Below are positions 1-64,000 of a DNA stretch of 64,000 nucleotides, piece after piece (positions within the stretch are counted from its first letter, which is position 1; each line of letters starts with the position of its first letter). The notes below the pieces were generated by a model. The model made no database searches. It saw only the letters and a list, made by a program, of their open reading frames with translations, and had not been told where the DNA came from. This DNA comes from Thermoanaerobaculia bacterium (GTDB lineage: Bacteria > Acidobacteriota > Thermoanaerobaculia > Gp7-AA8). Both the position numbers and the translations under genes were made by a program. The stretch lies in contig DATISF010000028.1 in assembly GCA_035468985.1 (NCBI GenBank), forward strand, positions 38,937 to 102,936, in the 5' to 3' direction.

Positions 1-403
1 ACGTCAGGTTTGCGTGGCGATTGAATTTGCGGACCGTCAGTGCGTTTTCCTTTCGCGCGATCGCGACCACGGCCAGCTCGGGCTGGAACCGCTGCCACAG
101 CTCGCGCTCCACCCGAGGCAATTCCTCGACGCAGGGCCGGCACCACGTTGCCCACACGTCCACGATCACCACTCGTCCACGAAGCACAGCGGTTCCGGTC
201 CTGTGGCCGCTCAAATCAATGGCGGTGAAGTCCGGCGCTGCCCGTCCGACGAGATCCTCATGGTGGAGGACCGCTCCCGGTGGCGGTCCACCGATCATCG
301 CCCTCCCGACCACCATCGTTCGGTGCGCGATCCAGTAGGTTCCGACCGCCGCGGCGAGGATCAGGACCAGAGAAATGACGAGAACGAGTCGGCGCGGGGG
401 CAC
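1..403 (-). CDS. Thioredoxin-like TlpA/ResA-family thiol-disulfide oxidoreductase, membrane-anchored. The 3' end runs off the window start.
   Basis: The reverse-strand translation reads VPPRRLVLVISLVLILAAAVGTYW...GRVVIVDVWATWCRPCVEELP. This gives an N-terminal signal anchor and a WCxxC thioredoxin active site. The first in-frame start is GTG at 403. Confidence 0.6.
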   Translation of the reverse strand, partial: MPPRRLVLVISLVLILAAAVGTYWIAHRTMVVGRAMIGGPPPGAVLHHEDLVGRAAPDFTAIDLSGHRTGTAVLRGRVVIVDVWATWCRPCVEELPRVERELWQRFQPELAVVAIARKENALTVRKFNRHANLT

Positions 404-533
404 GAACGCATTCTAGACCCGGGCATCCGTTGACGATGAGCAGCTTCGCTTCTCCAGTCTCGGTGCAGGAGCGATGCGCGTTGTTCGCGACCTGACAATC
501 AGGCGGAAGCGGGGCACGACGCGATTCCAGCCG

Positions 534-806
534 TCAAAGGCGCGGCGCGACAGCCGCCGCGGCCTCGGGTGAGGTCATCACCGGAATGATCTCGAAATCG
601 ACGATGTCCGACCATCGAGCGATCCACGCGTCCAGCGATGCGCGCGAGTGGCATTCCATCACCTGAAAACACCGCTTCAGATCATCGGTGACCCAGCTGG
701 AAACGTACTTGACGTCCGGCGGCGCCATCCGCCCCTTCTCCTGGAAACGCCGGTAGACCGGGACCGGATCGCCATTCTTGTAGTTCTCCACAACCATGAA
801 CAGCAT
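534..806 (-). CDS. DUF3303-family small protein
   Basis: The 90-aa ORF has the MLFMVVE...VY.RF.E.GRM.P...SWV..D...CFQVME...W...W.D.V.FEIIPV pattern typical of DUF3303. Confidence 0.5.
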   Translation of the reverse strand: MLFMVVENYKNGDPVPVYRRFQEKGRMAPPDVKYVSSWVTDDLKRCFQVMECHSRASLDAWIARWSDIVDFEIIPVMTSPEAAAAVAPRL

Positions 807-1072
807 GCGGCCAGACTACTCGAATGGATTGAGCGTCGCGCAAAGGAATGGCAAATCGTGCCCGCGCCATACGGCGCATTTGTTCGAGTGTGGCGTGTCG
901 CAAATAGACCGGCTTTCGCCCGCAACCCTTCGGGCTGGTTCCGGTTGCGGGCGATCTGCGGCGTTGCTCGTCGTCGACGATGCCACCGCATCCCCTCCTC
1001 CGCGCGCCTTGCATCTCGGCCGCAAGCGGCACCAGCGAAAGTCGGTCTCTTTGCGACAAGCCACACTAGGGA

Positions 1073-1204
1073 CCTCTGAACAAGTCGTCATCCTGAGTCG
1101 GCGAAGCGCGACGAAGGATCTCAGGATGCGAAAACGCCTGCGATTTCGAGATCCTTCGCCGTCTTCGCGGCTCAGGATGACGTGAACAACGACTTGCGCA
1201 GAGG
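1073..1204 (+). repeat. REP/MITE-like palindromic element, copy 1
   Basis: The sequence is CCTCTG..CAAGTCGTCATCCTGAGTCGGCGAAGCGCGACGAAGGATCTC, a roughly 25-bp loop, then GAGATCCTTCGCCGTCTTCGCGGCTCAGGATGACGTGAACAACGACTTGCGCAGAGG. The arms are long and imperfect. The same element recurs at least 10 times in the window. Confidence 0.85.
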
Positions 1205-1329
1205 TTCGCTAGGTCTGGTGCGCCACCTTATCCTCCGGGCACGACCCCCGGCAGCTGCACCAGCACGTCGTTCTGCGGATCGTAGTCCGATGCCGCGTGC
1301 GACGGGCATGTGGCGCATTCGCTAGGGAA

Positions 1330-1453
1330 CCTCTGCGCAAATCGTCATCCTGAGTCGGCGAAGCGCGACGAAGGATCTCAAGATCCGAAAACGCCTGCCA
1401 TTTCGAGATCCTTCGCCGTCTTCGCGGCTCAGGATGACGTGAACAACGACTTG
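1330..1453 (+). repeat. REP/MITE-like palindromic element, copy 2, with the right end slightly truncated
   Basis: It is near-identical to copy 1. A 40-bp flank, ACCAGCGAAAGTCGGTCT(C/A)TTTGCGACA, is directly repeated at 1031-1072 and 1457-1498 on either side of the pair. Confidence 0.85.
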
Positions 1454-1499
1454 TTCCCACCAGCGAAAGTCGGTCTATTTGCGACACGCCACGCTAGCG

Positions 1500-2174
1500 C
1501 TACTCTCCGAGCTTCTGCAGCAGAACTCGCAGCTGCTCGTGAAGTTCCTCGACGCGCGCTTCCAGGCGCGTGACGCGCGCTGACAATGGAGTCCCGGCTT
1601 CAGCCGGGGCCTGCGTTTCGACGACGGCCTCCTCCACCGCCCCACCCGCGGTGTGAACCCAGCGCGATTCCTTCTGTCCCGGCCTCCGCTGCAGCTCGCG
1701 GACGAGGGGCTCGCTGTGCCCAGCCATGTCGCGCAACGTGTCTTCGACTTCCGCAACGGTCTCGAACCGATGCAGCCGGTCGCTTCGCCCGCGCAGTTCA
1801 CCGGGAGTCTGCGGCCCGCGCAGAAACAGCATCGTGATGATCGCCTTTTCCGCCGGCTTGAGATGCCACACCTTGTCGAGGTTGTGGTCGAAGCGCACTG
1901 CTCGCCCGCCCATCACACGCCAGGCGAGCTTCTCGTCCTGCAGGCGATCGAGCGCGCGCTGCACATCCGCTTCAGAAAGCTCCATGACCGGTTCGCGATT
2001 CGATTTCTGATTGCAGGCCGCGACGAGCGCATTGAGCGTCAGCGGATAGTACTCGGGCGTCGAGAGCTGCTTCTCCATCAGGCTGCCGAGGATGCGGATT
2101 TCGGCAGGTTCGAGGGCGCGGGGGATGCGCGGGCGCTGCGGCGAGTCGGTGTCGAGGGTCGGGACGAAGCTCAT
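1500..2174 (-). CDS. yceH: YceH/DUF480-family protein
   Basis: The protein is 224 aa with ...LSTPEYYPLTLNALVAACNQKSNREPVM...FLRGPQTPGELRGRSDRL...LEARVEELHEQ. This is the conserved UPF0502 pattern. The start codon overlaps the upstream gene's stop (ATGA at 2171-2174). Confidence 0.7.
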   Translation of the reverse strand: MSFVPTLDTDSPQRPRIPRALEPAEIRILGSLMEKQLSTPEYYPLTLNALVAACNQKSNREPVMELSEADVQRALDRLQDEKLAWRVMGGRAVRFDHNLDKVWHLKPAEKAIITMLFLRGPQTPGELRGRSDRLHRFETVAEVEDTLRDMAGHSEPLVRELQRRPGQKESRWVHTAGGAVEEAVVETQAPAEAGTPLSARVTRLEARVEELHEQLRVLLQKLGE

Positions 2175-3430
2175 TCGGGGATTGTATCCGTGCGGTGTTC
2201 GGGGTTCGGGGTTCGGGGTTCGCTGGGCCTCTGGCCCTTCGAGCCGCGAATGACGAACACCGGCTCGCGGGCTGTCCTCGGCTGTCCGAAATAGTTGTCC
2301 ACCCTCATCGCCACGCTCCTCGCCAAGGACATGAACGTGGTCAGCTTTCCGCCGAAAACGTTGATCAGGTTGCGGGAGCGGGCCACGCGGGAGTCGCGGG
2401 ATATCGCGCTCGGGTTCGTGGCCCGGCCGACCAGCGGGCGCACGCCGGCGAACGTCGAGGCGATGCCGGCGTGCGAGATCGGCTCGCGAAAGTAGTGATT
2501 GAACCGGGCCAGCAGGTATTCGATCTCCTCATTGGACGGTTCAACGTCGTCGAGCGAATCGCGATGGACGACTTCGGTCGTCCCGACCAGCGTCGTCTCC
2601 TTCCATGGCAGGACAAAAAAGACGCGGCGATCGCTGATCGACTGGAGGAGAAATCCGACATCGCTGACGCGGCGCCTCAGGACGAGGTGGCTTCCACGGA
2701 TCAGCGACAAGACGTATCGCGCACGGATGCGGTTCTGGCGCAGGAGGTCGTTCATCCAGGGGCCGGCTGCGTTCACGACCAGGTCAAACGGCTCCTCCCC
2801 GCGAGCGGAGCGGACGACCCAGCCATCGCCGTTGCGCTGCAGCGAGTCGACACGGGTGTGCTCGAGAACCCTCGCTCCTTCCGATTCCGCGGAGGCGATC
2901 ACCGTCCGCGTGAGCGCGTAATCGTCGGCCTGCGCATCCCAGTACGAAAATCCGCCGCGCAGCCCCTCTGTGATCAGCGGACCGCGCGCGGCGATCTCGC
3001 CGGTCGAGAACGCCCGGTGCCGGTGAATGTTCTTGCGGCCTGCAAGGACGTCGTAGAGCGTCAGGCCGATGCGGATCGTGAACCGCGATCGCGGGCTGTC
3101 CTCGTAGACCGGCAGGAAGATCTCCACCGGCCGGACCAGCTCCGGCAGATGCTCCAGCAGCCAGGCGCGGTCGCGGAGAGACTCGCGTACGACGCCGAAC
3201 TGCAGATGCTCGAGGTAGCGCAGACCGCCGTGGACCATCTTCGTTGAGCGGGACGACGTCTGTGCGCCGCACTCACCCTTCTCGAAGAGCACGACGTCGT
3301 AGTCGCGGCGCGCCAGCTCCCACGCGATGCCGGCGCCATTGATCCCACCGCCCACCACGGCCACACGCTTGCGCCCTGCGGAACGTCGCGCCGCATGATT
3401 CTCGTTCGACGAAATTTTGGCAGATGCCAT
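2171..3430 (-). CDS. FAD-dependent oxidoreductase of the glycerol-3-phosphate dehydrogenase/oxidase (GlpD/GlpO-like) type
   Basis: The N-terminus has the VAVVGGGINGAGIAWELA dinucleotide fold, and a KMVHGGLRYLE motif is present. The start was trimmed to the ATG at 3430 (MASAKISS...), because the upstream part of the long ORF overlaps the divergent patatin gene. The C-terminus carries a (GGGGTTC)3 repeat. Confidence 0.65.
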   Translation of the reverse strand: MASAKISSNENHAARRSAGRKRVAVVGGGINGAGIAWELARRDYDVVLFEKGECGAQTSSRSTKMVHGGLRYLEHLQFGVVRESLRDRAWLLEHLPELVRPVEIFLPVYEDSPRSRFTIRIGLTLYDVLAGRKNIHRHRAFSTGEIAARGPLITEGLRGGFSYWDAQADDYALTRTVIASAESEGARVLEHTRVDSLQRNGDGWVVRSARGEEPFDLVVNAAGPWMNDLLRQNRIRARYVLSLIRGSHLVLRRRVSDVGFLLQSISDRRVFFVLPWKETTLVGTTEVVHRDSLDDVEPSNEEIEYLLARFNHYFREPISHAGIASTFAGVRPLVGRATNPSAISRDSRVARSRNLINVFGGKLTTFMSLARSVAMRVDNYFGQPRTAREPVFVIRGSKGQRPSEPRTPNPEHRTDTIPE

Positions 3431-3433
3431 GCA

Positions 3434-4639
3434 ATGGCTCAGTGCGTGAGCGCGCTGGAGCGCATCGTAACGGCACTGACTCCGAAGGAACAGACCGGCG
3501 ATCTGGCCGTCATGTTGACCGGGGGCGGCGCCCGAGCCGCTTATCAGGTCGGATTGCTCCTTGGCCTCGCCCGCCATTACCCGAACCTGAAATTTCAGAT
3601 CGTCACCGGCGTCTCCGCCGGCGCGATCAACGCCGCGTTTCTCGCGGCACACACGGGATCGCTCGCTCAGAAAGCGCGCGACCTGGAGCAGGTCTGGTGC
3701 GAGCTCGAATGGAGCAGCATCTGGAGCTTCGACTGGAGACGCGCGCTGCCGTTCCATTCGGCGTTCACCTCCATCTTTCCGAAACATCGATGGACGAAGC
3801 CGCAAGGCGCCGTCGACACCGCGCCGCTGGCGCGGCTGCTGTATCGCGTGATGGATGCCAGGCCCGGCCAGCCGATCCGCGGCATCGCCGAAAACCTCGA
3901 GCGCGGAGACCTGCATGCGGTCGCGGTCAATACGCTGGACTATTCGACCGGCCAGAGCGTGCGCTGGGTCCAGGGCCACCACGACGATACGTTCGAGGGC
4001 CCCAACCGGCGTTCCGTCGCCACACACCTCACGGTCGAGCACATTCTGGCCTCCTGCGCGCTGCCGTTCTTCTTTCCGGCCGTGCAGATCGGCTCGCAGT
4101 GGCACGGCGACGGAGGGATCCGTCTCGCCGCGCCGCTCTCTCCCGCCTTACATCTCGGCGCGCGCCGCGTGATCGCCATGTCCACCGGCTACCAGCGCAC
4201 GGATGCCGAAGCGTCGACACCCGTGGTTCGCGGATATCCGCCGGCAGCGCAGATTCTCGGCCAGCTGATGAACGCCATCTTTCTCGACGTCATCGACGAA
4301 GACGTCGTCCGCATGGAGCGGATGAACGACATCATCACGAAGCTCGACGCGCGCGAGCGGGACGGTCTCAAGGCCATCGATCTGCTCGTCCTACGACCTT
4401 CCGAGGATCTCGGGAAGCTGGCCACCGCGTACGAGAAATACCTCCCCCGCTACATGAAGCTATTCACCCGCGCCCTCGGCGCGAAGCAGACCGAGTCGCC
4501 CGATTTCATCTCCCTGCTGATGTTCGAGCCTCGCTACACCCGCGAGCTCATCGACATCGGCAAGGCCGACGTCGACTCCCGGATCGACGAGATCCACGGT
4601 TTCCTCGGAGATGCCGTGCCGCAAATCGCGGCTCTCTGA
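3434..4639 (+). CDS. Patatin-like phospholipase
   Basis: The protein has the GGGARAAYQVG oxyanion motif, the GVSAG (GxSxG) nucleophile motif and a DGG catalytic Asp motif. The start is taken at MAQCVSALE. Confidence 0.75.
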   Translation: MAQCVSALERIVTALTPKEQTGDLAVMLTGGGARAAYQVGLLLGLARHYPNLKFQIVTGVSAGAINAAFLAAHTGSLAQKARDLEQVWCELEWSSIWSFDWRRALPFHSAFTSIFPKHRWTKPQGAVDTAPLARLLYRVMDARPGQPIRGIAENLERGDLHAVAVNTLDYSTGQSVRWVQGHHDDTFEGPNRRSVATHLTVEHILASCALPFFFPAVQIGSQWHGDGGIRLAAPLSPALHLGARRVIAMSTGYQRTDAEASTPVVRGYPPAAQILGQLMNAIFLDVIDEDVVRMERMNDIITKLDARERDGLKAIDLLVLRPSEDLGKLATAYEKYLPRYMKLFTRALGAKQTESPDFISLLMFEPRYTRELIDIGKADVDSRIDEIHGFLGDAVPQIAAL

Positions 4640-4676
4640 CATAATCGCCGGACGAGACTTCAATCTCGGCTCTCTG

Positions 4677-5813
4677 ATGGCCGTTCTCGAGCTGGAGCTG
4701 CTTGGCGATTTCCGCATGCGCGCGGAGTCGGGCGCATTGATCAACATCTCTGCGAAAAAATCGCAGGCGATGCTGGCGTACCTCGGCGTCAAGCCTGCCC
4801 AGCTCGTCTCCCGCGACAAGATGGCCGCCCTCCTCTGGAGCAGTACCGCCACCGAACAGGCCCGGCAGAGCCTCCGTCAGACACTTTCCAGCCTGCGGAA
4901 AGAGCTCGCCCAGATCTCCAAGGACCGGAAGATCCTCGTTGAGGAAGGGGACTTCCTGTCGGTCGACCCCGATCTCGTGCAGGTCGACGTCGCCGAATTC
5001 GAAAAGGGCCTCGGATCCGGAACCGAAGAAGGCCTGGCCCGCGCGGTCTCGCTCTATCGCGGCGATTTTCTCGAGGGCTTCGAGCTCGATGAGGAGCGTT
5101 TCGACCAGTGGGTGATCGCCGAGCGCGACCGGCTGCACCGCGCCGCGCTTCGTGCCCACTCGCAACTGGTCGAGATCCAGACCCGCAACGGCGCGCGGGA
5201 CGACGCCATCGCCACCGCCCAGCAGGCGCTGCGCATCGATCCGCTGCAGGAGAGCATGCATCGCACGCTCATGAAGCTGTACATGGACAGCGGCGATCTC
5301 GTGAACGCCGTCCAGCAGTACGACATCTGCGCGCGCACGCTGAAGCGTGAGCTGCAGATCGAGCCCGATGCCGAGACGCGCAAGCTCTTTCAGCAGGTCG
5401 CGCAGCTGCGCTCGAAACGCGGTGCGGAAGGGGAACCGGCCGGCGACGAGAAGAAGCTGGTGTTGATCGTCGAGGACAACGTCCTGAACCGCGAGCTGGT
5501 CAGCGCCATCCTGACGACCGCCGGCTATCGCATCATGGTCGCGCAGGACGGGGCCGAGGCGCTGATGATGCTGGGCCGCGAGCAGATCGACCTGATGCTG
5601 CTCGACATCGATCTCCCCTACATCGACGGCCACAGCCTGCTGCGAGCCGTGCGCGAAAAAGGCATGCAGGTTCCGACGATCTTCGTTTCCGGACTTCCGG
5701 GCGAGGAGCCGGAGCTGCGTGCATTCGAAGTGGGAGCAGCGGACTTCATCCGTAAGCCGGTGAAGAACAGCGTGTTGCTCGCGCGCGTCGCCAAGGTTCT
5801 CGGCGAGCCGTAG
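4677..5813 (+). CDS. SARP/AfsR-family regulator (OmpR-type winged helix plus BTAD domain) fused to a C-terminal response-regulator receiver domain
   Basis: The N-terminus reads MAVLELELLGDFRMR...AMLAYL, which is the SARP wHTH. BTAD helices run to about residue 250. The C-terminal part has a canonical receiver: VLIVEDN, LLDIDLP, TIFVSG and a conserved K. Confidence 0.7.
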   Translation: MAVLELELLGDFRMRAESGALINISAKKSQAMLAYLGVKPAQLVSRDKMAALLWSSTATEQARQSLRQTLSSLRKELAQISKDRKILVEEGDFLSVDPDLVQVDVAEFEKGLGSGTEEGLARAVSLYRGDFLEGFELDEERFDQWVIAERDRLHRAALRAHSQLVEIQTRNGARDDAIATAQQALRIDPLQESMHRTLMKLYMDSGDLVNAVQQYDICARTLKRELQIEPDAETRKLFQQVAQLRSKRGAEGEPAGDEKKLVLIVEDNVLNRELVSAILTTAGYRIMVAQDGAEALMMLGREQIDLMLLDIDLPYIDGHSLLRAVREKGMQVPTIFVSGLPGEEPELRAFEVGAADFIRKPVKNSVLLARVAKVLGEP

Positions 5814-5909
5814 TCGTGTCGTGCCGCCGTCCCGGCGGCCTTCAGGGCCGGCCGGAGGCCGGCACCACACGAGCTTGCCTCGATCTTGCAAGAGGCCTAG
5901 CTTGCCATC

Positions 5910-6260
5910 ATGAGAGTCCTGGTCGTCGAACAGAATCCGCGCCTCGCCCTGGCCATCGATCAAGACCAGCAGCGGTTCCCGTTCACGTGCGAGCGGGCCA
6001 GCGACGGCTGGGAAGCGATCGAAAAGCTCGAGGCGGGCGACTACGACGCCATCGTGATCGATGGCGATCTCCCGCGCCGCAGCGGATTCGGCGTGCTGAC
6101 GTATCTGCGCGAGGAAGTCGGCGACGCGCTCGACCGCGTGATCGTCATGACCAGCGCGGATGAAGACACTCTGCGCGGCAGGCTGCGCGAGTCCCACCTG
6201 AAGGTCGTCAGCAAGGACAAGGCGGCCGAGGCGCTGACCGTGGTGCTGGCCTCAGAGTGA
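5910..6260 (+). CDS. Single-domain response-regulator receiver protein with an atypical acidic pocket (EQ in place of DD)
   Basis: MRVLVVEQN...AIVIDGDLPRRSGF...VIVMTSADE...K fits a CheY-like fold. The phosphoacceptor Asp is present, but the first acidic pair is replaced by E-Q. Confidence 0.6.
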   Translation: MRVLVVEQNPRLALAIDQDQQRFPFTCERASDGWEAIEKLEAGDYDAIVIDGDLPRRSGFGVLTYLREEVGDALDRVIVMTSADEDTLRGRLRESHLKVVSKDKAAEALTVVLASE

Positions 6261-7628
6261 GCGCAGGATCGCTGCCGCGCTCCGCTCCACATCCTCCTCC
6301 GTCGTGGCCCAGTTCGAGACCGAGATTCGCATCGCCGCCATCTTATGCCAGACGGTTCCCGCCAGCCAGCACGTTCCGTCCTGCTGGACGCGGGTGATGA
6401 CGTCGCGCGTGCGCTGATCGTCGTCGCCGAAGCGGACGAGCACCTGATTCAGCGTGACGTCGTTGAGAATCCTCACCCGGTCGTCCCGTTGGAGGATCTC
6501 TGCGAACTGCCGCGCGCGATCGCAGAGCCGGTCGATGAGGTCCTCGACGCCGAGCCGGCCGAGCGTGCGCAGCGCTGCGTAGACGGAAATTCCTCGAGCG
6601 CGGCGCGAGAATTCCGGCGTCCAGTCGACGCTGTCGCGCTCCCTGCCGGTGGTCTGTTCGAGGTAGGCGGCGCTCGCGGTCATCGATGCCCGATGCGCAA
6701 CAGAATCGCGAACGATCGCCACTCCGCAGTCGTACGGCACGTTCAGCCATTTGTGCGCGTCGGTGGCCCAGGAATCGGCGAGCTCGACTCCATCGATCAA
6801 CTCGCGTTTGCGGCGGCTGGCCGAGGCCCACAGGCCGAAGGCTCCGTCGATGTGGAGCCAGGCGCCGCGCTCGCGGGTCTCCGTGGCGATCTCGCGCAGC
6901 GGATCGAATGCGCCGCTGTTCACGTTGCCGGCCTGCGCACAGACGATGGTCGGGCCGGAGAGCTTGCGCAGCGCGTCGCGCAGACCGTCCGCGCGCATGC
7001 GTCCCTGCTCGTCGGTCGGGACGTGAACGGCGTGCGTTCCGAGACCGAGGTACCGCAGCGCGACAAAGATCGTGACGTGCGACTCATCGCTGACGACGAT
7101 GTTCACTTTCGGCGCGCCCTGCAGCCCATCCTCTTCCACGTTCCAGCCGGCGTTGCCCAAAACGGCGTGCCTGGCCGCGGCCAGGCAGGTGAAGTTCGAC
7201 ATCTGGCCGCCCGTGGTGTAGCCGACACTGGCCTCGCGCGGAAGACGAAACAGATCGAGGAGCCATTCCCGCGCAACATCCTCGGCCACGGCCGCGATCG
7301 GCGAGGCCGCGTAGAGGCCGGCGTTCTGATCCCACGCGGCGACCATCCACTCGGCGCCGACGGTCACCGGGAGTGACCCGCCGATGACGAATCCGAAAAA
7401 TCGCGGTGACGGAGTCGCCATCGTCCCACGCTCGGCTGCCACCGCCAGAGCATCGAGCACCGCGGTCGCATCTTCGCCGTCATCAGAGAGGGGCACGCTG
7501 AGTGAGCGATTCAGCTCCTCCAGCGTGGCGCGAGGGCCTACGGGGCGGTCGGGAACCGCGCGGAGGAAGGTACTGGCATGTTGAAAGGCACGGCGGAGGA
7601 TTGCTTCATCAAAAATCGCTAACGGCAT
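6252..7628 (-). CDS. Group II pyridoxal-phosphate-dependent amino-acid decarboxylase, resembling diaminobutyrate or tyrosine decarboxylases
   Basis: The protein is 458 aa and contains ATDAHKWLNVPYDCG, the PLP-binding Lys region. The overall pattern matches the aspartate aminotransferase-fold decarboxylases. Confidence 0.75.
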   Translation of the reverse strand: MPLAIFDEAILRRAFQHASTFLRAVPDRPVGPRATLEELNRSLSVPLSDDGEDATAVLDALAVAAERGTMATPSPRFFGFVIGGSLPVTVGAEWMVAAWDQNAGLYAASPIAAVAEDVAREWLLDLFRLPREASVGYTTGGQMSNFTCLAAARHAVLGNAGWNVEEDGLQGAPKVNIVVSDESHVTIFVALRYLGLGTHAVHVPTDEQGRMRADGLRDALRKLSGPTIVCAQAGNVNSGAFDPLREIATETRERGAWLHIDGAFGLWASASRRKRELIDGVELADSWATDAHKWLNVPYDCGVAIVRDSVAHRASMTASAAYLEQTTGRERDSVDWTPEFSRRARGISVYAALRTLGRLGVEDLIDRLCDRARQFAEILQRDDRVRILNDVTLNQVLVRFGDDDQRTRDVITRVQQDGTCWLAGTVWHKMAAMRISVSNWATTEEDVERSAAAILRSL

Positions 7629-7639
7629 GCGTCGATAAT

Positions 7640-8095
7640 ATGACGATGCAGTACGAAGTCTCGACCGACAAGTCCCAGCTTGACATCGATCTGATTCACG
7701 AATTTCTCAGCAACGATTCCTACTGGGCGAAAAACGTCCCGCGGGAGCTCGTCGAGCGCTCGATCGCCAATTCGCTCTGCTTCGGAGCCTACCAGGGGCG
7801 GCAGCAGGTCGGTTTCGCACGGGTGATCTCCGATCTCGCCGTCTTCGCTTACGTCGCAGACGTGTTCGTGATCCCGGCGCACCGCGGCCGCGGCGTGTCG
7901 AAGTTGATCATGCAGGCGATCCGCGAGCATCCCGACCTCCAGGTTCTGCGGCGATGGCATCTCCTGACCCGCGATGCCCATGATCTGTACCGCCAGTACG
8001 GCTTCCGGGACCTCGAGAATCCTGCGCGGCACATGGAAATTGCGGTGAAAGACCCGTACGGTGCGGCCGGAATGGGGAGCCGGAAAAACTGTTGA
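7640..8095 (+). CDS. GNAT-family N-acetyltransferase
   Basis: The 151-aa protein has GFARVISD...[23 protein letters not shown], the acetyl-CoA-binding motif A (R/Q-x-x-G-x-G/A). The start is the ATG at 7640, only 11 bp from the divergent decarboxylase start. Confidence 0.65.
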
Positions 8096-9255
8096 TACCA
8101 GCCGTGAAAGCCCGAACCACGCGCGAGGTGCGCATTGGAAATGTGACGGTCGGCGGATCGAATCCGATCGCCGTGCAGTCCATGGCCGCCACACGCACGC
8201 AGGACATCGCCGCGACCATCCGGCAGGTCGAGCTCCTCGAGATCGCCGGCGCCGACGTCATCCGGATCGCGGTCGACAACCCGAAGGACGTGACCGCGCT
8301 CGCCGAGATCCGCAAAGCGCGGCCGGACGCCAATCTCGTCATCGACCTGCAGGAAAACTACCGGCTCGCGGAAAAGGTCGCGCCGTACGTGCAGAAGCTC
8401 CGCTACAACCCCGGGCATCTCTACCACCTCGAGCGCGAGAAGCCGGTGCGCGAGAAAGTCCGCTACCTCGTCGATGTCGCGCGCGCCCACGGCTGCGCGA
8501 TGCGCATCGGCGTCAACGCCGGCTCGGTCGACCCTGAAAAACTCGACAAGTATCCGAAGAACGACTCCATCACGCCGATGGTCGAGTCGGCGCTCGAACA
8601 CTGCGCGATGCTCGACGACCTCGGTTTCGACCAGTACGTCGTCTCGCTCAAGGATTCCGACCCGAACAAGGTCATCGACGCGAACATCCTGTTCGCCGGG
8701 AAGCGCCCCGGCGTGCCGCTCCACCTCGGCGTCACCGAGGCGGGCATGCCGCCGGACGGCGTGATCAAGACGCGCATCGCGTTCGAACAGCTGATCACGC
8801 GCGGCATCGGTGACACGATCCGCGTCTCGCTGACGCTTCCTTTCGAGCGCAAAGGCGACGAGGTCACGGTCGGACGGCAGATCCTCGATGATATCGAGCA
8901 CGGCCGGTTCCGCTCCGTTCCGCGATTCGAGCAGAAGGGGCTGAACATCATCAGCTGCCCGTCGTGCTCGCGCGTCGAGAACGAGGCCTTCATCGATCTC
9001 GCCCACAACGTCCGAGAGATGACCGAGTACGCGAAACAGCACGACATCACGATCGCCGTGATGGGCTGCCGCGTGAACGGCCCCGGCGAGACCGACGACG
9101 CCGACCTCGGGATGTGGTGCGCGCCGAGCTTCGTGAATCTCAAGCGCGGCACCGAGACCATCGGACAGTTCACGTACGATGAGATCCTCGGACGCCTGCG
9201 CCAGGAGCTCAACCGGCTCATCGAAGAGCGGAAGCCGGCCGCGGTGACATCCTGA
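8092..9255 (+). CDS. ispG: 4-hydroxy-3-methylbut-2-en-1-yl diphosphate synthase (flavodoxin)
   Basis: The protein conserves the GcpE/IspG pattern: [23 protein letters not shown], the Fe-S cysteines in IISCPSCSR...GCRVNGPGE. Its TTG start overlaps the GNAT stop. Confidence 0.9.
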
Positions 9256-9256
9256 A

Positions 9257-9763
9257 ATGAAACGCTTCCACTACCTCTCGATCACGTTCGCGGTCATCCT
9301 GCTCGATTCCTGGACGAAGTGGCTCGTCGGTACGAGCATCGACACGCACGAGGCCATCCCGATCATCCCGAATTTCTTCCAGCTCGTGCACGTGCGTAAC
9401 ACCGGCGCGGCGTTCGGCATCGGCGCGAACGCGGAGTCGGAGATCGTTCCGCTTCTGCTCAACGGAGGAGCGATCGCCGTCTTCTTCATCGTGGTGATCT
9501 ACGCGCTTCGCTCCGCGGCCACGGATCGCGTCCTGCAGTCGGGCCTGCACCTGATCCTTGGCGGCGCGATCGGCAATCTGCTCGACCGCTTCCGCTTCAA
9601 GTACGTCGTCGATTTTCTCGACGTGTACGTGAGCTGGGGCGGCCGCGAGCACCACTGGCCGGCGTTCAACGTCGCCGACTCCGCGATCTGCATCGGGATC
9701 GGCCTCTTGTTTCTCGACATGAGGCGCAAGCCGGAAGAGAAAGCCGTCGCGGACGCCGCGTAG
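9257..9763 (+). CDS. lspA: Lipoprotein signal peptidase II
   Basis: Conserved LspA motifs are present: NTGAAFG and FNVADSAI. The protein has four predicted TM segments. It starts 1 nt after the ispG stop. Confidence 0.85.
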   Translation: MKRFHYLSITFAVILLDSWTKWLVGTSIDTHEAIPIIPNFFQLVHVRNTGAAFGIGANAESEIVPLLLNGGAIAVFFIVVIYALRSAATDRVLQSGLHLILGGAIGNLLDRFRFKYVVDFLDVYVSWGGREHHWPAFNVADSAICIGIGLLFLDMRRKPEEKAVADAA

Positions 9764-9807
9764 GGCCGGCTCTCCAGCCGGCCGGGCCGACCCGAGAGTC
9801 GGCCCTA
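9764..9807. terminator. Bidirectional terminator made of two adjacent GC-rich hairpins between convergent genes
   Basis: Hairpin 1 is GGCCGGCT-CTCC-AGCCGGCC (9765-9784). Hairpin 2 is GGGCCGAC-CCGAGA-GTCGGCCC (9785-9806). They lie between the lspA stop and the stop of the SPFH gene. Confidence 0.4.
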
Positions 9808-10719
9808 CGTCTCCTCTCCTCCGGCGAGTTTCTGCTGCCGCATGGCCGCCGCTCCGAGGAGGCCTCCCATGCCCATCGATTCGACGGCGGTACTGGGAAC
9901 GAGCATCAGCGCGCCCTTTTCTTTCAGCCCTTCGTAGAGCATGTTCATGGCCCGGAGATGCAGCGCGGTCGGATTCTCGTGATACGACACGGATGCCTCC
10001 TTGAACAGCTTGGCGATCTCGACCTCGGCCTGCCCGAGGATGACGCGGGCCTGCTTTTCGCGCGCGGCCTGCGCTTCGCGGGACATGGCGTCCTGCAGCG
10101 CATCGGGAATGACCACGTCGCGCATCTCCACGGACTGAACGCTGACGCCCCAGGGATTCGAGCGCGCGTCGATGAGCTTCTGCAGCTCTTCTTCGATCTT
10201 TTCGCGTCCGCGGAGCAGATCGGTCAAGTACGTCCGTCCGATGATGTCGCGAAGCGCGGTCTGCGAGGCCCAGCTCACCGCGTCCTGATACTGCTGCACC
10301 TCGAGCGCGGCCTTCTCGGGGTCGTAAACCAGCCAGAAGAGGACCGCATCGACGTTCACCGGAACCGTGTCCGAGGTGAGCGTCTGCTCGGCGGCAAAGC
10401 TCGTGGTGATGATGCGCTGATCGATGTACAACGACACCGTGTCGATCAGCGGCACGACCCAGAACAGTCCCGGGCCGCGCATGCCCGCGTACCTGCCGAG
10501 GCGCAGGACGATTGCCTTCTCCCACTGCTTGGCGATTCTGGGCGAGAGAGAAAGGATGAACGCGATGACCAGACCGCCGATGAACCACAGCGGATTGCGC
10601 CTGCTGATCGCGACAGTCAGGCCCGCGGCGCTCACCATGATGAACACGAGCACGGCGATGATGTTGATCCGCAGATCGACACTCTTCCCATCCTTGGCGA
10701 CAACCGGTGGTACGAACAT
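9805..10719 (-). CDS. SPFH/band-7 (stomatin/prohibitin/HflC-like) membrane protein
   Basis: The protein has an N-terminal TM segment, then the core SPFH pattern IDQRIITTSF...VPVNVDAVLFWLVYDPEKA...ALRDIIGR, then a coiled-coil tail. Confidence 0.75.
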   Translation of the reverse strand: MFVPPVVAKDGKSVDLRINIIAVLVFIMVSAAGLTVAISRRNPLWFIGGLVIAFILSLSPRIAKQWEKAIVLRLGRYAGMRGPGLFWVVPLIDTVSLYIDQRIITTSFAAEQTLTSDTVPVNVDAVLFWLVYDPEKAALEVQQYQDAVSWASQTALRDIIGRTYLTDLLRGREKIEEELQKLIDARSNPWGVSVQSVEMRDVVIPDALQDAMSREAQAAREKQARVILGQAEVEIAKLFKEASVSYHENPTALHLRAMNMLYEGLKEKGALMLVPSTAVESMGMGGLLGAAAMRQQKLAGGEET

Positions 10720-10723
10720 GGCC

Positions 10724-11101
10724 TCAGTCTCCTTCCTTCACTCGGCGCGAGAGGTAACGTGAGATTTCGCGCTGTGAAAACCCGATCGATGCGGCGTCGG
10801 CGAGCAGGCGATCGACCAGCTCGCGGAGACGCCGTTCGCGAAGAGGCTCGTGCTCGTCGGGCGGGCGCCGGTCGGAGATGAACGTTCCGACCCCGCGCTT
10901 CGTCTGGACGATGCCTTCGCGCTCCAACGCGAGGTAGACCTTCGCGACCGTGTTGGCATTGACGCGAAGGTCGACCGCGAGCTGGCGCACGGTCGGAAGC
11001 TGCTGTCCCGGCTTGAGCTTTCCGCTGGCGATCTCGACGCGGATGGCTCTCTCGAGCTGCGCGTAAATGGGCGTTGGATCTCGAGGATCGATCTGCACCA
11101 T
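10724..11101 (-). CDS. GntR-family (YtrA-like, HTH-only) transcriptional regulator
   Basis: The N-terminal wHTH reads PIYAQLERAIRVEIASGKLKPGQQLPTVRQLAVDLRVNANTVAKVYLALEREGIVQTKRGVGTFI. The size is small, about 125 aa. The start is taken at the ATG (MVQIDPR) rather than the TTG at 11122. Confidence 0.7.
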   Translation of the reverse strand: MVQIDPRDPTPIYAQLERAIRVEIASGKLKPGQQLPTVRQLAVDLRVNANTVAKVYLALEREGIVQTKRGVGTFISDRRPPDEHEPLRERRLRELVDRLLADAASIGFSQREISRYLSRRVKEGD

Positions 11102-11121
11102 TGTACTATCATAATAGTACA
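11100..11121. promoter_or_regulatory. Perfect 9-4-9 palindrome TTGTACTAT-CATA-ATAGTACAA, a candidate GntR autoregulatory operator
   Basis: This is a rare AT-rich palindrome. It sits at the 5' end of the GntR gene, in the divergent region shared with the YeaQ-like gene. It fits the GT-Nx-AC operator logic of GntR-family regulators. Confidence 0.4.
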
Positions 11122-11193
11122 AGTATCGTCACTGGTCAAGGGGCAATCGGCATCGAAATCGCAGAGCGAGCCGTCGAGGGGAGAACAACAACC

Positions 11194-11445
11194 ATGACGG
11201 TCACGGGTCTGATCTGGTTTCTACTCATCGGACTGATCGCCGGCTGGCTGGCCGGGCAGGTCATGCGCGGCGGCGGTTACGGCGTCATCGGCGACATGAT
11301 CGTCGGCGTCATCGGCGCACTCATCGGCGGCTGGCTCTTCGGCCTCCTCGGCATTTCGGCCGGAGGATTGATCGGATCGCTCATCACCGCATTCGTCGGC
11401 GCGGTCCTGCTCATTCTTCTGCTGCGGCTGATCCGGCGCGCCTGA
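11194..11445 (+). CDS. GlsB/YeaQ/YmgE-family transglycosylase-associated small membrane protein
   Basis: The 83-aa protein, MTVTGLIWFLLIGLIAGWLAG...GGYGVIGDMIVGVIGALIGGW, has two TM helices with the characteristic glycine zipper. Confidence 0.7.
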   Translation: MTVTGLIWFLLIGLIAGWLAGQVMRGGGYGVIGDMIVGVIGALIGGWLFGLLGISAGGLIGSLITAFVGAVLLILLLRLIRRA

Positions 11446-11656
11446 TCAACGACGCGCTACCGGCGTTGAAGCTCGCCCACCGCGGTCGCGGCGACGTTGA
11501 TCGCGATCGAGATGACAGCGAGGATCGGGAAGAGGGCACTCCGGCGGCCGAGGACGGCCGCCGCTCCACTCATCGGAATGGCGAGCCGAAAAAGTAGACG
11601 AACGCGATCCGCCCGCACGACCACGAACCGGCCGGCGGCGATCCGCGAATCGGACC

Positions 11657-12313
11657 TCACACCGACATCTGCGGGACCCTGCCCTCGACGATCAGCTTCG
11701 GCTCGGTCATCTGCTGGACCTGTTCCGCCGTAACGCCCGGTGCGAGCTCGACCAGCTTCAGCCCCTTCGGCGTGACGTCGAGGACGCAGGAGTCGGTGAT
11801 GATCCGGTCGACGCACTTCACGCCGGTCAGCGGCAGCGCGCACTGGTTGAGGATCTTCTTCTCCCCTTTTTTCGTGACGTGCTCCATCGTCACGATGAGC
11901 CGTTTCGCGCCGGCGACGAGATCCATCGCACCACCCATCCCCTTGACCATCGCTCCCGGCACCATCCAGTTGGCGATGTCGCCTTCGGCCGACACCTGCA
12001 TCGCGCCGAGGATCGAGAGATCGACTTTGCCGCCGCGGATCATGGCGAATGAGTCGGCGCTCGAGAAGAACGCGGCGCCCGGCAGGATGGTCACCGTCTG
12101 CTTGCCGGCGTTGATCAGATCGGCGTCGACTTCATCGTCGGTCGGGAACGGACCGAGTCCGAGAATCCCGTTTTCCGATTGCAGAACGACTTCCATTCCG
12201 GCTGGAATGCAGTTGGCGACGAGAGTGGGCATCCCGATGCCGAGGTTGACGTAGTAGCCGTCGCGCAGCTCCTGCGCGGCACGGCGGACGATCTGTTCGC
12301 GACTGAGTGGCAT
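11657..12313 (-). CDS. scoB: 3-oxoacid CoA-transferase subunit B
   Basis: Conserved CoA-transferase family I beta-subunit motifs are present: ...GMPTLV...ENG..G.GP..., and [13 protein letters not shown]. Confidence 0.85.
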
Positions 12314-12316
12314 CGC

Positions 12317-13012
12317 TTACCCCTTCCTCACCGTTCGCTGCTCGATGCGCTTTTCCCGTTTCGCCACGATCACCCGGTGCACGAAGATACCGGGGGTGTG
12401 GACGTGATCGGGCTCGATCTGGCCCGGCTCGACGAGCTCCTCCACCTCGGCGATGCAGACCTTGCCGGCAGTCGCCGCCATCGGATTGAAGTTGCGCGCG
12501 GTCTTCCGGTACACGAGATTGCCGAAGCGATCGGCTTTCTGTGCGGCGACGAGAGAGAAGTCGCCGACGATGCCGCGCTCCATCACGTACATCCGCCCGT
12601 CGAACTCACGCGTTTCTTTCCCCTTGGCCACGATCGTTCCGAAGCCGGCGGGAGTGAAGAATGCCGGGATGCCCGCGCCGCCCGTGCGCATGCGTTCGGC
12701 GAGCGTTCCCTGCGGGACGAACTCCACCTCCAGCTCGCCGGCCAGATATTGCCGTTCGAATTCGGCGTTCTCGCCGACGTACGACGACACCATCTTGCGC
12801 ACCTGTTTCGTCTGCAGCAGCAGGCCAAGGCCCCAGTTGTCGACACCGGCGTTGTTGGACACGCAGGTGAGGTTCTTCACCTTCTTCTTCACGAGAGCGT
12901 TGATCAGATTCTCGGGAATCCCACAGAGACCGAATCCGCCGACAACGAGCGTGGCGCCGTCGAAGACGTCTTTCACCGCTTCGTCGGCCGAGGCGACGAC
13001 TTTGTTGATCAT
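12317..13012 (-). CDS. scoA: 3-oxoacid CoA-transferase subunit A
   Basis: The N-terminus matches the alpha-subunit pattern [32 protein letters not shown]. The gene lies directly upstream of scoB on the same strand. Confidence 0.85.
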
Positions 13013-13025
13013 GCGCGGGAAGATA

Positions 13026-13667
13026 TCAAATCGGCCGCCGTTGCAGATGTGCGTCGAATCGGATCGGCACGGGCCGAATCTGGATCCTGCTGCTGTACGC
13101 GATGTACAACGGATGTTCCACCCGGATCGTGTCAGACGTTTGAGGGTCGGAATTCGGCGGACAGCCCAGCTCGAAGAGAAAAAAACCGTCGCTCGAGCTC
13201 GCCTTCGTCATTCCAAAGAAGGAGATCTGCGCACCCGGGATCGGCACGTCCGTCCACTCCTCGGTGACATATCCGCTGACGTACCCGCATCCAGGCGTCG
13301 GCAACGTCCCCTTCGGAAGAACGATCGTACGCACGTTGTCGCCGCGTTTCAGATCCACGATGGTGGTCGCGAACGGTTTCGGATCGATCGCCACGTAGAC
13401 GTCGACCGCGTACAGGCCATGCCCCATGTCGCCGATCCTGAAACTGCCATTCGCATCCGTGGAAGCCTCATATCGGATGTTGTCGCGGTGAACGACGAGA
13501 TGGGCGTTCTCGACTGGAGGTCCTTCCGCGGACAGCACGCGACCGCTGAACGTCGAATCGCCGAGGGCGCCCATGGGGTTCGGAAGGGTCGGCTCCGTCG
13601 GCGACTCATGGCGGCGGCAGGCCCCGATGAGGAGCACGACCCCAATCAGGCAGCGCGCCGTTCTCAT
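13026..13667 (-). CDS. Secreted or lipoprotein hypothetical with a carboxypeptidase-regulatory-like (transthyretin-fold) domain
   Basis: A signal peptide with a lipobox (LLIGAC) is followed by [18 protein letters not shown]...[21 protein letters not shown]. This is the CarbopepD_reg-like beta-sandwich pattern. Confidence 0.5.
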
Positions 13668-14071
13668 CGTGGTTGCAGCTGGATGTCAAGCTCGGTCGAG
13701 TACGTCGGCACGTACATCGGCGTCTGGAACGTCGGGTATGCCGGGTGCTCGACCGTGAGTTGGTCTCTTGTGTTCGCCGGAGGCAGGCATCCGAGAGAAA
13801 TCGAATACGCGCCGTCATCGGCGGCGGTGAGGGTCTGGTGGAAGAAGCTGACCGTGGCTCCGGCGATGCCGCGACGGGTGTTCGCGTCGAGAATCACGCC
13901 GCCGACCACCTCGCAACGATTGGCGGAGATCGTGGAGTCGAGAACGTCGCTCGGAATGGGACCGAGGTCGATGCTCGTCGCGGCCGCGAGCTCGTTCGAA
14001 TCGGGCGGGAACACCTCGACGAAGTCATGGCCGCCCGGCAGATCGAGCATCACCGTAGTTGCCGCGGGCAT
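13664..14071 (-). CDS. Hypothetical protein with a second carboxypeptidase-regulatory-like domain, paralogous to the neighbouring gene
   Basis: VVGGVILDANTRRGIAGATVSFFHQTLTAADDGAYSIS resembles the same fold. It overlaps the downstream paralog by 4 nt (ATGA). Confidence 0.4.
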   Translation of the reverse strand: MPAATTVMLDLPGGHDFVEVFPPDSNELAAATSIDLGPIPSDVLDSTISANRCEVVGGVILDANTRRGIAGATVSFFHQTLTAADDGAYSISLGCLPPANTRDQLTVEHPAYPTFQTPMYVPTYSTELDIQLQPR

Positions 14072-14198
14072 CGGTTCGGACCTCTGTGCGCCCGGACTTC
14101 AGGCTCGGCGGGAAGCTCGTGGCGGCAGGATAACAGGAGAAAGGAGATGCGACCAGGGATGACCGGGACATTCATCCGTGGATACGGTCCTGAAGAGG

Positions 14199-15002
14199 TC
14201 AGCGTTGGGCGGGCGCGGCGCAGTGCACGGCGTCCATGAGCCGCGTCGCGCCCGGACAGTAGTGCTGCGCATACCCGCCGAGAGCGATCGAGAGGGCGAG
14301 GATCGCCACAAACGGGAGGAACGTTCGCCGGACGATGCTCCCGACCCAGCTTCCTCGGCTCGCGTTGCGCGCATGCTTGGTGAGAGTTCCGGCCAGGATG
14401 GCGTTGAAGGCGGTCTCGCCCAGGATCGTCGGCGCCGCCCAGATCACCCACACGAACGCGGCAACCACGGCCAGCACGACGACGATCACGAGCACGACGA
14501 GGAACAGCTCGCCGAGATCGCTGTCCCCCCCTCCGCTACTGCTGCCACCACCGCCGGATCCTTTCGAGGAGAAGACCGCGCTTCCCCAGCTTCCGGTCGC
14601 GCCTCCGCCGCCGAAACGCCCGCCCCCCGTGTCGAACGACGAGCTGCCGCCCGACGAGCTCGACGACGATCCGCCGCTGCTGAAATCGAAACCGTCGAGC
14701 CAGTTGCCGCCGCTCTTCGACGCTCTCCGTTGCGCGGCCGCGGCAAACAAGCCGATGTACCAGAGCCACAGCTTCACGCTGGTGACGAAGACCGCGTACG
14801 CGACGGTGACCGCGAGTGCGTAGCGAAACCAGAGAACGCCCAGCCCTGCCGATGCCAGAAACCGGGTGGTGACGATCCCCGCCAGCAGCGTGGCGGCGAG
14901 CATCGCCGTCATGTGCAGGCGGAGGAAAAAGCGGTGCTGCAAAGCCGCGGCGAAGCGCTTTTCAGACGCCGGTTCCGCGGCAGCGACTGCAACTTCCGTC
15001 AA
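14199..15002 (-). CDS. Polytopic membrane protein with a central Gly/Ser-rich low-complexity loop
   Basis: It has at least four hydrophobic helices. The loop at residues 100-165 is almost entirely G, S, F and D: SGGSSSSSSGGSSSFDTGGGRFGGGGATGSWG. I could not assign a family. Confidence 0.45.
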   Translation of the reverse strand: MTEVAVAAAEPASEKRFAAALQHRFFLRLHMTAMLAATLLAGIVTTRFLASAGLGVLWFRYALAVTVAYAVFVTSVKLWLWYIGLFAAAAQRRASKSGGNWLDGFDFSSGGSSSSSSGGSSSFDTGGGRFGGGGATGSWGSAVFSSKGSGGGGSSSGGGDSDLGELFLVVLVIVVVLAVVAAFVWVIWAAPTILGETAFNAILAGTLTKHARNASRGSWVGSIVRRTFLPFVAILALSIALGGYAQHYCPGATRLMDAVHCAAPAQR

Positions 15003-15008
15003 GAGACC

Positions 15009-16118
15009 TCAGTGCGTATGAGCGTGGTCATGATCGTGATGATGATGCTCGCCCGAGCCGCGCGTCTGGCCCTCCGTCCCGCTCTCGACCTGCTCCACGA
15101 TCTGCCGGGCGCATTCGGTGAAGGCGATCGCGGCCGGCGACGTCGGGTCCATCACCACGATCGGCTCGCCGGAGTCGCCGCCGACGACGACCTTCGGATC
15201 GATCGGCACCTCGCCGAGGAACGGAACGCCGAGCATCTCGGCGGTCTTGTGTCCACCGCCGTGCCCGAAGATCTCTTCGCGCTCGCCGCAGTGACGGCAG
15301 ATGAAGTAGCTCATGTTCTCGACGATGCCGAGGACCGGAACGTTCACTTTGCGGAACATGGCCAGGCCTTTGCGCGCATCGATGAGCGCCACGTCCTGCG
15401 GCGTCGTCACAATCACCGCGCCGGTCAGCGGCACCTTCTGCGTGAGCGTCAGCTGCGCGTCGCCGGTCCCGGGAGGGAGATCGATGATCATGAAATCGAG
15501 CGTGCCCCACTTCACGTCGGTGAGGAACTGGTCGAGCGCCTTCATGACCATCGGGCCGCGCCAGATCACCGGCGTGTCGACGTCGGTGATGAGGCCGAGC
15601 GACATCGTCTTCACGCCGTGGTTCTCCATCGGCATGATCTTCTCGTCGTGTTCGTCGATCTGAGGACGTCCGGTGATGCCGAGCATCATCTGCTGCGAGG
15701 GACCATAAATATCGGCATCGAGAAGTCCGACCGTGTAGCCGAGGCGGCGGAGGGCGAGCGAAAGGTTCGTGGAGACCGTCGACTTGCCGACGCCGCCTTT
15801 TCCCGAAGCGACCGCGATCTTGTACTTCACGCCCGGGAGGATCTCGGCGCCCATGATCGGCGCGGCGGTCTGGCGCGAGCCGATGTCGAGACTAGCCATC
15901 ACCTGCGTCACACCGGGAAGCGCGCGAACCGCCGCTTCGGCGTCGCGGACGATCTGATGACCGACGTTCGGGTTCTCGGTCTGGAACTTGATCGTGAACG
16001 TCACGATCCCTTCCTTCACTTTGACGTCGTGCACGAATCCGAACGAGACGATGTCCCGCGACAGACCCGGGAACTTCACCTTCTTCAGCGCGTCGAGAAC
16101 CTGCTCCTGAGTCGGCAT
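15009..16118 (-). CDS. apbC: Mrp/ApbC/NBP35-family Fe-S cluster carrier ATPase
   Basis: The N-terminus is an MIP18-like domain. The Walker A is KIAVASGKGGVGKST, and a CxxC site is present at ICRHCGE. A His-rich tail is typical. The start is trimmed to MPTQEQV, which overlaps the upstream stop by 1 nt. Confidence 0.85.
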   Translation of the reverse strand: MPTQEQVLDALKKVKFPGLSRDIVSFGFVHDVKVKEGIVTFTIKFQTENPNVGHQIVRDAEAAVRALPGVTQVMASLDIGSRQTAAPIMGAEILPGVKYKIAVASGKGGVGKSTVSTNLSLALRRLGYTVGLLDADIYGPSQQMMLGITGRPQIDEHDEKIMPMENHGVKTMSLGLITDVDTPVIWRGPMVMKALDQFLTDVKWGTLDFMIIDLPPGTGDAQLTLTQKVPLTGAVIVTTPQDVALIDARKGLAMFRKVNVPVLGIVENMSYFICRHCGEREEIFGHGGGHKTAEMLGVPFLGEVPIDPKVVVGGDSGEPIVVMDPTSPAAIAFTECARQIVEQVESGTEGQTRGSGEHHHHDHDHAHTH

Positions 16119-16858
16119 CACTTTTCCCCTTTGAATCGTTCGTACGACGCGCGGATGATGGGAACCGCCTCCTCCGCCGAGGAGACGACCTTCACCACGT
16201 CGAGATCGGGCGGACTGACCAGACCCCGCTCGACCATGGTTCCGCGGATCCAGTCGATCAAACCGTTCCACATTGTACCGACCAGAATCAGGGGATGCTC
16301 CTTCATGTGCTTCACCTGAAGGAGCTGCCAGACCATGAACATTTCCAACGCCGTCCCGATGCCGCCGGGGAACACGATGAATGCCGACGACAGCCGCACG
16401 AAATGATGAAGGCGCGAGAAAAACGTGCGGTGCCGGAAGACCTTGTCGACGAACGGATTGGACTGCTCTTCGCTCGGAAGATGGATGGCCAGGCCGAAGG
16501 AGCGCGCATGGCTCTCGATCTGTCCCTCGATCGCGCCCGAGTTCGCCGCCTCCATCAGACCGGGACCGCCGCCGGTGACGATGTCGATGCCCATGTGGGC
16601 CAGCTCGTAGCTGAGCTTCTTCACATCGTCATAGATCGGGTCGCCACGCCGGATCCGCGAGCTGCCGAAGATCGAGACGCGGTAGTGCTCCACGCGCTCC
16701 GGCTGGATCTGGTCGATATCGTTGATGGTTTCCCAGAGCTGGTAGATGGCTTTATCGAGGATGTACGTGGGATCGGGCGAGTTCCGCTTCTTCGCCGTAG
16801 TCTGCGCCTGCCGCAGCTCCTCCAACTCCGGTGTGGTGGTTTTTCGCGAATTGGGCAT
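16118..16858 (-). CDS. LOG-family cytokinin riboside 5'-monophosphate phosphoribohydrolase (TIGR00730-like)
   Basis: The LOG motifs VSIFGSSR...DIVTGGGPGLMEAANSGA...GGIGTALE are present. Confidence 0.8.
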   Translation of the reverse strand: MPNSRKTTTPELEELRQAQTTAKKRNSPDPTYILDKAIYQLWETINDIDQIQPERVEHYRVSIFGSSRIRRGDPIYDDVKKLSYELAHMGIDIVTGGGPGLMEAANSGAIEGQIESHARSFGLAIHLPSEEQSNPFVDKVFRHRTFFSRLHHFVRLSSAFIVFPGGIGTALEMFMVWQLLQVKHMKEHPLILVGTMWNGLIDWIRGTMVERGLVSPPDLDVVKVVSSAEEAVPIIRASYERFKGEK

Positions 16859-16861
16859 GAT

Positions 16862-16898
16862 GTCGGCCCGCTGAGAGGCGGGCCGGACATGATACCAG
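16862..16898 (-). promoter_or_regulatory. GC hairpin immediately 5' of the LOG start codon that could sequester the RBS
   Basis: On the mRNA strand the sequence is GTCCGGCCCGC-CTCTCA-GCGGGCCGAC, ending about 4 nt before the AUG. Confidence 0.25.
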
Positions 16899-16903
16899 TG
16901 CCC

Positions 16904-16978
16904 GTCATCCTGAGCGGAGCGAACGACCTCAGGTTACGCGTCAGGAGATCCTTCGCCGTCTTCGCGGCTCAGGATGAC
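16904..16978. repeat. Short variant of the REP-like palindromic element
   Basis: The sequence is GTCATCCTGAGCGGAGCGAACGACCTCAGG...GAGATCCTTCGCCGTCTTCGCGGCTCAGGATGAC. Confidence 0.7.
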
Positions 16979-16988
16979 CTCTCCGACG

Positions 16989-17582
16989 TCACTTCGTGAT
17001 CCAGACGTCCTTCGAGAACGTCTTCAATTTCGCCTCGGCCGCCTTCGCCTCCTCCTCGGAGAGGAACTTCACGCGGACGCGGAAAATCGTCCCCTTCTCG
17101 GTCGTCGGACCGCGCTCGACGTAGGCCGACGTGAAGCCGCCGTCGATCAGCTTCGCTGCAAGGGCCTCGGCAGTCTTCTGATCCGAAGTCGAGAGGAGCT
17201 GCGCGAAGTGAGGAACGGGAGCAATGGATGGAGCGCCTGCCTTCGCCGGCTCGGTCTTCGCTTTTGGCGGCGCGACACCGGCTGGAGCCGGTGCTCCATT
17301 CGCCTCTTCCGTGATTTTCGCCGGCTCGACCTGCTTGAAGTCGTCGTCGCGCACCGGAACCTCGCGCGTCACCGCCTTCCGCGGAACCACGCTCGCCTCG
17401 GTCACCACCGGCTCCTTGCGAGACGCGAATCGGTCGTCGCCCTGTCCGCGGCCGATCAGAAGGCCGAACGCAAACGACGCCGCGAGCGAGAGCAGCAGCA
17501 GAACGAAGGCGAGAAACGCCTGTCCGGCGGTGAGAGACACTTCGTAATGGGATTGATCGTCGGCGAGAGTTTCTTCAGACAT
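16989..17582 (-). CDS. SPOR-domain protein that is membrane-anchored and peptidoglycan-binding
   Basis: An N-terminal TM segment is followed by a Pro/Ala-rich linker. The C-terminus, FTSAYVE...IFRVRVKFLSEEEAKAAEAKLK, fits the SPOR fold. Confidence 0.6.
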   Translation of the reverse strand: MSEETLADDQSHYEVSLTAGQAFLAFVLLLLSLAASFAFGLLIGRGQGDDRFASRKEPVVTEASVVPRKAVTREVPVRDDDFKQVEPAKITEEANGAPAPAGVAPPKAKTEPAKAGAPSIAPVPHFAQLLSTSDQKTAEALAAKLIDGGFTSAYVERGPTTEKGTIFRVRVKFLSEEEAKAAEAKLKTFSKDVWITK

Positions 17583-17602
17583 GTCACGCCCTCCCGTTCA
17601 CT

Positions 17603-18277
17603 TCACTTCTCTGCCTGAGGCTGCGGTGGCGCAGCAGCGTTCCAGTTTGTGTGATAGACCACGCTGTTGTCAAAGTAAATGGCCGAGGCGCCGCCGTCGG
17701 CCTTGGGATAGATCCAGACCGAGTAGACCCGGCTGTTCTGGACGACCTGCTTGATCCAGTCCTCGCGCGGCAGCCCCACGAGCTTCCTGACGTCGGCCTC
17801 GCTCATGCCCGTCTTGACCGCGGCAAAGGAATTCATCGACACGAAACGCCGCTGCTCCGCCGCCGCGATCCGCTGCGGCGCGTCGCGATTCGACGGGTCG
17901 ATCTGCATCGCCTCGCGATACGCCTGGATGGCCTTGTCGTACCGGGAGAGGACGGTCATGTACTCGTCACCAACGACGATCTTCTCGTTCGCGAGAACGG
18001 TTGCCGCGCGCGGATCGCCGGTGCGGTCGTGATATTCGCGAAGCTTGTCGATGAACGCGATGTACGTCGGCTCCATCTTCCGATGGTTCTCGAGCGCCAG
18101 TTCGATCACCTGCTTGCGCGTCGCGTTGGCCGGAGGAACCTGCTGCGCCGCGCGGAGGTTGCGAATCCACTGGTAATCGGCCATCAGAAGATTCCATTCG
18201 CGATCGTTCGGACGCGTCGGAGGGCCGGGGGTCGCGCAGGCAGCAGCAAACAGGAGAAGGACGACGAGCTTCCGCAT
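17603..18277 (-). CDS. Hypothetical lipoprotein
   Basis: The start is taken at MRKLVVLLLFAAAC, a signal peptide plus lipobox. No family was recognised. Confidence 0.45.
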   Translation of the reverse strand: MRKLVVLLLFAAACATPGPPTRPNDREWNLLMADYQWIRNLRAAQQVPPANATRKQVIELALENHRKMEPTYIAFIDKLREYHDRTGDPRAATVLANEKIVVGDEYMTVLSRYDKAIQAYREAMQIDPSNRDAPQRIAAAEQRRFVSMNSFAAVKTGMSEADVRKLVGLPREDWIKQVVQNSRVYSVWIYPKADGGASAIYFDNSVVYHTNWNAAAPPQPQAEK

Positions 18278-18349
18278 CACTGCGGTTATTTTAACCGCAT
18301 GAGCTCGACGCGCTGAACTCACGAGGTCCGCAGGCTTATCGGACGATCG

Positions 18350-18860
18350 ATGACCAGGAACGGACGAAGCGCGCCGGCATGACGGCTGGGGAATCCTTGC
18401 GCAGGTCGTTGCTCACGTCATCCTGAGCCGCGAAGACGGCGAAGGATCTCGAAATGGTACGCGTTTTCGCATTCTGAGATCCTTCGTCGCGCTTCGCCGA
18501 CTCAGGATGACGTGAACATCCAGGGGCGGATGGCCACGGCAACGAGGGCGGCCACGACGATCGCCGACGATCGCCGCGCTCGCGGCCGGTGCAATCATTG
18601 CCCTGCTGACCAGGAACGGACGACGCGCGCCGGCATGACGGCTGGGGAATCCTTGAGCAAGTCGTTGTTCACGTCATCCTGAGCCGCGAAGACGGCGAAG
18701 GATCTCGAAATGGCACGCGTTTTCCCATCCTGAGATCCTTCGTCGCGCTTCGCCGACTCAGGATGACGTGAACATGGCCACGGCAACGAGGGCGGCCACG
18801 ACGATCGCCAACGATCGCCGCGCTCGCGGCCGGTGCAATCATTGCCCTGCTGACATGGTC
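18350..18860. repeat. Two tandem copies of a roughly 260-bp composite unit, each containing a reverse-oriented REP-like element (18396-18516 and 18651-18773) plus about 120 bp of spacer
   Basis: The segments starting with GACCAGGAACGGACGA at 18350 and 18609 are near-identical. The REP arms are GTCATCCTGAGCCGCGAAGACGGCGAAGGATCTC and GAGATCCTTCGTCGCGCTTCGCCGACTCAGGATGAC. Confidence 0.8.
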
Positions 18861-18874
18861 GCTGCGCTGCTTCC

Positions 18875-19984
18875 TCACTTCCGAATCGCTTCAGCGATGC
18901 GGACGACCTCCGACTCCATCTCCACGCCGAACTCGCTCCGAATCTCGTAGATCCAGCCGTAGAGGAGCTCGTTGAGGATGTTGTGCACGACCGCGCCACG
19001 GTCGGCCGAGCCGGACGCGATGAGATTGTTCAGCAGCTGATCGAAATCGATGCGGCCCTCATTGACGAAATTCATCCCGCTCAGGTAGGGCAGCGTCTCC
19101 GGCGAGAGCTGCAGGACCACACGGTCCATGAAGTCGTAGACGTGGTCACCGACCTTCTGAAGAACGAGGGCGAAGATCTGCTGGAACGCGGTGTTGTAGC
19201 GCTCGACGATCCCTTCGAGCTCGTACTCGGTCGCCTCGGCCTCACGCTTCTCGACGAGGTCCGCGCCGGCCGCGTCCTGCACGAGGTTGATCACCAGGAG
19301 TCCCCACAGCGTGCGGCAGGTCGAAAAGTTCGTCAGGTAGCTTCGCTTGCAGACACTTTCGACGGTTTGGGCGCTCTCGCCGAACAGCGAGAGAACGTGC
19401 CCTTCCTCGTCGTTGAGCTCCAGCTGGTAGGCGCGCGTATCGGCGCCGGGCACCTGTTCGAGAAGGCGGTCCAGTCTTCCGATGCCGCGCATGATCAGCG
19501 ACCAGAAGTCGATCGACTCCACTCCGTCCAGAACGAGACGCTCGGTCGAAAGCGGAAGGGTGATGATCTCGTCGGGAAAGTTCGACGTGAACTCGATCGT
19601 GTAACTGCCGGTCCGGTACCGCATGGCGTTGACCACGATCGCGCTCGACTGCCTCTCCACCGCGCGGCTCAGCTCCTCCGGCTTGAGGTAGCCGAGCTCG
19701 ACGAGCAGTGCGCCGATCCGCCGCGAGACGACCAGCCGGTCCATCACGTTGTTGTATTGCTGCAGATTCAGCTCGCCCGTGCGAAGCAGCGTTTCGGCGA
19801 GTCCGACGTCCTGATCGGTGGATGACGCGAAGATGATCCGCCCTTCGTTGAAGTAGATCGTGTCGTTGCGGCCGATGGCGTCGAGCGAAAGGATCGCCGT
19901 CTCGCCGGAACGGAGGATGGAACGGAAAAGGTCGGGGACAGTCGTCTCCGCCAGCGTGCCTTGAATCGAGAGTTCTTCGGACAT
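18875..19984 (-). CDS. DUF4388-domain protein
   Basis: The N-terminus, LAETTVPDLFRSILRSGETAILSLDAIGRNDTIYFNEGRIIFASS...GLAETLLRTGELNLQQ, matches the DUF4388 pattern. The start is taken at MSEELSIQ, directly downstream of the heptamer array. Confidence 0.6.
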   Translation of the reverse strand: MSEELSIQGTLAETTVPDLFRSILRSGETAILSLDAIGRNDTIYFNEGRIIFASSTDQDVGLAETLLRTGELNLQQYNNVMDRLVVSRRIGALLVELGYLKPEELSRAVERQSSAIVVNAMRYRTGSYTIEFTSNFPDEIITLPLSTERLVLDGVESIDFWSLIMRGIGRLDRLLEQVPGADTRAYQLELNDEEGHVLSLFGESAQTVESVCKRSYLTNFSTCRTLWGLLVINLVQDAAGADLVEKREAEATEYELEGIVERYNTAFQQIFALVLQKVGDHVYDFMDRVVLQLSPETLPYLSGMNFVNEGRIDFDQLLNNLIASGSADRGAVVHNILNELLYGWIYEIRSEFGVEMESEVVRIAEAIRK

Positions 19985-19986
19985 TT

Positions 19987-20045
19987 GGGATTCGGGATTC
20001 GGGATTCGGGGTTCGGGATTCGGGATTCGGGATTCGAGATTCGAG
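19987..20045. repeat. Tandem heptanucleotide array (GGGATTC) of about 8 units, with one GGGGTTC and one GAGATTC variant, filling the whole GGDEF-DUF4388 intergenic space
   Basis: The direct read is gggattc gggattc gggattc ggggttc gggattc gggattc gggattc gagattc. Confidence 0.85.
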
Positions 20046-21356
20046 CTACGTGGTGGCCGGCTTCGTCGCGTCTTCCACCGTGGCAACGCCCACCGAGTTC
20101 TTCGTCGTCGACTTCACCTTGTACATCGCGGTGTCGGCCTGGCGGATCAGGCCTTCCTTGGTGATGGCATGGGTCGGATACGTGGCGATGCCGAAGCTGG
20201 CGGTGATGGAGATCTCGACATTCGCGTCGACATTGAAGACCGTCGCCGTCATCGCCTTGCGCACGCGGTTGGCCACGGCCATGGCCTGATCGGAATCGGT
20301 CTGCGGCAGGATGATGCAGAACTCGTCGCCGCCGAACCGCACGACCTTGTCGATGGCGCGCACGGCGCCGAGGATCCGTTTGGCCACTTCCTGAAGCGTG
20401 CGCGATCCGGTGAGATGGCCGTAAAAGTTGTTGACCATCTTCAGGTCGTCGAGGTCGAGGAAGATGATGCTGAAGAGCGTCCCGTACCTGCGGGACCGCT
20501 CGATCTCCTCGTCGAGGTAGGACTCGAAGAAGCGACGGTTGAACGCTTTGGTCAGGTCGTCGCGCATGGCCAGGTCGCGGCTGCGCGTCAACTGGTAGAT
20601 GTTGCTCAACACCTGGCCGACCGCGGCCAGATACCGGCTCACGTTGAATGCGCCTTCGTCGGTGAACGCGTCCTTCGCCTGGAGCGGCACCTTGATGACG
20701 CCGATCAGGTCCTCGTTGACCTGCAGCGGCATGACGATCATGCCGGTCCCGTTTTTCTCCCGTTCTGAGGCGAGGAGATTTCCCGACGACAGAGCGCGCT
20801 GCAACAGTCCCGGCGGAACGCCGGGAAGAAACTCGCTGGTCTCGTGATAGCTCGAGTCGTTGCTGAAACTGACGACGTAGCGCTCCAGCCGGGGGTCGTG
20901 AAGGAAGAGCGTACCCGTCTCGAGTCCGAGGAGGTCGAGGACCGTGTGCGTGATCTTCTCCGACACTTCGTCGGCTTCGACCATCGACATCATTTCGTGG
21001 ATCTGCCCGAGGTAGGTGACTTCCTGCTCCAGTTGAGAGGCGTGAGCGGCGGTCTCGGCCAGGTCATCCGCGAAGTCGAGGTACTCACCAGGGTTGTTCA
21101 GAAAGGCATCGCGATTCACGCGGATCTCGCCGCGACGCCGTTGCGGCGGCACGTCGTTTTCGCAGAGGACGATCCGCACGAGACTCTTGCGCGGCGGGGA
21201 GTCGAGAACCTTGTGCGAGTCGGCGTCGATGACGACGATCCGCGACGGGTCGTCCCCTTCGCCTGCCGCGACGAAGTTGGATGACCGGCACGCCTCGCGA
21301 AGGCGTCGGACGAGGTCGCCCCGACCCGAATAGACACCGACAGATTGCTGGTTCAT
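20046..21356 (-). CDS. GAF-domain diguanylate cyclase (GGDEF)
   Basis: The central part has a GAF-like fold. The C-terminal GGDEF domain carries the RFGGDEF A-site, and an I-site-like RxxD lies upstream. Confidence 0.8.
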   Translation of the reverse strand: MNQQSVGVYSGRGDLVRRLREACRSSNFVAAGEGDDPSRIVVIDADSHKVLDSPPRKSLVRIVLCENDVPPQRRRGEIRVNRDAFLNNPGEYLDFADDLAETAAHASQLEQEVTYLGQIHEMMSMVEADEVSEKITHTVLDLLGLETGTLFLHDPRLERYVVSFSNDSSYHETSEFLPGVPPGLLQRALSSGNLLASEREKNGTGMIVMPLQVNEDLIGVIKVPLQAKDAFTDEGAFNVSRYLAAVGQVLSNIYQLTRSRDLAMRDDLTKAFNRRFFESYLDEEIERSRRYGTLFSIIFLDLDDLKMVNNFYGHLTGSRTLQEVAKRILGAVRAIDKVVRFGGDEFCIILPQTDSDQAMAVANRVRKAMTATVFNVDANVEISITASFGIATYPTHAITKEGLIRQADTAMYKVKSTTKNSVGVATVEDATKPATT

Positions 21357-21397
21357 TCGCGCGAAACGCTTAATTCTACAATGGGTTCGGCCGACAG

Positions 21398-22195
21398 ATG
21401 CGCATCGTCCAGATCGTTCTTCCCGCCGTCACCGCGTTCGAGGAGAAGTGCCGCCGCGTCGATCACTCGACTCTCTCCACGAGACACGAAGTCCTCGTCG
21501 CCGGACCGAAGGAACCTCTGCCCGCCGCGGATGTCGCCCACGTGTACGGCCCCGGCGAACTTCCGGCTGCTGCCTTCATCGGGTTTCGACTCCCTTATGT
21601 CGCATCCTCTGAGCCAGTTGGGCGGGCCTGGGTTCGAAAGCCGGCGCGGCCTGCCTACGTGCTGTCGCCGTTGGAGAGTCCGGAGCCGGTGGAGGAGGTC
21701 TTCTTCCAACTCGAGTCCCGAATCCCGAGCCCCGAGTCCCACGTGCTCGGATCGTTTGCGAGGTCGTCGATCGCCAACCTCATCGAGCAGACGCTGGGCC
21801 GCATTCGCCGTTTCCGCGACGATGTCGAGTGGCGGCTTTTCGAGCGCGCGCCGACGCCCGAGGATCTAGCCGGCGTAGACGCGTGGGTCGATCCTGCCAC
21901 CGCCGAGGATGATCTCGACGGCTTCGTCGCCGAGGCGCTCGTGTCGGGCAAACCCGTTGTGGCATCGAGAATTACGATCAATTTGCAGCGCCTCGAAAAA
22001 GGGCGCACCGGCTTCCTCGTTCCGCCGGGAGATCCCAACGAGCTCACTCATGCGATACTAACTGCCCTATTCAAGCCAGAGGTGGCGCGAACGAAAATTG
22101 AGGCAGCACGACAGACCGCCGGCAAGTTCCGGCCCAGGCAACGCCTTCGTCTGCTCGAGCGTATCTACGAGACCGTGATGAAGCCGTCATCCTGA
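21398..22195 (+). CDS. Truncated or degenerate family-1 (GT4-like) glycosyltransferase with an internal heptamer repeat
   Basis: The C-terminal half, FVAEALVSGKPVVASRI...GRTGFLVPPGDPNELTHAIL, is a GT4 C-terminal domain. The protein has only 265 aa against about 370 expected. A (GAGTCCC/GAATCCC) repeat lies at 21706-21733 in the middle. The 3' end runs into a REP-like hairpin. Confidence 0.4.
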   Translation: MRIVQIVLPAVTAFEEKCRRVDHSTLSTRHEVLVAGPKEPLPAADVAHVYGPGELPAAAFIGFRLPYVASSEPVGRAWVRKPARPAYVLSPLESPEPVEEVFFQLESRIPSPESHVLGSFARSSIANLIEQTLGRIRRFRDDVEWRLFERAPTPEDLAGVDAWVDPATAEDDLDGFVAEALVSGKPVVASRITINLQRLEKGRTGFLVPPGDPNELTHAILTALFKPEVARTKIEAARQTAGKFRPRQRLRLLERIYETVMKPSS

Positions 22196-22246
22196 GCGAA
22201 GCGAAGGATTCTCGTCCCCGAGACTCTTCGCTTCGCCCAGAGTGAC
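22186..22246. repeat. Short REP-like hairpin variant
   Basis: The sequence is GTCATCCTGAGCGAAGCGAAG-gattctcgtccccgagact-CTTCGCTTCGCCCAGAGTGAC. It overlaps the stop of the GT-like ORF. Confidence 0.6.
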
Positions 22247-22252
22247 GTCCAG

Positions 22253-23491
22253 ATGACCCGAATCCTCGAAATCCCGAATCCACAACGGCGAGCCATCGAT
22301 CTTGTGAAAGAGGTGGCGGCGGAGAAGGAATGCCGTCCATTCCTCGTCGGCGGTCCGGTGCGCGACCTGCTCCTCGGCCGCCCCGTCTCGGACGTCGATC
22401 TGACGCTCGAGGAGGGCAGCTCGGTCCTGGCCCGGGCGCTGGCCAAGAGAATCGAAGGCCGCGTCCGCTCTTACCCCCAGTTCCTGACGTACAAGGTCAG
22501 CGCCGACGGCTTTCCCGAGATCGACATCGCCACGGCCCGCAAGGAGAAGTACCGGGCACCCGGGGCGCTCCCGACCGTATCGGAAGGGAAACTCAAGGAC
22601 GACCTGCTGCGGCGCGATTTCGCGATCAACGCCATGGCCATGGATCTCCTCGACGGGACGATCCACGACCCGGCCGGCGGTCAGCATGACCTCTCCACGA
22701 GGGTCGTCCGCGTTCTTCACGACAACAGCTTCATCGACGACCCCACCCGCATCTTCCGCGCGATTCGCCTCGCCAAGCGTCTCGGATTCTCGATCGAGCA
22801 TCACACGGCGGAGTGGATGAAGCGCGCCATCGCCGGCGGCGCACTCTCGGCGGTCTCGCGCGAACGCTTGTGGCGCGAGCTGTTCCTGGCGATGGACGAG
22901 CGTGAGGCGCCGAAGATCCTCGTGGCGCTCCACAAGGCGCACGCGCTCGTTCCGATCTTCGGACTGGAATTGCGCGCCGGGAATCCTGATCCGTTCGAGA
23001 AAATCCGGCGCCAGGTCGAGGCGCAGCCGAACCTCGATCGCTACGTCCTCTACACGGGCATGCTGCTGCGCGGCACGGATGCGACGGCGGCGAACCTCGA
23101 AGGCTCGGGCTTCTCGCAGAAGCGCGCGCGGGCCGTGCTGCAGATCGCGCGCGACCTGTCGCGGTTCAAGAAAGCCCTCAACGGAGCGGCCTCCGACCGC
23201 CAGCGATTCCGGCTGTTCAAGACGATGTCTCCCGAACTGCTGATGCTCCTCGTGGCCGACCGCCCCGAGGAACGCACGAATGTGTCGCGATTCCAGGAGT
23301 TCCAGAAGTTCAAGCTGCCACTCCGCGGCGACGATCTCGAGGTGCCGGTCGGGCCGCATATCGCCCGGGCGCTCGAACGGACCCGCGAGGCGGTCTTCAG
23401 CGGGGAGATCCCGCCGGATCAGGCGCGTTCTTTTGCCCGCGGCCTGGCCATCAAGTATCTTAGTCGGGAGCAACCGGCCGATCCGAAATGA
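22253..23491 (+). CDS. cca: CCA-adding enzyme / tRNA nucleotidyltransferase
   Basis: The polymerase-beta head motif is FLVGGPVRDLLLG...DVDL. An RRDFAINAMA motif is present and the C-terminal helical tRNA-binding part is long. The first codons sit in a GAATCCC-type heptamer stretch. Confidence 0.75.
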   Translation: MTRILEIPNPQRRAIDLVKEVAAEKECRPFLVGGPVRDLLLGRPVSDVDLTLEEGSSVLARALAKRIEGRVRSYPQFLTYKVSADGFPEIDIATARKEKYRAPGALPTVSEGKLKDDLLRRDFAINAMAMDLLDGTIHDPAGGQHDLSTRVVRVLHDNSFIDDPTRIFRAIRLAKRLGFSIEHHTAEWMKRAIAGGALSAVSRERLWRELFLAMDEREAPKILVALHKAHALVPIFGLELRAGNPDPFEKIRRQVEAQPNLDRYVLYTGMLLRGTDATAANLEGSGFSQKRARAVLQIARDLSRFKKALNGAASDRQRFRLFKTMSPELLMLLVADRPEERTNVSRFQEFQKFKLPLRGDDLEVPVGPHIARALERTREAVFSGEIPPDQARSFARGLAIKYLSREQPADPK

Positions 23492-24294
23492 AGGTCTTGG
23501 TGAGATGTGCGGCGCTGATGATGGTGTTGGCGCCCCTCCCCGCTCTCGCGCAGACACCCCCTCCCGATCCCCCGCCGACGCACGACATCACGAAAGTCGA
23601 CCCCGCACCCCTGGGCGGCGCGATTGCCGTGCCGCTCCCTGAGGATCAGCTGCGCCAGATGCGGAAGTACGGGCTGGACGAGCTCGCGGGCAGCCGTCAG
23701 GCCATCGGATCGCAGCTCATCGACGGCCACCTTCCGCGGCCGCTCCTCGATTACTACGTGCACAGCGGCAACATCGATCAACGATTGTCGATCTTCGAGC
23801 GCGGTCTGGTGGTCATCCGGATGACGGGCGCAGGCGGCATCATTCAGAAGCGCGTGATCATTCCGGACGGCGCAGTCAGGAAATACCTCGAATCCGCGGC
23901 GCCGGAGAAGATCGAGCAGATCCGAACCACCGAGTTGCGCGATCCGACGCAGAACCGCATCGCATTCCTGCGCGTGTACCGCGACGGCGCGACGTTCGTC
24001 GAACGCGTATTCGATCCCTCCCTCGCGCCGCCGAAGATCCTGCACGACGCGGTGCTCCCCATCGAGGACCTTCTCCGCGCGATCTCCGAGGACCGCGAGG
24101 TGACGAGCACGCTGGCGGGCTACGAACCGCATGTCGGCGACGAGCTGGTCGGCGACGACCGCAAGACCTGGCGCGTGGAGCGGATCATCTCCAGCAGCGG
24201 CATCGTCGAGCTGCACTGCACGTCGCAGCCGATGGTCATGTACGTCGCGAAGAAGGATCTGTACAACTACTTCGTCGGGCGTCCCAGTCAATGA
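23488..24294 (+). CDS. Secreted hypothetical protein
   Basis: There is a signal peptide, MKVLVRCAALMMVLAPLPALAQ. No recognisable domain was found. The ORF is tightly packed between cca and rsmD. Confidence 0.45.
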   Translation: MKVLVRCAALMMVLAPLPALAQTPPPDPPPTHDITKVDPAPLGGAIAVPLPEDQLRQMRKYGLDELAGSRQAIGSQLIDGHLPRPLLDYYVHSGNIDQRLSIFERGLVVIRMTGAGGIIQKRVIIPDGAVRKYLESAAPEKIEQIRTTELRDPTQNRIAFLRVYRDGATFVERVFDPSLAPPKILHDAVLPIEDLLRAISEDREVTSTLAGYEPHVGDELVGDDRKTWRVERIISSSGIVELHCTSQPMVMYVAKKDLYNYFVGRPSQ

Positions 24295-24298
24295 GGTG

Positions 24299-24880
24299 AT
24301 GTCGTCCCTCCGAATCACGGCCGGAACCCTTCGCGGCCGCCGCATCCCTGTTCCGCGCGGCGACGTCCGACCGACATCCGAACGCGCTCGTCAGGCGTAC
24401 TTCAACATCGTCGGCGACCGGATCGCCGGCGCGAGCTTTCTCGATCTTTTCGCCGGCAGCGGCATCTTCTCGTTCGAAGCGGTGTCGCGCGGTGCGGCAT
24501 CATCGACGGCCATCGATCGCGACACGGCCGGAATTGCGAAGCAGGCCGAAGACCTCGGCGTAACCAACATCCAAACGATTGCCGGTGATGCTCTGAGCGC
24601 GCTGAAACGCCTGCCCGCCGAACGGTTCGATCTCGTCTACGCCGATCCGCCGTACGACTATGACCGCTACGGCGATCTGCTCGAAGCGATCGAAAAAATC
24701 CATCTCGCCGATGAGGCGATCGTGGCGGTGGAACACAGACGCCGCACAGATCTGTTCAACCGAGGACCGAGGAGCGGGGACCGAGGACTGAAATCTCTGC
24801 GCCGCGCCGAATACGGCGAGGTGTGGATCACGTTCTTTCAGGCTGAGACTGCCACAGGAATTGCAATGGAAAACGAATGA
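24299..24880 (+). CDS. rsmD: 16S rRNA (guanine966-N2)-methyltransferase
   Basis: RsmD motifs are present: FLDLFAGSG (SAM-binding) and VYADPPY (catalytic). The start is the ATG at 24299 just after the upstream stop. Confidence 0.8.
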   Translation: MSSLRITAGTLRGRRIPVPRGDVRPTSERARQAYFNIVGDRIAGASFLDLFAGSGIFSFEAVSRGAASSTAIDRDTAGIAKQAEDLGVTNIQTIAGDALSALKRLPAERFDLVYADPPYDYDRYGDLLEAIEKIHLADEAIVAVEHRRRTDLFNRGPRSGDRGLKSLRRAEYGEVWITFFQAETATGIAMENE

Positions 24881-25851
24881 GGACTATGGAACTCACACTA
24901 GACGAACAGGGCGCCCACACACTTTTCGGCAATCACGATGAAAACCTCCGCATGCTCGAGGAAGCCTTCGATGTGAAGATCTCTTCGCGCGGCAACGAGA
25001 TCTTCGTCAAGGGCCCCGCCGAGAACGTCGCTCCGGTCGAGAAGCTCCTCGCGCAGATGCAGGAGCTCATCGGCCAGGGCTATCCGGTCAGGAAATCGGA
25101 CGTGCTGACCGGCGCGCGCGTCCTGCGCGACAAGCCGGATGTGAACCTGGTCGACTTCTTCACCGACGATGCCGTCGGCCAGTCGGTGCGCCGCGTCGTC
25201 ACACCCCGCAACTTCGCACAGAAGCTCTATCTGCAGTCGATCCAGGAGTACGACATCACGTTCGGCATCGGTCCGGCCGGCACTGGGAAGACGTTTCTCG
25301 CCGTCGCCGCCGCCGCCGCATGGCTGAACGAGAAACAGATCAAGCGCATCATCCTCTGCCGCCCCGCCGTCGAAGCCGGCGAGCGCCTCGGCTTTCTTCC
25401 GGGTGACATCGCCGAAAAGGTCAACCCCTACCTGCGGCCGCTCTACGACTCGCTGTACGACATCGTCGGATTCGAGAAAGTCGAGAAACTGATGGAGCGC
25501 AGCATCATCGAGATCGCGCCGCTCGCCTTCATGCGCGGCCGCACGCTCAATGACGCGTTCATCATCCTCGACGAAGCGCAGAACACCACTCCCGAGCAGA
25601 TGAAAATGTTCCTCACGCGCCTCGGCTTCGGTTCGAAAGCCGTGGTCACCGGCGATGTCACACAGGTCGATTTGCCGGAGGGAAAAAAGTCGGGACTGCG
25701 CGCGGCGCGGAAGATCCTCGAGAACGTCGAGGGCATCAAGTTCTTCGATTTCACCGACAAGGATGTCGTCCGCCATCCGCTCGTCTCGAAGATCGTGGGC
25801 GCCTACGACCGCGCCGACCGCGAAGCGCAGCCCGCGAAATCGTCGTCATGA
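24877..25851 (+). CDS. phoH: PhoH-family ATPase
   Basis: The Walker A is GPAGTGKT. The motifs ILDEAQN and the C-terminal PhoH pattern are conserved. It lies upstream of ybeY, as in many bacteria. Confidence 0.85.
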
Positions 25852-26282
25852 ACATCGAGGTCACCGGCCATGCCGTTCCGCGGCTGACCCGGCGCGAGAT
25901 CGCTGCGTTCGTGAGAAGAGTGCTCCTGAAACTCGATGTCGACGAAGAAATCACGGACGTGTCCATCGCATTCGTCGACGACCCGTCGATGAAGAGCCTC
26001 AACCGGAAATTCCGGCACAAGAACCGGACCACCGACGTGCTCACCTTCCCTGCCGATGAGACCTACGGCGATCCGCACCGCAAGGGCAAACCACTCGGCG
26101 ACATCGTCGTTTCCGTCGATCAGGCCAGGCGCCAGGCCGCCGAAGAGCGCCATTCCATCGCAACGGAGGTCCGCTATCTGCTCGTGCACGGCGTCCTTCA
26201 CGCACTCGGCTATGACCACGAGAACGACAACGGAGAGATGAACGAGCTGGAGCTTGATGTGCGGGAGGCCGTGGGCCTCTAA
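25848..26282 (+). CDS. ybeY: Endoribonuclease YbeY (rRNA maturation factor)
   Basis: The zinc-binding motif HGVLHALGYDHE is present. The size is typical at 144 aa. Confidence 0.85.
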   Translation: MNIEVTGHAVPRLTRREIAAFVRRVLLKLDVDEEITDVSIAFVDDPSMKSLNRKFRHKNRTTDVLTFPADETYGDPHRKGKPLGDIVVSVDQARRQAAEERHSIATEVRYLLVHGVLHALGYDHENDNGEMNELELDVREAVGL

Positions 26283-26287
26283 GGGAA

Positions 26288-26942
26288 CCTCCGCGCAAGT
26301 CGTCATCCTGAGTCGGCGAAGCGCGACGAAGGATCTCAGGATTCGAAAACACGTGCCATTTCGAGATCCTTCGCCGTCTTCGCGGCTCAGGATGACGTGA
26401 ACGACGACTTGCGCAGAGGTCCACAAGTACTGCTGTGGCACGGTAAGTACTGCTGTGGCCGCGGCGCAGCACATCGATCTTCTCTCGCATATGACGGTGT
26501 CGCACTTCGCATCGCTGTTCAGGGATGTCCCCTAGGGAAGCTCTGCACAAGTCGTTGATCACGTCATCCCGAGTCGGCGAAGCGCGACGAAGGATCTCCG
26601 GATGCGATAACGCCTGCCATTTCGAGATCCTTCGCCGTCTTCGCGGCTCAGGATGACGTGAACGACGACTTGCGCAGAGGTCCACAAGTACTGCTGTGGC
26701 CACGGCAAGTACTGCTGTGGCCGCGGCGCAGCGCATCGATCTTCCCTCGCATATGACGGCGCTGCACTTCGCATCGCTGTTCAGGGATGTCCCCTAGGGA
26801 AGCTCTGCACACGTCGTTGATCACGTCATCCTGAGTCGGCGAAGCGCGACGAAGGATCTCCGAATGCGACAACGCCTGCCATTTCGAGATCCTTCGCCGT
26901 CTTCGCGGCTCAGGATGACGTGAACAACGACTTGCGCAGAGG
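26288..26942. repeat. Tandem array of three REP-like elements (26288-26419, 26539-26680, 26802-26942) separated by two near-identical roughly 115-bp spacers
   Basis: The period is about 250-260 bp. The spacers contain the internal direct repeat AAGTACTGCTGTGGC twice. Confidence 0.85.
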
Positions 26943-26946
26943 TCGA

Positions 26947-28092
26947 CTAGAACTCGATGATGCCGTCCTTCCAGAGCTTGTAGAAGATCATCAGCGCATC
27001 GGCCTCTCGGATCGGGCTGATCTTGATCAGCGATCCAATGTCCCACGTTCCGTTGATGCGCGAGAGGATGAAGCCCTCGTTCGGAGTGAAGTTCATGGTC
27101 GTGATCTCTTCGAGCGACTTCGTGACGCGGGGGACTTCGTTGTCGTGAATCCCCTGATTCCGCAGTTCGGCCATGATGACCGCCTCGGCGCCCTTGACCG
27201 CGCTGCGGACTTTCGGGTGATTGGAGTCGAGATTCTGCGCCGCCTTCAGCAGCCGCTGGGTCTTGTCGAAGTCCTTGGCGCGTAGTGCGGTCTGGGCGGC
27301 GCTGAGGAGCGAGTTGATCTCGTCGGACTCGTTGAAGCCCGCTTCCACCGCCGGGAACGGCTCCGGCTCGGCAGGCGCCCCGCCCGCCACCGCCGCTTCC
27401 AGCAGCTGAATGAACCCGGCCCGCACGAGCGGGCGCAACGTCGAACAGACGATGAATGACGACGAACGGCTTTCCAGCACGATCTCGGCGATGGTCCGCT
27501 TGCCGTCGATCGAGTCGATCACCTGTGTCTGTGCCTCGCCGAATTCTTCATCGACCTCGATCGGCTTCTGCACCACCGGCACGACCGCGTCGTTCGGAAT
27601 CACCTCGCGGATCCGCGGCCATTCGTCCGATCGCCGCGTCCCCTCCATGATGATCCCGGTGACGTCGATGCGCAGCGGCACCATTTCCATCTGTGGCAAC
27701 TCGTCGTCGAGGAATTGGAAAGTCCCCTCTTTCCACAGGAAGACGTCGAAGATCTCCTCCTCCGCCTTGAGGCGCATGAGCCGCGTCAGGTCCTTCTCGG
27801 TGATGAGGCCAATGATGACCAGAATCTTGCCGAGAAGGATGCTCGACTGCTGCTGGACCTCCATCGCCTTGCGCAGCTCTTCCTCGTTCAGATAGCCGTG
27901 GCTCATCAGGAACTGGCCGAGGTATTCGCGGGGATCGTTGGATGCGGAGGAGATGACGCGGCCGGACTCGAAGAAGATCTTCTTTTCGACGTCCTTGCTG
28001 GTGACGACGAGAGTGCCGGTCTTCTGCGCCAGGCTCAACCACTGAAGCAGGTCGCCCGGCAGCATCGACTTCAGGTTACCGCTGACTCCCAT
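26947..28092 (-). CDS. DUF4388-domain protein, second paralog
   Basis: The N-terminus, LPGDLLQWLSLAQKTGTLVVTSKDVEKKIFFESGRVISSASND...LGQFLMSHGYLNEEEL, matches the DUF4388 pattern. Confidence 0.6.
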   Translation of the reverse strand: MGVSGNLKSMLPGDLLQWLSLAQKTGTLVVTSKDVEKKIFFESGRVISSASNDPREYLGQFLMSHGYLNEEELRKAMEVQQQSSILLGKILVIIGLITEKDLTRLMRLKAEEEIFDVFLWKEGTFQFLDDELPQMEMVPLRIDVTGIIMEGTRRSDEWPRIREVIPNDAVVPVVQKPIEVDEEFGEAQTQVIDSIDGKRTIAEIVLESRSSSFIVCSTLRPLVRAGFIQLLEAAVAGGAPAEPEPFPAVEAGFNESDEINSLLSAAQTALRAKDFDKTQRLLKAAQNLDSNHPKVRSAVKGAEAVIMAELRNQGIHDNEVPRVTKSLEEITTMNFTPNEGFILSRINGTWDIGSLIKISPIREADALMIFYKLWKDGIIEF

Positions 28093-28150
28093 CTCGTAAA
28101 GGGTTGTGAATTATAACGTTTGGACGTTTACTAGCGGGCCTGGGTCCCGG

Positions 28151-28219
28151 CTCCTCGGTTCTCGGTCGAGAATTGGTTCGGGGGAAACCGAGGACCGAGG
28201 ACGGGAGGACCGAGGACCG
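28151..28219. repeat. Inverted repeat built from CGAGGAC-type heptamers in the divergent DUF4388/mcm promoter region
   Basis: The left arm is CTCCTCGGTTCTCGGTCG. The right arm is CGAGGACCGAGGACGGGAGGACCGAGGACCG. Confidence 0.5.
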
Positions 28220-28223
28220 CTGC

Positions 28224-29825
28224 ATGTCAGACACGAAAGAAAAATCGCCAAGGACCACCACCAGCGGCATCGAGCTCCCCGTCTATTTCGACGAGATCGC
28301 GCTCCATGAGCGCGGCTTCGATCCGCAGGCCGATCTCGGCGTCCCCGGCTCATTTCCGTACACCCGCGGTCCGCAGGCATCGATGTACCGGGGCAAGTTG
28401 TGGACCATGCGGCAATACGCCGGATTTTCCACGGCCGCCGAGTCCAACCAGCGCTATCGCTACCTGCTCGAGCGCGGGACGACCGGACTCTCGGTGGCGT
28501 TCGATCTGCCGACGCAGATCGGGATGGACTCCGACGATGTGCGCGCGCGCGGCGAAGTCGGCAAGGTCGGCGTGGCCATCGATTCGATCGACGACATGGA
28601 GGCGCTGCTCGACGAGATCCCACTCGACCGCGTGTCGATCTCGATGACCATCAACGCGCCGGCGTCGATCCTGCTGTCGCTGCTGCTCGTGGTCGCGGAA
28701 CGGCGCGGGATCGCCTGGTCGAAACTCAACGGCACGATTCAGAACGACATCCTGAAGGAGTACGCCGCGCGCGGGACGTACATCTTCCCACCCGCTCCGT
28801 CGATGCGCATCGTGACCGACATCTTCGAGTTCTGCGCGAAGGACGTGCCGCGCTGGAACACGATCTCCGTGTCGGGCTATCACATCCGCGAGGCCGGATC
28901 GACGGCGGTGCAGGAAGTGGCGTTCACCCTGGCCAACGGGCTCGAGTATGTTCGCGCCGCCGTCGCGCGTGGGCTCGACGTCGACTCGTTCGCGCCGCGC
29001 ATCTCGTTCTTCTTCAACGCCCACAACGATTTTCTCGAAGAGGTGGCGAAGTTCCGCGCCGCGCGAAAGCTGTGGGCGAAACTGATGCGCGAGCGGTACA
29101 ACCCGAAAGACCCGCGCTCTCTGGCCCTGAGATTTCATGCGCAGACCGCCGGCTCCACGCTCACCGCACAGCAGCCGGAGAACAACGTCGTCCGCGTCGC
29201 CTACCAGGCCATGGCCGCCGTCCTCGGCGGCTGCCAGTCGCTGCACACGAACAGCCGCGACGAGGCGCTGGCGCTTCCGACGGAGGAATCGGTGAACATC
29301 GCGCTGCGGACGCAGCAGGTGCTGGCGTACGAGACCGGCGTGGCGGCGACCGCGGATCCGCTGGCCGGCTCCTACGCCGTCGAGTCGCTGACGCTCGACA
29401 TCGAGCGCGGTGCGGCGGAGCTGATCGAGCGCATCGACAAGCTCGGCGGCGCGATTCACGCGATCGAGAGCGGCTTCGTGCAGAACGAGATCGGCGAGTC
29501 GGCGTACCGGGCGCAGCGGGCCATCGAGGAGAAGCAGGCCATCGTCGTCGGCGTGAACGAGTTCACCGAAGACGGACAGAGCACGCTGCCGATCATGGTC
29601 ATCGACGAGAGCGTCGAGCGCGACCAGGTCGCGCGACTGCAGGCGTTCCGTTCAAAACGCTCGCGCGACTGGAAAGGCGCCCTGGAAAAACTCGACGCCG
29701 CGGCACGATCGAAAGAGAACCTCATGCCGCGTATCGTCGACGCCGTCCGCAACGAATGCAGCGTCGGCGAGATCGTGTCGACGCTGAAGAAGACGTTCGG
29801 CGAGCATCGGGAACAAAGCTTCTGA
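28224..29825 (+). CDS. Methylmalonyl-CoA mutase-family large (catalytic) subunit without a fused B12-binding domain
   Basis: The conserved MCM TIM-barrel motifs are present: FPYTRG...[15 protein letters not shown], the [14 protein letters not shown] stretch, and [13 protein letters not shown]. The protein is 533 aa and stops before the usual C-terminal cobalamin-binding Rossmann domain. Confidence 0.85.
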
Positions 29826-30575
29826 TCACGCTCCGCCGCGCGCGAGATACCCTCCGTCGATCGGATAGTACGCACCGGTGATGAAGCTGGCGCTGTCGCT
29901 GCAGAGCCAGCGCACGAGCTCGGCCACCTCTTCCGGACGCCCGAGGCGGCCGATGGGATGAAGCGCGCCGAGGGCTTTTCGCCTCTCATCCGGTAAACGG
30001 CTCAGCATCGGCGTGTCGATGTAGCCCGGTCCGACAGCATTGATGCGAATTCCGCGCGCCGCGTATTCGAGCGCCGCACTCTTCGTGAGACCGATGACGC
30101 CGTGCTTCGCCGCCACGTATCCCGCCGATCCCTCGTGCGCGGCCTGGCCGAAAATCGAGGCCATGTTGACGATCGCGCCGCCGCCCGCTTCGAGCATGCG
30201 CGGAATCTGCGCGCGCATCGCGTAAAACACGCCGGACAAATTGATCTCGATGACCCTTCGCCAGCCATTGATGCTCGTGTTGGCGACCTCGCTGACCTCA
30301 CCCCCGATCCCGGCGTTGTTGCAGGCGATGTGAAGCGCGCCGAACTGGCCGGCCGCGGCCTTCACCAGCGCTTCGTGATCTTCAGGCTTCGACGTGTCGG
30401 CGCGAACGAAGATCGCCTTTGCGTCGCCAATGAGACGGATGGTCTCCTGGCCGCCCTTCTCATCGATATCGGACACGATGACATTCGCGCCGGCTCTCGC
30501 GTATGCGAGTGCGACGGCCCGCCCGATCCCTGACGCCGCGCCGGTCACGATGGCGGTTCGATTTTGAAGATGCAT
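29826..30575 (-). CDS. SDR-family short-chain dehydrogenase/reductase
   Basis: The Rossmann motif is TAIVTGAASGIGRA. NNAG and YxxxK (YVAAKHG) catalytic motifs are present. The stop abuts the mcm stop at a TGATCA junction. Confidence 0.8.
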   Translation of the reverse strand: MHLQNRTAIVTGAASGIGRAVALAYARAGANVIVSDIDEKGGQETIRLIGDAKAIFVRADTSKPEDHEALVKAAAGQFGALHIACNNAGIGGEVSEVANTSINGWRRVIEINLSGVFYAMRAQIPRMLEAGGGAIVNMASIFGQAAHEGSAGYVAAKHGVIGLTKSAALEYAARGIRINAVGPGYIDTPMLSRLPDERRKALGALHPIGRLGRPEEVAELVRWLCSDSASFITGAYYPIDGGYLARGGA

Positions 30576-31037
30576 GAGCGATATCCTCCCGGAATCTTGA
30601 CCGATCCATTCCTTGACGCCGCAATCGAGGAAGCCGGGCGCGGCATTCGCGAGGGCGGGATCCCCATCGGCTCGGTGATCGTACATCGCGGGAAAATCAT
30701 CGGCCGTGGCCACAACCGGCGCGTGCAACGCGGCAGCGCCGTCCTTCACGGTGAGATGGACGCGCTCGAAAACGCCGGCCGCCATCCCGCGAGCGTCTAT
30801 CGCGAAGCGGTCCTCTACACGACGCTCTCGCCCTGCGCGATGTGCAGCGGCGCGATCCTCCTCTACGGAATCCCGCGCGTCGTGATCGGCGAGAACCAGA
30901 CGTTCATGGGCGAGGAAGAGCTGCTGCGCTCGCGAGGCGTGTCACTCGAGGTCGTGAACGATCAGAGGTGCGTGCAGATGATGAAGGAGTTCATCGCCGT
31001 GCACCCACACCTCTGGAGCGAGGACATCGGCGTGTGA
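30564..31037 (+). CDS. Cytidine/deoxycytidylate-deaminase-fold nucleoside or nucleobase deaminase (TadA/guanine-deaminase-like)
   Basis: The zinc motifs HGEMDALE (HxE) and PCAMCSGAI (PCxxC) are present. The 5' end overlaps the divergent SDR start. Confidence 0.7.
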   Translation: MKMHERYPPGILTDPFLDAAIEEAGRGIREGGIPIGSVIVHRGKIIGRGHNRRVQRGSAVLHGEMDALENAGRHPASVYREAVLYTTLSPCAMCSGAILLYGIPRVVIGENQTFMGEEELLRSRGVSLEVVNDQRCVQMMKEFIAVHPHLWSEDIGV

Positions 31038-31039
31038 AC

Positions 31040-34000
31040 TCACTCGGTGCGGATGATCGAGTCTCCCGTACCGTTGTCGACCGACGAGATGAACGTCAAC
31101 ACGCCGCCCGTGGCGCCGATCACTTCGACATCGACGCGAACGTTGCGCAGCGTTCCGAGCTCATCGCGCCCGGCGCCCAGGATGCTCGAGGTCAGCGGAA
31201 CGAGCAGCATCTGACCGGGAGCAAGCGAGAACTCCTTCTGGGCGGTGAGATTGGCCGTGACTTTCGTCCCTCGCCCGTCGAGGTACGACAACGTCAACCG
31301 GATTTGCGCCGGCTCGCCGAGAACTTCGACGACCCCGATGTTGTTGCGGTAAGTCGCCGGCCGCTGGGCCACGACATCGGAGCTGGTGTCATCCGTGATT
31401 CCGGCAAAGCGCTGCATCTGCCCCGGCCGCAGCGCACGTGAGACGGCAATGGTACCGACTGCGCTGCCGAACGTCGCCGCGGTCGACAGCACCAGGTTGT
31501 ACGTACGGCTCGTCACGATCAGGCTGCCGTTCGAAGGACTCACCATGATCCACCCGATCGTTCCAGGGGCGTTGAACGTGCCCGTGGCGATATCGTCGAG
31601 GAGTCTCGTCTGCCGGGGCTGGAGGGTGACGCTGCGCTCGATGGTGCCGCCGCCGTTGATGTGGTAGGTCAGCACGACGTCGTTCCGCCCGCACCGCCTC
31701 AGCGTCTGCGGAGGGCACTCGGCATTGGTGCTGGTCATCGCCACGTCGGTGCGGAAATTCGTCCCCCCTGCCCCGGCGGCGCCGCCGGCGATCGGGATGA
31801 CCACGGACTCGAACGGGTCATATCCGTACTGGCGCGTCCAATCCACGACCGACCAGTTGTCTCCGCTCGACGCGTCCACCGGAGTGGCGAAAGCATGGAA
31901 TCGCATCGTGGCGCTGTTCCCAGTCAATCGCGCCGCGACGCCGCCGGACGGAACGATGTCGTTGATCTGACGCGTCTCGTAGGCGCCGAGGTTCTCCTGC
32001 CGTGAGAAAACGACCGCGCCGTCCCCGTTCAGAATGTCGATCGTCGCGGCTCCCGCGGACCCCGCCGTCTCCTGAATGAAAAGGTTCGTGTAACTCGAAG
32101 AGTCCTTCCTCAAACCGGTCAACCAGACGGTCCCATCGAATCCCGCGGCGCGATCCGACCGGAATGCCGGAATCGAGGTCCCATACGTTCCGGCCGGATT
32201 GCTCACGTTCAGGACATTCGCGGCGATGCCAAGTTGGTCCCACTGACTCGTTCGCACCTGCAACACGCCCACCTGTCCCTCGCCGCGAAAGACGTTCTTC
32301 ACCACGTTTCCAACAAATACCGACTGCGCGACCGGCATCGAGCTGACTGCCGCAAGGAGCGGAGAGGAGGAACCTCCGATGGCGCTGTAGTACAGCTTCA
32401 GATCATCGATGGGCTTGATCCCGCTTGCATTGAGCAGGGAGAGATCGGACAGGAACAGTCCGACGCGGCCTTGAACGTTTCCTACGCCCGGCAGAAAGTA
32501 CGCAACCTGCCCTGGCGGCAACGGTGGAAACGCTGATTCACTCGGATCCACGGCCGTCGTCAAACTGATCGAGATCGTCGCGGACGTCGATCCCCCGGCG
32601 GCGGCCTTCTTGCCGAAGAGCCGGAATACGGACACCAGCGACAACGTGCCGCTCACCGTTCCGGTCAGAAGTGATGGGTCAGGGCGCTTCTTCGGATCGA
32701 CCGTGAACGTCACGATCTCGGTCTGCCCGGGCGCGACGCGCAGCAGCGCGGCCGGCGCGGAGATCCACTCCACATCAGCGCTCAGAATTCCGACGAACGA
32801 GTCGGTACCCGTATTCGTCACGGTGAAACTGCCGCTGGCTGGATCCGTCTGTGTGGTCACGAGATCAATCCGGCGGGTGGACAAGCTCAATCGCGCTCCG
32901 ACGGAGGACGATGACGCGGAAAGAAGCCGGACCGCGACCGACACCTTTCCCGCCGCTCCGGCATCAGCAATCGACTGCCCGGCGTAGGCATCCTGCGGTC
33001 TGGCCAGGCCGGCGAGCGTCACGATCTGCGACGCACCGGGGGCAAGAGTGAAGGACAAGGGTGACTGAACGAAGAAGTCTCCGACCTGACTCAATGTGAC
33101 GTTCGCCGGGGCGCCACCGATGTTCGCGATCCGATACGACGATGTGCCGCCGGCGGCGTCCGGCTCCTGAGTCAGGGTCTCGGGCAGAACGATCGCCGCG
33201 ATCTCCGCCGGACTGGCCTCCGCTGTGCTCGTCGAGAACGTCACCTCGGCCGACGGGTCGCTGAAGAGCGTGTTCGCCTGCAGGCTGTTTGCGAACGTCA
33301 CCGCTTTCGCCACCGTGAAGTATTGCGTCGCCGGACGCAGGCCCGACACCAGAACGCTCGTCGGGTCTTTCGATGGCGTCATGGCCAGCGGCACATAGGG
33401 CCCGCCACGAGAAGTGCTGACGCTGACCTGCACGCCGCCGGGACCGGCCGTATTCACCAGCCGATCCCACGTGACAGACGCGGCGAAGGCAGACGATCCC
33501 GTAACGGCCAACCCCGTCGGCGGCAGAGTCTGACTTTCCAACCCACCGGGATTGAGCGCCTTCACAAGACTCGCAACCGCGGGATCGCTGGCCCGAAGCA
33601 TGTTGTTGTCGACCCGCAGGAAACTCAGGAACGGCGCGTCCGCAAGCTCGCCGGGGATCTCACCGGTGAGCGCATTGCTCGATACGTCCAGCAGAATCAT
33701 GAAGGGAGGGCGACTGAGCTGCGGCGGAATCGATCCCGTCAGCCGATTGCTGTCGAGGAACAGCGAGAACAGATTCGGCAAATCGCCCAGCGCGGGCGGA
33801 ATCTGTCCGGTGAAGTCGTTCCCGGAAGCGGAGAATCCCCCGAGATTCGGAAAACGGGTCAGATCCGGCAGCGGTCCGGACAGACGGTTCCAGTCGCAGA
33901 AAATCAGCGACAACGTCTTCGACAAATTCGCGGGAAACTGACCGCTGAACTGATTGCCCGTAATGGAGAGCGTCTCGAGCTTCGTGAGCCGCTCGAGCGC

Positions 34001-34912
34001 CGGAAGGGGACCCGAGAATCGGTTGAATGCGATCCAGAGCTGGTGCAAGGACGTCATTCCCAGGATCTCATCCGGAATCGTGTCGTACTCATTGCCGGTC
34101 AGATCGAGCTCCTGCAGCGTGGGGATCTGTGCGAACTCCCGGGGAATCGTTCCCGCGAAATGATTGAAGTCGAATCCGATGTGTTTCAGCGGCAGCCGAG
34201 CCAGCTGATCGAACGGGATCGGTCCACTCAGATTGCAGCTGCCAAGGTTGAGGTACGTGAGGTTCGAGAGCGCGCCGATGTTCGCCAGGACATGCCTTCC
34301 CTCGAATCGACCGCTGCCACCAATGCCGAGCCATTGCAGATCTCGCAAGACCGTGAAATCGGGCAGCCTCCCCTCGAAGTGGTTGAACCTGATGTCAAGG
34401 AGCTGCAGGTTCGTCATGCCCAGCAGCGATTCGGGCAGAGAACCGCCCATGTCATTGAAGGAGAGGTCGACGTACCAGAGCGACTTGAGATTGCCGAGCT
34501 CCGCGGGCAGCGGACCGGTCAGCGCGTTGGACGTTGCATCGAGGATGGCCAGTTGAGTCAGACGGCCGATCTCCACCGGTATGTCGCCGTCGAGATCGTT
34601 GTACCGGACGGTGATCTCCGTCAGGCTGGTCAGGTTTCCGATCTGCGGAGGAAGCGAGCCGCGCAAACGATTGCTCTGAAGCCGGAGCGCAACGACGTTT
34701 GTTCGTGCGCTGTCGCAAACAACGCCTCTCCATGTGCACTCGGTTCCGGGATCGCCGAGCCAGCCGGTGTGATTACTCCAGGATGCCCCGTTGGTGCTGT
34801 TGTAAAGCGCGATCAGTGCGTCGCGCTGTACTGGCGGAACCTGCGCACAGAGAACGACGGGGCCAAGTAGCAACGCCACAGCGACACCCGAAACCAGGCG
34901 ACTGCTGCGCAT
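31040..34912 (-). CDS. Large secreted protein (1290 aa) with N-terminal plant-type leucine-rich repeats, followed by beta-rich (Ig/fibronectin-like) repeats
   Basis: A signal peptide is followed by an LRRNT-like cap (W..V.C) and at least 14 LxxLxxLxLxxNxL(T/S)GxIP repeats. The remaining roughly 800 aa are a low-complexity beta-rich region. Confidence 0.7.
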   Translation of the reverse strand: MRSSRLVSGVAVALLLGPVVLCAQVPPVQRDALIALYNSTNGASWSNHTGWLGDPGTECTWRGVVCDSARTNVVALRLQSNRLRGSLPPQIGNLTSLTEITVRYNDLDGDIPVEIGRLTQLAILDATSNALTGPLPAELGNLKSLWYVDLSFNDMGGSLPESLLGMTNLQLLDIRFNHFEGRLPDFTVLRDLQWLGIGGSGRFEGRHVLANIGALSNLTYLNLGSCNLSGPIPFDQLARLPLKHIGFDFNHFAGTIPREFAQIPTLQELDLTGNEYDTIPDEILGMTSLHQLWIAFNRFSGPLPALERLTKLETLSITGNQFSGQFPANLSKTLSLIFCDWNRLSGPLPDLTRFPNLGGFSASGNDFTGQIPPALGDLPNLFSLFLDSNRLTGSIPPQLSRPPFMILLDVSSNALTGEIPGELADAPFLSFLRVDNNMLRASDPAVASLVKALNPGGLESQTLPPTGLAVTGSSAFAASVTWDRLVNTAGPGGVQVSVSTSRGGPYVPLAMTPSKDPTSVLVSGLRPATQYFTVAKAVTFANSLQANTLFSDPSAEVTFSTSTAEASPAEIAAIVLPETLTQEPDAAGGTSSYRIANIGGAPANVTLSQVGDFFVQSPLSFTLAPGASQIVTLAGLARPQDAYAGQSIADAGAAGKVSVAVRLLSASSSSVGARLSLSTRRIDLVTTQTDPASGSFTVTNTGTDSFVGILSADVEWISAPAALLRVAPGQTEIVTFTVDPKKRPDPSLLTGTVSGTLSLVSVFRLFGKKAAAGGSTSATISISLTTAVDPSESAFPPLPPGQVAYFLPGVGNVQGRVGLFLSDLSLLNASGIKPIDDLKLYYSAIGGSSSPLLAAVSSMPVAQSVFVGNVVKNVFRGEGQVGVLQVRTSQWDQLGIAANVLNVSNPAGTYGTSIPAFRSDRAAGFDGTVWLTGLRKDSSSYTNLFIQETAGSAGAATIDILNGDGAVVFSRQENLGAYETRQINDIVPSGGVAARLTGNSATMRFHAFATPVDASSGDNWSVVDWTRQYGYDPFESVVIPIAGGAAGAGGTNFRTDVAMTSTNAECPPQTLRRCGRNDVVLTYHINGGGTIERSVTLQPRQTRLLDDIATGTFNAPGTIGWIMVSPSNGSLIVTSRTYNLVLSTAATFGSAVGTIAVSRALRPGQMQRFAGITDDTSSDVVAQRPATYRNNIGVVEVLGEPAQIRLTLSYLDGRGTKVTANLTAQKEFSLAPGQMLLVPLTSSILGAGRDELGTLRNVRVDVEVIGATGGVLTFISSVDNGTGDSIIRTE

Positions 34913-34961
34913 GCGGACCTCCGCTTTGGTGCGCTCACGCTATCGCCGCCGGGGAGGTGAG

Positions 34962-36095
34962 TCAATGCTTCTTCCACTCGTCCATCATGGCGACGAAATC
35001 AGGGAATAGATAGAACGAGTCGTGCGGTCCCGGCGCCGCCTCGGGGTGGTACTGCACGGCGAAGAGCGGCTCGCTGCGATGGCGGAAGCCCTCCAGCGTC
35101 TGGTCGTTCAGGTTGATGTGCGTGAACTCGACGTCCCGCTCCCGCAGCGAATCGGGATCGACCGAGAATCCGTGATTCTGTGCGGTGATCTCCACACGTC
35201 CGCTGCGCAGATCCTTCACCGGATGATTGCCGCCCCGGTGCCCGAATTTCAACTTGTACGTCTTCCCTCCAAGGGCCAGGCCGAGGAGTTGATGGCCGAG
35301 GCAGATGCCGAAGATGGGAACTTTGCCGATGAGCTGGCGGATGTTCTCCTGCGCGTACGTCACGGGCTCGGGATCGCCGGGGCCGTTCGAGAGGAGAACC
35401 CCGTCGAACTTCTGCGCGAGGATCTCGCTGGCCGGAGTCTTCGCCGGAAACACCGTCACGTCGCAGCGGTGGCCGGTGAGCTGGCGGAGGATGTCGCGCT
35501 TCACGCCGTAGTCATAGACCGCGACACGGTGTGGAGCGGCGGTCCCGGCCGCCGAAGGGCGGGCGGGAAGGCCTGCCGCTCCGCCTTCGTCGAAGGTGTA
35601 GGCTTCATTTGTCGTCACGCGATGGACGAGGTCGAGGCCGCTCATCGACGGCGCGCGACGCACTTCCGCGAGGAGATCGTCGACGGCGCGCGGCTCCGTC
35701 GTGATCATCCCGCGCATCGCCCCCTCATTCCGGATCTTGCGCGTGAGCGCACGCGTGTCGATCCCGGCGATCGCCGAGATGCGGTGATGCGTGAAGTAAT
35801 CGCCGAGCGACATCTCCGCATGCGCGCTCGACGGCTCGGCGACGGCATCGCGCACGACGAACCCGGCCACCTGCGGCGCGGCGCTCTGCGCCACGGCACG
35901 CTCCACACCGTAGTTGCCGATATGGGGGTACGTCATCGTCACGATCTGGAATCGGTACGACGGGTCGGTCGAGATCTCCTGGTATCCGGTCAGCGAGGTG
36001 TTGAAGACGACTTCGCCGATCGACGTCTCGGTCGATCCGAACGATTCGCCTTCGTAGACGGTTCCGTCCTCGAGGATGAGGCGTGCGGCGGGCAT
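34962..36095 (-). CDS. carA: Carbamoyl-phosphate synthase small (glutaminase) subunit
   Basis: The N-terminus, LEDGTVYEGESFG, is conserved. The class-I GATase triad includes PIFGICLGHQLL and HPE. The start is trimmed to MPAARLIL at 36095. Confidence 0.9.
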   Translation of the reverse strand: MPAARLILEDGTVYEGESFGSTETSIGEVVFNTSLTGYQEISTDPSYRFQIVTMTYPHIGNYGVERAVAQSAAPQVAGFVVRDAVAEPSSAHAEMSLGDYFTHHRISAIAGIDTRALTRKIRNEGAMRGMITTEPRAVDDLLAEVRRAPSMSGLDLVHRVTTNEAYTFDEGGAAGLPARPSAAGTAAPHRVAVYDYGVKRDILRQLTGHRCDVTVFPAKTPASEILAQKFDGVLLSNGPGDPEPVTYAQENIRQLIGKVPIFGICLGHQLLGLALGGKTYKLKFGHRGGNHPVKDLRSGRVEITAQNHGFSVDPDSLRERDVEFTHINLNDQTLEGFRHRSEPLFAVQYHPEAAPGPHDSFYLFPDFVAMMDEWKKH

Positions 36096-36224
36096 CGACG
36101 CATTATGCACACGTACCCCTCGCCCCGCACAGCGCGGAGAGGGTGGCGCGGAGCGCCGGGTGAGGGGCGCCCCCCCCTCATCCGGCCTTCGGCGCATCGG
36201 GGCGCAATCGAGAACGGTGCGAGA

Positions 36225-36405
36225 GCGTCGTCGTTGACGGACGACAGGACGGACGTGTCGCCGGCAATCCTTGCCGCCTGGTTGAAGGCGTTGATCGACT
36301 CCGGCTCGACGAAGATCTCGGCCTGCCCGAGCTTCACGCGGTAGTTCAGCGACAGATCGAGCGCGTTCTGGTTGTCCCAGCGACAGGTCCAGGTGAACTT
36401 CATCA
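36225..36405 (-). pseudogene. Remnant of the C-terminal about 60 residues of a TonB-dependent receptor paralog
   Basis: The translation WDNQNALDLSLNYRVKLGQAEIFVEPESINAFNQAARIAGDTSVLSSVNDDALAPF aligns to the C-terminus of the intact receptor at 37076-37400 (WDTVNALDLSINYKLRVGRAELYLEPELINAFNQAAKIAGSTTVFSAVNDSHLEPF). Identity is about 65%. The fragment has no upstream receptor body. Confidence 0.55.
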
Positions 36406-36647
36406 AGTGGCTCCTTTCGTAATCGATTGAAGGGAAGCAATCACTCGACCACTCGAACGCGCCAGTTGAATCACTGGCGAAATTCAATCGAGCCGAATGC
36501 GCACCTTGCTCGATTCAACCGTTTGCGGATGCGCGCAGCGGTTTTTGAATCGAAAAAAACGGTCGTTCACCACGCTGGCATAAACGTTTTGAGGAACGCG
36601 CGTGCCTGTGACAAAAACGCAATGGGAGCCGAAGGCAAAATCGCCCC

Positions 36648-36860
36648 ATGCGCAACGAAGCCCTCGATACTCTCGGCGTGTGTGAGTGGTGCGAACGGAA
36701 CGCGGTCGTCGTTCACCTGAGCTTCGCGATGTGCGGCGTGTGCTTCGCCGATGCGAGCCTCGTGGCCCGCGAGCAGGTTGGTTTCGACGATTGGATCGGC
36801 GGTCTGCCGAAAGAGGTCGCGGAACGGATCCTCCGCGCAATGCTCACGCGGGGCCGCTGA
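36648..36860 (+). CDS. Small hypothetical protein with two CxxC pairs (zinc-ribbon-like)
   Basis: The 70-aa ORF has CEWC...CGVC. It lies after an AT-rich pocket, and its stop abuts a REP-like element. The RBS is weak. Confidence 0.3.
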   Translation: MRNEALDTLGVCEWCERNAVVVHLSFAMCGVCFADASLVAREQVGFDDWIGGLPKEVAERILRAMLTRGR

Positions 36861-36868
36861 CTAAGGAA

Positions 36869-37010
36869 CCTCCGCGCAAGTCGTCGTTCACGTCATCCTG
36901 AACCGCGAAGACGGCGAAGGATCTCGAAATCGCGGCGTCTTGCGCATCCTGAGATCCTTCGTCGCGGTTCGCCGACTCAGGATGACGACTTGTGCAGAGG
37001 TTCTGTCTCA
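36869..37010 (-). repeat. REP/MITE-like palindromic element in reverse orientation
   Basis: The sequence is CCTCCGCGCAAGTCGTCGTTCACGTCATCCTGAACCGCGAAGACGGCGAAGGATCTC...GAGATCCTTCGTCGCGGTTCGCCGACTCAGGATGACGACTTGTGCAGAGG. Confidence 0.85.
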
Positions 37011-37075
37011 GGAACCTCATCACTCCCGGCGAGGATGCTCCGGCCGGATCCACCGGCCGGAGCGTGACGAGGGAG

Positions 37076-40003
37076 TTAGAACCTCGCTCCGAAGGACACG
37101 CGATACGTGCGCATCAGCGCGTAGTCGGAAGCGTTACGGGCCTGGCCGAATGTCGAACTGAACCGATAGTTCTTTCCAAGGACCGGCTTCTCCGTAAAGG
37201 GATTGAAGGGCTCGAGATGGCTGTCGTTGACCGCCGAGAAGACTGTCGTGCTGCCGGCGATCTTCGCAGCCTGGTTGAATGCGTTGATCAGCTCGGGCTC
37301 CAGGTACAGCTCCGCGCGGCCGACTCTCAGCTTGTAGTTGATCGAGAGGTCGAGCGCGTTGACCGTGTCCCAGCGGTGATTGCCGCGCTGGCCGTCCAGG
37401 TAATAGTTCACCGACGACGGGGCACCGGCGTAGTAGCTGGTCACGCTCTCAGGGAGGTACTGGCTGGGATCGATCTGCAGAAGAGCCGAGTACGGCGTAC
37501 CCGTGTCGATGCGCTCCAGGGCGCTGAACACGAAGTTGCCGACGTGGGTGGGCACGGCCCACGTCGCCCATGCGCGGACCTTGTTCGTCTCATCCGACGG
37601 CAGGAAGCCGACCGGGTTGTTCTCCGCGAAGGCCTTGTACTCCGGATACTGGAAGATGGTCTCGGGGACCGGGCCGACGCCGGGCGTCTCCGCCGTGACG
37701 TTGCCGCGGGTCTTGGCGTAGGTGTAGTTGGCGCCGAACTGCACGTGCTGAGTGAACGGATAGGCGGCCTGGATGCTCGCCGCACGGTAGGTGCGCTCGA
37801 GGTTCTGGTCGCTGGTGAAAATCTGCTGGATGTCGTTCGGATTGCCGAACTGGTCCACGACCTGGCCCGTGGACTGGTCGACGCGGTTCGCGTAGAAATT
37901 GCCCCAGTTGCGGTTGATCAGGTCGAGGCGGACGAAGCCCTTTCCGATCTGCGAGCCGGCGCCCAACGTGACCTCGTTGACGTCCGGTGATTTCAACGAT
38001 CCGAGGATCTTGGTGTTGAGGCCCGGGATGACGCCGAAGAACGGCTGCACGCCGTTCACGCCACCCTGAGACTGGAACCAGTTGTACATGGTCTGGAACG
38101 CCGTCACCGTGTCGACGCCGCAGTTCGCGGTGCCCGGCGTGCAGCCCGGCGCGTTGATGGCCGGTCCGCGATACCGATAGAAGATGTAGGCCGGGTTGCC
38201 GGCGCCGGTCGCGCCGTTGCCGACCGTCTCGGCGATCTTCGCCGCATACTTGCTGTAGCTGGCGTTGAAACGCAGGCGGCCGTTGCCAAGCACGTCATAC
38301 GTGGCGCCGAGCCGCGGCTCGAACGTGGAGTCGTTCGCGCGCGTGAAGCCCGACGCGTCCTTGCCGTTGTTCTTGTCGTAGCGGAGTCCGAGCGTGAAGC
38401 CCCAGTGCGTGTTCAGGTCCCACTTGTCGTTCACGTAAAGCGAACGGGTGACGAAGTTCGAGCCTTTGGTCAGCTCGAAGATCGGGAACCACACGATGAT
38501 GTCGCGGTTCGGACTGATGACCGGGTGGAACGTGTCATTCGGACCGGAAACCGGCGTCTGCTCGCCGAACGTGTACACGCCGAAGTTGGAGCCCGACTGA
38601 TAGTTGTTCGAAATGTGCTGCTCGGCCCAATCCTGGTAGCCGGCGCTGACGCTGTGTGTGCCGAGGCTCTTGGACGCGAGGTAGTAGGACAGCTTCAGGT
38701 CCCAGGTCTTGTTGTTGCGCTGTTCCGATCCGCAGTCGGAGCAGAACACCGGCGCGCCGAAGAACTGACCTTCGTTGAGGTCGAGACCCCAGCTGCCGTG
38801 CGCGAAGTCGGCGGTCGGGCCGCCGCCGTCGACGAACGCGAAGAACTTCTTCGACCAGTTCGCCTCGACGAGAACGCTGTCGGTGAGGATGCCGCTGTAG
38901 TGCGCGGTCTTGAAGCTGTTCGGGGTCTCGCGCGACGGATCGATGCTGGAGAACTCGTAGCAGCCGAACAAGCAGACCCCCGTCTGCGGGTTCTTGATGT
39001 CGAGGTACGACACGACCACGCTGTGCTTCGGCGTGATCTGGCCGGTCAGCTTGCCTTCATAGCGCGTGTTCTTCGAAACGGCCTGGAACTTGACGTTCGA
39101 GTTCGTCAGGAAGTTGTCGGTGCCGATCTTTGCCGAACGGGCCGCGCCGAAGAACCACAGGCGGTCGCGCACGATGCGTCCGCCGAGGGTTGCTTCATAC
39201 ACGCTGTCGATGTGATCGGTCGGGTCGGGCTGATGCGGATCGGGAGTCTTGGTCGTCCAGTTGTTATTGGTCAGGGAGTCGCGGATCGAGCCGCTGAACT
39301 CGTTGCCGCCCGACTTCGTGATCGCGTTGACCACGCCGCCGGTGAAGCGGCCGTACTCGGCCGAGATCGCGCCGGTGAGCACCGTCTGCTCCTGGATCGC
39401 GTCCTCGATGAACAGATTGTGGATCTGGCTCCGGAGGTTTTCGTTGATGACCGCGCCGTTGACCATGTACAGATTCTCGTGAGCCGGTGCGCCGGAGATC
39501 ACCAGCTGCCCGGGTGTGGGCGTGTTGGTGTTCACGTTCGGCGCGATCGACGCCTGCGCCTGGAACGTGCGTCCCACCGGAAGGTCCTCGACGAGCTCCT
39601 GCTTCACGTTCGTCTGGATCTCCTGCGTTTCCAGCACGGCCGGAGCGCTGGCGGTGACGGTGATCGCCTCGGCCACCGCCGAGAGCTTCAACTCCGCGTC
39701 CGCGCGCCCGGTCTGGCCGAGGCCGACCACCGCGTGGCGCGTCACGGGTTGCATGCTCTCCATTTCGAATTTGACCGTGAAGTCGCCCGGCGGAACCGCG
39801 CCGAAAATGAAATTGCCGTTCACGTCGGTGTAGGCCGTACGCGTCCCCTGCATCGCCGGCGAGGAGATGGTGACGGTGACACCGGGGAGAGCGCTCCCCT
39901 CCGTGACGACGTGGCCGGTGAGACTCGACGTGGTCTGTGCCCACGCCGCTGTGCTGCATAAGAGCAGCAGGACTGCTAAACAGGTTCGACTGAACTTCAT
40001 CAA
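37076..40003 (-). CDS. TonB-dependent outer-membrane receptor with an N-terminal carboxypeptidase-regulatory-like domain
   Basis: A signal peptide is followed by a CarbopepD_reg pattern (GHVVTEGSALPGVTVTIS...TDVNGNFIFGAVPPGDF). A plug region follows, then the long beta-barrel. The C-terminus ends in an aromatic residue (...VSFGARF). Confidence 0.8.
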   Translation of the reverse strand: MMKFSRTCLAVLLLLCSTAAWAQTTSSLTGHVVTEGSALPGVTVTISSPAMQGTRTAYTDVNGNFIFGAVPPGDFTVKFEMESMQPVTRHAVVGLGQTGRADAELKLSAVAEAITVTASAPAVLETQEIQTNVKQELVEDLPVGRTFQAQASIAPNVNTNTPTPGQLVISGAPAHENLYMVNGAVINENLRSQIHNLFIEDAIQEQTVLTGAISAEYGRFTGGVVNAITKSGGNEFSGSIRDSLTNNNWTTKTPDPHQPDPTDHIDSVYEATLGGRIVRDRLWFFGAARSAKIGTDNFLTNSNVKFQAVSKNTRYEGKLTGQITPKHSVVVSYLDIKNPQTGVCLFGCYEFSSIDPSRETPNSFKTAHYSGILTDSVLVEANWSKKFFAFVDGGGPTADFAHGSWGLDLNEGQFFGAPVFCSDCGSEQRNNKTWDLKLSYYLASKSLGTHSVSAGYQDWAEQHISNNYQSGSNFGVYTFGEQTPVSGPNDTFHPVISPNRDIIVWFPIFELTKGSNFVTRSLYVNDKWDLNTHWGFTLGLRYDKNNGKDASGFTRANDSTFEPRLGATYDVLGNGRLRFNASYSKYAAKIAETVGNGATGAGNPAYIFYRYRGPAINAPGCTPGTANCGVDTVTAFQTMYNWFQSQGGVNGVQPFFGVIPGLNTKILGSLKSPDVNEVTLGAGSQIGKGFVRLDLINRNWGNFYANRVDQSTGQVVDQFGNPNDIQQIFTSDQNLERTYRAASIQAAYPFTQHVQFGANYTYAKTRGNVTAETPGVGPVPETIFQYPEYKAFAENNPVGFLPSDETNKVRAWATWAVPTHVGNFVFSALERIDTGTPYSALLQIDPSQYLPESVTSYYAGAPSSVNYYLDGQRGNHRWDTVNALDLSINYKLRVGRAELYLEPELINAFNQAAKIAGSTTVFSAVNDSHLEPFNPFTEKPVLGKNYRFSSTFGQARNASDYALMRTYRVSFGARF

Positions 40004-40233
40004 TGTGCTTCCTTTCGTTATCGATCTGTGAACACAACTGCCGTTGGGCCGCTCTGCAGCCCGAGCAATGGCCCGACCAAGTCGGCACGTCGCTAAGTCA
40101 TTGATGGATCTAGATCGCGCAGAAGCAGCGTGTTACGCGATTCAAGCGCGGGGAGGCGCTTTGGGCGGATTTCCGAATCGCGTCATGACCGTTCACAGTT
40201 TCGACAAGACCGTTTGCCGGAAGCGCGGAGCTT

Positions 40234-41454
40234 TCACTCGTGGCGCAGCGCCTCGATCGGATCGAGACGCGCAGCGCGTGACGCGGGAATGATCGTCGCC
40301 AGGAACGAGACCATCACCGAGAACGCGGCGATGACCGTCAGGTCCGCCGCCCGGGTCACGAACGGAATCGACGACACGAAATACACCTCGGCGATCTCCG
40401 GCGGGAAGGAGACGATGTGGAAACGCGTGATGATCCAGCAGACCACGACCCCGAGAAACAGCCCCGCGCCCGTCCCCGCGAAGCCCACCATCGTCCCGTA
40501 CCAGAGAAAGATGGTGCGCACCATCCTCCGCTCCGCTCCCATCGACGTCAGGATGCCGATCTCCTTCCGCTTCTCGTGAACGGTCATGATCAGTGTGGAG
40601 ACGATGTTGAACGTCGATACGAAGACGATCAGGCCGATGACGATGAAGAGAACGAGCTGCTGAATGCGGAGCATCGAGAACAGCTGGCGGTTCATCTCCC
40701 GCCAGTCGCTCACCGCGAAGCGCTGATCGGTGCGTCGGCCGATCTCGCGCACCACTCGGGAAAGAGATGCGTCATCGCGGAGCTTCACCTCCACGAGGTT
40801 CGCCGCGCTCGTCACGCCGATCAAATCCTGCGCCTCGCCAAGATCGAGAAACAGCCAGCGTGCGTCGTATTCGTAGAAACCGGTATCGAAGACGTTCGTC
40901 ACGACAAACGATGCCGTGCGCGGCAGGAATGTGCCGGAACGCTCGGTCGGAACCGTCACGCTGATCGAGACACCCGGGCTGATGCCGAGCTTCGCCGCGA
41001 GATACTTGCCGACCGCGACGCCGCGCTCCCCTTCCGGAGTCACGAATCCGCTCTTGCCGATGACCTTCGCCAGCATCGGAGACGTACGCGCGCGCGACGG
41101 CTCGATGCCTTTGAGCATCACTTCGGATCCCGTCGTATTCCGTTCCGTCGTCACCACAGCCTGCTGGAACACGACCGGTGACGCTTCCGCGACTCCCGGC
41201 GTACCGCGAATCACCGCGAGCAGCGGCGCCGGATTCGTGATCGGACCGGCCACGGAATAGACGAACACCTCCGCGTTGCCGCCGAGGAGCTTGCGCTGGA
41301 GGTCGCGGCGATAGCCGGTCATGAGGGCCATCGAGATCACCAGGGCCATCACGCCGATGATCAAGCCGAACACCGACACCGCCCCGACCGCCGACACCAG
41401 CGCGTCCGTGGGACGGCGGAGGTAGCGCCAGGCGATTCGCTGTGCTAACGACAC
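40234..41454 (-). CDS. LolC/LolE-type (FtsX-family, MacB-like) ABC transporter permease
   Basis: The N-terminus, AQRIAWRYLRRP, is followed by TM1, a large periplasmic domain and a C-terminal FtsX 3-TM bundle. The start is taken at the GTG at 41454. No ATPase gene is adjacent. Confidence 0.7.
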   Translation of the reverse strand: MSLAQRIAWRYLRRPTDALVSAVGAVSVFGLIIGVMALVISMALMTGYRRDLQRKLLGGNAEVFVYSVAGPITNPAPLLAVIRGTPGVAEASPVVFQQAVVTTERNTTGSEVMLKGIEPSRARTSPMLAKVIGKSGFVTPEGERGVAVGKYLAAKLGISPGVSISVTVPTERSGTFLPRTASFVVTNVFDTGFYEYDARWLFLDLGEAQDLIGVTSAANLVEVKLRDDASLSRVVREIGRRTDQRFAVSDWREMNRQLFSMLRIQQLVLFIVIGLIVFVSTFNIVSTLIMTVHEKRKEIGILTSMGAERRMVRTIFLWYGTMVGFAGTGAGLFLGVVVCWIITRFHIVSFPPEIAEVYFVSSIPFVTRAADLTVIAAFSVMVSFLATIIPASRAARLDPIEALRHE

Positions 41455-41546
41455 CGGTCCTCGCTCCTCGCTCCTCGGTCCTCGGTTGGTTCCGAGGAGC
41501 ACTCCCAGACCCACACGGCCGGTCGGCTCTCCTGAACTCTCTCCGC

Positions 41547-41790
41547 ATGAACCAAATGAGCTCCGACCGCAATTTGCAGGTTTGGCAGTTGAGTGGCGTC
41601 CTTACAAAGGATGGTTACGCATTGACGGATGCATTTCCAGGGTCCGAAGTCTTCGGCCTCAGCGTGCAGATGCGTCGGGCCGCCGCATCAATCATGTGCA
41701 ACATAGCAGAAGGACAGGGACGATGGTCTGCGCGCGATCAGTGCCACTTCTGCTCGATCGCTCCTAGCACGCGGAGCCGAAATCCCGTGG
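41547..41790 (+). pseudogene. Truncated four-helix-bundle protein of the '23S rRNA intervening-sequence protein' / DGR Avd-like family
   Basis: NLQVWQL...FPGSEVFGLSVQMRRAAASIMCNIAEGQGRWSARDQCHFCSIAPSTRS matches the family core (KVWQ...FGLTSQxRRAAVSIPSNIAEG...F..IA.GS). The last helix is missing. The reading frame then runs out of frame into the next gene. Both sides are flanked by CGAGGAC-type repeats. Confidence 0.45.
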
Positions 41791-41832
41791 ACCGAGGACC
41801 CAGGGCCGAGGACTGGATACAATCCCTCCCGC

Positions 41833-44148
41833 ATGAAACGCCTCACGCTCGTCATCCTCCTTGCCGCCGCCACCGCCGCCACCCTCACCGCCCAGCCCAC
41901 CCCCTCCGAGTTCCTCAAGATGAACGTCGGGGCGGACCGCGTGCTGGCGGACTACCGGCAGATCGTCTCCTACCTGCGCGCGCTCGATGCCGCATCGCCG
42001 CGACTGCAGGTCGAGACGCTCGGCAAGACGACGCTCGGCGAAGAGATGGTCATGGCCGTGATCTCGTCCGAAGCGAATATGCGCAATCTGCCGCGGCTGC
42101 GGGAGATCGCGGCGCGGCTCGCCGATCCGCGCGGCCTGTCCGATGACGAGGCGAACCGGCTGATCGGCGAGGGGAAAGCGATCGTGCTGGTGACGTGCAA
42201 CATCCACTCGACGGAGATCGCCTCGAGCCAGATGGCGATGGAGTGGGCGCACGATCTCGTGACGGCGAATGATCCCGAAACGCGCCGGCGCCTCGACAAC
42301 GTCGTCCTGCTGCTCGTCCCGTCACTGAATCCCGACGGCCAGATCATGGTCACCGACTGGTACCGCAAATACCTCGGCACGAAGTACGAGGGCGGCGACA
42401 TGCCGTGGCTGTATCACCACTATGTCGGTCACGACGATAATCGTGACTGGTTTATGTTGACGCAAATCGAAACGAAAAATATGTCGCATGCGGTGTACCA
42501 CGAGTGGTTCCCTCAGGTTTTCGTGGACGAGCACCAGATGGGCTCGAACGGGCCGCGCATGTTCATCCCCCCGTTTGCCGATCCCGTCGATCCGGACGTC
42601 AACCCGCTCATCTGGCGCGAGGTCAACATCATCGGCTCGAACATGGCCTTCCGCCTCGAACAGAACCACAAGAGCGGTTTGATCTACGGCTTTTCGTTCG
42701 ATGCCTACTGGCTCGGCGGAACGCGCAACACGGGATGGTGGAAGAACATCACCGGCCTGCTGCTCGAAACTGCGTCGGCGCGCATCGCCACGCCGGTCTC
42801 CATCGAGCCGACCGAGCTCCGCGGCGGAAGCAAGGGACTCGTCGAGTACAAGCCGACGATCAACTTCCCCAACCCGTGGAAGGGCGGGTGGTGGCGGATG
42901 CGTGACATCATGGATTACGAGCGCATCGCATCCGACGCGCTTCTCGAAACCGCTGCCGACCGCCGGAGCGATCTGCTGCGCGACGTGCTCACCCGCGCAC
43001 GCGAGGCAATCGCGTCCGCCACCCCGCGCGAGGCGTACCGCATTCCGAAGCAACAGCACGACTGGCCGACCGCACAGCAGATGACCGCGATCCTCCTCGA
43101 GCACGGCGTCGAGATCCGCCAGTCGCCGAACGGTGACTACTGGATCCCGATGGCGCAGCCGTACGCAAAATTCATCACGGAGATGATGGAGCCGCAGCGC
43201 TATCCGGAGATCCGCCTGCAGCCGGGGAAGGACATCCTCCGTCCGTACGACATCGCCACCTGGACCCTGCCGCTGCAGATGGGAGTGACGGTCGAGCACA
43301 CGACGATGCCGGAAGGGCCCACGCTGCAACGCGTCAAGGACATCAAGCCGGAGACGAAGGAGGTCATCCTCCGCGGTGCGAAGTACAAGAAGCCGCGCGT
43401 GGCCGTCTACAAGCCGTGGGGCGCGTTCAACGATGAGGGATGGACGCGCTGGCTGCTCGACACCTACGGCTTTGCCCCGAAGTCGCTCTCCCCACAAGAG
43501 GTGAAAGGCGCACTGCCGTTCGACGCCATCATCCTCGCCGACATCAACAAGGACGCGCTCGCGACCGGAAAGCGCCGCGGCGGCGAAGAGGGTGGCGCCA
43601 CAATGACCTACGAGCCCGAGATGCCGCCCGAATACCGCGGAGGCCTCGGCCCCGAGGGGTTGAGCGCGCTGAAAGGCTTCGTCGAGAACGGCGGGACGCT
43701 CATCGCGTTCGCTTCCTCCTGCGACTACGTCATTGACAACTTCAACGTTCCCGTCCGCAATGTTTTGCGCGGCGTCCGACCAGACGAGTTTTCGGTTCCA
43801 GGCTCCCTCGTGCGGCTCAACGTGCGCACGGACCATCCCGTGACGACCGGCATCCCGTCGCAAGTCGCAGCGTTCATCGACAAGGGCATCGCGTTCGATA
43901 CGACCGCGCCCGCCGCGGACATGCAGCGCTGGGTTCTGGCCACGTATCCGCAAGACCCGCGCGACATTCTCCTCTCCGGCTGGATCAGCGGACAGGAGAA
44001 GCTGGCCGGCAAAGCGGCCGCGGTGGCGATGACCTACGGCAAGGGAAAAATCGTTCTCCTCGGATTCCGCGCGCAAAACCGCGGGCAGACGCACGCGACG
44101 TTCCCGTTCGTGTTCAACTCGCTCTACTGGTCGGTGCAACAGCAGTAG
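41833..44148 (+). CDS. Secreted M14-family zinc carboxypeptidase with a large C-terminal extension
   Basis: A signal peptide is followed by zinc-ligand context NIHSTEIASSQ (HxxE) and HHYVGHDDNRDWF. Confidence 0.7.
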   Translation: MKRLTLVILLAAATAATLTAQPTPSEFLKMNVGADRVLADYRQIVSYLRALDAASPRLQVETLGKTTLGEEMVMAVISSEANMRNLPRLREIAARLADPRGLSDDEANRLIGEGKAIVLVTCNIHSTEIASSQMAMEWAHDLVTANDPETRRRLDNVVLLLVPSLNPDGQIMVTDWYRKYLGTKYEGGDMPWLYHHYVGHDDNRDWFMLTQIETKNMSHAVYHEWFPQVFVDEHQMGSNGPRMFIPPFADPVDPDVNPLIWREVNIIGSNMAFRLEQNHKSGLIYGFSFDAYWLGGTRNTGWWKNITGLLLETASARIATPVSIEPTELRGGSKGLVEYKPTINFPNPWKGGWWRMRDIMDYERIASDALLETAADRRSDLLRDVLTRAREAIASATPREAYRIPKQQHDWPTAQQMTAILLEHGVEIRQSPNGDYWIPMAQPYAKFITEMMEPQRYPEIRLQPGKDILRPYDIATWTLPLQMGVTVEHTTMPEGPTLQRVKDIKPETKEVILRGAKYKKPRVAVYKPWGAFNDEGWTRWLLDTYGFAPKSLSPQEVKGALPFDAIILADINKDALATGKRRGGEEGGATMTYEPEMPPEYRGGLGPEGLSALKGFVENGGTLIAFASSCDYVIDNFNVPVRNVLRGVRPDEFSVPGSLVRLNVRTDHPVTTGIPSQVAAFIDKGIAFDTTAPAADMQRWVLATYPQDPRDILLSGWISGQEKLAGKAAAVAMTYGKGKIVLLGFRAQNRGQTHATFPFVFNSLYWSVQQQ

Positions 44149-44150
44149 TC

Positions 44151-44963
44151 GTGCGGTTTCGTGTCGTACCTCTGCTTCTGCTCGTCGTGCTGCTCGGGTG
44201 CGACAACCGGAAGCGCTGGACGAACCCAATCCTAGACGTCAACTGCGGAAAGCTGAAGCTTCACTTCGAGGAGCGCGTAGAGCACATCGGCTTCCCGGCC
44301 GGGGTGACGTCCTTCACACCGGCCCTGCTCATGGACGACGGATCGGGCTGGAGAGCCGTCAATGCAAGAGGCGAACACTCATCGCCATCGGGTTACACCT
44401 CACTCCTGGCGGCCACCGCGCGTTTCCATCGATTTCCATCGCGGCCCGATGAAGATGCCTATCACCACTCGACGTGGGTCCTCTATGTCGATCCTGCGGT
44501 CATCAGCGAGGCGGAGTACGACGCAGTATGCGCATGCGTCGACGCGAACATCTCCGCGATCGACGCCGCCTGGGACAAGCCTCGCAATCCGACGGAGAAT
44601 TTCGGCCTATCGACGGAGCGCCGGTTTCGCATGCACGCGGCCCTTCGCATCAAGTACGACCCGCGCTTTTCCTACGCCGATCGAACGACGCTCGGCGTTC
44701 TGTGGGACTGCCCTTCCCATGCCGCCATCAAGACAGGCGTGCCCGACGAACTGGTGTTCTTCTCGACGAAAGACACCTTCGTCGGCGTGATCGGACGCAT
44801 CTCGCGGGATGAGAAACACGCGGAGCTGTACAGCTTCCGGCAACTGATCCCCGCGGTTCAGCGGATCGTCGGACAGAACTACAAGGAGTTCTACGGGCAG
44901 TGCCGCAACGCGCGCGGGAAGACGTTGTACGAGACGCTGGCGCCGGTCGACTGGAAACCGTAA
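44151..44963 (+). CDS. Hypothetical lipoprotein
   Basis: The N-terminus, MRFRVVPLLLLVVLLGCDN, is a signal peptide with a lipobox. No family was recognised. Confidence 0.45.
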   Translation: MRFRVVPLLLLVVLLGCDNRKRWTNPILDVNCGKLKLHFEERVEHIGFPAGVTSFTPALLMDDGSGWRAVNARGEHSSPSGYTSLLAATARFHRFPSRPDEDAYHHSTWVLYVDPAVISEAEYDAVCACVDANISAIDAAWDKPRNPTENFGLSTERRFRMHAALRIKYDPRFSYADRTTLGVLWDCPSHAAIKTGVPDELVFFSTKDTFVGVIGRISRDEKHAELYSFRQLIPAVQRIVGQNYKEFYGQCRNARGKTLYETLAPVDWKP

Positions 44964-45782
44964 TCAGAGCGTCACCAGCTCCAGGTTCTCGATCTCGTGC
45001 TCGAGGAACTCTCCGGCAATGCGGCGGAAACGCTCCTCGGCATCGGTGACCAGAAACGTGTGGAGCGAGGGGCGTCCTCGCGCGCCGGCGGCCGATGACG
45101 GCCGCCGCTGCACGGCTTTCTTCACCCACTTCGCCGTGGTCTCCGCGCTGTCGACGATCTGGACCTTGTCGCCGACCACGCTCTCGATCGTGGCGCGCAG
45201 GATCGGATAGTGCGTGCATCCCAGGACGAGCGTGTCGATCCCGGCGTCGACGAGCGGCTCGAGGTAGATCTCCGCGACCTCGCGCGCGACGTGCGTGTTC
45301 GCCCACCCTTCTTCGGCAAGCGCCACGAACAACGGCGCGGCCGACTCGATGACCTCGATTTGCGCGTCGAGCGCATGAATCGCCTTCGTGTACGCCTTCG
45401 ACTTCACCGTGCCTTCCGTGGCGATCACCCCGATCTTTCCGGACGTGCACTCGATCGCCGCTCTGGCACCCGGTTCGACGACGCCGATCACGGGAATGGG
45501 AAGTTCCGCGGTGAGCGTCGGCAGCGCCGCCGCCGTTGCCGTGTTGCAGGCGATCACGAGCAGCTTGATGCCGCGATCGAGAAGATGCCTGGCGGCCTGA
45601 CGCGAGTAGCGGATCACGATCTCCGGCGACTTCGTCCCGTACGGCACGCGCGCCGAGTCGCCGAGGTACACGAGCGCTTCGCCGGGAAGAGCGCGCGCGA
45701 TTTCGCGAAACACCGTGAGCCCGCCCACACCGGAATCGAAGATGCCGATGGGACGGGATCCGTTACTGCGCTTCGCTCCCAT
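44964..45782 (-). CDS. murI: Glutamate racemase
   Basis: The N-terminus reads IGIFDSGVGGLTV, and the two catalytic Cys contexts are ACNTA and GCTHYP. Confidence 0.85.
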   Translation of the reverse strand: MGAKRSNGSRPIGIFDSGVGGLTVFREIARALPGEALVYLGDSARVPYGTKSPEIVIRYSRQAARHLLDRGIKLLVIACNTATAAALPTLTAELPIPVIGVVEPGARAAIECTSGKIGVIATEGTVKSKAYTKAIHALDAQIEVIESAAPLFVALAEEGWANTHVAREVAEIYLEPLVDAGIDTLVLGCTHYPILRATIESVVGDKVQIVDSAETTAKWVKKAVQRRPSSAAGARGRPSLHTFLVTDAEERFRRIAGEFLEHEIENLELVTL

Positions 45783-47157
45783 CCGGCACCACCCCCGCAC
45801 CTGTTTCGCGTTTGATGTTGTACTGCTCGATCTTCTTGTAGAGATTCGATCGCGGCGTGTCGATCGCTTCGGCGGTGCGGGAGACGTTCCAGCCGTACTC
45901 GCGCAGTTTGGCGAGGATGAAGGCCTTCTCCGCCTCGTCCTTGAAATCCTGCAGCGTCGACATCTTCATGGCGCTGGAAATGATGTCGCTCGGGGCGCGG
46001 AAGAACTCAGCGGGCAGATCGCCGATGTCGATCGCGTCGCCCGGCACCATGATCACCAGCCGCTCGATCATGTTCCGCACCTCGCGGACGTTGCCGCGCC
46101 ACGCCGCGTCCTGCAGCGCCTTGAGCGCCGCGGGCGCGAACGTTTTCGGGTGGTAGTTGTGCTCCTCGGAAAAAAGGCGCGCGAAGTGCTGCGCCAGAAC
46201 CGGGATGTCGTCGCGCCGTTCGCGGAGCGGCGGCGTGCGGATCGGAATCACGTTGAGACGATAGTAGAGATCCTCGCGGAAGCGCCCTGTCTTGATCTCC
46301 TCGGTCAGGTCCTTGTTCGTCGCCGCGATCACGCGCACGTCGACTTTGATGACGCTGGCCGCGCCGACCGGCTCGACTTCACCCTCCTGCAGAACGCGGA
46401 GAACTTTCGCCTGCGTGCGCAGCGACATGTCGCCGACTTCGTCGAGAAAAATCGTCCCGCCGTCGGCGGCGACGAATTTCCCGGTCTGTTTTCGGACCGC
46501 GCCGGTGAATGAGCCCTTTTCGTGCCCGAAGAGCTCCGACTCGATCAGCTCCTCCGGAATTGCCGCGCAGTTGACCTGGATGAACGGCGCGGACGCTCGT
46601 GAGGAGCGGCGATGGATCTCGCGTGCGACGAGCTCCTTGCCGGTCCCCGATTCGCCGGTGATCAGGACCGTGGCTTTCGTGGGAGCGGCGCGATCGACCA
46701 GAGACTTGAGCTCGCGCATCGACGCCGAGTCGCCGACGAGCTGATACTCCTTCTCCGCTTTCGAGCGCAGCTCGGTGTTCTCTTCCTCCACCTGGCGCAG
46801 GCGCACCGCGTTGCGCACGGTCAGCAGAAGCTTGTCGCGGTTCAGCGGCTTCTCGAGAAAATCGAACGCGCCGCGTTTCGTGCACTCGACCGCCGTGTGC
46901 ACGTCGCCATGTCCCGAAACCATCACCACGGGCGACGACACCCGCTGCTGCTTGAGATTCTCGAGGACTTCGATGCCGTCGAGGACCGGCATCTTGATGT
47001 CGAGCAGGATCACGTCGTAATCGGTGCGGGTCGCTTTGTCGATGGCCTCCTGTCCCGAGCGCGCCTCGTCGATCCGGTAACCCTCGTATTCGAGCGTCAT
47101 CCGGATCGCCTCGCGGATCCCGGTCTCGTCGTCGACGACTAAAACGCGATAAGCCAT
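45763..47157 (-). CDS. Sigma-54-dependent two-component response regulator (NtrC family)
   Basis: It has a receiver (VLVVDDE...LLDIKMP), an AAA+ sigma-54 activator domain with GESGTGKE and GAFTGA, and a C-terminal Fis-type HTH. Confidence 0.85.
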   Translation of the reverse strand: MAYRVLVVDDETGIREAIRMTLEYEGYRIDEARSGQEAIDKATRTDYDVILLDIKMPVLDGIEVLENLKQQRVSSPVVMVSGHGDVHTAVECTKRGAFDFLEKPLNRDKLLLTVRNAVRLRQVEEENTELRSKAEKEYQLVGDSASMRELKSLVDRAAPTKATVLITGESGTGKELVAREIHRRSSRASAPFIQVNCAAIPEELIESELFGHEKGSFTGAVRKQTGKFVAADGGTIFLDEVGDMSLRTQAKVLRVLQEGEVEPVGAASVIKVDVRVIAATNKDLTEEIKTGRFREDLYYRLNVIPIRTPPLRERRDDIPVLAQHFARLFSEEHNYHPKTFAPAALKALQDAAWRGNVREVRNMIERLVIMVPGDAIDIGDLPAEFFRAPSDIISSAMKMSTLQDFKDEAEKAFILAKLREYGWNVSRTAEAIDTPRSNLYKKIEQYNIKRETGAGVVPDGSEAQ

Positions 47158-47217
47158 GCCGTACTGCCGTGCATGTTATAGGCCTTACGCCCCGCCCCTG
47201 TACAATCCCCCGCCGCC

Positions 47218-48654
47218 ATGAAAGTTGAAATTGCCAGCGAACCACGATTCCGCAAGCTCGACCACTTCTTCGTTCTCGCCGCCCAGAACGCCGATCTGGA
47301 CGGGATCGCCGCCGATGTGGCCGCGCGAGGGCGATTCGAAGGGCGCAAGGACGAGACGATCACCAGTCTGGAGGATGAGCCGCGCAAGGTCACCCTCGTC
47401 GGACTCGGCAAACGCGATGATCTTTCGATTCGCGGACTGACCAAGGCGCTGGGCACGGTGGCGAAGATCGCGCAGAAGCAGCGCGACCGGCGCATCGCCG
47501 TCGAGGTCGTGCCCTCGCTCCCGGGCATCGGGCCGGTCGCGGCCACGCGGGTCACCGCCACCCTCCTCGCGCAGGCCGACTACAAATACGACCAGTACCT
47601 CACGCAGAACAAAGACGAGAAGACTCTTCCCATCGAGGCCATGCTCGTCGCGCCGGAGTCGCTGGACCGCAAACAGCTCCGCGAGATCGAGGCGGAAGCG
47701 AACGCCATCAGCACAGGCATCCGCACGGTCCGCGACCTCGGAAATGCGCCATCGAATGTCATCACGCCGTCGCGCCTCGCCGAGCGCGCTCTCGAAGTGG
47801 CGAAGAAAGCCGGCGTGAAATGCACGATCTACGGCCGCCGCGAGATCGAGAAGATGAAGATGGGCGGCCTCATCGCCGTGAACCGCGGCTCCACTGAAGA
47901 GCCGCGCTTCGTGGTTCTCGAGTACAAGCCGCGCGGCGCGAAAAAGCATGTCGCGCTCGTGGGCAAGGGCATCACGTTCGACTCCGGCGGCATCTCCATC
48001 AAGCCGGCGGAGAAGATGGAGGAAATGAAGTTCGACATGTGCGGCGCCGCCGCCGTGATCGGCACGATCGAGGCCGCGGCCAAGCTCGAGCTTCCCGTCC
48101 GCATCACCGGCTGCATCCCATCGACCGACAATCTCCCCAGCGGCAGCGCTTACAAGCCCGGCGAGATCATCACCATGATGAACGGCAAGACCGTGGAGAT
48201 CGTGAACACCGACGCCGAGGGGCGGATGATTCTCGGCGACGCCCTGCATTACGCGTCGGAGCTCAAGCCTGATCACCTGATCGATTACGCCACGCTCACC
48301 GGCGCCGTCGTCGTGGCCCTGGCCGGCGAAGCGGCCGGCCTTTTCTCCAATGATGATGAGCTGGCTCGGAAGTTGATTGAGTCGGGAGAGCGCGTCGGTG
48401 AGCGCCTGTGGCGGATGCCTGTCTGGGACGACTACAAGGAACTGATCCGCAGCGAATGGGCGGATATGAAAAACTCCGGCGGACGCTGGGGTGGCGCAAT
48501 CACCGCCGCCGTATTCTTGAAGGAGTTCGTCGATTGTCCTTCCTGGGCTCATCTCGACATCGCCGGCACGGCCTACTCGGATCACGATCCGAAGGGAGCG
48601 ACGGGTGCGGGCGTGCGCGTGACGGTCGAGTTTCTCGAATCGCTGTCGCGCTGA
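47218..48654 (+). CDS. pepA: Leucyl aminopeptidase (M17)
   Basis: The M17 signature NTDAEGRMILGDAL is present. Confidence 0.85.
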   Translation: MKVEIASEPRFRKLDHFFVLAAQNADLDGIAADVAARGRFEGRKDETITSLEDEPRKVTLVGLGKRDDLSIRGLTKALGTVAKIAQKQRDRRIAVEVVPSLPGIGPVAATRVTATLLAQADYKYDQYLTQNKDEKTLPIEAMLVAPESLDRKQLREIEAEANAISTGIRTVRDLGNAPSNVITPSRLAERALEVAKKAGVKCTIYGRREIEKMKMGGLIAVNRGSTEEPRFVVLEYKPRGAKKHVALVGKGITFDSGGISIKPAEKMEEMKFDMCGAAAVIGTIEAAAKLELPVRITGCIPSTDNLPSGSAYKPGEIITMMNGKTVEIVNTDAEGRMILGDALHYASELKPDHLIDYATLTGAVVVALAGEAAGLFSNDDELARKLIESGERVGERLWRMPVWDDYKELIRSEWADMKNSGGRWGGAITAAVFLKEFVDCPSWAHLDIAGTAYSDHDPKGATGAGVRVTVEFLESLSR

Positions 48655-49625
48655 TCGCGGCGTCGATCTCGATTGCCGGATGCAAGGGCGGCGACGCCCA
48701 GCGCACCGTCGTCGGGCCTCCTCCACCGCATCCCGAGGAGAGCTTTACGGCCATCGAGTCGCCCAGCCTGCAGTTCCTCCCCCGCCGCGACGAAGCGACA
48801 GGCTGGAACCTCGAGCAGGATCCGATCGTTATCCCCGCCAACCGCCTCGACACGTATCTCGATCAGGATGCCGGGCATTTCGCTCACTACGAAGTGATCG
48901 ACGGAACGATCGGCAATTACCTGACGACGGCCGGCAACGGGTTCGCCACGGTCGAGATCTACCGCTTCCCCGATTTCGTGAAGGCGTTCGGCGCGTACTC
49001 GACGCGCAAGAACGCCAGCGTGCAGTTCGTCGACATCGCGAACGAAGCGTTCATGACGAAGCACTCGATCCACCTCTGGCGCGGACCGTTCTACGTGCGC
49101 GTCATCGGCAACGCTTCCACGCCGGGGGCGCTGCGGCGGCTCGTCGGATTCGTCGCCGAGCGAATGCCGGCCGCTCCCGCCAAGCCCGCGGTGTTCAATT
49201 TCTTCCCGGCCGACACGCGCATCGCAAACAGCGAGCGCTTCTCGGCCGAATCGGGATTCGGCGAGGAAATCCTCGCGAACTCGTTCCAGGCGTCGTTCAA
49301 CGTCGGCGGCGACAAGATGGACGGACTGATCATCCCCGCCGCGAACAAAGACGCTGCCGCGCGGATCCTCGCCGCGTATCGCACTCTGTACGTCCGCAAC
49401 GGCAAGCTCCTCGATCCCATCCCGAATCTCGGCGAAGACAACTTCACGGCCGAGGACAAGTATCTCGGCCGGGCGGTCGCGTTCCGCATCGACCGTTTTC
49501 TGATCGCGTTCAACGGCTACACGGACCGCCAGAAACTCGTCGATCTCGCCGCGGCGACAGACTCCAGAATTCTGGGATCGATTCGCAAGCAGCTGGTGAC
49601 GGCGGACAGGGGAAGCGATCGCTGA
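48639..49625 (+). CDS. Hypothetical lipoprotein whose start codon is unresolved
   Basis: The frame carries a lipoprotein signal, IAVALIAASISIAGCKGG, that begins inside the last codons of pepA. There is no ATG, GTG or TTG in the right place. Candidates are ATC at 48639 or CTG at 48651. Confidence 0.4.
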   Translation: MAVALIAASISIAGCKGGDAQRTVVGPPPPHPEESFTAIESPSLQFLPRRDEATGWNLEQDPIVIPANRLDTYLDQDAGHFAHYEVIDGTIGNYLTTAGNGFATVEIYRFPDFVKAFGAYSTRKNASVQFVDIANEAFMTKHSIHLWRGPFYVRVIGNASTPGALRRLVGFVAERMPAAPAKPAVFNFFPADTRIANSERFSAESGFGEEILANSFQASFNVGGDKMDGLIIPAANKDAAARILAAYRTLYVRNGKLLDPIPNLGEDNFTAEDKYLGRAVAFRIDRFLIAFNGYTDRQKLVDLAAATDSRILGSIRKQLVTADRGSDR

Positions 49626-50105
49626 TCACCTTTCCCACGTCCCGCTCTTGCCGCCGGTCTTGCGCATCAGTTGGATCGACTCGATGACGATCCCCTTCTC
49701 CGCGCTCTTGCACATGTCGTAGATCGTCAGCGCCGTGATCGCGCATGCGGTCATCGCTTCGATCTCCACGCCCGTCTTTCCTTCGCAGCGGACGATGGAG
49801 TGAATCTCGATCGTGCCCGCCTTCGGATCGAGATCGAACGTCACGTCGATCGAGCTGATGGCGATGGGATGCGTGAGCGGGATGAGCGACGGTGTCTGTT
49901 TGGCGCCGAGAACTCCGGCGACTTTCGCGGTCGTCAGGACGTCGCCCTTCGGGAGCGCCCGGTCGACCAGCTTCTGCAGCGTTTCCGGCGACATGCGCAC
50001 GATCGCGGTCGCCACGGCTTCACGGCGCGTCGGTTGTTTCGAATCGACATCGACCATCGAGATGCCACCGGTCTCATCGAGATGTGAAAACGTTCGGGTG
50101 CTCAT
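49626..50105 (-). CDS. moaC: Cyclic pyranopterin monophosphate synthase accessory protein
   Basis: The N-terminus, THLDETGGISMVDVDSK, matches MoaC, and the GKTGVEIEAMTA family pattern is present. Confidence 0.85.
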   Translation of the reverse strand: MSTRTFSHLDETGGISMVDVDSKQPTRREAVATAIVRMSPETLQKLVDRALPKGDVLTTAKVAGVLGAKQTPSLIPLTHPIAISSIDVTFDLDPKAGTIEIHSIVRCEGKTGVEIEAMTACAITALTIYDMCKSAEKGIVIESIQLMRKTGGKSGTWER

Positions 50106-50635
50106 CGCAGTCTCTCCGCTTCTTCCAGCTCCGCGGGCGTGTTCACGTTCACCAGCGCGTGGCCTTCCACGTCCACGAGCACGGTCGGGACCTCGGACGC
50201 CAGACCGCGCAGATCGAGTCTATTCTCCGCGATCCGGCGCTGCAGCGTGTCGAGAATCCCGGAGGAGTAGCCGGCGCATAAAGGTTGCGGCACTCCCTGC
50301 CACACCGGCATCAGCACCGGTGCCTCGGAAGCCTCGAAACGGCTGCGCAAATCGCGGAGGAAGTCCGTCGTGATCAAGGGGTAGTCCGTGGCGAGGACGA
50401 AGCAGCGGCCGCCGCAATCCTGCAGAGCACGAACGACTCCGAACACCGGCGCCTCGTGTTCGTGAGACTCCTCGAAAATCGTCTCGATCGAGAGCGTCTC
50501 CGTCCCGTGACGCTGCACGGCGATGATCCGCTCGAACGCCGGCGCCGCCGCCGCGGAGATCGTGCCCAGGAACAGCGCGGCCTTCGATCGCCCCATGCGC
50601 GCCGAGCGCCCGCCCGTCAGGATGTAGCAGTTCAC
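50102..50635 (-). CDS. mobA: Molybdenum cofactor guanylyltransferase-like protein
   Basis: The N-terminus, ILTGGRSARMGRSKA, and the LATDYP-like motif match MobA. It overlaps moaC by 4 nt. Confidence 0.7.
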   Translation of the reverse strand: MNCYILTGGRSARMGRSKAALFLGTISAAAAPAFERIIAVQRHGTETLSIETIFEESHEHEAPVFGVVRALQDCGGRCFVLATDYPLITTDFLRDLRSRFEASEAPVLMPVWQGVPQPLCAGYSSGILDTLQRRIAENRLDLRGLASEVPTVLVDVEGHALVNVNTPAELEEAERLR

Positions 50636-50661
50636 GATGAACCGTAGGGTAGCATCCGCCC

Positions 50662-51357
50662 GTGTCTTTGCCCGTCACGGTGATCATCGCCGCGCGGAAC
50701 GAGGAGGAGGCCGTGACGGCGGCCGTGCGCTCGGCATTCGAGTCCGGCGCCGCGGAGGTCATCGTCGCCGATGGTGGAAGCACTGATCGCACGCGCCAGG
50801 CTGCCGCATCCGCGGGCGCACGCGTGATCGAATGCCAGCCGATGCGCGCCCGCCAATACAACCGGGCCGCGGAGACGGCAGCGAACGAGGCCCTGGTCTT
50901 TCTCCACGCCGACACATTGCTGCCAGCCGGCGCAGGGGCGGCGGTGCTCGACGCGCTGCAACGCGCGCCGTTCGGAGGTTTTCGCCTCCGCTTCGCCGAA
51001 CAGGCGTGGAAACTACGGCTCGCGGCATTCCTCATCAATCTCCGCACACGTCTCACGCTCTCTCCGTGGGGCGATCAAGCGCAGTTCATCCGCCGCGCGA
51101 CATTCCTTCGCGACGGCGGCTTCCGGGAGATTCCGCTGATGGATGACTACGAGCTCGCCGTGCGCATGCGGCGCCGCGGCCGGCCGATCGTCCTCCCGCT
51201 CACCGTGATCACCTCCGGCCGTCGCTTTCTGCGCCTCGGCCTGCTGCGCACCACCGCGATGAACTGGACGATCGTGATCGCGTGGCGGTTGGGGGTTTCG
51301 GAGGAGAGGCTGGCTGGCTGGTATCGGGAACGGGAGAACGGGAATGGTGAATGTTGA
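50662..51357 (+). CDS. Family-2 glycosyltransferase (TIGR04283-like)
   Basis: The N-terminus, VIIAARNEEEAV, the LHAD motif and overall GT-A features match a family-2 enzyme. Confidence 0.65.
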   Translation: MSLPVTVIIAARNEEEAVTAAVRSAFESGAAEVIVADGGSTDRTRQAAASAGARVIECQPMRARQYNRAAETAANEALVFLHADTLLPAGAGAAVLDALQRAPFGGFRLRFAEQAWKLRLAAFLINLRTRLTLSPWGDQAQFIRRATFLRDGGFREIPLMDDYELAVRMRRRGRPIVLPLTVITSGRRFLRLGLLRTTAMNWTIVIAWRLGVSEERLAGWYRERENGNGEC

Positions 51358-51375
51358 ATGCGATCAATTCACCAT

Positions 51376-51411
51376 TTCGCATTCGACATTCGACATTCCA
51401 CATTCCCGTCT
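51376..51411. repeat. Tandem heptamer array of CATTCGA, ACATTCG and ACATTCC units (GAATGTC/GAATGTG on the other strand)
   Basis: The read is cattcgacattcgacattccacattccc, directly downstream of the TPR and GT2 gene ends. Confidence 0.6.
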
Positions 51412-51412
51412 T

Positions 51413-51907
51413 CTACTTTTTCCGCCGCCCCTCGCCCGAAGCGTTGTTCTTCGCGGCGTGGCGCGCCTGGCCGAGCGTCACATTCACCGGGTTGGCGCGG
51501 TCGAGGAACGGGACCGCCGGTCTGGCGCGGATCCCGAGCTCCTTACGCATTTCGAGCAGCTCGTCGTGTTCCGGCGCGACTTTCAGGCCCGAGTCGGCAA
51601 CCTCCACGGCTTTCTTCCGGTCCCCACGCGCCAGGTAGATGCGGGCAAGGTTCACGTAGTGATCGCCGTTGTAGAACTCCAGATCGAGTGCGCGTTTGCA
51701 GAGATCGATGCCTTCCTTGTACTTCTTCTGCACGAGGGCGAGGCACAGTCCGAAGTACGACAGCCCGACGGCGTCTTTCCCGGTCTTCACCGGAGCAGCG
51801 CCGTCGGTTCCGTAGATTTCCAGGAAACGCGTCAGGGCCTGCAGGTAATCGTGCTGCTGGGTCAGTTCGATTGCTACGTCAATCTGTCGGGTTGGTTTTG
51901 CCATCAA
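51413..51907 (-). CDS. TPR-repeat protein
   Basis: Three to four TPR-like helix pairs are present: LALVQKKYKEGIDLCKRALDL..., and YVNLARIYLARGDRKKAVEVADSGLKV. Confidence 0.6.
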   Translation of the reverse strand: MMAKPTRQIDVAIELTQQHDYLQALTRFLEIYGTDGAAPVKTGKDAVGLSYFGLCLALVQKKYKEGIDLCKRALDLEFYNGDHYVNLARIYLARGDRKKAVEVADSGLKVAPEHDELLEMRKELGIRARPAVPFLDRANPVNVTLGQARHAAKNNASGEGRRKK

Positions 51908-52617
51908 ATCAGTTCTCGTGAGCGGAGGCGGTAAACGAAGTGCTCGATGCGCTGCCGCTCCTGGGGATTGAGATTCACGAACCGCAGTCCGTACTTGGCC
52001 ATCGTACCGGAGAACTCCGCGCGCAGGATCTCGGCGTCGATTTTCATCGGCTCCGGGTCGCCCGGCAGATAGAAATGGAGACAGACGTTCTCTTCTCCGG
52101 GAAGAACACGATCGACTTCAATCAACATGCCGTTCGCGGAGATGTTCATGCTCCGTGCAAGGACGAAACGGCCGTTCTTCTCGAGGGAGACCTCGATCTT
52201 GGTGATCGTTCTCAGCTGCCGTCGGACGGGAATCGACGTCAGCCGTTCGACTTTCTCGTCGAGATCGCGCCGCTGCAGCGGACGGTAGATGACATCGTTG
52301 CAGCCGGCAGAGATGCAGAGATCGCGGTGTTCCTGCGCGTCGCGATCGCAGACCAGGAGAAGTGAGATCGCCTTGGTGTTGTCATCGCCGCGGATCTCGC
52401 GGCAGAACTCCGGTGCGGTCATGTCGAACAGATCGAAGGCCAGGATGATCAGGTTCGGAGTCTCTTCCTTCGCCTTCTCCAGCGCCTCGGAGCCGGCCAG
52501 GGCGGTGCTGATGGCCACGCCACGCCGGCGGAGAATCGTTTCCTGAAAGGCGAGCGATCCGCGCGACTGGTCGACGAGCAGAATGCGGCCGAGCTGCGCC
52601 TTGGCCTTGGTCGTCAC
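51904..52617 (-). CDS. Response-regulator receiver fused to a PilZ domain
   Basis: The receiver is ILLVD...LIILAFDL. The C-terminal part has the PilZ motifs RRQLR and DLSANG-like NISANG. Confidence 0.6.
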   Translation of the reverse strand: MTTKAKAQLGRILLVDQSRGSLAFQETILRRRGVAISTALAGSEALEKAKEETPNLIILAFDLFDMTAPEFCREIRGDDNTKAISLLLVCDRDAQEHRDLCISAGCNDVIYRPLQRRDLDEKVERLTSIPVRRQLRTITKIEVSLEKNGRFVLARSMNISANGMLIEVDRVLPGEENVCLHFYLPGDPEPMKIDAEILRAEFSGTMAKYGLRFVNLNPQERQRIEHFVYRLRSRELI

Positions 52618-53744
52618 GCCGCCGAAATCTCCCGCAGTTTTGTCACGATGCGTTTGAGATCATCGACGAGCATCGAGATGTGCTCGGCCGTATTCGATTT
52701 GCCCAACCCGATTCTCACCGACCCCATGGCCATGGCCTCGCTTACGCCGATCGCCAGCAGCACGCGCGATGGGGTGCGCTCCCCCGAGCTGCAAGCCGAA
52801 CCGGAAGACAACGAGAAGCGCCGCATCGCCATGAGCACCGAGTCGCTCTCGACCCGGTCGAAGCTGACGTTCAGGTTGCCCGGCAATCTTAACGCTCGTG
52901 GTCCGTTCACGGAAACGCCGTCCATCTCGCGGGCCAGACGATCCCACAGCTCGTTCCGCAATTCTGTGAGCCTCGTCGCCTCCTTGTGCATCTCCTCGCC
53001 GCGAATCTGCAGTGCGACCGACAGGCCGATCGCCCCAGGCACGTTCACCGTACCTGAGCGCAGACCTCTCTCCTGCCCTCCGCCGAGCATGACCGGCCGT
53101 GCGCGTACGCCGCGGCGGACGCAGAGGCCGCCGATCCCCTTCGGCCCATAAAATTTGTGCGCAGAGAGGGAAGCCATGTCGATGGCGGTCAGATCGACCG
53201 CGATCTTCCCAACTGCCTGGGTCATGTCGGTATGAAAGAGGATCTCCCGTTCCCGGCAGAGCGCACCGATCTCGCCGATGGGCTGAATCGTTCCGATCTC
53301 CGCGTTCGCCGCCTCGATCGACACGAGACGCGTGTTTGGCCGGATGGCATCGCCAACCGCATCGGGGGCGATGAACCCTTCCCGGTCCGGACTGAGGATC
53401 GTCACGTCGATGCCGCTTTTCTGGAGCCGCTCGGCGGGACCAAGAATCGACTTGTGCTCGATCGCGCTGGTGATGAAGTGCTGTCCCGGCTCGAGGATGT
53501 TGAGGGCAATGTTGTTCGACTCCGTCGCCCCGGCAGTGAAGTAAATCTCGTTCGGCTGCACCTTGAAGAAGCGCGCGACGCTGATGCGCGCATCTTCGAG
53601 CGCATTCGCGGCGCGACGGCCCTGATGGTGCGTCAGCGAGGCGGGATTGCCGAACAGGTCGCTGAAAAACGGCAGCATCGCTTCGACCACACGCGGATCG
53701 CAGGGCGTGGTGGCGTGGTGATCGACATAAATCGGTTCGCTCAA
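52614..53744 (-). CDS. Cysteine desulfurase (NifS/IscS family)
   Basis: PLP-Lys context SAHKFYGPKGIGGL and the active-site loop SSGSACSS are present. The N-terminus SEPIYVDHHATTP is typical. It starts at TTG 53744, overlapping the pcnB stop by 4 nt (TTGA). Confidence 0.8.
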   Translation of the reverse strand: MSEPIYVDHHATTPCDPRVVEAMLPFFSDLFGNPASLTHHQGRRAANALEDARISVARFFKVQPNEIYFTAGATESNNIALNILEPGQHFITSAIEHKSILGPAERLQKSGIDVTILSPDREGFIAPDAVGDAIRPNTRLVSIEAANAEIGTIQPIGEIGALCREREILFHTDMTQAVGKIAVDLTAIDMASLSAHKFYGPKGIGGLCVRRGVRARPVMLGGGQERGLRSGTVNVPGAIGLSVALQIRGEEMHKEATRLTELRNELWDRLAREMDGVSVNGPRALRLPGNLNVSFDRVESDSVLMAMRRFSLSSGSACSSGERTPSRVLLAIGVSEAMAMGSVRIGLGKSNTAEHISMLVDDLKRIVTKLREISAA

Positions 53745-55102
53745 TGCCTTCTCCGGCGGCGCTTCCTGACGGGAGGGCCGCTTTCCTCCTGTGCCTTCCG
53801 CACGCGCTGCGCGAAGGAGTTCCACTGGCGGAATTGCTCGACATACTTGCCGGACGAGAGCGCGTACAGCTCGAGCAGCGCCAGCGCGTCATGGAACGGC
53901 TCGCGATAGATGAAGCGAAACAAAGCGCGGCGATCGGAGGGCGGCTCGAGCAGGCGCCAGAACGTCTCCAGGGCCTGTTCGATCTGATGGCGCGCGCCGG
54001 CCGGCAGCGCCATGCGCGCGCACACCGGCTGCACGAGATCGCGGATGAACAGCAGGACCTCGCCGATGCGCATTCGGCCCTGTCGGCGCTGCTCTTCCCG
54101 TTCGAGCTCTTCGACGATCCACGGCAGTAGCAGAACCGACAGCAGCACCGGATCGGAGACCTTGCGTCCCGATTGCACGGTGCGGTCGAGCACCTCGAGC
54201 ATTTTCCAGAAGTACGGCGTGCGCTCACCCTCGATCGCGCGATAGACCTCGGGCAGAAGAGGCTCGAGCAGGCGCGTCTCCACGAGCAGCCGTAATGCGC
54301 CGCGCGACCATCCCCGGCGCAGCAACTCCAGAATCTCTTCGGAAACGCGAGGAGGAGAAGCCTTCAGGATGTCCGCGCGGTGGCGGAGGATACCCTCGTA
54401 CGTCGCGGGCTCGATCGCGAATCGCAGCCGCGAGGCGAATTCGATTGCCCGCATCATCCGCACCGGATCTTCGCGGAAGCGAACGTCGGGATCGCCGATC
54501 ACGCGAACCAGACCCTCGTGGATGTCCTCGAGACCGCCCACGTAGTCGAGCACGGAGAAATCGGCGATGTTGTAGAAGAGGCCGTTCATCGTGAAGTCGC
54601 GTCGACGAGCGTCCTGCAGCGGCGTGCCGAACGTGTTGTCGTCGGTGACGAGGATGTCGTCCGTGTCCTCAGCGCTGCCGCGCTCCGGCTCGCGCCGGAA
54701 CGTCGCCACCTCGACGATCATGTCCTGAAAGATCACGTGCACGAGGCGAAAGCGCCGGCCGATGATCCGGCTGTTGCGGAACAGACGGCGGATCTCGGCA
54801 GGATGCGCATCCGTGGCGATGTCGAAATCCTTCGGCGTCCTCGCCATCAGCAGATCGCGCACGCTTCCGCCGCACAGGTAGGCTCGATATCCGCTGCGGT
54901 GCAGGCGGTAGAGGACCTTCAGAACGTTTTCAGGGATCTGCCGGCGCGAGATCGGGTGATCGCTCCGGTCGACGACGACCGCGTCTTCCTCGGGCCTCGG
55001 GCTTCGGGCCTCGGGCCTCGGTTCGCCTTCGTCGGATTCGTCGTGGACGGCTCCGAGGCCCGAGGCCTGAGGCCCGAGGCCTGCTTTTTCACTCGGACTC
55101 AT
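53741..55102 (-). CDS. pcnB: Poly(A) polymerase I
   Basis: RRQIPENVLKVLYRLHRSGYRAYLCGGSVRDLL...PKDFDIAT...IGRRFRLVHVIF...EVATFR matches the PcnB pattern. The first about 30 codons contain a long inverted heptamer repeat. Confidence 0.75.
   Translation of the reverse strand: MSPSEKAGLGPQASGLGAVHDESDEGEPRPEARSPRPEEDAVVVDRSDHPISRRQIPENVLKVLYRLHRSGYRAYLCGGSVRDLLMARTPKDFDIATDAHPAEIRRLFRNSRIIGRRFRLVHVIFQDMIVEVATFRREPERGSAEDTDDILVTDDNTFGTPLQDARRRDFTMNGLFYNIADFSVLDYVGGLEDIHEGLVRVIGDPDVRFREDPVRMMRAIEFASRLRFAIEPATYEGILRHRADILKASPPRVSEEILELLRRGWSRGALRLLVETRLLEPLLPEVYRAIEGERTPYFWKMLEVLDRTVQSGRKVSDPVLLSVLLLPWIVEELEREEQRRQGRMRIGEVLLFIRDLVQPVCARMALPAGARHQIEQALETFWRLLEPPSDRRALFRFIYREPFHDALALLELYALSSGKYVEQFRQWNSFAQRVRKAQEESGPPVRKRRRRRH
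54987..55082. repeat. Long inverted repeat of heptamers, (CCTCGGG)4-5 ... (CCCGAGG)4, inside the 5' coding region of pcnB
   Basis: The left arm is CCTCGGGCCTCGGGCTTCGGGCCTCGGGCCTCGG, and the right arm is CCGAGGCCCGAGGCCTGAGGCCCGAGGCCTG, its near-exact reverse complement. The predicted stem is about 30 bp with a roughly 30-nt loop. Confidence 0.7.
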
Positions 55103-55853
55103 AAGGGCTACCACTGTCCTGAATCTCAGGGGTGAAGTGGTACTTGCTGTCGACGATGAAGAACGTCCGCTGCCAGCGGGTGCGATCGAAGAAGTGGATG
55201 ACCACATTGAGCAGCTCGCGCGCGCGATCGGCAGGCGGACTGCCAGGGGGAGGCGGCTCGCCGCGGAACGACCAGTACACCATGAACGCGCGGCCTTTGA
55301 TCATCGATCGCGGCACCGTGCCCCAGTAGCGCGAGTCGCTGGAGCGATCGCGGTTGTCTCCCATCGCAAAGTACGAATGCGGTGCGACCGTGTAGGGCCC
55401 GAACTGATCGCGCGATCGGTACGGCTCCGGGAGGGCGGGTTGCCGCGGGTACATCGTCGGGTCGACGTGAATCGTGTATGGCTCGTTGAGCTTGTTGCCG
55501 TTGACGAACACGTTCTTGTCCCGGACCTCAACGACGTCGCCCGGCATGCCGATGACACGCTTCACGAAGTCGGTGTCGGGCTGAAGCGGATAGCGAAACA
55601 CGATGATGTCGCCGCGTCGTACGTCGCGGATCGGGAACAGTCCCGACAAAGGGCCGAGGCCGTTCGGGCCGTAGATGAACTTGTTGACGATGATGTGGTC
55701 GCCGACCTTGAGGTTGTCTTCCATCGATCCCGTCGGGATCTTGAACGCCTGGAAAACGAAGATGCGGGCGAAGTTGACGAAGATGACCGCGATCAGCAGG
55801 GCTTCGTAGTACTCGCGGGTCGTTGACTTCTTTACGGTCTCATCTGTGGCCAC
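55089..55853 (-). CDS. lepB: Signal peptidase I
   Basis: An N-terminal TM segment is present. Box motifs are GSMEDNL, KRVIGMPGD and GDNRDRSSDSRYWG. Confidence 0.85.
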   Translation of the reverse strand: MATDETVKKSTTREYYEALLIAVIFVNFARIFVFQAFKIPTGSMEDNLKVGDHIIVNKFIYGPNGLGPLSGLFPIRDVRRGDIIVFRYPLQPDTDFVKRVIGMPGDVVEVRDKNVFVNGNKLNEPYTIHVDPTMYPRQPALPEPYRSRDQFGPYTVAPHSYFAMGDNRDRSSDSRYWGTVPRSMIKGRAFMVYWSFRGEPPPPGSPPADRARELLNVVIHFFDRTRWQRTFFIVDSKYHFTPEIQDSGSPYESE

Positions 55854-55906
55854 GTCAGGTATCCATAACTATCACGTAACTTATTGAAATACAAGAGCAA
55901 AACTGC

Positions 55907-55921
55907 TGGCAGCCTCTTTGC
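55907..55921 (+). promoter_or_regulatory. Candidate sigma-54 (-24/-12) promoter for tonB
   Basis: cTGGCAGcctctTTGCg has GG and GC separated by 10 nt (consensus TGGCAC-N5-TTGCW). An AT-rich tract lies upstream at 55865-55905 and a GGAGGAG RBS downstream. Confidence 0.35.
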
Positions 55922-55959
55922 GAATAACTATCCTCGACGCAGGAAACGGAGGAGAAGTG

Positions 55960-56850
55960 ATGGATCTCCAAAGCAACCTCATCGAGTCGAAAAGACGTCG
56001 CGAGACGGGCGGTTGGCAGGCGTCTCTGACATCGTTGATTTTGCACGGACTGTTCGTCGGATCAATCATTTTTCTCGGTGCCACCGCGTCTCACCGGGTG
56101 GATGCGGAAGCCAAGCCGATCCGGGCCTTCGTGACGCAGGGATCTGCCCCTCCCCCTCCGCCACCCCCACCCCCCGCGCCGGCAGCAAGCTCGAGCGCGC
56201 CGAAGGCCAATCCGCGCATCGAACCGGTGCAGCCCAAGCCGGTTCCTCACGATGCATTCATACCGCCTCGTGAGATCCCGCAGGAAGTCCCGAAAATCGA
56301 GATTCCTTCAACCACCGGGGCGGACGACATCAAGCCGTCGGAGGATCCTCCTTCCTCCGCTCCGACGCAGGCGGTGGAAGGCGGCGTCGCGAATGGCGTG
56401 CCCGGTGGAGTCGCGGGCGGCGTTCCAGGCGGAGTGGTGGGCGGTGAGGTGGGCGGAGTAGCGGGCGGCCAGATCGGAGGCAAGCTCGGTGGTGCCCCGG
56501 CAGGCAGCGAAGGTGACGGCACCAGCGGCAAGGAAGCGTCCGTCGAAGTTCCTTCCCGACCTCTGCGCGTCGGCGGCGACGTGAAAGCGCCGGTCATCGT
56601 CACGCGCATCGAGCCGAAGTACACGGAAACCGCGAGGGCTTCCCGCGTGTCCGGCGTCGTGATCGTCGAAGCGATCATCGACAGGAACGGCCACGTCGAC
56701 CAGGTCAAGGTCGTCAAGGGATTGCCGATGGGGCTGTCGGAGGAAGCGGAGCGCGCCGTCCGTCAGTGGCGGTTCAAGCCGGGAACGATGAATGGACAAC
56801 CCCTGGATGTCATTTTCAATCTGACGGTGAACTTCAAACTCGGATCGTAA
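55960..56850 (+). CDS. tonB: Energy transducer TonB
   Basis: An N-terminal TM anchor and a poly-Pro spacer (PPPPPPPPPAPA) are followed by the C-terminal TonB fold, VSGVVIVEAIIDRNGHV..VKV. Confidence 0.7.
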   Translation: MDLQSNLIESKRRRETGGWQASLTSLILHGLFVGSIIFLGATASHRVDAEAKPIRAFVTQGSAPPPPPPPPPAPAASSSAPKANPRIEPVQPKPVPHDAFIPPREIPQEVPKIEIPSTTGADDIKPSEDPPSSAPTQAVEGGVANGVPGGVAGGVPGGVVGGEVGGVAGGQIGGKLGGAPAGSEGDGTSGKEASVEVPSRPLRVGGDVKAPVIVTRIEPKYTETARASRVSGVVIVEAIIDRNGHVDQVKVVKGLPMGLSEEAERAVRQWRFKPGTMNGQPLDVIFNLTVNFKLGS

Positions 56851-56866
56851 TGAAGCCGGTGCTCCA

Positions 56867-58453
56867 TCACACCTTCCTCGAGATCGCCTTGGCCTGCAGA
56901 AACAGCCCAAGGTAATCGCGACCGCCGGCCTTCGAATCCGTGCCGGACATGTTGAATCCGCCGAACGGATGCACGCCGACGAGCGCGCCGGTGCACTTGC
57001 GATTGAAGTAGAGGTTGCCGACGAAAAACTCATCAGAGGCCCGGCGAATCTTCTCCTCGTTGTCCGTGAAGACCGCGCCCGTCAGGCCGTACTGGCTGTC
57101 ATTCGCGATCCGCAGCGCGTCGTCGAAGTCTCTGGCCTTGATGACCGCGAGCACCGGCCCAAAGATTTCTTCCTGCGCGATCGTCGAATCCGGCGACACG
57201 GGGCCGATCACCGTGGGCTCCACGAAGAAGCCTTCCTTCGCATCGACATTTCCGCCCGCCAGGATCTGGCCTTCGCGGCTCCCTTTCTCGATGTACTCCT
57301 TGATCTTCTTCATCGCCGACTCGTTCACGACCGGACCGACGTTGGAGTCGGCCGATTCCGGCGCGCCGAGCTTCAGCTTCTTCGTCTTCTCGACGACCAG
57401 CGGCATGAAGCGGCCGTAGATGGCCTCGTCGACGATCAGCCGCGAGCACGCGGAGCACTTCTGTCCCTGGAACCCGAATGCGGAGGCCACGACCGCGCTC
57501 GCCGCGTCGTCGAGGTTCTTCGTCTCACGGTCGACGATGATCGCGTCTTTACCGCCCATCTCCGCGATCACGCGCTTGATCCAGACCTGCCCCGTCGGCG
57601 TCTTCGCCGCTTCCGCGTTGATGTGCAGCCCCACTTCCTTCGAGCCGGTGAACGAGATGAAGCGGATGCGAGGATGCTGAATGAGCGGATCGCCGACTTC
57701 CCCACCCGAGCCGCTCAGAAAATTGGCGACCCCCGCCGGCATGCCGGCCTCCTCGAGCAGCGCGAGGAAGCGATAGGCGATCCACGGCGAGTCGGACGAC
57801 GGCTTCAGGATGACGCAATTGCCGGTCACGATCGCGGCCGTGGTCATGCCGGCCATGATGGCCAGCGGGAAGTTCCACGGCGGAATGACGGCGCCCACTC
57901 CGAGCGGGATGTAGACCAGCTCATTCTTCTCCGAATCGATCCTCGTGATCGGCTGCTCGCCGCCGTAGCGGTATGCCTCGCGCGCGTAGAACTCCAGAAA
58001 ATCGATGGCCTCGGCCGTATCGGCATCCGCTTCGGGCCATGTCTTGCCGACTTCGTAGACCATGGTGGCGGAGAATTCGTGTTTCCGCTGGCGCAGCAAC
58101 GCGGCCGCTTTCAGCAGCAGCCCGGCGCGGACCCCGACCGGCTGGCGCTTCCAGCTCTCGAACGCCTTCCACGCCGCGTCGATCGCTTTCTCGACATGAG
58201 CCTTCGTTCCCTTCTGAAACCTCCCGAGGAGCTCGGTTTTGTGCGAGGGGTTGATCGAGTCGAACGTCTTGAGGCCGGTGATGCGCTCACCGCCGATGAT
58301 CAGCGGGTATTCACGGCCGAGCTCGTTTTTTACTTTCGCCAAAGCCGCTTCCATCGCAGACTTGTTCTGGGGATTCTTGAAATCGGTCAGCGGCTCGTTC
58401 CGGAACGGAGCGAGAGTCTGCGGTTTGGTCTCGGGTTCAGTCACAGTCGTCAT
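56867..58453 (-). CDS. pruA: L-glutamate gamma-semialdehyde (1-pyrroline-5-carboxylate) dehydrogenase
   Basis: The aldehyde dehydrogenase fold has the catalytic Cys in FGFQGQKCSACSR and Glu in EMGGKD. The N-terminus FRNEPLTDF is typical of RocA/PruA. Confidence 0.8.
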   Translation of the reverse strand: MTTVTEPETKPQTLAPFRNEPLTDFKNPQNKSAMEAALAKVKNELGREYPLIIGGERITGLKTFDSINPSHKTELLGRFQKGTKAHVEKAIDAAWKAFESWKRQPVGVRAGLLLKAAALLRQRKHEFSATMVYEVGKTWPEADADTAEAIDFLEFYAREAYRYGGEQPITRIDSEKNELVYIPLGVGAVIPPWNFPLAIMAGMTTAAIVTGNCVILKPSSDSPWIAYRFLALLEEAGMPAGVANFLSGSGGEVGDPLIQHPRIRFISFTGSKEVGLHINAEAAKTPTGQVWIKRVIAEMGGKDAIIVDRETKNLDDAASAVVASAFGFQGQKCSACSRLIVDEAIYGRFMPLVVEKTKKLKLGAPESADSNVGPVVNESAMKKIKEYIEKGSREGQILAGGNVDAKEGFFVEPTVIGPVSPDSTIAQEEIFGPVLAVIKARDFDDALRIANDSQYGLTGAVFTDNEEKIRRASDEFFVGNLYFNRKCTGALVGVHPFGGFNMSGTDSKAGGRDYLGLFLQAKAISRKV

Positions 58454-58515
58454 GGGTGATCCTTTCTCGGAGAGCCCGGCGCCCAAGTTGCAGTGGCCGG
58501 GAAAAAGAAGTCGGA

Positions 58516-59241
58516 ATGTTATCGAAATCGCTTCCGCTAGCAATAACAGCGCTCGTTGCCGGTCTGTTCACGTCGTGCTCAGTTCTGCCGTGGCAGGGAC
58601 AAGCTCCCGCGAATGAGGTCAACCTGGGCTTCACCCTGGAGAACAATCTGATCTTCCTGACTACCGCGGAGATCAACAATCATGGCGGCCGCATATTCTT
58701 CGGCTCCGCGCATTCACGCACGATCGTCGATCCGGCCTTCGTGGAACGGGCCGGCGGCGGGCGGTATGTGCTGCAGCTGAATCACCGCCAGTCGATTCCC
58801 TTCGATCCCGTGGTCATGAGTCTCGGGGGCGTTGGAGATGCGCTCGTCGGCGCGGACGTCTGGGACGCGAAGGCTGTCACCATCGATTACCGGACGGGGC
58901 TTCTCACGTGGCAGAAGGACGGGATCTATCCCGACTACATGACGCTGTTCCAGTTCGAAGCCGAGCCGAAAGTGATCGCCGAGGTCGACGGGCGTGCGAC
59001 GCCGGTCGTCGTCGACACAGCTCTTCCGGACACGCTCGTTCTGCCGCGCGGCTCGCACGCCGCCGGGCGCCGCAGCGCGCGGGTGACGATCGCCGGAACC
59101 GACTTCGGGAGTGTCGATGTCGCTCTCGGCGACGTCTCGCGGGCACGCATCGGAAACCGTTTGCTTTCGAAGTTCCTCGTGTCGGTCGATTACGGGCGCC
59201 GGCAGGTCGGGCTCTGGCGCGATCCACGGATTCCGATGTGA
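58516..59241 (+). CDS. Hypothetical secreted or lipoprotein, possibly a degenerate retropepsin-like fold
   Basis: The N-terminus is a signal with a lipobox (LFTSCS). VVVDTALPDT weakly resembles the DTG of clan-AA proteases. This is a low-confidence call. Confidence 0.35.
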   Translation: MLSKSLPLAITALVAGLFTSCSVLPWQGQAPANEVNLGFTLENNLIFLTTAEINNHGGRIFFGSAHSRTIVDPAFVERAGGGRYVLQLNHRQSIPFDPVVMSLGGVGDALVGADVWDAKAVTIDYRTGLLTWQKDGIYPDYMTLFQFEAEPKVIAEVDGRATPVVVDTALPDTLVLPRGSHAAGRRSARVTIAGTDFGSVDVALGDVSRARIGNRLLSKFLVSVDYGRRQVGLWRDPRIPM

Positions 59242-59280
59242 CCGGATAGAATCGGACAGGCAGTCAAATCGAGGAGGATT

Positions 59281-60522
59281 TTGATGCGGCGGTCCGCTCC
59301 CCTGATTTTCGGTCTCTCGTTGCTCGCGCAAGTCGCCACGGCTCAGGTCACGGTGCAACACGGCGATACGTTGTCGGGCTTGATCAACAACCTGTACGGC
59401 GGCAACGGCATCCAGCTGAAAGACACCGGCCATCAGGCCCACTTCGGCCAGACCGGAGACCTGCAGGCATTCACCTCGACGCTGCAGCATGTTTTGCAGT
59501 CGCATTCGCTTTTCCCGATTCCGTCGGCCGTCGGCCTCGTCTCCTACCGCTTCAACGAACAGACCGGGACGTACGACCGCGTGCAGGGATCGCTCGGACC
59601 GCTGCTCGCCGATCGCGGCGCCACCACGGGAAAAGGGACGTTCACGATCTCCGGAACCTACAGCTTCTCGGATTTCGATCGGGTCAACGGAAGGGACTCG
59701 ATCGACCTCGTCCTCCGACACTGTCTCGAGCCCGAGTGCATTCTCGGAGGCAACCCCGCGGCGCCTTACCTGACCGACACCATTCACGTAAACGTGAAGT
59801 TCCGTCTGAAGAGCCAGGCTCTGACGCTTTCGACCGTTTATGGGGTCTCCAACAACGTCGATGTCGGTCTGGTCGTGCCCTACATTCGCAATGATCTGCA
59901 GGTGTCTTCGAACGCCATCATTGTGCAAGGGCCGAACTCGATCTGCTGCGCGCATCTATTCGATCCGTCGATCGAAACACCCGGCCAGTACGGCACGGGA
60001 ACGGCGATCGGCATCGGCGACATCGTGGCGCGAGGAAAAGTCCGCATCCTGCCGAAGATGGCGAACCTCGATTCCGCAATTCTGGCGGACGTCACGCTTC
60101 CGACCGGCGACAAAGAAAACTTCCTTGGCTCCGGCGAGCTGCGCGCGAAGCTGACCTACGTCGGCTCCGTGAAGATTCGCAAGCTGATTCCCCACGTGAA
60201 CGTCGGATACGAAGCGAACTTCAAGGAGTCGAAGCTGAGCACCATCGACTACAGGGTCGGCTCCGAGTACGTCCTCCGCGACAGCGTCACCCTCAGCGGC
60301 GAGCTCCTCGGAATCGCACGTCCGAGCTCAGGCGGACTGTTCCAGAGCTCCGTTCTCGTCGGCCGGCCGCTGGTGGCACGGTCGGAGATCGACGGCGCAA
60401 TCGGCGGCAAGTGGCAACTCTCGAAGAACCGCGCGTTCCTCTTCGATTTCATCGTTCCGCTCAACGACACCGGAATCCGCGCCAGCTCGGTGGTGACGGT
60501 GGGAATCCAGGGAACGATGTAG
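59281..60522 (+). CDS. Outer-membrane beta-barrel protein (MetA-pathway / phenol-degradation-like transporter family)
   Basis: A signal peptide is followed by alternating amphipathic beta-strands. The C-terminus ends in VTVGIQGTM, a near-aromatic terminus. Confidence 0.45.
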   Translation: MMRRSAPLIFGLSLLAQVATAQVTVQHGDTLSGLINNLYGGNGIQLKDTGHQAHFGQTGDLQAFTSTLQHVLQSHSLFPIPSAVGLVSYRFNEQTGTYDRVQGSLGPLLADRGATTGKGTFTISGTYSFSDFDRVNGRDSIDLVLRHCLEPECILGGNPAAPYLTDTIHVNVKFRLKSQALTLSTVYGVSNNVDVGLVVPYIRNDLQVSSNAIIVQGPNSICCAHLFDPSIETPGQYGTGTAIGIGDIVARGKVRILPKMANLDSAILADVTLPTGDKENFLGSGELRAKLTYVGSVKIRKLIPHVNVGYEANFKESKLSTIDYRVGSEYVLRDSVTLSGELLGIARPSSGGLFQSSVLVGRPLVARSEIDGAIGGKWQLSKNRAFLFDFIVPLNDTGIRASSVVTVGIQGTM

Positions 60523-62550
60523 TCAGGCCGCCGTCCGGGAGAACCGAACGATCTTCCAGCCGTCCGGCGTGCGCTTCAGCTCGTAGACGAGGTTCTGCAC
60601 GCCGGGCGGTGTCCCGCTTTCGGCGAACGTATCGGTGCGCCGGACCGCGACCGTGGCGTCGCCCTCGTCGGTGAACTGAATGCTCTTCACGACGATGTCG
60701 ACGCGCGTCGATGGCGAGTTGCGGATCGCGCTCGCGAGCTGGTCGGTGAAATTCATCGCGCGCTGCCGGAAGAACCCGACGTTCTTGTCCTGATACGCCA
60801 TGGCGATTTCGCGCATGAACGTGTGGATCTCGCGTTCGAGATCGGCGCGAGATGGCTTCGGCGGCGGAGCCGGAGCGGTCGTGACGGTGGCCGGCTGAAC
60901 CGGGGCCGGCGATGGCGTGACAACGGTCGTCTGCGTCAACACGGCGACGGGAGGCGGCGCCTCGGTCTCGGTGTGCGCGATGACCGGCCCCTTCGGCGGC
61001 CTGATGGGCTTTCCAGGCGACGCGGCCGCGGTCGTGGTCGCCACCGCTGGAACGCCATTGGAAGAAAGAAGATCCCGGAGCGTCTGACTCGCCTGCGACG
61101 CCAGCGCCGCGCCGCCGGCGTAATCCTTGTCTGCGATTCTCGCGCGCGCGTTCTCCAGTTGCCGGTTTGCGTCGTCGTAACGCACGCGCTCATCGGGCGT
61201 CAGATGCCGCTGAGCGACAAGACCGGCCAGCGTCGTCGCTGTGGCCAGCTGCACGTCTGATTCACGCGATGCGGCGTCGTTCTGCGCGGAAGCGGTGACC
61301 GTGGTGACCGTCGTCGCAGGCAGCGTGGCCTTCGCCGGGCGCGGTTGCTGCTGGGCCGGCTGACGGTTTCGCGCGACGAGAAAGGCCACTCCGGCAATCA
61401 CGACCAGAGCCACCGCGGCGATCGCTGCGAACGGCGCTCGCTTGGTGCGCACCGGTTCCTCCGGGACGATGACGGTCTGTTCCGCCCGCTGCACCTCGGG
61501 CCGCGCCCTGGTCTTGGCCAGCGTCGGATCCGCCGGCGGTCTTACCACTTCCGTGGCGCCGGCTTCGCCGCTCTCGCTGGCAAGCCTCAAGGTCGGCGAT
61601 TCCTCCATCGCACCCGATGGCATGCTCCGTCCCGACGAGTACGGATTGAGCGATGCGGGAAGGTCTCCCTCCATCCAATTGAATGGCTCGGACTGCGGCT
61701 CGGCCGCCATATACGCAAGGCACGACTCCGACCGCGCGAACGTCTCAATGTCGGCCACGAAGTCCGCGGCGCTCGTGTATCGGTCGGCCGGATCGCGCGC
61801 AAGCGCCTTCATGATCACGTCATCGAGCTCCGCCGGATATCCGGTCAGCGTCGACACGAGCGGCGGCATCGGACCGCCGAGAATCTTGCTGATGATTTCG
61901 GGCGTGGTGTCGCCGGGAAAGGCGCGGCGATAGGTCAGGAACTCGTATGCCACGGCGCCGAGGGCGAAGATGTCGTCCTGCGGGCCGGTGTCGCCGCTGA
62001 ATCGCTCCGGCGACATGTACGCGATCGTTCCGCTGAGATATCCGGTCTTGGTCAGACGGGTGTTGTCGAATCGCGCCAGACCGAAATCGAGGATCTTCGG
62101 CACGCCGCGCGAAGTCACACACACGTTCGACGGCTTCATGTCGCGATGGACGACGCCCGACTCGTGAGCGTACGCCAGACCGCGGCCGATCTGCAGCACG
62201 ATCGGCAGGCGGGCCGAAAGCGGAATCGTCACCTTGGCATTGATGACGCGCGAGAGATTGATCCCCTCCACGCACTCCATGACGATGTAGGAGAGCGACT
62301 CCTCTTCGCCGAAGTCGTAGATGGTGACGATGTTCGGGTGGTGAAGCTTGCCGGCGGACCGCGCTTCCATCCGGAGCCGGCCGACCTGATCGTCTTCGGC
62401 ATCGCTGTCGATCCGGATCGTCTTGACGGCCACGATGCGGTCGATGAACGGATCGCGGGCCTTGTAGACGACACCCATCCCGCCGCGCCCGATGACGCCG
62501 AGAACCTCGTATTTCCCGATCTTTGTCGGGACAGCTGACGCGGTCTCCAC
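60523..62550 (-). CDS. Ser/Thr protein kinase with one TM segment and a C-terminal NTF2/SnoaL-like extracytoplasmic domain
   Basis: Kinase motifs GRGGMGVVYKA, VAVK, HRDMKPSNV, DFG and SPE are present. A TM helix lies near residue 360. The last about 120 aa fit an NTF2-like fold. Confidence 0.8.
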   Translation of the reverse strand: METASAVPTKIGKYEVLGVIGRGGMGVVYKARDPFIDRIVAVKTIRIDSDAEDDQVGRLRMEARSAGKLHHPNIVTIYDFGEEESLSYIVMECVEGINLSRVINAKVTIPLSARLPIVLQIGRGLAYAHESGVVHRDMKPSNVCVTSRGVPKILDFGLARFDNTRLTKTGYLSGTIAYMSPERFSGDTGPQDDIFALGAVAYEFLTYRRAFPGDTTPEIISKILGGPMPPLVSTLTGYPAELDDVIMKALARDPADRYTSAADFVADIETFARSESCLAYMAAEPQSEPFNWMEGDLPASLNPYSSGRSMPSGAMEESPTLRLASESGEAGATEVVRPPADPTLAKTRARPEVQRAEQTVIVPEEPVRTKRAPFAAIAAVALVVIAGVAFLVARNRQPAQQQPRPAKATLPATTVTTVTASAQNDAASRESDVQLATATTLAGLVAQRHLTPDERVRYDDANRQLENARARIADKDYAGGAALASQASQTLRDLLSSNGVPAVATTTAAASPGKPIRPPKGPVIAHTETEAPPPVAVLTQTTVVTPSPAPVQPATVTTAPAPPPKPSRADLEREIHTFMREIAMAYQDKNVGFFRQRAMNFTDQLASAIRNSPSTRVDIVVKSIQFTDEGDATVAVRRTDTFAESGTPPGVQNLVYELKRTPDGWKIVRFSRTAA

Positions 62551-62593
62551 GATGCACTCATTCTAGCGCCCGATGCAGTGATAAAAGGAGCGA

Positions 62594-63832
62594 GTGAGGT
62601 CGCGCGCGGCCGTCTTTTTCGCCGTTTTGTTCATGATTCCGGCCGCTGAAGCGGAGACGTTCGATCTCCGGGGCTTCGTGACGGGCCGCGGCATGTACGT
62701 GACCGGCCAGCCGTCGTGGATGCAGGGCGGTTTCGGCCGGTTTGATGCCGGCGGCGAGGGAGTGAATCGAGGGCGAGGTGCTGCCGTCGCCGACGTGCAG
62801 CTCGGCTTCGACTGGCAGCCGGTCAAGCACGTCCTGGTGCACGCGCATGGAGACGCTCGTGCCGAGCCGTCTGAGAATCGCGGCCGCCGCGCCGGCCTCG
62901 TCAGCGCGTATGTGGAAGGAGATTGGGAGCGCGGCCGTAACGAGCTCCTCGTCCGGGCTGGACAATTCTTCCCCGGCACGTCGCGCGAAAACGTGGCGGA
63001 GCTCTGGTCTTCGCCTTACACCCTCACCGGCTCGACGCTGAACAGTTGGGTCGCCGAGGAAGTGCGGCCGATCGGCGTCAATGCGGAATGGAGAGTGCTG
63101 ACGTCCACCGCGCTCATCACAACGTCCGCAACCGCATTCCGTGGGAACGACTCGATGGGCGGATTGCTCGCCTGGCGCGGATGGACTGCCGGCAACCGGC
63201 TCACCGTTTTCAAGGAAGTTCTGCCGCTGCCGCCGCTGCGATCGCTGAATCAGGTGTTCATCCATCAGCGGCGCGACGGAACGAAACCGTTCGGGACGGA
63301 TCTCGACGGGCGCACCGGCTACGCCGCGCGCATCCGCTACGCCATTCCAGAGCGCGCGAGCATCCAGTTCACGCGCATCGACAACGAGGGCGATCGCCGT
63401 TTGCACCGCGGCGAATACGCCTGGAGAACGCCCTTCAACATCCTCGGCGCCGACGCTCACTTCGGTGATGCCACACTGGCCAGCGAGTGGATGTCCGGAA
63501 AATCAGGAATGGGTGATCCACGCGCGAACTCCATCGACATCGACTTCTACTCAGCCTACCTCCTCGGTTCCTACAAAAGCGGCCGCAACCGGCTCTCGGC
63601 GAGGTACGAGATCTTCGCGACGCATGACCGCCATCCGGTTGCCGGCGATCGTTACGACGAGCACGGCCGCGGATGGACGTTCGCCTGGCTGCTCGACGTA
63701 ACCAGCCACGTGCGCGGCGGAATCGAATTCACGCAGATTGCGGGAACTCATCAAGAGGCGGGTGACTCGGGATTCAGTCCGGTGATCGACGGGCGCAGCG
63801 TCATGCTCGAGATGCGCTACAGCATCCGCTAG
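62594..63832 (+). CDS. Outer-membrane protein (porin-like, uncharacterised family)
   Basis: A signal peptide is followed by beta-strand periodicity. The C-terminus is ...EMRYSIR. Confidence 0.45.
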   Translation: MRSRAAVFFAVLFMIPAAEAETFDLRGFVTGRGMYVTGQPSWMQGGFGRFDAGGEGVNRGRGAAVADVQLGFDWQPVKHVLVHAHGDARAEPSENRGRRAGLVSAYVEGDWERGRNELLVRAGQFFPGTSRENVAELWSSPYTLTGSTLNSWVAEEVRPIGVNAEWRVLTSTALITTSATAFRGNDSMGGLLAWRGWTAGNRLTVFKEVLPLPPLRSLNQVFIHQRRDGTKPFGTDLDGRTGYAARIRYAIPERASIQFTRIDNEGDRRLHRGEYAWRTPFNILGADAHFGDATLASEWMSGKSGMGDPRANSIDIDFYSAYLLGSYKSGRNRLSARYEIFATHDRHPVAGDRYDEHGRGWTFAWLLDVTSHVRGGIEFTQIAGTHQEAGDSGFSPVIDGRSVMLEMRYSIR

Positions 63833-64000
63833 GACCTCTGCGCAAGTCGTCATCCTGAGTCGGCGAAGCGCGACGAAGGATCTCAGGATGCGAAAACGCG
63901 GCGATTTCGAGATCCTTCGCCGTCTTCGCAGATTGCGGGAACTCATCAGGAGGCGGGTGACTCGGGATTCAGTCCGGTGATCGACGGGCGCAGCGTCATG
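63739..64000. repeat. Direct duplication of about 190 bp (3' end of the OMP gene plus the truncated REP). The second copy starts at 63929 and runs off the window.
   Basis: The segments 63739-63810 and 63929-64000 are identical except for 1 mismatch. The junction is at the microhomology CGCAG. Confidence 0.75.
63833..63928 (+). repeat. Truncated REP-like element (left arm and loop only)
   Basis: The sequence is CCTCTGCGCAAGTCGTCATCCTGAGTCGGCGAAGCGCGACGAAGGATCTC...GAGATCCTTCGCCGTCTTCGC. It is then interrupted. Confidence 0.8.

Follow-up and report, generated by a model that had tools for sequence, protein, structure and literature searches.

A 64-kb stretch of DNA (the window) from an uncultured Thermoanaerobaculia (Acidobacteriota) genome contains repeats that are small, non-coding mobile elements; their ends match those of IS5-family insertion sequences (ISs), and their core is made of a REP-like hairpin pair. 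We consider it likely that the 130- to 150-bp element is a chimeric, non-autonomous MITE, mobilized by IS5, that captured a REP dimer. An earlier note had described a REP/MITE-like family with copies at 11 positions. All 11 sites were found, 9 as composites (~130 to 150 bp) and 2 as bare cores, and both halves of the description apply, REP to the inverted-dimer core and MITE to the outer arms, which are terminal inverted repeats. The copies (c1 to c11) and neighboring repeats are as follows.

887-1067, no strand assigned: second, unrelated MITE-like inverted repeat with 33-nt arms (887-919 and 1035-1067)
1066-1213 (element 1070-1209), + strand: c1, complete composite, CTAG on both sides (1066-1069 and 1210-1213), one-hairpin fold
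1322-1453 (element 1326-1453), + strand: c2, composite, CTAG at 1322-1325, right outer arm missing
16903-16979, no strand assigned: c3, bare REP dimer without outer arms, a degenerate 28-nt unit and an exact 35-nt unit
18390-18519, - strand: c4, composite with a single outer arm (GGAATCCTTGCGCAGGTCGTTGCTCAC), unit 1 of a 256-bp tandem duplication
18646-18775, - strand: c5, composite with a single outer arm, unit 2 of the 256-bp tandem duplication
22185-22247, no strand assigned: c6, bare REP heterodimer of two 28-nt units, stem of unit 2 compensated (ACTCT/AGAGT)
26283-26423, + strand: c7, composite starting right after the ybeY stop, within CTAA (26279-26282)
26424-26797, no strand assigned: c7-to-c9 stretch, two spacers and c8, array period 261 to 262 bp
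26536-26684, + strand: c8, composite, CTAG at 26532-26535
26798-26950 (element 26798-26946), + strand: c9, composite, CTAG at 26794-26797 and 26947-26950
36861-37005 (element 36865-37005), - strand: c10, composite, CTAA at 36861-36864, other end without CTAR
63830-63926 (element 63833-63926), + strand: c11, composite, from the TAG stop of a 412-aa gene
63927-64000, + strand: duplicate of the gene 3' end at 63732-63805, 99% identical

A search for the 36-nt left arm that tolerated up to 3 mismatches returned nine occurrences, each with at most 1 mismatch, where shuffled sequences gave an expectation of 0. The segment GTCATCCTGAG occurred 21 times against 1.3 expected; a match at 57804, within a coding gene, was discounted as due to chance. 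In the aligned copies, the consensus left half reads CTAG-GGAACCTCTGCGCAAGTCG-(TTGATCAC)-GTCATCCTGAGTCGGCGAAGCGCGACGAAGGATCTC, and after a middle of about 24 nt the right half reads GAGATCCTTCGCCGTCTTCGCGGCTCAGGATGAC-GTGAACAACGACTTGCGCAGAGGTTC-CTAG. Outer arms are present in nine copies, and the inner hairpin stands alone in c3 and c6. Several copies are damaged or altered: c2 is truncated at 1453 and fused to a solo arm of the second MITE-like repeat (1463-1495), c11 is truncated inside its right REP unit, and the left arm of c8 (GGAAGCTCTGCACAAGTCG) is of the right-end type of a related IS. Folding of copy 1066-1213 confirmed the proposed single long hairpin (RNA, -88.3 kcal/mol, z = -9.4; DNA, -48 kcal/mol, z = -8.2). 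The spurious open reading frame VILSRRSATKDLRMRKRLRFRDPSPSSRLRMT is simply the core translated directly.

The core is an inverted pair of 28- to 37-nt hairpin units with their tags outward. Each unit has the form (C/T)GTC-ATCCT-GA-G..C-GNA-G..C-GA-AGGAT-CTC, that is, a (C/T)GTC tag, a 5-bp stem starting A-T, tandem G.A/A.G, an inner stem, a GNA triloop, and a CTC tail, and each folds on itself. Among units gathered without any pairing requirement, pairing reached 98.9% in the 35-nt class, where 6 of 10 pairs showed compensatory changes. None of 500 shuffles matched the observed percentage paired, doubly-changed-cell count, or covariation score; 2 of the 500 attained 6 doubly changed pairs. In the 28-nt class, pairing was 98.5% and 3 of 7 pairs showed compensatory changes. 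GTC was preceded by C in 132 units and by T in 63; tags pointed outward in 88 of 95 adjacent unit pairs, and heterodimers of 28 and 35 nt were common. The same heterodimer of 37 and 35 nt is also present, there without a shell, in another Acidobacteriota genome (L057 and L058). Nor is the family confined to this locus: core units were found in Acidobacteriota, Verrucomicrobiota, and a MAG labelled Gemmatimonadaceae (many genomes from at least 2 phyla, 3 by record label), the unit without a shell is present in many soil bacteria, and the 19-mer outer arm has matches in 26 metagenome contigs. The core units are similar to those of the "CGTC-tagged REP" superfamily, a group with no known transposase.

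Soil metagenomes contain ~1.2-kb, CTAG-flanked IS5-family ISs whose terminal inverted repeat is identical to the outer arm GGAACCTCTGCGCAAGTCG. In L106 and in L104, which shares its locus with L099 and L101, the arm forms the left terminus of a ~1.16- to 1.19-kb IS bounded by CTAG on both sides, and the interior of the arm-bearing IS is 46.9% identical over 286 aa to E. coli IS5 InsH (E = 1e-69). Reading frames are interrupted in both IS copies with the exact arm. Intact 292-aa relatives contain both PF01609 and PF05598 and bear the name "IS5 family transposase"; at their ends, CTAA precedes GGAGACTCTGCACAAG and TTAA follows GTGCAGAGCTTCC. The E. coli IS5 copy examined begins with GGAAGGTGCGAACAAGTCC between CTAA and CTAA, and its end is identical to the window arm at 13 of 19 positions in the same register. 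The duplication usually seen with IS5 is reported to be CTAG (PMC10379815). YTAR precedes 14 of the 26 metagenome arms, and other MITEs carry the same arms around different interiors (e.g., L092, with CTAG on both sides). The first 2 to 3 bases of the right-hand arms vary (CGAACC, TGGACC, TCGACC, and AGAACC), which is unusual for active transposon ends and suggests that many copies are decaying. JGI metagenomes lacked the exact 30-nt shell/core junction, so the composite subfamily may be restricted to a narrow lineage.

Preserved element ends adjoin CTAG or CTAA in 10 of 13 cases in the window. These tetranucleotides are very rare in this genome (63% G+C): the window holds 19 CTAG, 8 CTAA, and 2 TTAG versus 745 GATC, and element ends take up 8 of the CTAG and 2 of the CTAA. 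CTAR is missing at the right of c10, at the right of c7 and c8 (which have CAAG there), and at the ends of c4 and c5. CTAG is palindromic, and at any single copy, sequence alone cannot separate a duplicated target from part of the inverted repeat. The earlier note had placed the copies exactly after stop codons, and this is true of some genes but not of others. The ybeY stop TAA (26280-26282) and the TAG (63830-63832) of the 412-aa gene are shared with element ends, and the patA_N stop (CTA, 26947-26949, minus strand) lies within the right-flank CTAG of c9. Between the end of the outer-membrane protein ("porin") gene and the element there are 70 nt, and the TGA of the glycosyltransferase gene (22193-22195) lies inside a c6 unit. 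Elsewhere, the TGA of an 82-aa frame is one base before the CTAA of c10, c3 is 11 nt downstream of the stop of a SPOR-domain gene (16989, minus strand), and c6 occupies the interval from the glycosyltransferase gene to the start of the PolyA_pol gene (22253). Copies lie at gene ends mainly because insertion occurs at CTAG/CTAA, a rare sequence in which a TAG or TAA stop is often embedded.

Relatives with 82 to 83% identical YbeY provided an empty orthologous site. ybeY and patA_N are still convergent there, and the gap between them is 10 nt in L078 to L080, compared to 664 nt in the window, which demonstrates an insertion polymorphism and native stop codons. The gap holds a 76-nt palindromic microsatellite in L077 and a different, CTAG-flanked MITE in L081. 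The YbeY C terminus (...VGL) is conserved across 21 homologues, again indicating that the ybeY stop codon is native. Together with the CTAG/CTAA ends, the IS5 target, these element-free stops in relatives bear out the suggested target preference.

Several copies lie within local tandem duplications of the element plus spacer, with periods of 195 to 262 bp; the earlier note does not mention them. The 256-bp duplication (18351-18606 and 18607-18862; repeated parts 96 to 99% identical) carries c4 and c5 and ends 20 nt from the stop of a DUF4388 gene (18875). In the c7-c9 array, the spacers 26421-26542 and 26682-26804, which overlap the copy ends slightly, are 94% identical. The duplicate at 63927-64000 joins truncated c11 at a CGC microhomology, and this 195-bp tandem duplication runs off the window. 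The right end of the 887-1067 inverted repeat provides the CTAG where c1 begins.

The core by itself could be read as a REP doublet that a HUH tyrosine transposase (RAYT), the product of a single-copy gene elsewhere in the genome, copies via single-stranded DNA, with incidental outer arms. It is an inverted doublet of self-folding REP-type units, its shell-less form reaches high copy number in many genomes and occurs twice in the window, and Acidobacteria encode RAYT-like genes (TIRYT, class 3 TnpA-Y1) with high-copy hairpins (PMC3733652; PMC6006769). However, the suggested search for a RAYT partner pointed elsewhere: 12 RAYT/TIRYT tblastn queries (5 acidobacterial) matched nothing in the window or in the ~590 kb that surrounds 72 other copies, no transposase recurs beside the copies, and the arms match IS5-family DDE ISs. 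The tag is CGTC/TGTC rather than GT[AG]G (known RAYT substrates use GTAG), CGTC-tagged REPs are never associated with a transposase gene according to Di Nocera et al. (PMC3733652), and the shell and CTAR flanks common to the composites would be left unexplained. We regard this origin as unlikely. We think it quite unlikely that the hairpin arose as a host-selected RNA element, retained after stops for termination/attenuation or for protection of mRNA from 3' exonucleases, its position reflecting function rather than insertion preference. The hairpin is very stable, each site follows a stop by 0 to 20 nt, with co-directional or convergent genes on either side, and E. coli REP/BIME has established roles of this kind, which are also proposed for REPs generally (PMC3733652, PMC12306157). 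Yet no T-run follows the hairpin at the elements and an Rfam search of the element gave no family match; truncated and one-armed copies persist; the CTAR flank accounts for position without function; and relatives have either nothing or unrelated insertions at the ybeY/patA_N site, which makes the element dispensable at that position. A 3'-end function is compatible with later co-option, not with origin.

The arrays themselves might be mis-assembled repeats, given that the source is a MAG and that contigs from another sample break within arrays (the L001 match ends at 26666; L074 ends 393 nt past patA_N). This is very improbable: array members differ both in their spacers and in the 8-nt TTGATCAC, which is missing from c7 but present in c8 and c9, an independent assembly with 99.3% identity reproduces c7-spacer-c8, and the dispersed copies do not depend on arrays. 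It is scarcely credible that the elements are integron-like attC sites or an attC cluster with the 195- to 262-bp periods as small gene cassettes. Like attC sites, they are imperfect palindromes of 60 to 140 bp right after open reading frame ends, some in short tandem arrays, but this reading is contradicted by the element ends (GGAACC.../...GGTTCC versus RYYYAAC/GTTRRRY). Moreover, copies are spread over 63 kb amid housekeeping genes, the spacers in the arrays consist of non-coding DNA or a gene 3' end that has been duplicated, and no integrase is nearby.

In the proposed IS5-mobilized composite, the terminal inverted repeats GGAACCTCTGCGCAAGTCG and GGAAGCTCTGCACA... are the ends of an IS5-group IS of ~1.2 kb. 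Since the arms are such ends, an IS5-type DDE transposase encoded elsewhere could move the element in trans. Against this, the 64-kb window contains neither a RAYT/TIRYT homologue nor an IS5-type transposase, in agreement with the note's statement that no cognate transposase is present, and sampled loci of related genomes contained no IS5-type transposase. Insertion would occur at CTAG/CTAA (YTAR) with tetranucleotide duplication, as for IS5. The inverted dimer inside the shell would be cargo, presumably acquired by capture, and local tandem duplication of the element and adjoining DNA after insertion built the arrays.

The elements have close counterparts among known systems. Similar to IS5-group-derived MITEs, they are short, non-coding, and multi-copy, with inverted repeats identical to those of a 1.2-kb IS5-family IS, CTAG/CTAA flanks matching the 4-bp YTAR duplication at E. 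coli IS5, and an orthologous site empty in relatives; unlike them, their interior is a REP-type hairpin dimer rather than an IS deletion remnant, many copies have one arm lost or degraded, and the host sequence covered yielded no partner transposase. CGTC-tagged REPs, which include Neisseria dRS3 and Rickettsia RPE-4/RPE-6 (Di Nocera, De Gregorio and Rocco 2013, PMC3733652), share the unpaired CGTC or TGTC tag, the A-T-starting stem, a short class of ~27 to 28 nt in total with a 3-nt tail, predominant tags-outside (HH) dimers with common heterodimers, location downstream of open reading frames, near-identical units across distant phyla, and no linked transposase. REP dimers enclosed in longer palindromes are known from H. 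neapolitanus and A. variabilis (PMC3733652). The four described families differ in having perfect 8- to 9-bp stems, 4- to 5-nt loops, and a CCA tail, whereas window units have a 5-bp stem, tandem G.A/A.G, 2 to 6 bp, a GNA triloop, and a CTC tail. RAYT-mobilized REPINs (Bertels and Rainey; Nunvar et al.) are also high-copy, extragenic inverted REP doublets that can form one long hairpin, but the window element has no GTAG tag and no RAYT was found, and its copies have DDE-type inverted repeats and a YTAR flank.

The element is thus of an ordinary kind, but its chimeric build is unusual. Also comparable are neisserial intergenic mosaic elements and Correia/ERIC-type MITEs, where short palindromic repeats and repeated spacers make up mosaic intergenic regions and where elements that use TA-containing targets come to lie at gene ends and are transcribed as hairpins; no sequence relationship between any of these and the window element is known. 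RNA-processing effects are established for those elements and are conjectural here, where a hairpin in the 3' UTR may likewise affect the mRNA.

All 11 repeat sites listed in the earlier note (c1 to c11) proved real by sequence search and alignment. A 36-nt left arm occurs nine times in the window with ≤1 mismatch and not at all in shuffled sequence, and the 11-mer GTCATCCTGAG occurs 21 times versus 1.3 expected; its match at 57804 sits in coding sequence and is a coincidence. When the 11 sites were aligned, two layers became apparent: an inner hairpin of ~95 nt (GTCATCCTGAG...GAAGGATCTC, ~24 nt, GAGATCCTTC...CTCAGGATGAC) and outer arms, GGAACCTCTGCGCAAGTCG(TTGWTCAC). The proposal that the hairpin is wrapped in outer arms held for nine copies; at 16903-16979 (c3) and 22185-22247 (c6), the inner hairpin stands alone. 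The nine composites are 130 to 150 bp long, lie at 6 separate loci within 64 kb, and are noncoding, holding only the spurious open reading frames (ORFs) already suspected. RNA folding of a complete copy predicted the expected single long hairpin (-88.3 kcal/mol, z = -9.4), and the same copy folded as DNA also gave one hairpin (-48 kcal/mol, z = -8.2). The earlier label "REP/MITE-like" applies to both halves, but to different parts of the element: the core is a REP-type dimer, and the arms are those of an IS5-type MITE.

The distribution of the composite seems narrow. Among the matches listed, the one place outside the window where it was found is a 12-kb contig from a Gemmatimonadaceae bin, and a 30-nt sequence spanning the shell/core junction gave zero matches in the JGI metagenome collection. 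A literature search with sequence strings returned only primer coincidences. Rfam 15 gave no match to the whole window at gathering thresholds, and in an E-value scan of array C, the three-copy array c7-c8-c9 between ybeY and patA_N, the only matches were look-alikes of microRNA precursors, well under the threshold.

The core has a much wider distribution. A genome-collection scan yielded at least 72 occurrences of the exact 34-nt right arm, several of them on contigs of 0.2 to 1.2 Mb; hosts among the matches listed were metagenome-assembled genomes (MAGs) labelled Thermoanaerobaculia, other Acidobacteriota, Gemmatimonadaceae, Chthoniobacterales, Udaeobacter, and other Verrucomicrobiota. The partner arm at those loci is often of another length and sequence. 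This variation shows that each arm is an independent unit, which reads (C/T)GTC, A-YYCY, GA, G, an optional 3-bp stem, C-GNA-G, C, GA, RGRR-T, and CTC. Units were gathered with a pattern in which the first A-T pair and the unpaired letters were fixed and nothing else. In the 35-nt class, 98.9% of positions were paired (27 to 50% in slid controls) and both sides had changed at 6 of 10 pairs. The observed covariation score, paired percentage, and count of doubly changed cells were not reached in any of 500 shuffles; six doubly changed pairs were reached in 2 of 500. The 28-nt class was 98.5% paired, with compensation at 3 of 7 pairs. Outer stems include ATCCT/AGGAT, ACCCT/AGGGT, ATTCC/GGAAT, ATCCC/GGGAT, ATTCT/AGAAT, and ACGCT/AGCGT, and a variant left unit is often joined to a standard right unit, so the constraint acts within each unit and not on the long hairpin. 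Of 201 units, 132 have C and 63 have T before GTC. Tags, the (C/T)GTC at one end of each unit, pointed outward in 88 of 95 adjacent unit pairs; dimer spacers peaked at 14 and 25 nt, and heterodimers of 28- and 35-nt units were common. The 37 + 35-nt dimer of the window also exists as a bare, shell-less form in another Acidobacteriota genome (L057, L058).

We also considered whether bare REP dimers generally lie inside longer palindromic targets; they do not, as in 79 of 88 dimers the complementarity extends no farther than the tag. Bare dimers in L033 (~110-300) and L058 (~1270-1440) have short tandem repeats on both sides in inverted orientation, and those in L020 (~5920-5960) and L022 (~7140-7200) are likewise flanked by short tandem repeats; examples of such flanks are GGCAGAAGGCAGA.../...TCTGCCTTCTGCC and GGCTCAAAGGCGCAAAGG.../...CCTTTGAGCC. 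At L030 (JAFAVZ010000247.1, ~1950-2190), a head-to-tail array with periods of ~42 nt carries one REP unit half in each (..GGATCCTTCGCCGTCTTCGCGGCTCAGGATGACAAAGGTAC..), a tandem organization that is rare for this REP family.

The core resembles the CGTC-tagged REPs, a superfamily with an unpaired CGTC, TGTC, or CCTC tag, high cross-phylum similarity, and no associated transposase (Di Nocera et al., PMC3733652). Like these, the window unit has an unpaired CGTC/TGTC tag and a stem starting with A-T; in both, head-to-head dimers (tags outward) predominate, heterodimers are frequent, and units lie downstream of ORFs, are similar across phyla, and have no recurrent transposase neighbor. The four described CGTC families have perfect 8- to 9-bp stems, 4- to 5-nt loops, and a CCA tail (PMC3733652), whereas the window unit has a stem of 5 bp plus tandem G.A/A.G mismatches plus 2 to 6 bp and a 3-nt GNA loop; its conserved tail is 3 nt long but reads CTC, CCC, or CCG, and its host phyla are new for the superfamily. 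Given these structural differences, we class it as a separate, new family that behaves as CGTC REPs do and place it in none of the four described. REPIN-RAYT systems instead have a conserved 5′ GT[AG]G tetranucleotide beside the hairpin, where the window unit has CGTC/TGTC. REP dimers enclosed in longer palindromes were noted in two species and left unexplained (PMC3733652); the window element is a composite of this kind.

The outer arms are IS5-type terminal inverted repeats. IS5 duplicates YTAR (CTAG, CTAA, or TTAG) and has ends of the form GGAAGGTGCGAA...; in an E. coli IS5 copy, CTAA precedes GGAAGGTGCGAACAAGTCC..., and at the other end GGAAGG (reverse complement) is followed by CTAA. In the same register, 13 of the 19 positions of the window arm agree with the E. 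coli IS5 end. In a metagenome scan, the 19-nt arm was found on 26 contigs, preceded by YTAR in 14, and in L104 and L106 it forms the left end of an insertion sequence (IS) of ~1.16 to 1.19 kb with CTAG on both sides (L099, L101, and L104 are one locus from three samples). The interior of this IS shares 46.9% identity with E. coli InsH over 286 amino acids (E = 1e-69). The copies in L104 and L106 carry stop codons. There are also intact relatives of 292 amino acids, annotated as IS5 family transposase and containing PF01609 and PF05598, whose C-terminal domain is 87 to 95% identical; the ISs that encode them end in GGAGACTCTGCACAAG... after CTAA and in ...GTGCAGAGCTTCC before TTAA. The right-end type of L104 and L108, GGAAGCTCTGCACA, is the exact left arm of c8 and c9. 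On other contigs, these arms bound MITEs whose interiors are unrelated, e.g., L092 (CTAG on both sides), and the MITE in L085 encloses other REP units. Common arms with differing interiors indicate that the shell is a generic IS5-type MITE frame whose cargo, in the window subfamily, is a REP dimer. The MITEs of L086/L088, L094, L096, and L105 have this IS5-type arm as well and enclose a further short hairpin repeat (GGGCACGGCTTTAGCCGTGCC and variants), so the small hairpin repeats inside the shell differ from lineage to lineage.

CTAG is the usual target duplication of IS5 (PMC10379815), and the composites follow a matching preference. Their ends adjoin CTAG or CTAA: c1 has CTAG on both sides, and array C is bounded by a CTAA that contains the ybeY stop codon and a CTAG that contains the patA_N stop codon. 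Ten of 13 preserved ends adjoin CTAR, in keeping with the target preference suggested earlier; some ends lack it, and, CTAG being palindromic, duplication would be provable only against a same-strain preinsertion sequence. The window contains 19 CTAG, 8 CTAA, and 2 TTAG compared with 745 GATC (CTAG is ~40-fold rarer than GATC), and 10 of these 29 YTAR sites touch element ends. All sites in the window lie 0 to 20 nt past a stop codon, between codirectional or convergent genes. Copies lie at gene ends because CTAG and CTAA are almost absent from this G+C-rich genome except around TAG/TAA stop codons and in intergenic DNA, and the rarity of the target explains the stop codon pattern. Of 50 crudely called window genes, 37 end in TGA; the caller made errors such as missing ybeY. 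The flanking genes are ordinary chromosomal ones, encoding DUF480, LOG-family (Pfam Lysine_decarbox), SPOR, TPR, DUF4388, glycosyltransferase, PolyA_pol, PhoH, YbeY, PatA_N, and TonB-type outer membrane proteins, and a group-7 Acidobacteria MAG has 78 to 83% nucleotide identity to another part of the window.

Relatives with 82 to 83% identical YbeY retain the convergent ybeY/patA_N pair and allow the site to be compared. In 21 sequences, YbeY homologues share the ...VGL C-terminus to within one codon, which indicates that the ybeY stop codon in the window is native. In L078 to L080, the ybeY and patA_N stops are 10 nt apart (CTG TAG ccgtcagtcg TTA GAATTC); in the window, the gap is 664 nt. The gap in L081 (GCA_038244815.1, JBBRTB010000018.1; 1957-2094) holds a different MITE of ~125 bp with CTAG on both sides, the right one being the patA_N stop; its arms, GAGTCTGCGCG(G/C)CAGAA, resemble the window shell (..TCTGCGC..), and its interior lacks REP units. 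In L077 (JGI 3300085980; 1936-2011), the gap is a palindromic 7-nt microsatellite, (CGTTAGT)n then (CGACTAG)n. From this comparison, we conclude that the element is an insertion, that the site is a hot spot, and that the stop codon comes from the target and not from the element. The L077 microsatellite is itself a hairpin, and its 7-nt repeats contain many TTAG and CTAG. L059 was dropped as an empty-site comparison, since its neighboring gene differs.

At several copies, tandem duplications take in neighboring DNA, a feature absent from the earlier note. The segments 18351-18606 and 18607-18862 form a tandem pair whose repeated parts are 96 to 99% identical, and array C (26283-26946) has three copies with two 94%-identical spacers. 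In a 195-bp duplication (63732-63926 and 63927 onward), a truncated element is followed by a second copy of the final 100 nt of a gene, joined at a CGC microhomology. Each array C spacer (26424-26470 and 26685-26731) begins with the direct repeat AAGTACTGCTGTGGC, present twice, 9 to 10 nt apart. Contigs L001 (3800-6435) and L074 (3647-4039) of ENA ERZ27272673, from a 99.3%-identical strain, end or switch locus inside the array, the second locus carrying an ALAD gene; a repeat-caused assembly break or chimera is the likely cause. Exact-protein look-ups for strain variants found no record for two flanking proteins, and those for other flanking genes led to contigs ending inside repeats. Next to c1 lies a second inverted repeat, unrelated to the composite:

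887-1067, second MITE-like inverted repeat, with 33-nt arms (AGTGTGGCGTGTCGCAAATAGACCGGCTTTCGC) 115 nt apart
1463-1495, solo arm of the second inverted repeat, 3 nt from the stop codon of the DUF480 gene

The ends of this repeat are also C(T/G)AG, the CTAG of its right end is the start of c1, and the interval 816-1499 is a mosaic of nested small elements.

Hairpins this close to stop codons could be read as intrinsic terminators, in line with the terminator-like role raised earlier, but the sequences after the hairpins lack T-runs, and no site in 26000-27300 has a G+C-rich hairpin followed by a T-run. An array of palindromes separated by spacers could likewise be taken for integron attC sites; here the ends are GGAACC.../...GGTTCC and not RYYYAAC...GTTRRRY, and the spacers are duplicated noncoding DNA. 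The terminator and attC readings were both rejected on these grounds. Searched by tblastn with 12 published RAYT/TIRYT sequences, the window and ~590 kb surrounding other copies gave no match, which bears out the earlier statement that the window has no RAYT. InsH of IS5 had no significant tblastn match in the window or the sampled genome loci, and when the ORFs of 72 loci were clustered all against all for a recurring neighbor gene, the sole clusters were large paralogous families of kinases, response regulators, and ABC ATPases. We consider it probable that an IS5-type MITE took up a CGTC-like REP dimer, that it inserts at CTAG/CTAA and for this reason at gene ends, and that it then expanded locally by tandem duplication, the last step probably aided by the hairpin. 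Mobilization would be by an IS5-type transposase, as the arms suggest, and the element may act on transcripts.

A broader and rather improbable reading starts from the observation that CGTC-type REPs, with no known transposase, are nearly identical in distant phyla (PMC3733652). These REPs would spread at least partly as cargo in the MITE shells of DDE transposases, the IS5-type shell here being one example, with the unit held constant by common recognition machinery. Such machinery may be common to Acidobacteriota, Verrucomicrobiota, and Gemmatimonadota and recognize the 28- to 37-nt unit with its tandem G.A pairs and GNA triloop.

MITEs and REPs are known kinds of element; the chimeric build, the REP unit architecture, and the host phyla are new. 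CGTC-like REPs are extended to two or three further soil phyla, and carriage in an IS5-type MITE is a concrete route by which REPs without a transposase could be copied. The elements make spurious ORFs and break metagenome contigs (two from another sample). Genes such as ybeY have a predicted hairpin of -88 kcal/mol in their 3′ untranslated region, which may affect mRNA stability or read-through.

Follow-up and report, generated by a model that had tools for sequence, protein, structure and literature searches.

Does a SARP-type activator that carries a receiver at its C-terminus act as a phosphorylation-dependent response regulator, and does it control the genes that surround it? Both questions are raised by SARP-REC, a 378-aa protein encoded at 4677–5813 on the forward strand of a 64,000-nucleotide stretch of Thermoanaerobaculia DNA (the window). 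The initial annotation had tentatively placed the gene in a signal-controlled lipid or amine module together with a patatin-like phospholipase, a small stand-alone receiver, a PLP-dependent decarboxylase and a GNAT acetyltransferase.

Domain organization of SARP-REC

The domain search with Pfam returned Trans_reg_C, BTAD and Response_reg in that order, in agreement with the claim that a receiver is attached to the C-terminus of a SARP. An OmpR-type wHTH occupies approximately aa 1–103 (nt 4677–4985) and, as is characteristic of the SARP family, is followed directly by a BTAD at aa 110–241 (nt 5004–5399). A linker at aa 252–256, which has low confidence in the AlphaFold2 model, leads to the receiver at aa 262–371 (nt 5460–5789), where the codon of the phospho-acceptor Asp310 lies at nt 5604–5606; all of these features are on the forward strand. 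The BTAD match (PF03704) has E = 2.8e-24 and 86.6 bits against a cut-off of 22.1, and the receiver match (PF00072) has E = 5.5e-26. The Trans_reg_C match on aa 27–86 scores 24.2 bits, slightly below the 26.2 cut-off; the wHTH matches the fold of the DNA-binding domains of AfsR and EmbR (Foldseek), and Trans_reg_C is on record as an annotation of many SARP-REC orthologs and paralogs. In the AlphaFold2 model (pLDDT 94.4), the N-terminal part resembles the AfsR SARP domain and EmbR, and the C-terminal part resembles OmpR-family receivers when compared with the PDB by Foldseek; the pTM of 0.68 leaves the orientation of the receiver relative to the SARP module uncertain. Pfam, NCBIfam and the model thus bear out the reversed order described by the initial annotation, and because this order is wHTH-BTAD-REC instead of an N-terminal receiver followed by a C-terminal wHTH, the protein is not to be filed with the OmpR/PhoB regulators.

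Independent assemblies from NCBI, ENA and Logan contain the identical protein. In addition, more than 120 homologs at 71% identity or more have equal length and share both domains, and an assembly artefact can thus be dismissed as the origin of the fusion.

Distribution, conservation and expression

Thermoanaerobaculia are abundant uncultured bacteria of soils and sediments. Ortholog loci were collected by a profile scan of contigs with a 10-sequence alignment, and the 80 loci kept, all of them orthologs, represent 80 species-level Thermoanaerobaculia genomes. The orthologs are 375–386 aa long and 62–87% identical, and the preservation of both length and identity across these genomes indicates clear purifying selection. 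In Thermoanaerobaculia the gene is nearly universal. Paralogs of the same architecture share 35–56% identity, and the family is known so far from Acidobacteriota only. Our literature search found no description of the wHTH-BTAD-REC architecture and no experimental study of any family member.

A predicted promoter of SARP-REC lies at 4637–4645 on the forward strand. Its -10 box, CATAAT (4640–4645), is located 31 nt before the ATG and is preceded by a TGA (4637–4639) that doubles as the stop codon of the patatin gene. In 79 of 82 orthologous SARP-REC upstream regions the ATG is preceded by NATAAT at a distance of at most 60 nt (background 0.004 per 60 nt), usually at 8–15 nt, and 47 have TGn before the box; the box is kept irrespective of which gene lies upstream. 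A conserved -35 element is absent among the orthologous upstream regions, which leads us to infer that transcription from this -10-type promoter is probably constitutive.

The receiver and its phosphodonor

All the elements expected of a response regulator, that is, a receiver fold, an acidic pair, the acceptor Asp, a Ser/Thr and a Lys, are present in SARP-REC. Residues E266-D267, D310, S338 and K360-P361 align with D12, D13, D57, T87 and K109 of CheY. Among 30 family members D310, K360 and P361 never vary and E266 and D267 hardly do, and a Ser or Thr is kept at the position equivalent to T87 in the 10-sequence alignment of the family. The receiver is closest to the OmpR/PhoB family, represented by CseB, TorR, PhoB, OmpR, YycF, ArcA and PmrA in NCBIfam and the PDB.

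None of the ORFs of the window scanned with Pfam, which included every likely coding ORF of at least 330 aa, gave a match to HisKA, HATPase_c or Hpt, and tblastn with five kinases from paralogous loci located no kinase core in the window. The initial annotation was therefore right to report that a histidine kinase is absent. A kinase or Hpt gene was likewise found neither in the 64-kb window nor within 10 kb of SARP-REC in any of the 80 orthologous loci examined.

The paralogs, whose contexts were obtained separately from the contigs that encode them, present a different picture. Four of the seven paralog loci sampled adjoin kinases, three of these with Hpt domains. In two of them (L094 and L089) the gene for a hybrid HisKA-HATPase_c-REC-Hpt kinase lies downstream of SARP-REC in the same orientation, at a distance of 3 and 242 bp, respectively; the third (L092) is an operon of SARP-REC, kinase and REC-Hpt with overlapping genes, and in the fourth (L090) the kinase is convergent with SARP-REC. 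The other three loci, an ETF-adjacent group, have no nearby kinase.

The lack of a kinase near any of the orthologs examined, together with a promoter that looks constitutive, could suggest that the receiver is a phosphorylation-independent pseudo-receiver that serves for dimerisation or protein binding. However, pseudo-receivers usually lose their catalytic residues, whereas the E/D-D, D, S/T and K-P set is invariant or nearly so even across paralogs at 33–59% identity, and paralogs are located in kinase/Hpt operons. We therefore regard a pseudo-receiver as improbable. Because the phospho-acceptor residues are conserved and paralog loci adjoin kinases, SARP-REC is in all likelihood a true response regulator, and in this genome an orphan one. 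The reading that we prefer, and consider reasonably probable, is that of an orphan two-component response regulator with an N-terminal SARP output and a C-terminal canonical receiver, phosphorylated by a kinase or Hpt protein encoded elsewhere, with the small receiver forming a separate unit.

A weak Hpt-like tblastn match, without Pfam support, is located at 63272–63508 of the window (E = 0.002).

Relationship to known regulators

The best full-length sequence match among solved structures is EmbR of Mycobacterium tuberculosis (PDB 2fez/2ff4; SARP-REC aa 4–243, E = 1.7e-5), which is also among the top Foldseek matches. Both proteins join a wHTH and BTAD to a C-terminal phospho-signalling domain within ~380 aa, but in EmbR this is an FHA domain, whereas SARP-REC ends in a receiver whose own Asp would be the target of His-Asp phosphotransfer; Pfam gave no FHA match in SARP-REC and assigned the C-terminal domain to Response_reg. 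The FHA domain of EmbR recognises phospho-threonine produced by Ser/Thr kinases. Sensory domains are absent from small SARPs, and AfsR carries NB-ARC/TPR domains and is phosphorylated on Ser/Thr.

The fold of the SARP module is shared with Streptomyces AfsR and the small SARPs ActII-ORF4, DnrI and RedD, with TM scores of 0.68–0.71 normalised to the target (Foldseek; AfsR-RNAP structures 8hvr and 8k60). These regulators are actinobacterial and are mostly encoded in biosynthetic clusters, whereas SARP-REC is acidobacterial and located among housekeeping genes. To our knowledge, nearly all known SARP activators come from antibiotic clusters of actinomycetes. The view of the initial annotation that SARPs are normally independent of phosphorylation is contradicted by EmbR, with its phospho-threonine-binding FHA domain, and by AfsR, which is phosphorylated by AfsK (PMC10972967). 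The 2024 classification of SARPs contains no receiver-containing class. A SARP-family regulator outside actinomycetes, GSU1771 of Geobacter sulfurreducens, has been described with mention of a receiver domain (PMC10599522) and was considered as a possible characterised SARP-REC; the purified His-tagged protein is ~28.5 kDa, a size that leaves room for a wHTH and a BTAD only, and a fusion of the SARP-REC kind is therefore ruled out.

Regulators of the OmpR/PhoB family share both building blocks with SARP-REC, an OmpR/PhoB-type receiver and an OmpR-type winged helix. They differ in that SARP-REC has the wHTH first, the receiver last and a BTAD of ~140 aa between them, and because of this reversed order and the intervening BTAD the regulatory interdomain contacts of OmpR/PhoB cannot apply. 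PhyR does have an N-terminal output and a C-terminal receiver, but its output is sigma-factor-like and works by partner switching, not by DNA binding. We know of no sequence relationship between PhyR-type regulators and SARP-REC other than in the receiver. The C-terminal receivers of PhyR-type proteins nevertheless provide a precedent for masking an upstream output domain and releasing it upon phosphorylation.

In the mechanism that we propose, a histidine kinase or Hpt protein encoded elsewhere would phosphorylate Asp310, and the receiver, because it is of the OmpR/PhoB type, would then dimerise or release the SARP module. The choice between release and dimerisation is guesswork, since the orientation of the two parts in the model is uncertain. 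SARPs bind direct repeats overlapping the -35 element and recruit RNA polymerase (PMC10972967), and by analogy SARP-REC would be expected to act in the same way: two wHTH domains could bind tandem direct repeats overlapping the -35 of sigma-70-type promoters, and the BTAD could contact RNA polymerase as in AfsR.

Those known SARPs that receive a signal at all do so through Ser/Thr kinases (AfsR, EmbR) or ligands. The presence of a canonical Asp-receiver on a conserved SARP suggests that the SARP output module was recruited into His-Asp signalling in a different phylum; the protein would extend the range of response regulators by an output class and a reversed domain order, and it is a compact model in which to study how DNA binding is controlled by a receiver located downstream of the output domain. 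More broadly, we lean slightly towards the view that wHTH-BTAD-REC proteins, seen so far in Acidobacteriota only, constitute an undescribed reversed-order response-regulator family, whose members would be terminal acceptors of His-Asp-His-Asp phosphorelays and the first SARP-type activators with a direct connection to two-component signalling. The gene in the window would then belong to an orphan branch, retained by almost all Thermoanaerobaculia, that receives its phosphate from a kinase or Hpt protein encoded at a distance.

The small receiver

The gene at 5910–6260 on the forward strand encodes a single-domain receiver of 116 aa (Pfam Response_reg, E = 9.5e-11). Alignment with CheY identifies its key residues as E7-Q8, D51, T81 and K102, with a degenerate Mg-binding position at residue 8, and the E-Q pocket pointed out by the initial annotation is thus real. 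The further suggestion that the protein is probably not a standard phospho-acceptor agrees with our reading for the source genome, where the receiver is probably a poor acceptor because the Mg-binding position is occupied by Gln, but it does not extend to the family: the E-Q pocket is confined to the source genome, and 34 of 53 orthologs have E-D. Position 8 is D in 34, N in 10 and another residue in 9 of these orthologs, and the ancestral protein was for this reason probably phosphorylatable. At least 50 of the 53 retain D51 and T81, whereas 16 have another residue in place of the conserved Lys.

The SARP-REC stop codon is separated from the promoter of the small receiver by a strong GC-rich hairpin (5811–5872, forward strand; RNA fold) with a predicted energy of -41.1 kcal/mol (z = -5.45; none of 200 shuffles as stable). 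It has no U-tract and is probably a transcription barrier or terminator. The predicted promoter follows immediately at 5873–5903 on the same strand, with GCTTGCC at 5873–5879 (containing the -35), an 18-nt spacer and the -10 box TAGCTT at 5898–5903, only 6 nt before the ATG, in a leaderless-like arrangement. The pattern GCTTGY-N17-20-TANNNT occurs in 38 of 52 small-receiver upstream regions and gives 43 matches in total in 2.24 Mb of loci. The small receiver is thus predicted to be a transcription unit separate from SARP-REC.

Within this promoter, a direct repeat CTTGC-N6-CTTGC (5874–5889) was considered as a SARP site, since its spacing is 11 bp and the downstream copy lies 7–8 bp from the -10. 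The repeat is lineage-specific, the spacer of the promoter shows no conservation among 45 orthologs, and the window has no excess of the motif; we retain it only as a weak lead. It is the only 11-bp-spaced repeat, and no convincing SARP-type direct-repeat site was found.

It is possible that the small receiver acts in the SARP-REC pathway, either as a phosphate sink or competitor for a shared kinase or Hpt protein or, in genomes with a degenerate pocket, as a modulator that binds the other receiver. The gene adjoins or lies near SARP-REC in 31 of 49 loci, in paralogous operons Hpt or the kinase carries an additional receiver, and D51 and T81 are conserved as described above. Several observations point the other way. 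The gene is preceded by a promoter of its own, the hairpin or inserted genes stand between it and SARP-REC, and where genes intervene it stays by the decarboxylase and not by SARP-REC. It is missing from many orthologous loci, including L016, L018, L032, L035 and the whole deep branch of orthologs, it does not specifically resemble the receivers that belong to the paralogous phosphorelays (best E = 0.013), and position 8 is non-acidic and the Lys replaced in 16 of 53 orthologs each. A present role in the pathway is in our judgement rather doubtful, and we prefer the reading of a separate unit that may once have shared a phosphodonor with SARP-REC. The genes inserted between SARP-REC and the small receiver, considered as candidate kinases, encode metallophosphoesterase and Ig/BACON-domain secreted proteins instead.

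Neighbouring genes and synteny

The patatin-like phospholipase gene (3446–4639, forward strand; PF01734, E = 2.2e-25) lies immediately upstream of SARP-REC on the same strand, as had been annotated. Gene callers place its start at ATG 3434, but alignment of upstream regions shows that the in-frame GTG 3446 corresponds to the ATG or GTG that follows a sigma-54 element in orthologs, and GTG 3446 is likely the true start. The predicted sigma-54-type -24/-12 promoter, TGGCAGATGCCATGCA, is located at 3418–3433 on the forward strand. The strict pattern TGGCA-N7-YGCA is found upstream of patatin in 41 of 51 loci, and 41 of its 51 matches in 2.24 Mb are at this position; patatin loci without the strict element mostly have a TGGCA...TTGAA variant. 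From this conserved motif, patatin is predicted to be sigma-54 dependent. Sigma-54 promoters require an AAA+ enhancer-binding protein, and a SARP, which has no AAA+ domain, is therefore unable to activate a promoter of this type. Divergent from patatin is a GlpD-like FAD oxidoreductase gene (2171–3367, reverse strand; Pfam DAO, E = 1.1e-60) that scores 323 bits against the 360 cut-off of the NCBIfam glycerol-3-phosphate dehydrogenase model. An anti-phage role was considered for the patatin; its CBASS_lipase score (33.7 bits versus a cut-off of 200) falls short of the curated model, the PADLOC matches are weak and at the level of fold only, and the surroundings are housekeeping genes, so we rejected this role.

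On the other side, a group II PLP-dependent decarboxylase (6252–7628, reverse strand; Pfam Pyridoxal_deC, E = 1.8e-46; 154 bits versus the 900 cut-off of NCBIfam diaminobutyrate decarboxylase) is convergent with the small receiver, with a 9-bp overlap. In the promoter scan it has its own TATTAT box at 7635–7640 (reverse strand), 6 nt before the ATG. Most relatives have a MocR gene divergently oriented to the decarboxylase, together with a MocR-like operator that contains conserved TGTCATA direct repeats.

The lipid or amine module of the initial annotation implies that SARP-REC and the small receiver jointly control patatin and/or the decarboxylase-GNAT pair. The gene order GlpD-like, patatin, SARP-REC, small receiver, decarboxylase, GNAT does recur in many Thermoanaerobaculia genomes: patatin is found within 4 kb upstream of SARP-REC in 41 of 64 loci, and the small receiver and the decarboxylase lie downstream in 31 and 44 of 49 loci, respectively. 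The trio of patatin, SARP-REC and small receiver is, however, conserved together in only some relatives, approximately 60% of related species, and its synteny block, which also holds ispG, lspA and DUF480, is broken by unrelated opposite-strand genes. In at least 10 loci, secreted metallophosphoesterase/Ig-domain genes on the opposite strand split SARP-REC from the small receiver, in about 10 loci ~1.5 kb is inserted between patatin and SARP-REC, and both patatin and the small receiver are missing from the deepest ortholog branch, where the upstream genes are MgtE, glyoxalase, KDO8P synthase and CTP synthase. Because the block includes housekeeping genes, its synteny can be inherited rather than functional. 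We found no transcription unit or control region that SARP-REC shares with patatin and the decarboxylase. Each gene has its own promoter, of a type that differs along the locus and is conserved, with patatin predicted to be under sigma-54 and the decarboxylase linked to MocR in relatives, so the common module is not supported and the operon picture of the locus has to be corrected. We consider such a module quite unlikely.

In favour of control of the convergent decarboxylase alone, and thereby of amine metabolism, this gene is the most persistent neighbour of SARP-REC, within 8 kb downstream in the 44 of 49 loci, and it is kept also in the deep branch and at locus L093 (67% identity). But convergent genes have no shared control region, and the decarboxylase promoter is on the far side of the gene, MocR-type in most species and a plain TATTAT in the source lineage, with no tandem repeats outside the coding sequence. 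The genes ispG and lspA remain nearby as well, which again points to inherited synteny, and we assign this possibility little probability. The targets of the orphan response regulator that we favour are probably not the neighbouring genes.

The GNAT acetyltransferase gene (7640–8095, forward strand; Pfam, ORF map and gene calls) is divergent from the decarboxylase across a gap of 11 bp, exactly as annotated. Its stop codon overlaps the ispG ORF, and GNAT, ispG and lspA therefore probably form an operon.

Domain architecture and the receiver

The gene at 4677–5813 (+) encodes a 378-aa protein, here SARP-REC, in which Pfam places Trans_reg_C at aa 27–86 (just under the cut-off), BTAD at aa 110–241 and Response_reg at aa 262–371. 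AlphaFold2, run with 30 family members as input, models the protein with high confidence (pLDDT 94.4). The pTM of 0.68 and a disordered linker at aa 252–256 indicate two rigid bodies of uncertain relative orientation. In Foldseek searches the N-terminal body matches EmbR (2fez/2ff4) and the AfsR SARP module (wHTH plus BTAD) as seen bound to RNA polymerase (8k60, 8hvr), and the C-terminal body matches receivers of the OmpR/PhoB family with TM ≥ 0.9; by sequence, the alignment with EmbR spans aa 4–243. The agreement of these lines of evidence confirms, at exactly these coordinates, the fusion of a SARP module to a C-terminal receiver that the initial annotation had proposed. The receiver is also canonical, as had been claimed, since alignment with CheY recovers all five signature positions (E266-D267, D310, S338, K360-P361). 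Among 30 family members with 33–59% identity, none departs from D310, K360 or P361, and E266 and D267 are almost always kept.

SARP-REC shares its receiver type and wHTH type with the OmpR/PhoB regulators, but the domain order is opposite, as noted initially, and those regulators have no BTAD. Because the order that defines that family is reversed, SARP-REC falls outside it. PhyR, in which a C-terminal receiver controls an N-terminal output, provides a precedent for the layout. The closest analogue is EmbR, where a SARP module is likewise followed by a phospho-signalling domain, although that domain is FHA rather than a receiver. The output module is also common to AfsR and the small SARPs. 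AfsR is controlled by Ser/Thr phosphorylation (PMC10972967), and SARPs are therefore not intrinsically phosphorylation-independent, contrary to the initial characterization of them as normally so.

Distribution of the family

More than 120 database proteins share the length and domain pair of SARP-REC at ≥ 71% identity, and a scan with one genome per species found 80 loci at 62–87% identity, nearly all labelled Thermoanaerobaculia or Acidobacteriota. Among the best 150 HMMER matches to 50%-identity cluster representatives were at least 31 further full-length clusters (352–423 aa, 33–59% identity); the remaining strong matches had only the SARP module in common and carried different C-terminal regions. 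A profile of distant members retrieved wHTH-BTAD-REC proteins only (342–406 aa), the named ones from Thermoanaerobaculia plus one from Vicinamibacterales. The architecture thus marks an established family, not a one-off fusion, and has so far been seen only in Acidobacteriota. One ortholog (72% identity) lies in a bin labelled Actinomycetota, on the 2.1-kb contig JALZHV010000406.1; with so short a contig the label is probably a binning error and not a different host.

The fusion is genuine and has firm statistical support. SARP-REC represents a conserved, uncharacterised variant of two families, the response regulators and the SARPs. It adds to the outputs and domain orders known for response regulators and is no surprise in kind. 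Literature searches found no description of the wHTH-BTAD-REC architecture. The SARP classes of a 2024 review comprise DBD-BTAD alone or with NB-ARC, TPR, AAA or LuxR domains, and a receiver class is absent (PMC10972967). GSU1771 of Geobacter was once described with a receiver (PMC10599522); we rejected it as a SARP-REC protein, as at ~28.5 kDa it is too small to hold one. The NCBI name of the protein identical to the 4677–5813 product is 'MAG TPA: response regulator [Thermoanaerobaculia bacterium]', and JGI automated annotation picks up the domains ('DNA-binding SARP family transcriptional activator/CheY-like...').

Paralogs and proposed phosphorylation

Pairwise identity to the window's SARP-REC is 59–76% in the ortholog group compared with 35–46% in the paralog groups. 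Seven paralogous loci were surveyed, leaving out one (L093) that is a deep-branch ortholog at 67% identity. At two of them (L094 and L089) a same-strand gene for a hybrid kinase (HisKA-HATPase_c-REC-Hpt) comes after SARP-REC, 3 and 242 bp away. A third (L092) is an operon whose overlapping genes encode SARP-REC along with a kinase and a REC-Hpt protein, and a Vicinamibacterales locus has an adjacent convergent kinase. In three paralogs of another group ETF genes adjoin, without a kinase. Coupling of family members to His-Asp(-His-Asp) machinery thus recurs and, mainly on account of this coupling and the intact catalytic residues, we regard the SARP-REC receiver as a real phospho-acceptor.

The window's own ortholog group is orphan. 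No histidine kinase or Hpt gene was found in the 64-kb window, in line with the initial reading as regards the kinase. Besides SARP-REC, the window encodes three receiver proteins: an orphan NtrC-type sigma-54 activator (REC-AAA+-HTH_8; 45766–47175 (-)), a REC-PilZ protein (51907–52659 (-)) and a small stand-alone receiver (5910–6260 (+)). Also on the minus strand are genes for a GGDEF protein (20049–21428), a Ser/Thr kinase (60526–62562) and two DUF4388 proteins (18878–20113, 26950–28110). The Hpt part of the paralog-linked REC-Hpt protein gave a weak tblastn match at 63272–63508 (+) (E 0.002, 36% over 84 aa), within an ORF (62585–63829) that has no Pfam match.

In the most likely mechanism, D310 would be phosphorylated by a distant kinase or Hpt protein, which would cause the receiver to dimerise or set the SARP module free. 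A pair of wHTH domains would then bind tandem direct repeats overlapping a -35 element, with the BTAD contacting RNA polymerase as in AfsR complexes.

Gene neighbourhood

The window (G+C ~64%) belongs to a Thermoanaerobaculia (Acidobacteriota) metagenome-assembled genome. Its gene order was taken from the ORF map and public gene calls on the same sequence. A DUF480 gene (1500–2174 (-)) and a GlpD-like FAD oxidoreductase gene (2171 to ~3367 (-)) are followed by a gene with a Pfam patatin domain (3434/3446–4639 (+)), SARP-REC, the small receiver, a group II PLP decarboxylase (6252–7628 (-)), a GNAT (7640–8095 (+)), the last three also recognised by Pfam, and then ispG and lspA (+). The GlpD-like protein scores 323 bits against the glycerol-3-phosphate dehydrogenase model, just under the cut-off, and lacks the model's C-terminal part. 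Its gene is divergent from patatin in most patatin-bearing loci, and the two may form a small glycerolipid-catabolic pair.

Using tblastn, we searched the 80 species loci for the eleven proteins that neighbour SARP-REC in the window. Upstream of SARP-REC, 41 of the 64 loci with at least 3 kb of sequence on that side have patatin within 4 kb (directly adjacent in 28). On the downstream side, 49 loci extend for at least 3 kb; 31 of them have the small receiver (adjacent in 19) and 44 the decarboxylase. Co-occurrence of patatin, SARP-REC and the small receiver is therefore partial: the deepest ortholog branch (62–67% identity) has neither patatin nor the small receiver, and carries upstream of SARP-REC a divergent MgtE, glyoxalase, KDO8P synthase and CTP synthase. 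Insertions between SARP-REC and the small receiver code, on the opposite strand, for secreted proteins, either a ~430-aa metallophosphoesterase or a ~1,065-aa Ig/BACON-domain protein, with no kinase among the inserted genes. The housekeeping genes DUF480, ispG and lspA stay close within the same block, so common descent can account for the synteny.

The small receiver has E7-Q8, D51, T81 and K102 at its signature positions. Of 53 orthologs, 34 have D at position 8, 10 have N, 3 have E and 6 have some other residue, and Gln occurs in the window only; D51 and T81 are retained in at least 50, and the conserved Lys is replaced in 16, mostly by Arg. The E-Q pocket reported initially is thus present, but the protein is an ordinary receiver by descent, and the atypical pocket is a peculiarity of this genome. 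Constraint on its catalytic pocket is relaxed in some parts of the clade, this genome included.

Promoters and control elements

Four distinct control elements emerged when the sequences upstream of all orthologs were aligned. SARP-REC has its own conserved promoter: in 79 of 82 loci a NATAAT box falls in the 60 nt before the ATG, against a background of 0.004 per 60 nt, independent of the upstream gene. TGn precedes the box in 47 loci, and its distance to the ATG is usually 8–15 nt. In the window this -10 element is TGA-CATAAT (4637–4645 (+)), TGA being the patatin stop codon.

Patatin has a sigma-54 consensus, TGGCA-N7-YGCA (GG-N10-GC spacing), in 41 of 51 loci; only 51 strict matches occur in 2.24 Mb of locus sequence, these 41 included, and most of the remaining patatin loci have a TGGCA...TTGAA variant. 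The window's -24/-12 element, TGGCAGATGCCATGCA, lies at 3418–3433 (+). The start codon shared with orthologs is ~15 nt or less past the element, which in the window is GTG 3446 (annotated ATG 3434). A sigma-54 promoter requires an AAA+ enhancer-binding protein, for which the NtrC-type protein at 45766–47175 is a formal candidate, and SARPs, by homology with AfsR, would act with sigma-70-type holoenzyme. Direct activation of patatin by SARP-REC is therefore very unlikely.

The decarboxylase is in most relatives divergent from a MocR-type gene (GntR plus aminotransferase) and preceded by conserved direct repeats, ATTGTCATA-N8-TGTCATACTTGACG, and a promoter (repeats within 140 nt upstream in L003, L016, L019, L023, L025–L027, L032, L035, L054, L063 and other relatives' loci). 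The window's lineage has lost MocR, and the upstream region (7629–7664 (-)) is left with just a TATTAT box, which lies 6 nt from the decarboxylase ATG and overlaps the 5' end of GNAT. Given the sigma-54 promoter of patatin and the decarboxylase's own dedicated regulator in most species, the signal-controlled lipid or amine module proposed initially for SARP-REC, patatin, decarboxylase and GNAT is unsupported.

The small-receiver promoter has the conserved form ACGGCnGCGCTTGCCT, 17–18 nt, TAnAnTG, then 5–8 nt to the ATG; the pattern occurs in 38 of 52 loci, with just 43 matches across 2.24 Mb. In the window it occupies 5873–5903 (+), and between it and the SARP-REC stop, immediately following the stop codon, is a highly stable GC-rich hairpin without a U-tract (5811–5872 (+); -41.1 kcal/mol, z = -5.45). 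Inside this promoter is a perfect direct repeat with an 11-bp period and SARP-box-like geometry, CTTGC-N6-CTTGC (5874–5889 (+)), whose downstream copy is 7–8 bp from the -10. It is the sole SARP-box-like sequence nearby. As it is confined to one sub-lineage (L013, L048, L049, L060, L078; near-matches in L008–L010) and not enriched in the window, it is just a weak lead as a SARP site.

In orthologs the -10 boxes of the SARP-REC, small-receiver and decarboxylase genes lie 5–15 nt from the start codon, a spacing that points to mRNAs with very short leaders or none in this lineage. The corresponding window stretches are 4640–4677, 5898–5910 and 7626–7640, the SARP-REC leader being longer (31 nt).

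Many intergenic regions in relatives contain inverted arrays of short tandem repeats (6–10-nt units), for example (GTAGTCCTTA)n ... (TAAGGACTAC)n; none were seen at the corresponding window positions. They are located upstream of the small receiver (L014, L001), in the GlpD-like/patatin gap (L016, L018, L024, L042, L043, L063) and upstream of SARP-REC (L019, L027, L034, L043), and would fold into long, perfect hairpins. Units differ in sequence from one locus to another within a constant architecture.

Follow-up and report, generated by a model that had tools for sequence, protein, structure and literature searches.

The window analyzed here is a 64-kb stretch (64,000 nucleotides) of a contig from the metagenome-assembled genome (MAG) of a Thermoanaerobaculia bacterium. 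In this window, a GGDEF gene (20046-21356, minus strand) and a DUF4388/PatA_N gene (18875-19984, minus strand), both identified by Pfam, are separated by a lone tandem array of 8.7 copies of the heptamer GGGATTC (19983-20045, plus strand; TRF, 92% matches). The array occupies the entire 61-nt gap from the GGDEF stop codon (20046-20048) to the DUF4388 ATG (19984), in agreement with the preliminary description, which had placed it at 19987-20045. On the mRNA strand, the array reads (GAAUCCC)n and is predicted to be unstructured. Because the spacer between the two genes measures −4 to +14 nt in 11 related loci, the array is an insertion. Across 23 loci with a GGDEF/DUF4388 junction, 11 are empty, the window has the lone array, six have inverted pairs or arrays, and three have arms together with a four-helix-bundle (4HB) gene.

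TRF reports 11 rows with period 7 in the window. A second lone array, (CGGGGTT)4.3 at 2193-2222 (TRF, Pfam), lies within the final 17 codons of a DAO-family ORF (2171-3364, minus strand), beyond its Pfam domain; the yceH/DUF480 ATG (2174) follows 19 nt downstream. At 21712-21740, 4.1 units of CGAGTCC/CGAATCC (TRF, protein alignment) lie in-frame in a variable linker of a GT1-family gene (21398-22195, plus strand); in the related locus L002, protein alignment places an array of a different unit, ACCGAGG, at the same linker. The array (ACCGAGG)4.3 at 24759-24788 in rsmD (24299-24880, plus strand; TRF, Pfam), which the preliminary description missed, encodes RGPRSGDRGL in a variable loop with a net gain of 4 amino acids.

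Other arrays called by TRF in the window belong to inverted pairs. The pair at 28151-28219 consists of the short arm CTCCTCGGTTCTCGG (28151-28166) and the long array (ACCGAGG)4.6 (28187-28219), and is located in the spacer that separates the divergent DUF4388b (26947-28092, minus strand) and methylmalonyl-CoA mutase (ATG 28224, plus strand) genes; it folds with −39.5 kcal/mol (z −3.0), and in L006 the same spacer has an inverted pair built of a different unit. At 51342-51406, 2.7 units of GAATGGT/GAATGTT (51342-51360), a partner absent from the preliminary description, are followed by a 15-nt loop and (TTCGACA)4.4 (51376-51406), located between a convergent GT2 gene (stop 51357) and TPR gene (stop 51413) and folding with −32.0 kcal/mol (z −5.1). 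The inverted CCTCGGG pair proposed earlier was confirmed at 54988-55083, with (CCTCGGG)4.9 at 54988-55021, 31 nt, and (CCGAGGC)4.1 at 55053-55083. This pair has a fold of −71.4 kcal/mol (z −8.1), and lies immediately downstream of the lepB stop codon (55089); if pcnB starts at the ATG at 55102, the pair covers codons 7-38 of this ORF. All previously listed sites except one hold up. The exception, 22253-22284, covers the first 10 codons of a cca-like gene (plus strand), is not reported by TRF and only resembles GAATCC units; the N-terminal peptide, MTRxLEIPNPQRRAID, is also conserved in orthologs with non-periodic DNA and, therefore, the site is ordinary coding sequence.

Anatomy, distribution and turnover of the arrays

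The arrays are real and far exceed chance. The window contains six strict period-7 arrays compared with a mean of 0.03 and a maximum of 1 in 30 dinucleotide shuffles, and each of the other periods from 4 to 12 yields zero to two arrays. In 392.6 kb of Thermoanaerobaculia (Acidobacteriota) sequence, we counted 118 period-7 arrays, i.e., ∼1 per 3.3 kb; these clade loci are orthologous neighborhoods and, therefore, not independent samples, which counts against the cassette explanation developed below. In the metagenome loci only (254 kb), there are 90 arrays with period 7 and 21 with period 6, and at most eight with each remaining period. The most frequent copy number in the clade is four units (60 of 118 arrays), and 64 of the 118 arrays make up 32 inverted pairs with stems of ∼28 bp, in which the 5' arm is purine-rich (25 of 29). 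The heptamer unit varies from genome to genome and is repeated within a genome, the same unit being present at several loci in L043, L038, L006 and the window. Between contigs, 6.7% of unit pairs have at most one mismatch vs 2.0% by chance. EM alignment of the clade units gives a weak R-C-N-G-A-N-N core (4.69 bits vs a null maximum of 3.99); as a universal consensus, this core was rejected because several arms of other phyla deviate from it. Single-linkage clustering of the units gave no information owing to chaining.

Based on crude gene calls, 100 of the 118 clade arrays (85%) are intergenic compared with 12.7% intergenic DNA, and these are mostly 0 to 10 nt away from a stop or start codon. 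The arrays were initially placed at or inside gene 5' ends; some indeed precede start codons, but others directly follow stop codons, and a few lie in-frame within variable linkers. Spacers between codirectional genes are enriched (65 of 89 arrays), while convergent spacers are underrepresented (7 of 89 arrays vs 14% of intergenic nucleotides). Lone arrays have no strand bias relative to transcription (12 sense, 16 antisense). With a period-7 excess, an intergenic bias near ORF ends, ∼4 units and convergent inverted pairs, the arrays have the features of the STRR-type class. They belong to an already known kind of repeat that includes the Xanthomonas GGGAATC repeats, the cyanobacterial STRRs and the Geobacter four-heptanucleotide elements.

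Contigs that are 90 to 96% identical include filled and empty sites, with the coding flanks conserved up to the stop and start codons. The comparison of filled and empty sites revealed neither a target-site duplication nor a defined element end; rather, the whole spacer is replaced. Close relatives differ by the presence or absence of an entire array or, at 5 to 8% divergence, by one unit (L027 vs L050; L051 vs L040). Look-ups with the exact DUF4388 and PhoH proteins returned only one further contig, which is from the same strain and has zero mismatches and identical copy numbers.

The preliminary description had suggested that the arrays are slipped-strand contingency loci, in which a change in copy number shifts the reading frame or the promoter spacing and toggles the adjacent genes. 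Several lines of evidence make this suggestion highly improbable. First, while seven is not divisible by three and a few arrays are within ORFs (the pcnB 5' region, rsmD, the GT gene and the DAO tail), the large majority are intergenic. Second, the arrays in ORFs, including those in rsmD and the GT gene, are in-frame inserts in variable loops, and no frameshifted allele was found among the relatives' orthologs at arrays inside genes. Third, the one-unit differences between strains exist only at 5 to 8% divergence, and copy numbers are unchanged in the same-strain contig (n = 1). Fourth, the genes adjoining the window arrays are housekeeping genes (GGDEF, DUF4388, DAO, yceH, rsmD, methylmalonyl-CoA mutase, pcnB and lepB), and no surface, host-interaction or restriction-modification genes typical of contingency loci were found next to them. 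Finally, most arrays form inverted pairs, unlike the anatomy of phase-variation tracts. The pcnB 5' pair is the sole candidate for a switch-type position in a 5' coding region or core promoter. For the Xanthomonas and Nostoc repeats, Rehm et al. (PMC4692102) likewise concluded against contingency loci.

The position and stability of the hairpins would be compatible with REP-like elements under selection for a function that serves the host, i.e., as intrinsic terminators, stabilizers of mRNA 3' ends or sites for host nucleoid- or RNA-binding proteins. The hairpins directly follow stop codons and have a very high stability (−32 to −71 kcal/mol, z −3 to −8), the T content in the 10 nt past the 3' arm is 0.30 compared with a background of 0.19, and the enrichment between codirectional genes is as in REP/BIME. 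However, at least five T in these 10 nt are found at only 15 of 64 flanks, and canonical intrinsic terminators were rejected because the T enrichment after the 3' arm is only modest. Moreover, convergent spacers are depleted of arrays, no core comparable to the GTAG motif of REP is conserved, and Rfam returned zero family matches across the whole window. In codirectional contexts, a comparison of sense and antisense hairpin stability (G.U vs A.C mismatches) gave 10 vs 15 and, thus, no G.U bias at the RNA level; RNA-level selection on the stems is, therefore, unsupported. Together with the variation in presence and absence among 90 to 96% identical genomes, this argues against a conserved function, and we regard a host-serving role as rather doubtful.

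An alternative is that the arrays are G-quadruplex (G4) elements of the GGGNATC type (Rehm et al. 2015), in which four G3 tracts on the non-coding strand beside ORFs form a G4. The array at 19983-20045 fits this idea in several respects: GGGATTC, an inexact match to GGGNATC, is one base from the Xanthomonas GGGAATC, and the array, whose G-rich strand is the non-coding one, directly precedes an ORF and separates two co-oriented genes, exactly the position reported as preferred. Heptamer arrays also account for four of the nine PG4 motifs in the window, and the preference for four units is common to both systems. The pattern of four G3 tracts with N1-7 spacers matches 19987-20011, 2201-2227, 21717-21740 and 54992-55015, but neither the CCGAGGA and GAATGTC arrays nor most clade units. 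Most clade units, including GAATGCA, GAATTGA, AGTGGTC and ATAGCAG, lack a G3 tract and yet have the same period, four-unit mode and positions, and the four-unit rule extends to octamer arms (L077, L082). Because units without G3 and octamer arms follow the same rules, G4 formation cannot be the unifying property, and G4 elements are an improbable explanation for the arrays as a whole.

Heptamer arrays bracket PF05635 genes across phyla

One pair of inverted arrays in the window encloses a gene remnant. The left arm, (CGGTCCT)4.6 at 41455-41486 (TRF), is followed by a 9-nt local complement (41492-41500); the right arm, GGACCGAGGACCCAGGGCCGAGGAC at 41789-41813, is the reverse complement of the left-arm unit, and the two arms could pair into a stem of ∼28 bp. 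Between them lies a truncated fragment of a PF05635 (23S_rRNA_IVP/4HB) gene (41547-41765, plus strand; Pfam E 5e-20, tblastn), which covers profile positions 1-65 of 106 and is decayed; the window has no intact 4HB gene. Because the cassette is flanked by a MacB-type permease gene on one side and an M14 peptidase gene on the other, it has the architecture of an rRNA intervening sequence (IVS) without being one. A full-length PF05635 copy is present in L051 (E 1e-36), and 4HB genes between inverted arrays are found in the window and five to six related contigs (L038, L061, L040, L048 and L051). Arrays without cargo share the cassette-arm unit on the same contig.

The association extends beyond the clade. 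In a set of 19 non-clade PF05635 genes from cyanobacteria, Bacteroidota, Gemmatimonadota, Azospirillum 23S rRNA and other loci, 18 have flanking 7- or 8-mer arrays detected by TRF, in 14 cases on both sides. In the first 12 of these loci, 20 of 23 period-7 arrays are within 150 nt of the PF05635 gene, a zone that makes up 10% of the sequence (P ∼1e-17). The octamer arms again conform to the four-unit rule. The Azospirillum copy is inside LSU rRNA and, therefore, represents a true IVS with stems made of heptamer arrays, its arms having 3.9 and 4.1 heptamers. PF05635 genes are carried by only 30 of 72,556 plasmids, mostly from Nostoc, Calothrix and Anabaena. These are classic STRR taxa. The closest solved structure is that of X. 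campestris XCC0516 (PDB 2GSC), a gene listed in a table of Rehm et al. (PMC4692102) with a four-unit GGGAATC array overlapping its start codon. The bracketing of PF05635 genes by inverted heptamer arrays across phyla is a new observation; Rehm et al. drew no link from the repeats to PF05635 genes despite the XCC0516 entry.

These findings bear on the idea that the arrays are a mutational by-product, in which the replicative polymerase preferentially slips in 7-nt steps (hypothesis of Mrazek 2007), the arrays are born locally and tolerated only between genes, and 4HB genes merely insert into, or persist in, existing hairpins. The very diverse unit sequences, the one-unit indels between strains, the lack of transposition hallmarks in the filled/empty comparisons and the lack of an RNA-level selection signal agree with this idea. 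It does not account for the recurrence of one unit at several loci per genome or for the above-chance likeness of units between contigs. Slippage alone also leaves the matched inverted arms, the fixed number of ∼4 units and the purine-rich 5' arm unexplained. Moreover, in array-poor genomes, arrays are found almost only beside 4HB genes, even inside 23S rRNA, where no array pre-existed. Altogether, an origin by slippage alone appears unlikely.

A selfish hairpin element as the proposed source

We suggest that the arrays are probably one dispersed intergenic element family and make up the stems of a selfish hairpin element of the IVS type, most copies of which are cargo-less or solo. The basic module is ∼four tandem heptamers (28 to 30 nt) and is found in three forms: inverted pairs with a ∼28-bp stem around a short loop, inverted pairs with a small PF05635 (S23p/23S-rRNA-IVS) gene in the loop, and solo arms. 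The family would, thus, act like a selfish cassette that has given rise to many derivatives without cargo, preserving structure (period, ∼4 units and inverted arms) over sequence, landing in transcribed spacers at gene boundaries and turning over fast between related genomes. Beyond the anatomy, distribution, turnover and cross-phylum PF05635 association that we observe, we infer that solo and cargo-less copies are derived from, or were moved by, the cassette. By analogy to rRNA IVSs, the paired arms, once transcribed, may form long dsRNA stems that are cut by RNase III; such a cut would detach the element from the transcript of the host, and insertion within an operon could thereby become tolerable. 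The (GGGATTC)8.7 array at 19983-20045 would be a solo arm, and solo arms may lengthen by replication slippage. This lone (GAAUCCC)n spacer would merely part two formerly translationally coupled cistrons, leaving what is predicted to be an unstructured leader without a Shine-Dalgarno sequence.

Some observations count against the cassette explanation. Only ∼14 of the 118 clade arrays adjoin a 4HB gene, none of the 4HB genes in the window is intact, the GGGATTC-type units in the window are found only in lone arrays with no partner arm, and the arrays at the Patescibacteria locus L014 have no 4HB gene near them, contrary to what this explanation predicts. The absence of a target-site duplication and of a defined element end makes mobility of the family a presumption, and the absence of a G.U bias makes RNase III cleavage of its stems an extrapolation from rRNA IVSs.

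More broadly, and only tentatively, the bacterial heptamer excess (STRRs in 1990, the SSR peak of 2007, Xanthomonas, Geobacter H4 and Thermoanaerobaculia) might have one origin in the arms of PF05635 (S23p/IVS, Avd-like) cassettes and their cargo-less or solo derivatives. The pentameric 4HB protein would then be the putative heptamer-binding partner, with the ∼4-unit arms as the sites that it binds or processes; this would account for the four-unit preference at any G content and even for octamers.

To our knowledge, heptamer arrays have been cataloged for 35 years without an origin or function being assigned to them. The proposals made so far, each for single genomes, are G4 formation, polymerase slippage and regulator sites. 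Because the Thermoanaerobaculia arrays are dense and mostly not G-rich, the conserved properties, i.e., period, ∼4 units, inverted pairing and boundary position, can be separated from the unit sequence. The bracketing of PF05635 genes in five named phyla and in 23S rRNA provides a testable candidate for the source of the arrays and for the protein that recognizes them. For annotation, we suggest that heptamer tracts should not be called phase-variable, and that ORF extensions through them are suspect.

Comparison with known repeat systems

The closest counterparts are the Xanthomonas GGGAATC and Nostoc GGGGA(C/T)T SSRs (PMC4692102), which are also dispersed tandem heptamers with ∼90% intergenic location, a mode of four units, many convergent inverted pairs, a preference for co-oriented gene pairs and for sites at most 50 nt from ORF ends, and a length that is not conserved between sister species. 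By contrast, the Thermoanaerobaculia units are mostly not G-rich, and their density is ∼8-fold higher (1 per 3.3 kb vs 1 per 27 kb). Cyanobacterial STRR heptamers were described earlier (Mazel 1990, cited in Rehm et al. 2015, PMC4692102). Geobacter metallireducens has 49 copies of four-heptamer GGGACCG elements and paired five-heptamer MTYCTGA sites (PMC2700814); they similarly consist of four or five heptamers, are dispersed between and within genes and include some palindromic pairs, and GGGACCG is one base off the GAGGACC family of the window. However, the published annotation treats them as putative regulator sites or RNA elements and describes no link to a cassette. The TAACTGA repeats of Beggiatoaceae, Cyanobacteria and Bacteroidetes (MacGregor 2015, PMC4679880) resemble the array at 19983-20045 in lying directly upstream of start codons in a spacer without a canonical ribosome-binding site; they differ in having a single invariant unit and hardly any inverted pairs, and were proposed to be a translational regulator site.

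REP/BIME and MITE elements are likewise short, dispersed, intergenic, hairpin-forming and strain-variable, with many non-autonomous copies. The heptamer arrays have internally periodic arms and lack a conserved palindrome core, a RAYT or transposase and a target-site duplication. Thus, the alternative offered in the preliminary description, a short REP-like class or sites for a repeat-recognizing protein, came close to the evidence, except that the copies share no REP or other palindrome core and no RAYT gene is present among the annotated window genes. With the contingency loci of Haemophilus and Neisseria, the arrays have in common tandem short units able to slip; position, gene class, stability and paired-arm anatomy differ.

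The 23S rRNA IVSs of Coxiella and Leptospira (PMC4990558) have a PF05635 ORF in the loop, a ∼28-bp stem of terminal inverted repeats and tandem heptamers of strain-variable copy number in the stem region. In the Coxiella IVS, the 28-bp stem has tandem GACAGAT heptamers, the first of which is where RNase III cuts (PMC4990558). RNase III is known to excise the stem only in rRNA IVSs. In contrast to the IVSs, the window copies are between protein-coding genes rather than in 23S rRNA helix 25 or 45, and most have no ORF. Under the cassette explanation, rRNA intervening sequences would be just one of the landing sites used by a far more widespread, operon-invading cassette.

A dispersed family of heptamer arrays

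The (GGGATTC) tract between the GGDEF and DUF4388 genes is a genuine feature of a familiar type, a member of a heptameric dispersed repeat family for which we found no earlier description in this lineage in the literature searched. Its module of about four heptamers stands alone as a solo arm, pairs with an inverted copy around a short loop, or frames a PF05635 (four-helix-bundle) gene as one of two inverted arms; copies lie in transcribed spacers, turn over fast and conserve structure rather than sequence.

First, Tandem Repeats Finder detects period-7 arrays in the window at 2193-2222, 19983-20043, 21712-21740, 24759-24788, 28187-28219, 41455-41486, 51342-51360, 51376-51405, 54988-55021, 55053-55081 and 59521-59536. 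In a strict scan (at least three copies per array, periods 4 to 12), period 7 accounts for six arrays and every other period for zero to two; 30 dinucleotide-preserving shuffles gave a period-7 mean of 0.03 and a maximum of 1, so that the arrays of the preliminary description exist well above chance. Their pairing had been seen only in part: inverted pairs lie at 28151-28219, 41455-41505, 51342-51406 and 54988-55083, with predicted folds of −22 to −71 kcal/mol and z-scores of −2.7 to −8.1. The sequence at 22253-22284, also described as an array, encodes MTRxLEIPNPQRRAID, which is kept in orthologues with aperiodic DNA, and is dropped from the family. No Rfam family matches any part of the window.

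Second, period-7 arrays are common in five syntenic Thermoanaerobaculia MAG loci found with the cca-like protein of the window as query (62-77% amino acid identity) and nearly missing from unrelated controls. A further 45 soil contigs came from searching metagenomes with the DUF4388 protein; in the metagenome loci (254 kb), period 7 accounts for 90 arrays, period 6 for 21 and each other period for at most eight. The pooled clade set comprises 118 arrays in 392.6 kb, i.e., one per 3.3 kb. Four units is the mode (60 arrays), followed by five (26) and three (21), with a maximum of 11. Inverted pairing joins 64 of the arrays into 32 pairs, whose spacers measure 6-75 nt. The units are diverse and few are G-rich (GAATGCA, GAATTGA, AGTGGTC, GGTTGGC, ATAGCAG, CCGAGGA and others). 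One contig carries the same unit at several sites with differing loops, while between contigs 6.7% of unit pairs are within one mismatch versus 2.0% expected by chance, and the common core R-C-N-G-A-N-N is weak. Whichever strand is read, purines predominate in the 5' arm of a pair (25 of 29 cases).

Third, with gene calls from a self-trained codon model, 100 of the 118 arrays are intergenic, 15 run across a gene end and three lie wholly within genes, intergenic DNA making up 12.7% of the sequence. An array usually starts 0-10 nt past a stop codon or ends a few nucleotides short of a start. Filled and empty sites exist between contigs 90-96% identical; at these, conservation of the coding sequence extends as far as the stop and start codons, the entire spacer is different, and target-site duplications are not seen. 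Copy number changes slowly between strains: it is identical in the sole same-strain contig found, equal in comparison loci L045 and L057 (94-96% identity) and one unit apart in pairs with 92-95% identity (L027 versus L050, L051 versus L040). Position, gene class, stability and anatomy all speak against the slipped-strand contingency loci proposed in the preliminary description, a reading that is not supported.

Other readings were considered. G-quadruplex formation fits the G-rich minority, and four of the nine predicted G-quadruplex motifs of the window are heptamer arrays; however, most clade units cannot form a quadruplex, and because these follow the same rules, including the four-unit mode, quadruplexes cover that minority alone. 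Nor do the pairs qualify as canonical terminators, with only 15 of 64 flanks T-rich and convergent spacers under-represented. An RNA-level G·U asymmetry is also absent: stability favours the sense strand in 10 pairs and the antisense strand in 15.

A second, unrelated intergenic palindromic family of about 120 nt (core GTCATCCTGAG...CGAAGGATCTC...GAGATCCTTCG...CTCAGGATGAC) occupies 1086-1207, 1343-1453, 18351-18610, 18728-18854, 26301-26944, 36876-36987 and 63848-63929, and a relative of it fills the GGDEF-DUF4388 spacer in locus L022. At 26301-26944, it is present as a 262-bp unit repeated in tandem (2.5 copies). A same-strain ENA contig (L016) matches the window with zero mismatches over 6.5 kb and diverges right after ybeY, at this repeat (window from ~26283, contig from 7790), continuing into hemB and copper-resistance genes. 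Either the assembly of the window or that of the contig is chimeric, or a rearrangement at the 262-bp repeat separates the strains.

Arrays at gene junctions and inside genes

The flagged tract, (GGGATTC) ×8.7 at 19983-20045, occupies the entire 61-nt gap between the stop codon of the GGDEF gene (20046-21356, minus strand) and the ATG of the DUF4388/PatA_N gene (18875-19984, minus strand). Among 23 loci compared, this junction occurs in every state: without an array, the genes overlapping or spaced by at most 14 nt (11 loci); with a lone array (the window); with arrays or inverted pairs (L044, L045, L057, L043, L032 and L019); with inverted arms and a small gene (L030, L038 and L061); and with a different palindromic element (L022 and L023). 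In the window the tract has split two genes that, in 11 relatives, overlap or almost touch. The mRNA strand, (GAAUCCC)n, is predicted to be unstructured (−2.9 kcal/mol, z +1.5) and lacks a Shine-Dalgarno sequence; the template strand is the G-rich one. An effect of the tract on DUF4388 translation would be conjectural.

Copy-number change of arrays in coding sequence had been expected to shift the reading frame. The rsmD and GT1-family arrays are all in frame, and neither they nor the pcnB and signal-peptide cases below look like frame switches. The rsmD array translates to RGPRSGDRGL, a net gain of four residues in a variable loop, and in the GT1-family gene the window and relative L002 have arrays of different units in one shared variable linker. 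In pcnB, the stretch from the inverted pair to the conserved DHPISRRQIPENVLKVLYRL block has no canonical start codon and, therefore, ATG 55102 is the likely start, in which case the pair would be codons 7-38. Alternatively, pcnB may use a non-canonical start codon, as pcnB of E. coli does. The ORF from ATG 55102 shares 14 nt with the end of lepB (stop 55089-55091), and the window has a second PolyA_pol-family gene, cca-like, at 22253-23491. In two relatives (L021 7140-7200, L030 7108-7160), translation of a (TTCTGCC)n arm yields the hydrophobic core of the signal peptide (VLFCLLPSAFCIFLAC, MKNYICLLLSAFCIAC) of a lipoprotein whose gene lies downstream of DUF4388; this looks like a repeat co-opted as coding sequence. 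At 28205-28226, the final (ACCGAGG) units stop 5 nt short of the methylmalonyl-CoA mutase ATG; GGAGGA lies inside the array 14 nt upstream of this ATG, and the repeat may be the source of its Shine-Dalgarno sequence.

PF05635 genes bracketed by arrays across phyla

A truncated PF05635 ORF (41547-41765, E 5e-20) lies between arms at 41455-41486 and 41789-41813. Full-length homologues lie between inverted arrays in clade loci L038, L061, L040, L048 and L051; L036 has a partial copy, and the arms in L030 are degenerate. Orthologous cassettes have differing arm units (TCCTCGG versus AGTGGCC), and cassette arms share their unit with cargo-less arrays on the same contig. Downstream of DUF4388, the cassettes of L051 (548-1089) and L040 (3514-4051), from strains 92% identical, have opposite orientations, consistent with inversion by recombination between the inverted arms.

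To test the association outside the clade, homologues from a protein search were located in their contigs. They are wedged in housekeeping operons (e.g., nqrE|nqrF and dprA|topA) and flanked by inverted arrays of about four heptamers. Moreover, tblastn against 72,556 plasmids gave 30 records with a four-helix-bundle match, most from Nostoc, Calothrix, Trichormus or Anabaena, the classic STRR taxa, and the remainder including Riemerella, Azospirillum and Gemmatirosa. Twelve annotated plasmid regions hold 13 such genes. Arrays flank two genes of N. punctiforme (GGGTGTG/ACACCCT and AAGTCGG/ACTTCCG), those of Calothrix and Riemerella, and copies at nrdB|nrdA in Nostoc edaphicum (AGTAGGG ×7.9/TCCCTAC ×4.9), at cas6|cas4 in Pseudanabaena and Anabaena sp. 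90 (both type I-D) and at parA|parB in Geminocystis; Nostoc PCC 7120, with an IS element upstream, has an array on one side only. The Azospirillum copy (GAGGACG ×3.9/GTCTTCT ×4.1) lies inside a 23S rRNA gene (Rfam LSU 1792-4990) and is, therefore, a genuine intervening sequence (IVS) with heptamer-array stems. Octamers replace heptamers at cas10|cmr3 in Picosynechococcus (type III-B; L082 2447-2873, about 3.4-4 copies), in Gemmatirosa (L077 2835-3379, about four copies) and in Leptolyngbya (L083 2422-2487, ×8.4 in the sole arm detected by Tandem Repeats Finder, the other side being degenerate); counted per arm, the copies in Gemmatirosa and Picosynechococcus are about 3.4-4.4. Unit number stays near four whether the unit has seven or eight nucleotides. 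CRISPR-Cas operons hold wedged cassettes in L079, L080 and L082, and in Pseudanabaena other cas genes are also separated by heptamer arrays.

Altogether, repeat-finder calls place arrays on both sides of 14 of the 19 genes outside the clade and on one side of four; those of the last (L065) are degenerate but can be recognised by eye. Period-7 arrays number 23 in the first 12 loci (88.6 kb), and 20 of them fall no more than 150 nt from the four-helix-bundle gene, in a zone covering 10% of the sequence (binomial P 1e-17). An exception is a Patescibacteria MAG (L014 812-1169), whose TGTATTT and GAGTTGC ×14.7 arrays lie within or next to a prmC/hemK-like ORF and have no four-helix-bundle gene near them.

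We suggest that cargo-less and solo copies derive from the cassette or are mobilised by it, and would relate to it as non-autonomous to autonomous elements. By analogy with rRNA IVSs, transcribed pairs would be RNase III substrates, and cleavage would let the element reside in operons or rRNA at low host cost. Solo arms may grow by slippage.

Relation to published heptamer repeats and IVSs

In a limited literature search, which does not by itself prove novelty, no paper tied heptamer repeats dispersed over genomes to PF05635 genes. What our analysis adds is a link to S23p/IVS cassettes that spans phyla and offers a hypothesis, open to testing, for a descriptive puzzle of long standing. In Geobacter metallireducens, 49 elements consist of four GGGACCG heptamers each, and paired five-heptamer sites also occur (PMC2700814); MacGregor 2015 described TAACTGA arrays directly 5' of start codons in spacers without Shine-Dalgarno sequences (PMC4679880); and a Nostoc preprint postulated a heptamer-binding partner. 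The Coxiella IVS has a 28-bp stem and tandem GACAGAT heptamers, strain-variable in number, and is cut by RNase III at the first repeat (PMC4990558). In Xanthomonas, Rehm et al. 2015 counted about 185 GGGAATC arrays per genome, about 90% intergenic, with four units favoured and 70-75 inverted pairs, lying near ORF ends and differing between sister species; they considered phase variation improbable and assigned no function (PMC4692102). The clade arrays agree with these in intergenic position, four units, inverted pairing, proximity to ORF ends and turnover. Among solved structures, the nearest to the cassette protein is that of X. campestris XCC0516 (PDB 2GSC, five chains). We predicted an array at this gene before consulting the supplementary table of Rehm et al., in which repeat #15, of four units, lies between XCC0517 and XCC0516, across the XCC0516 start codon (PMC4692102), as predicted.
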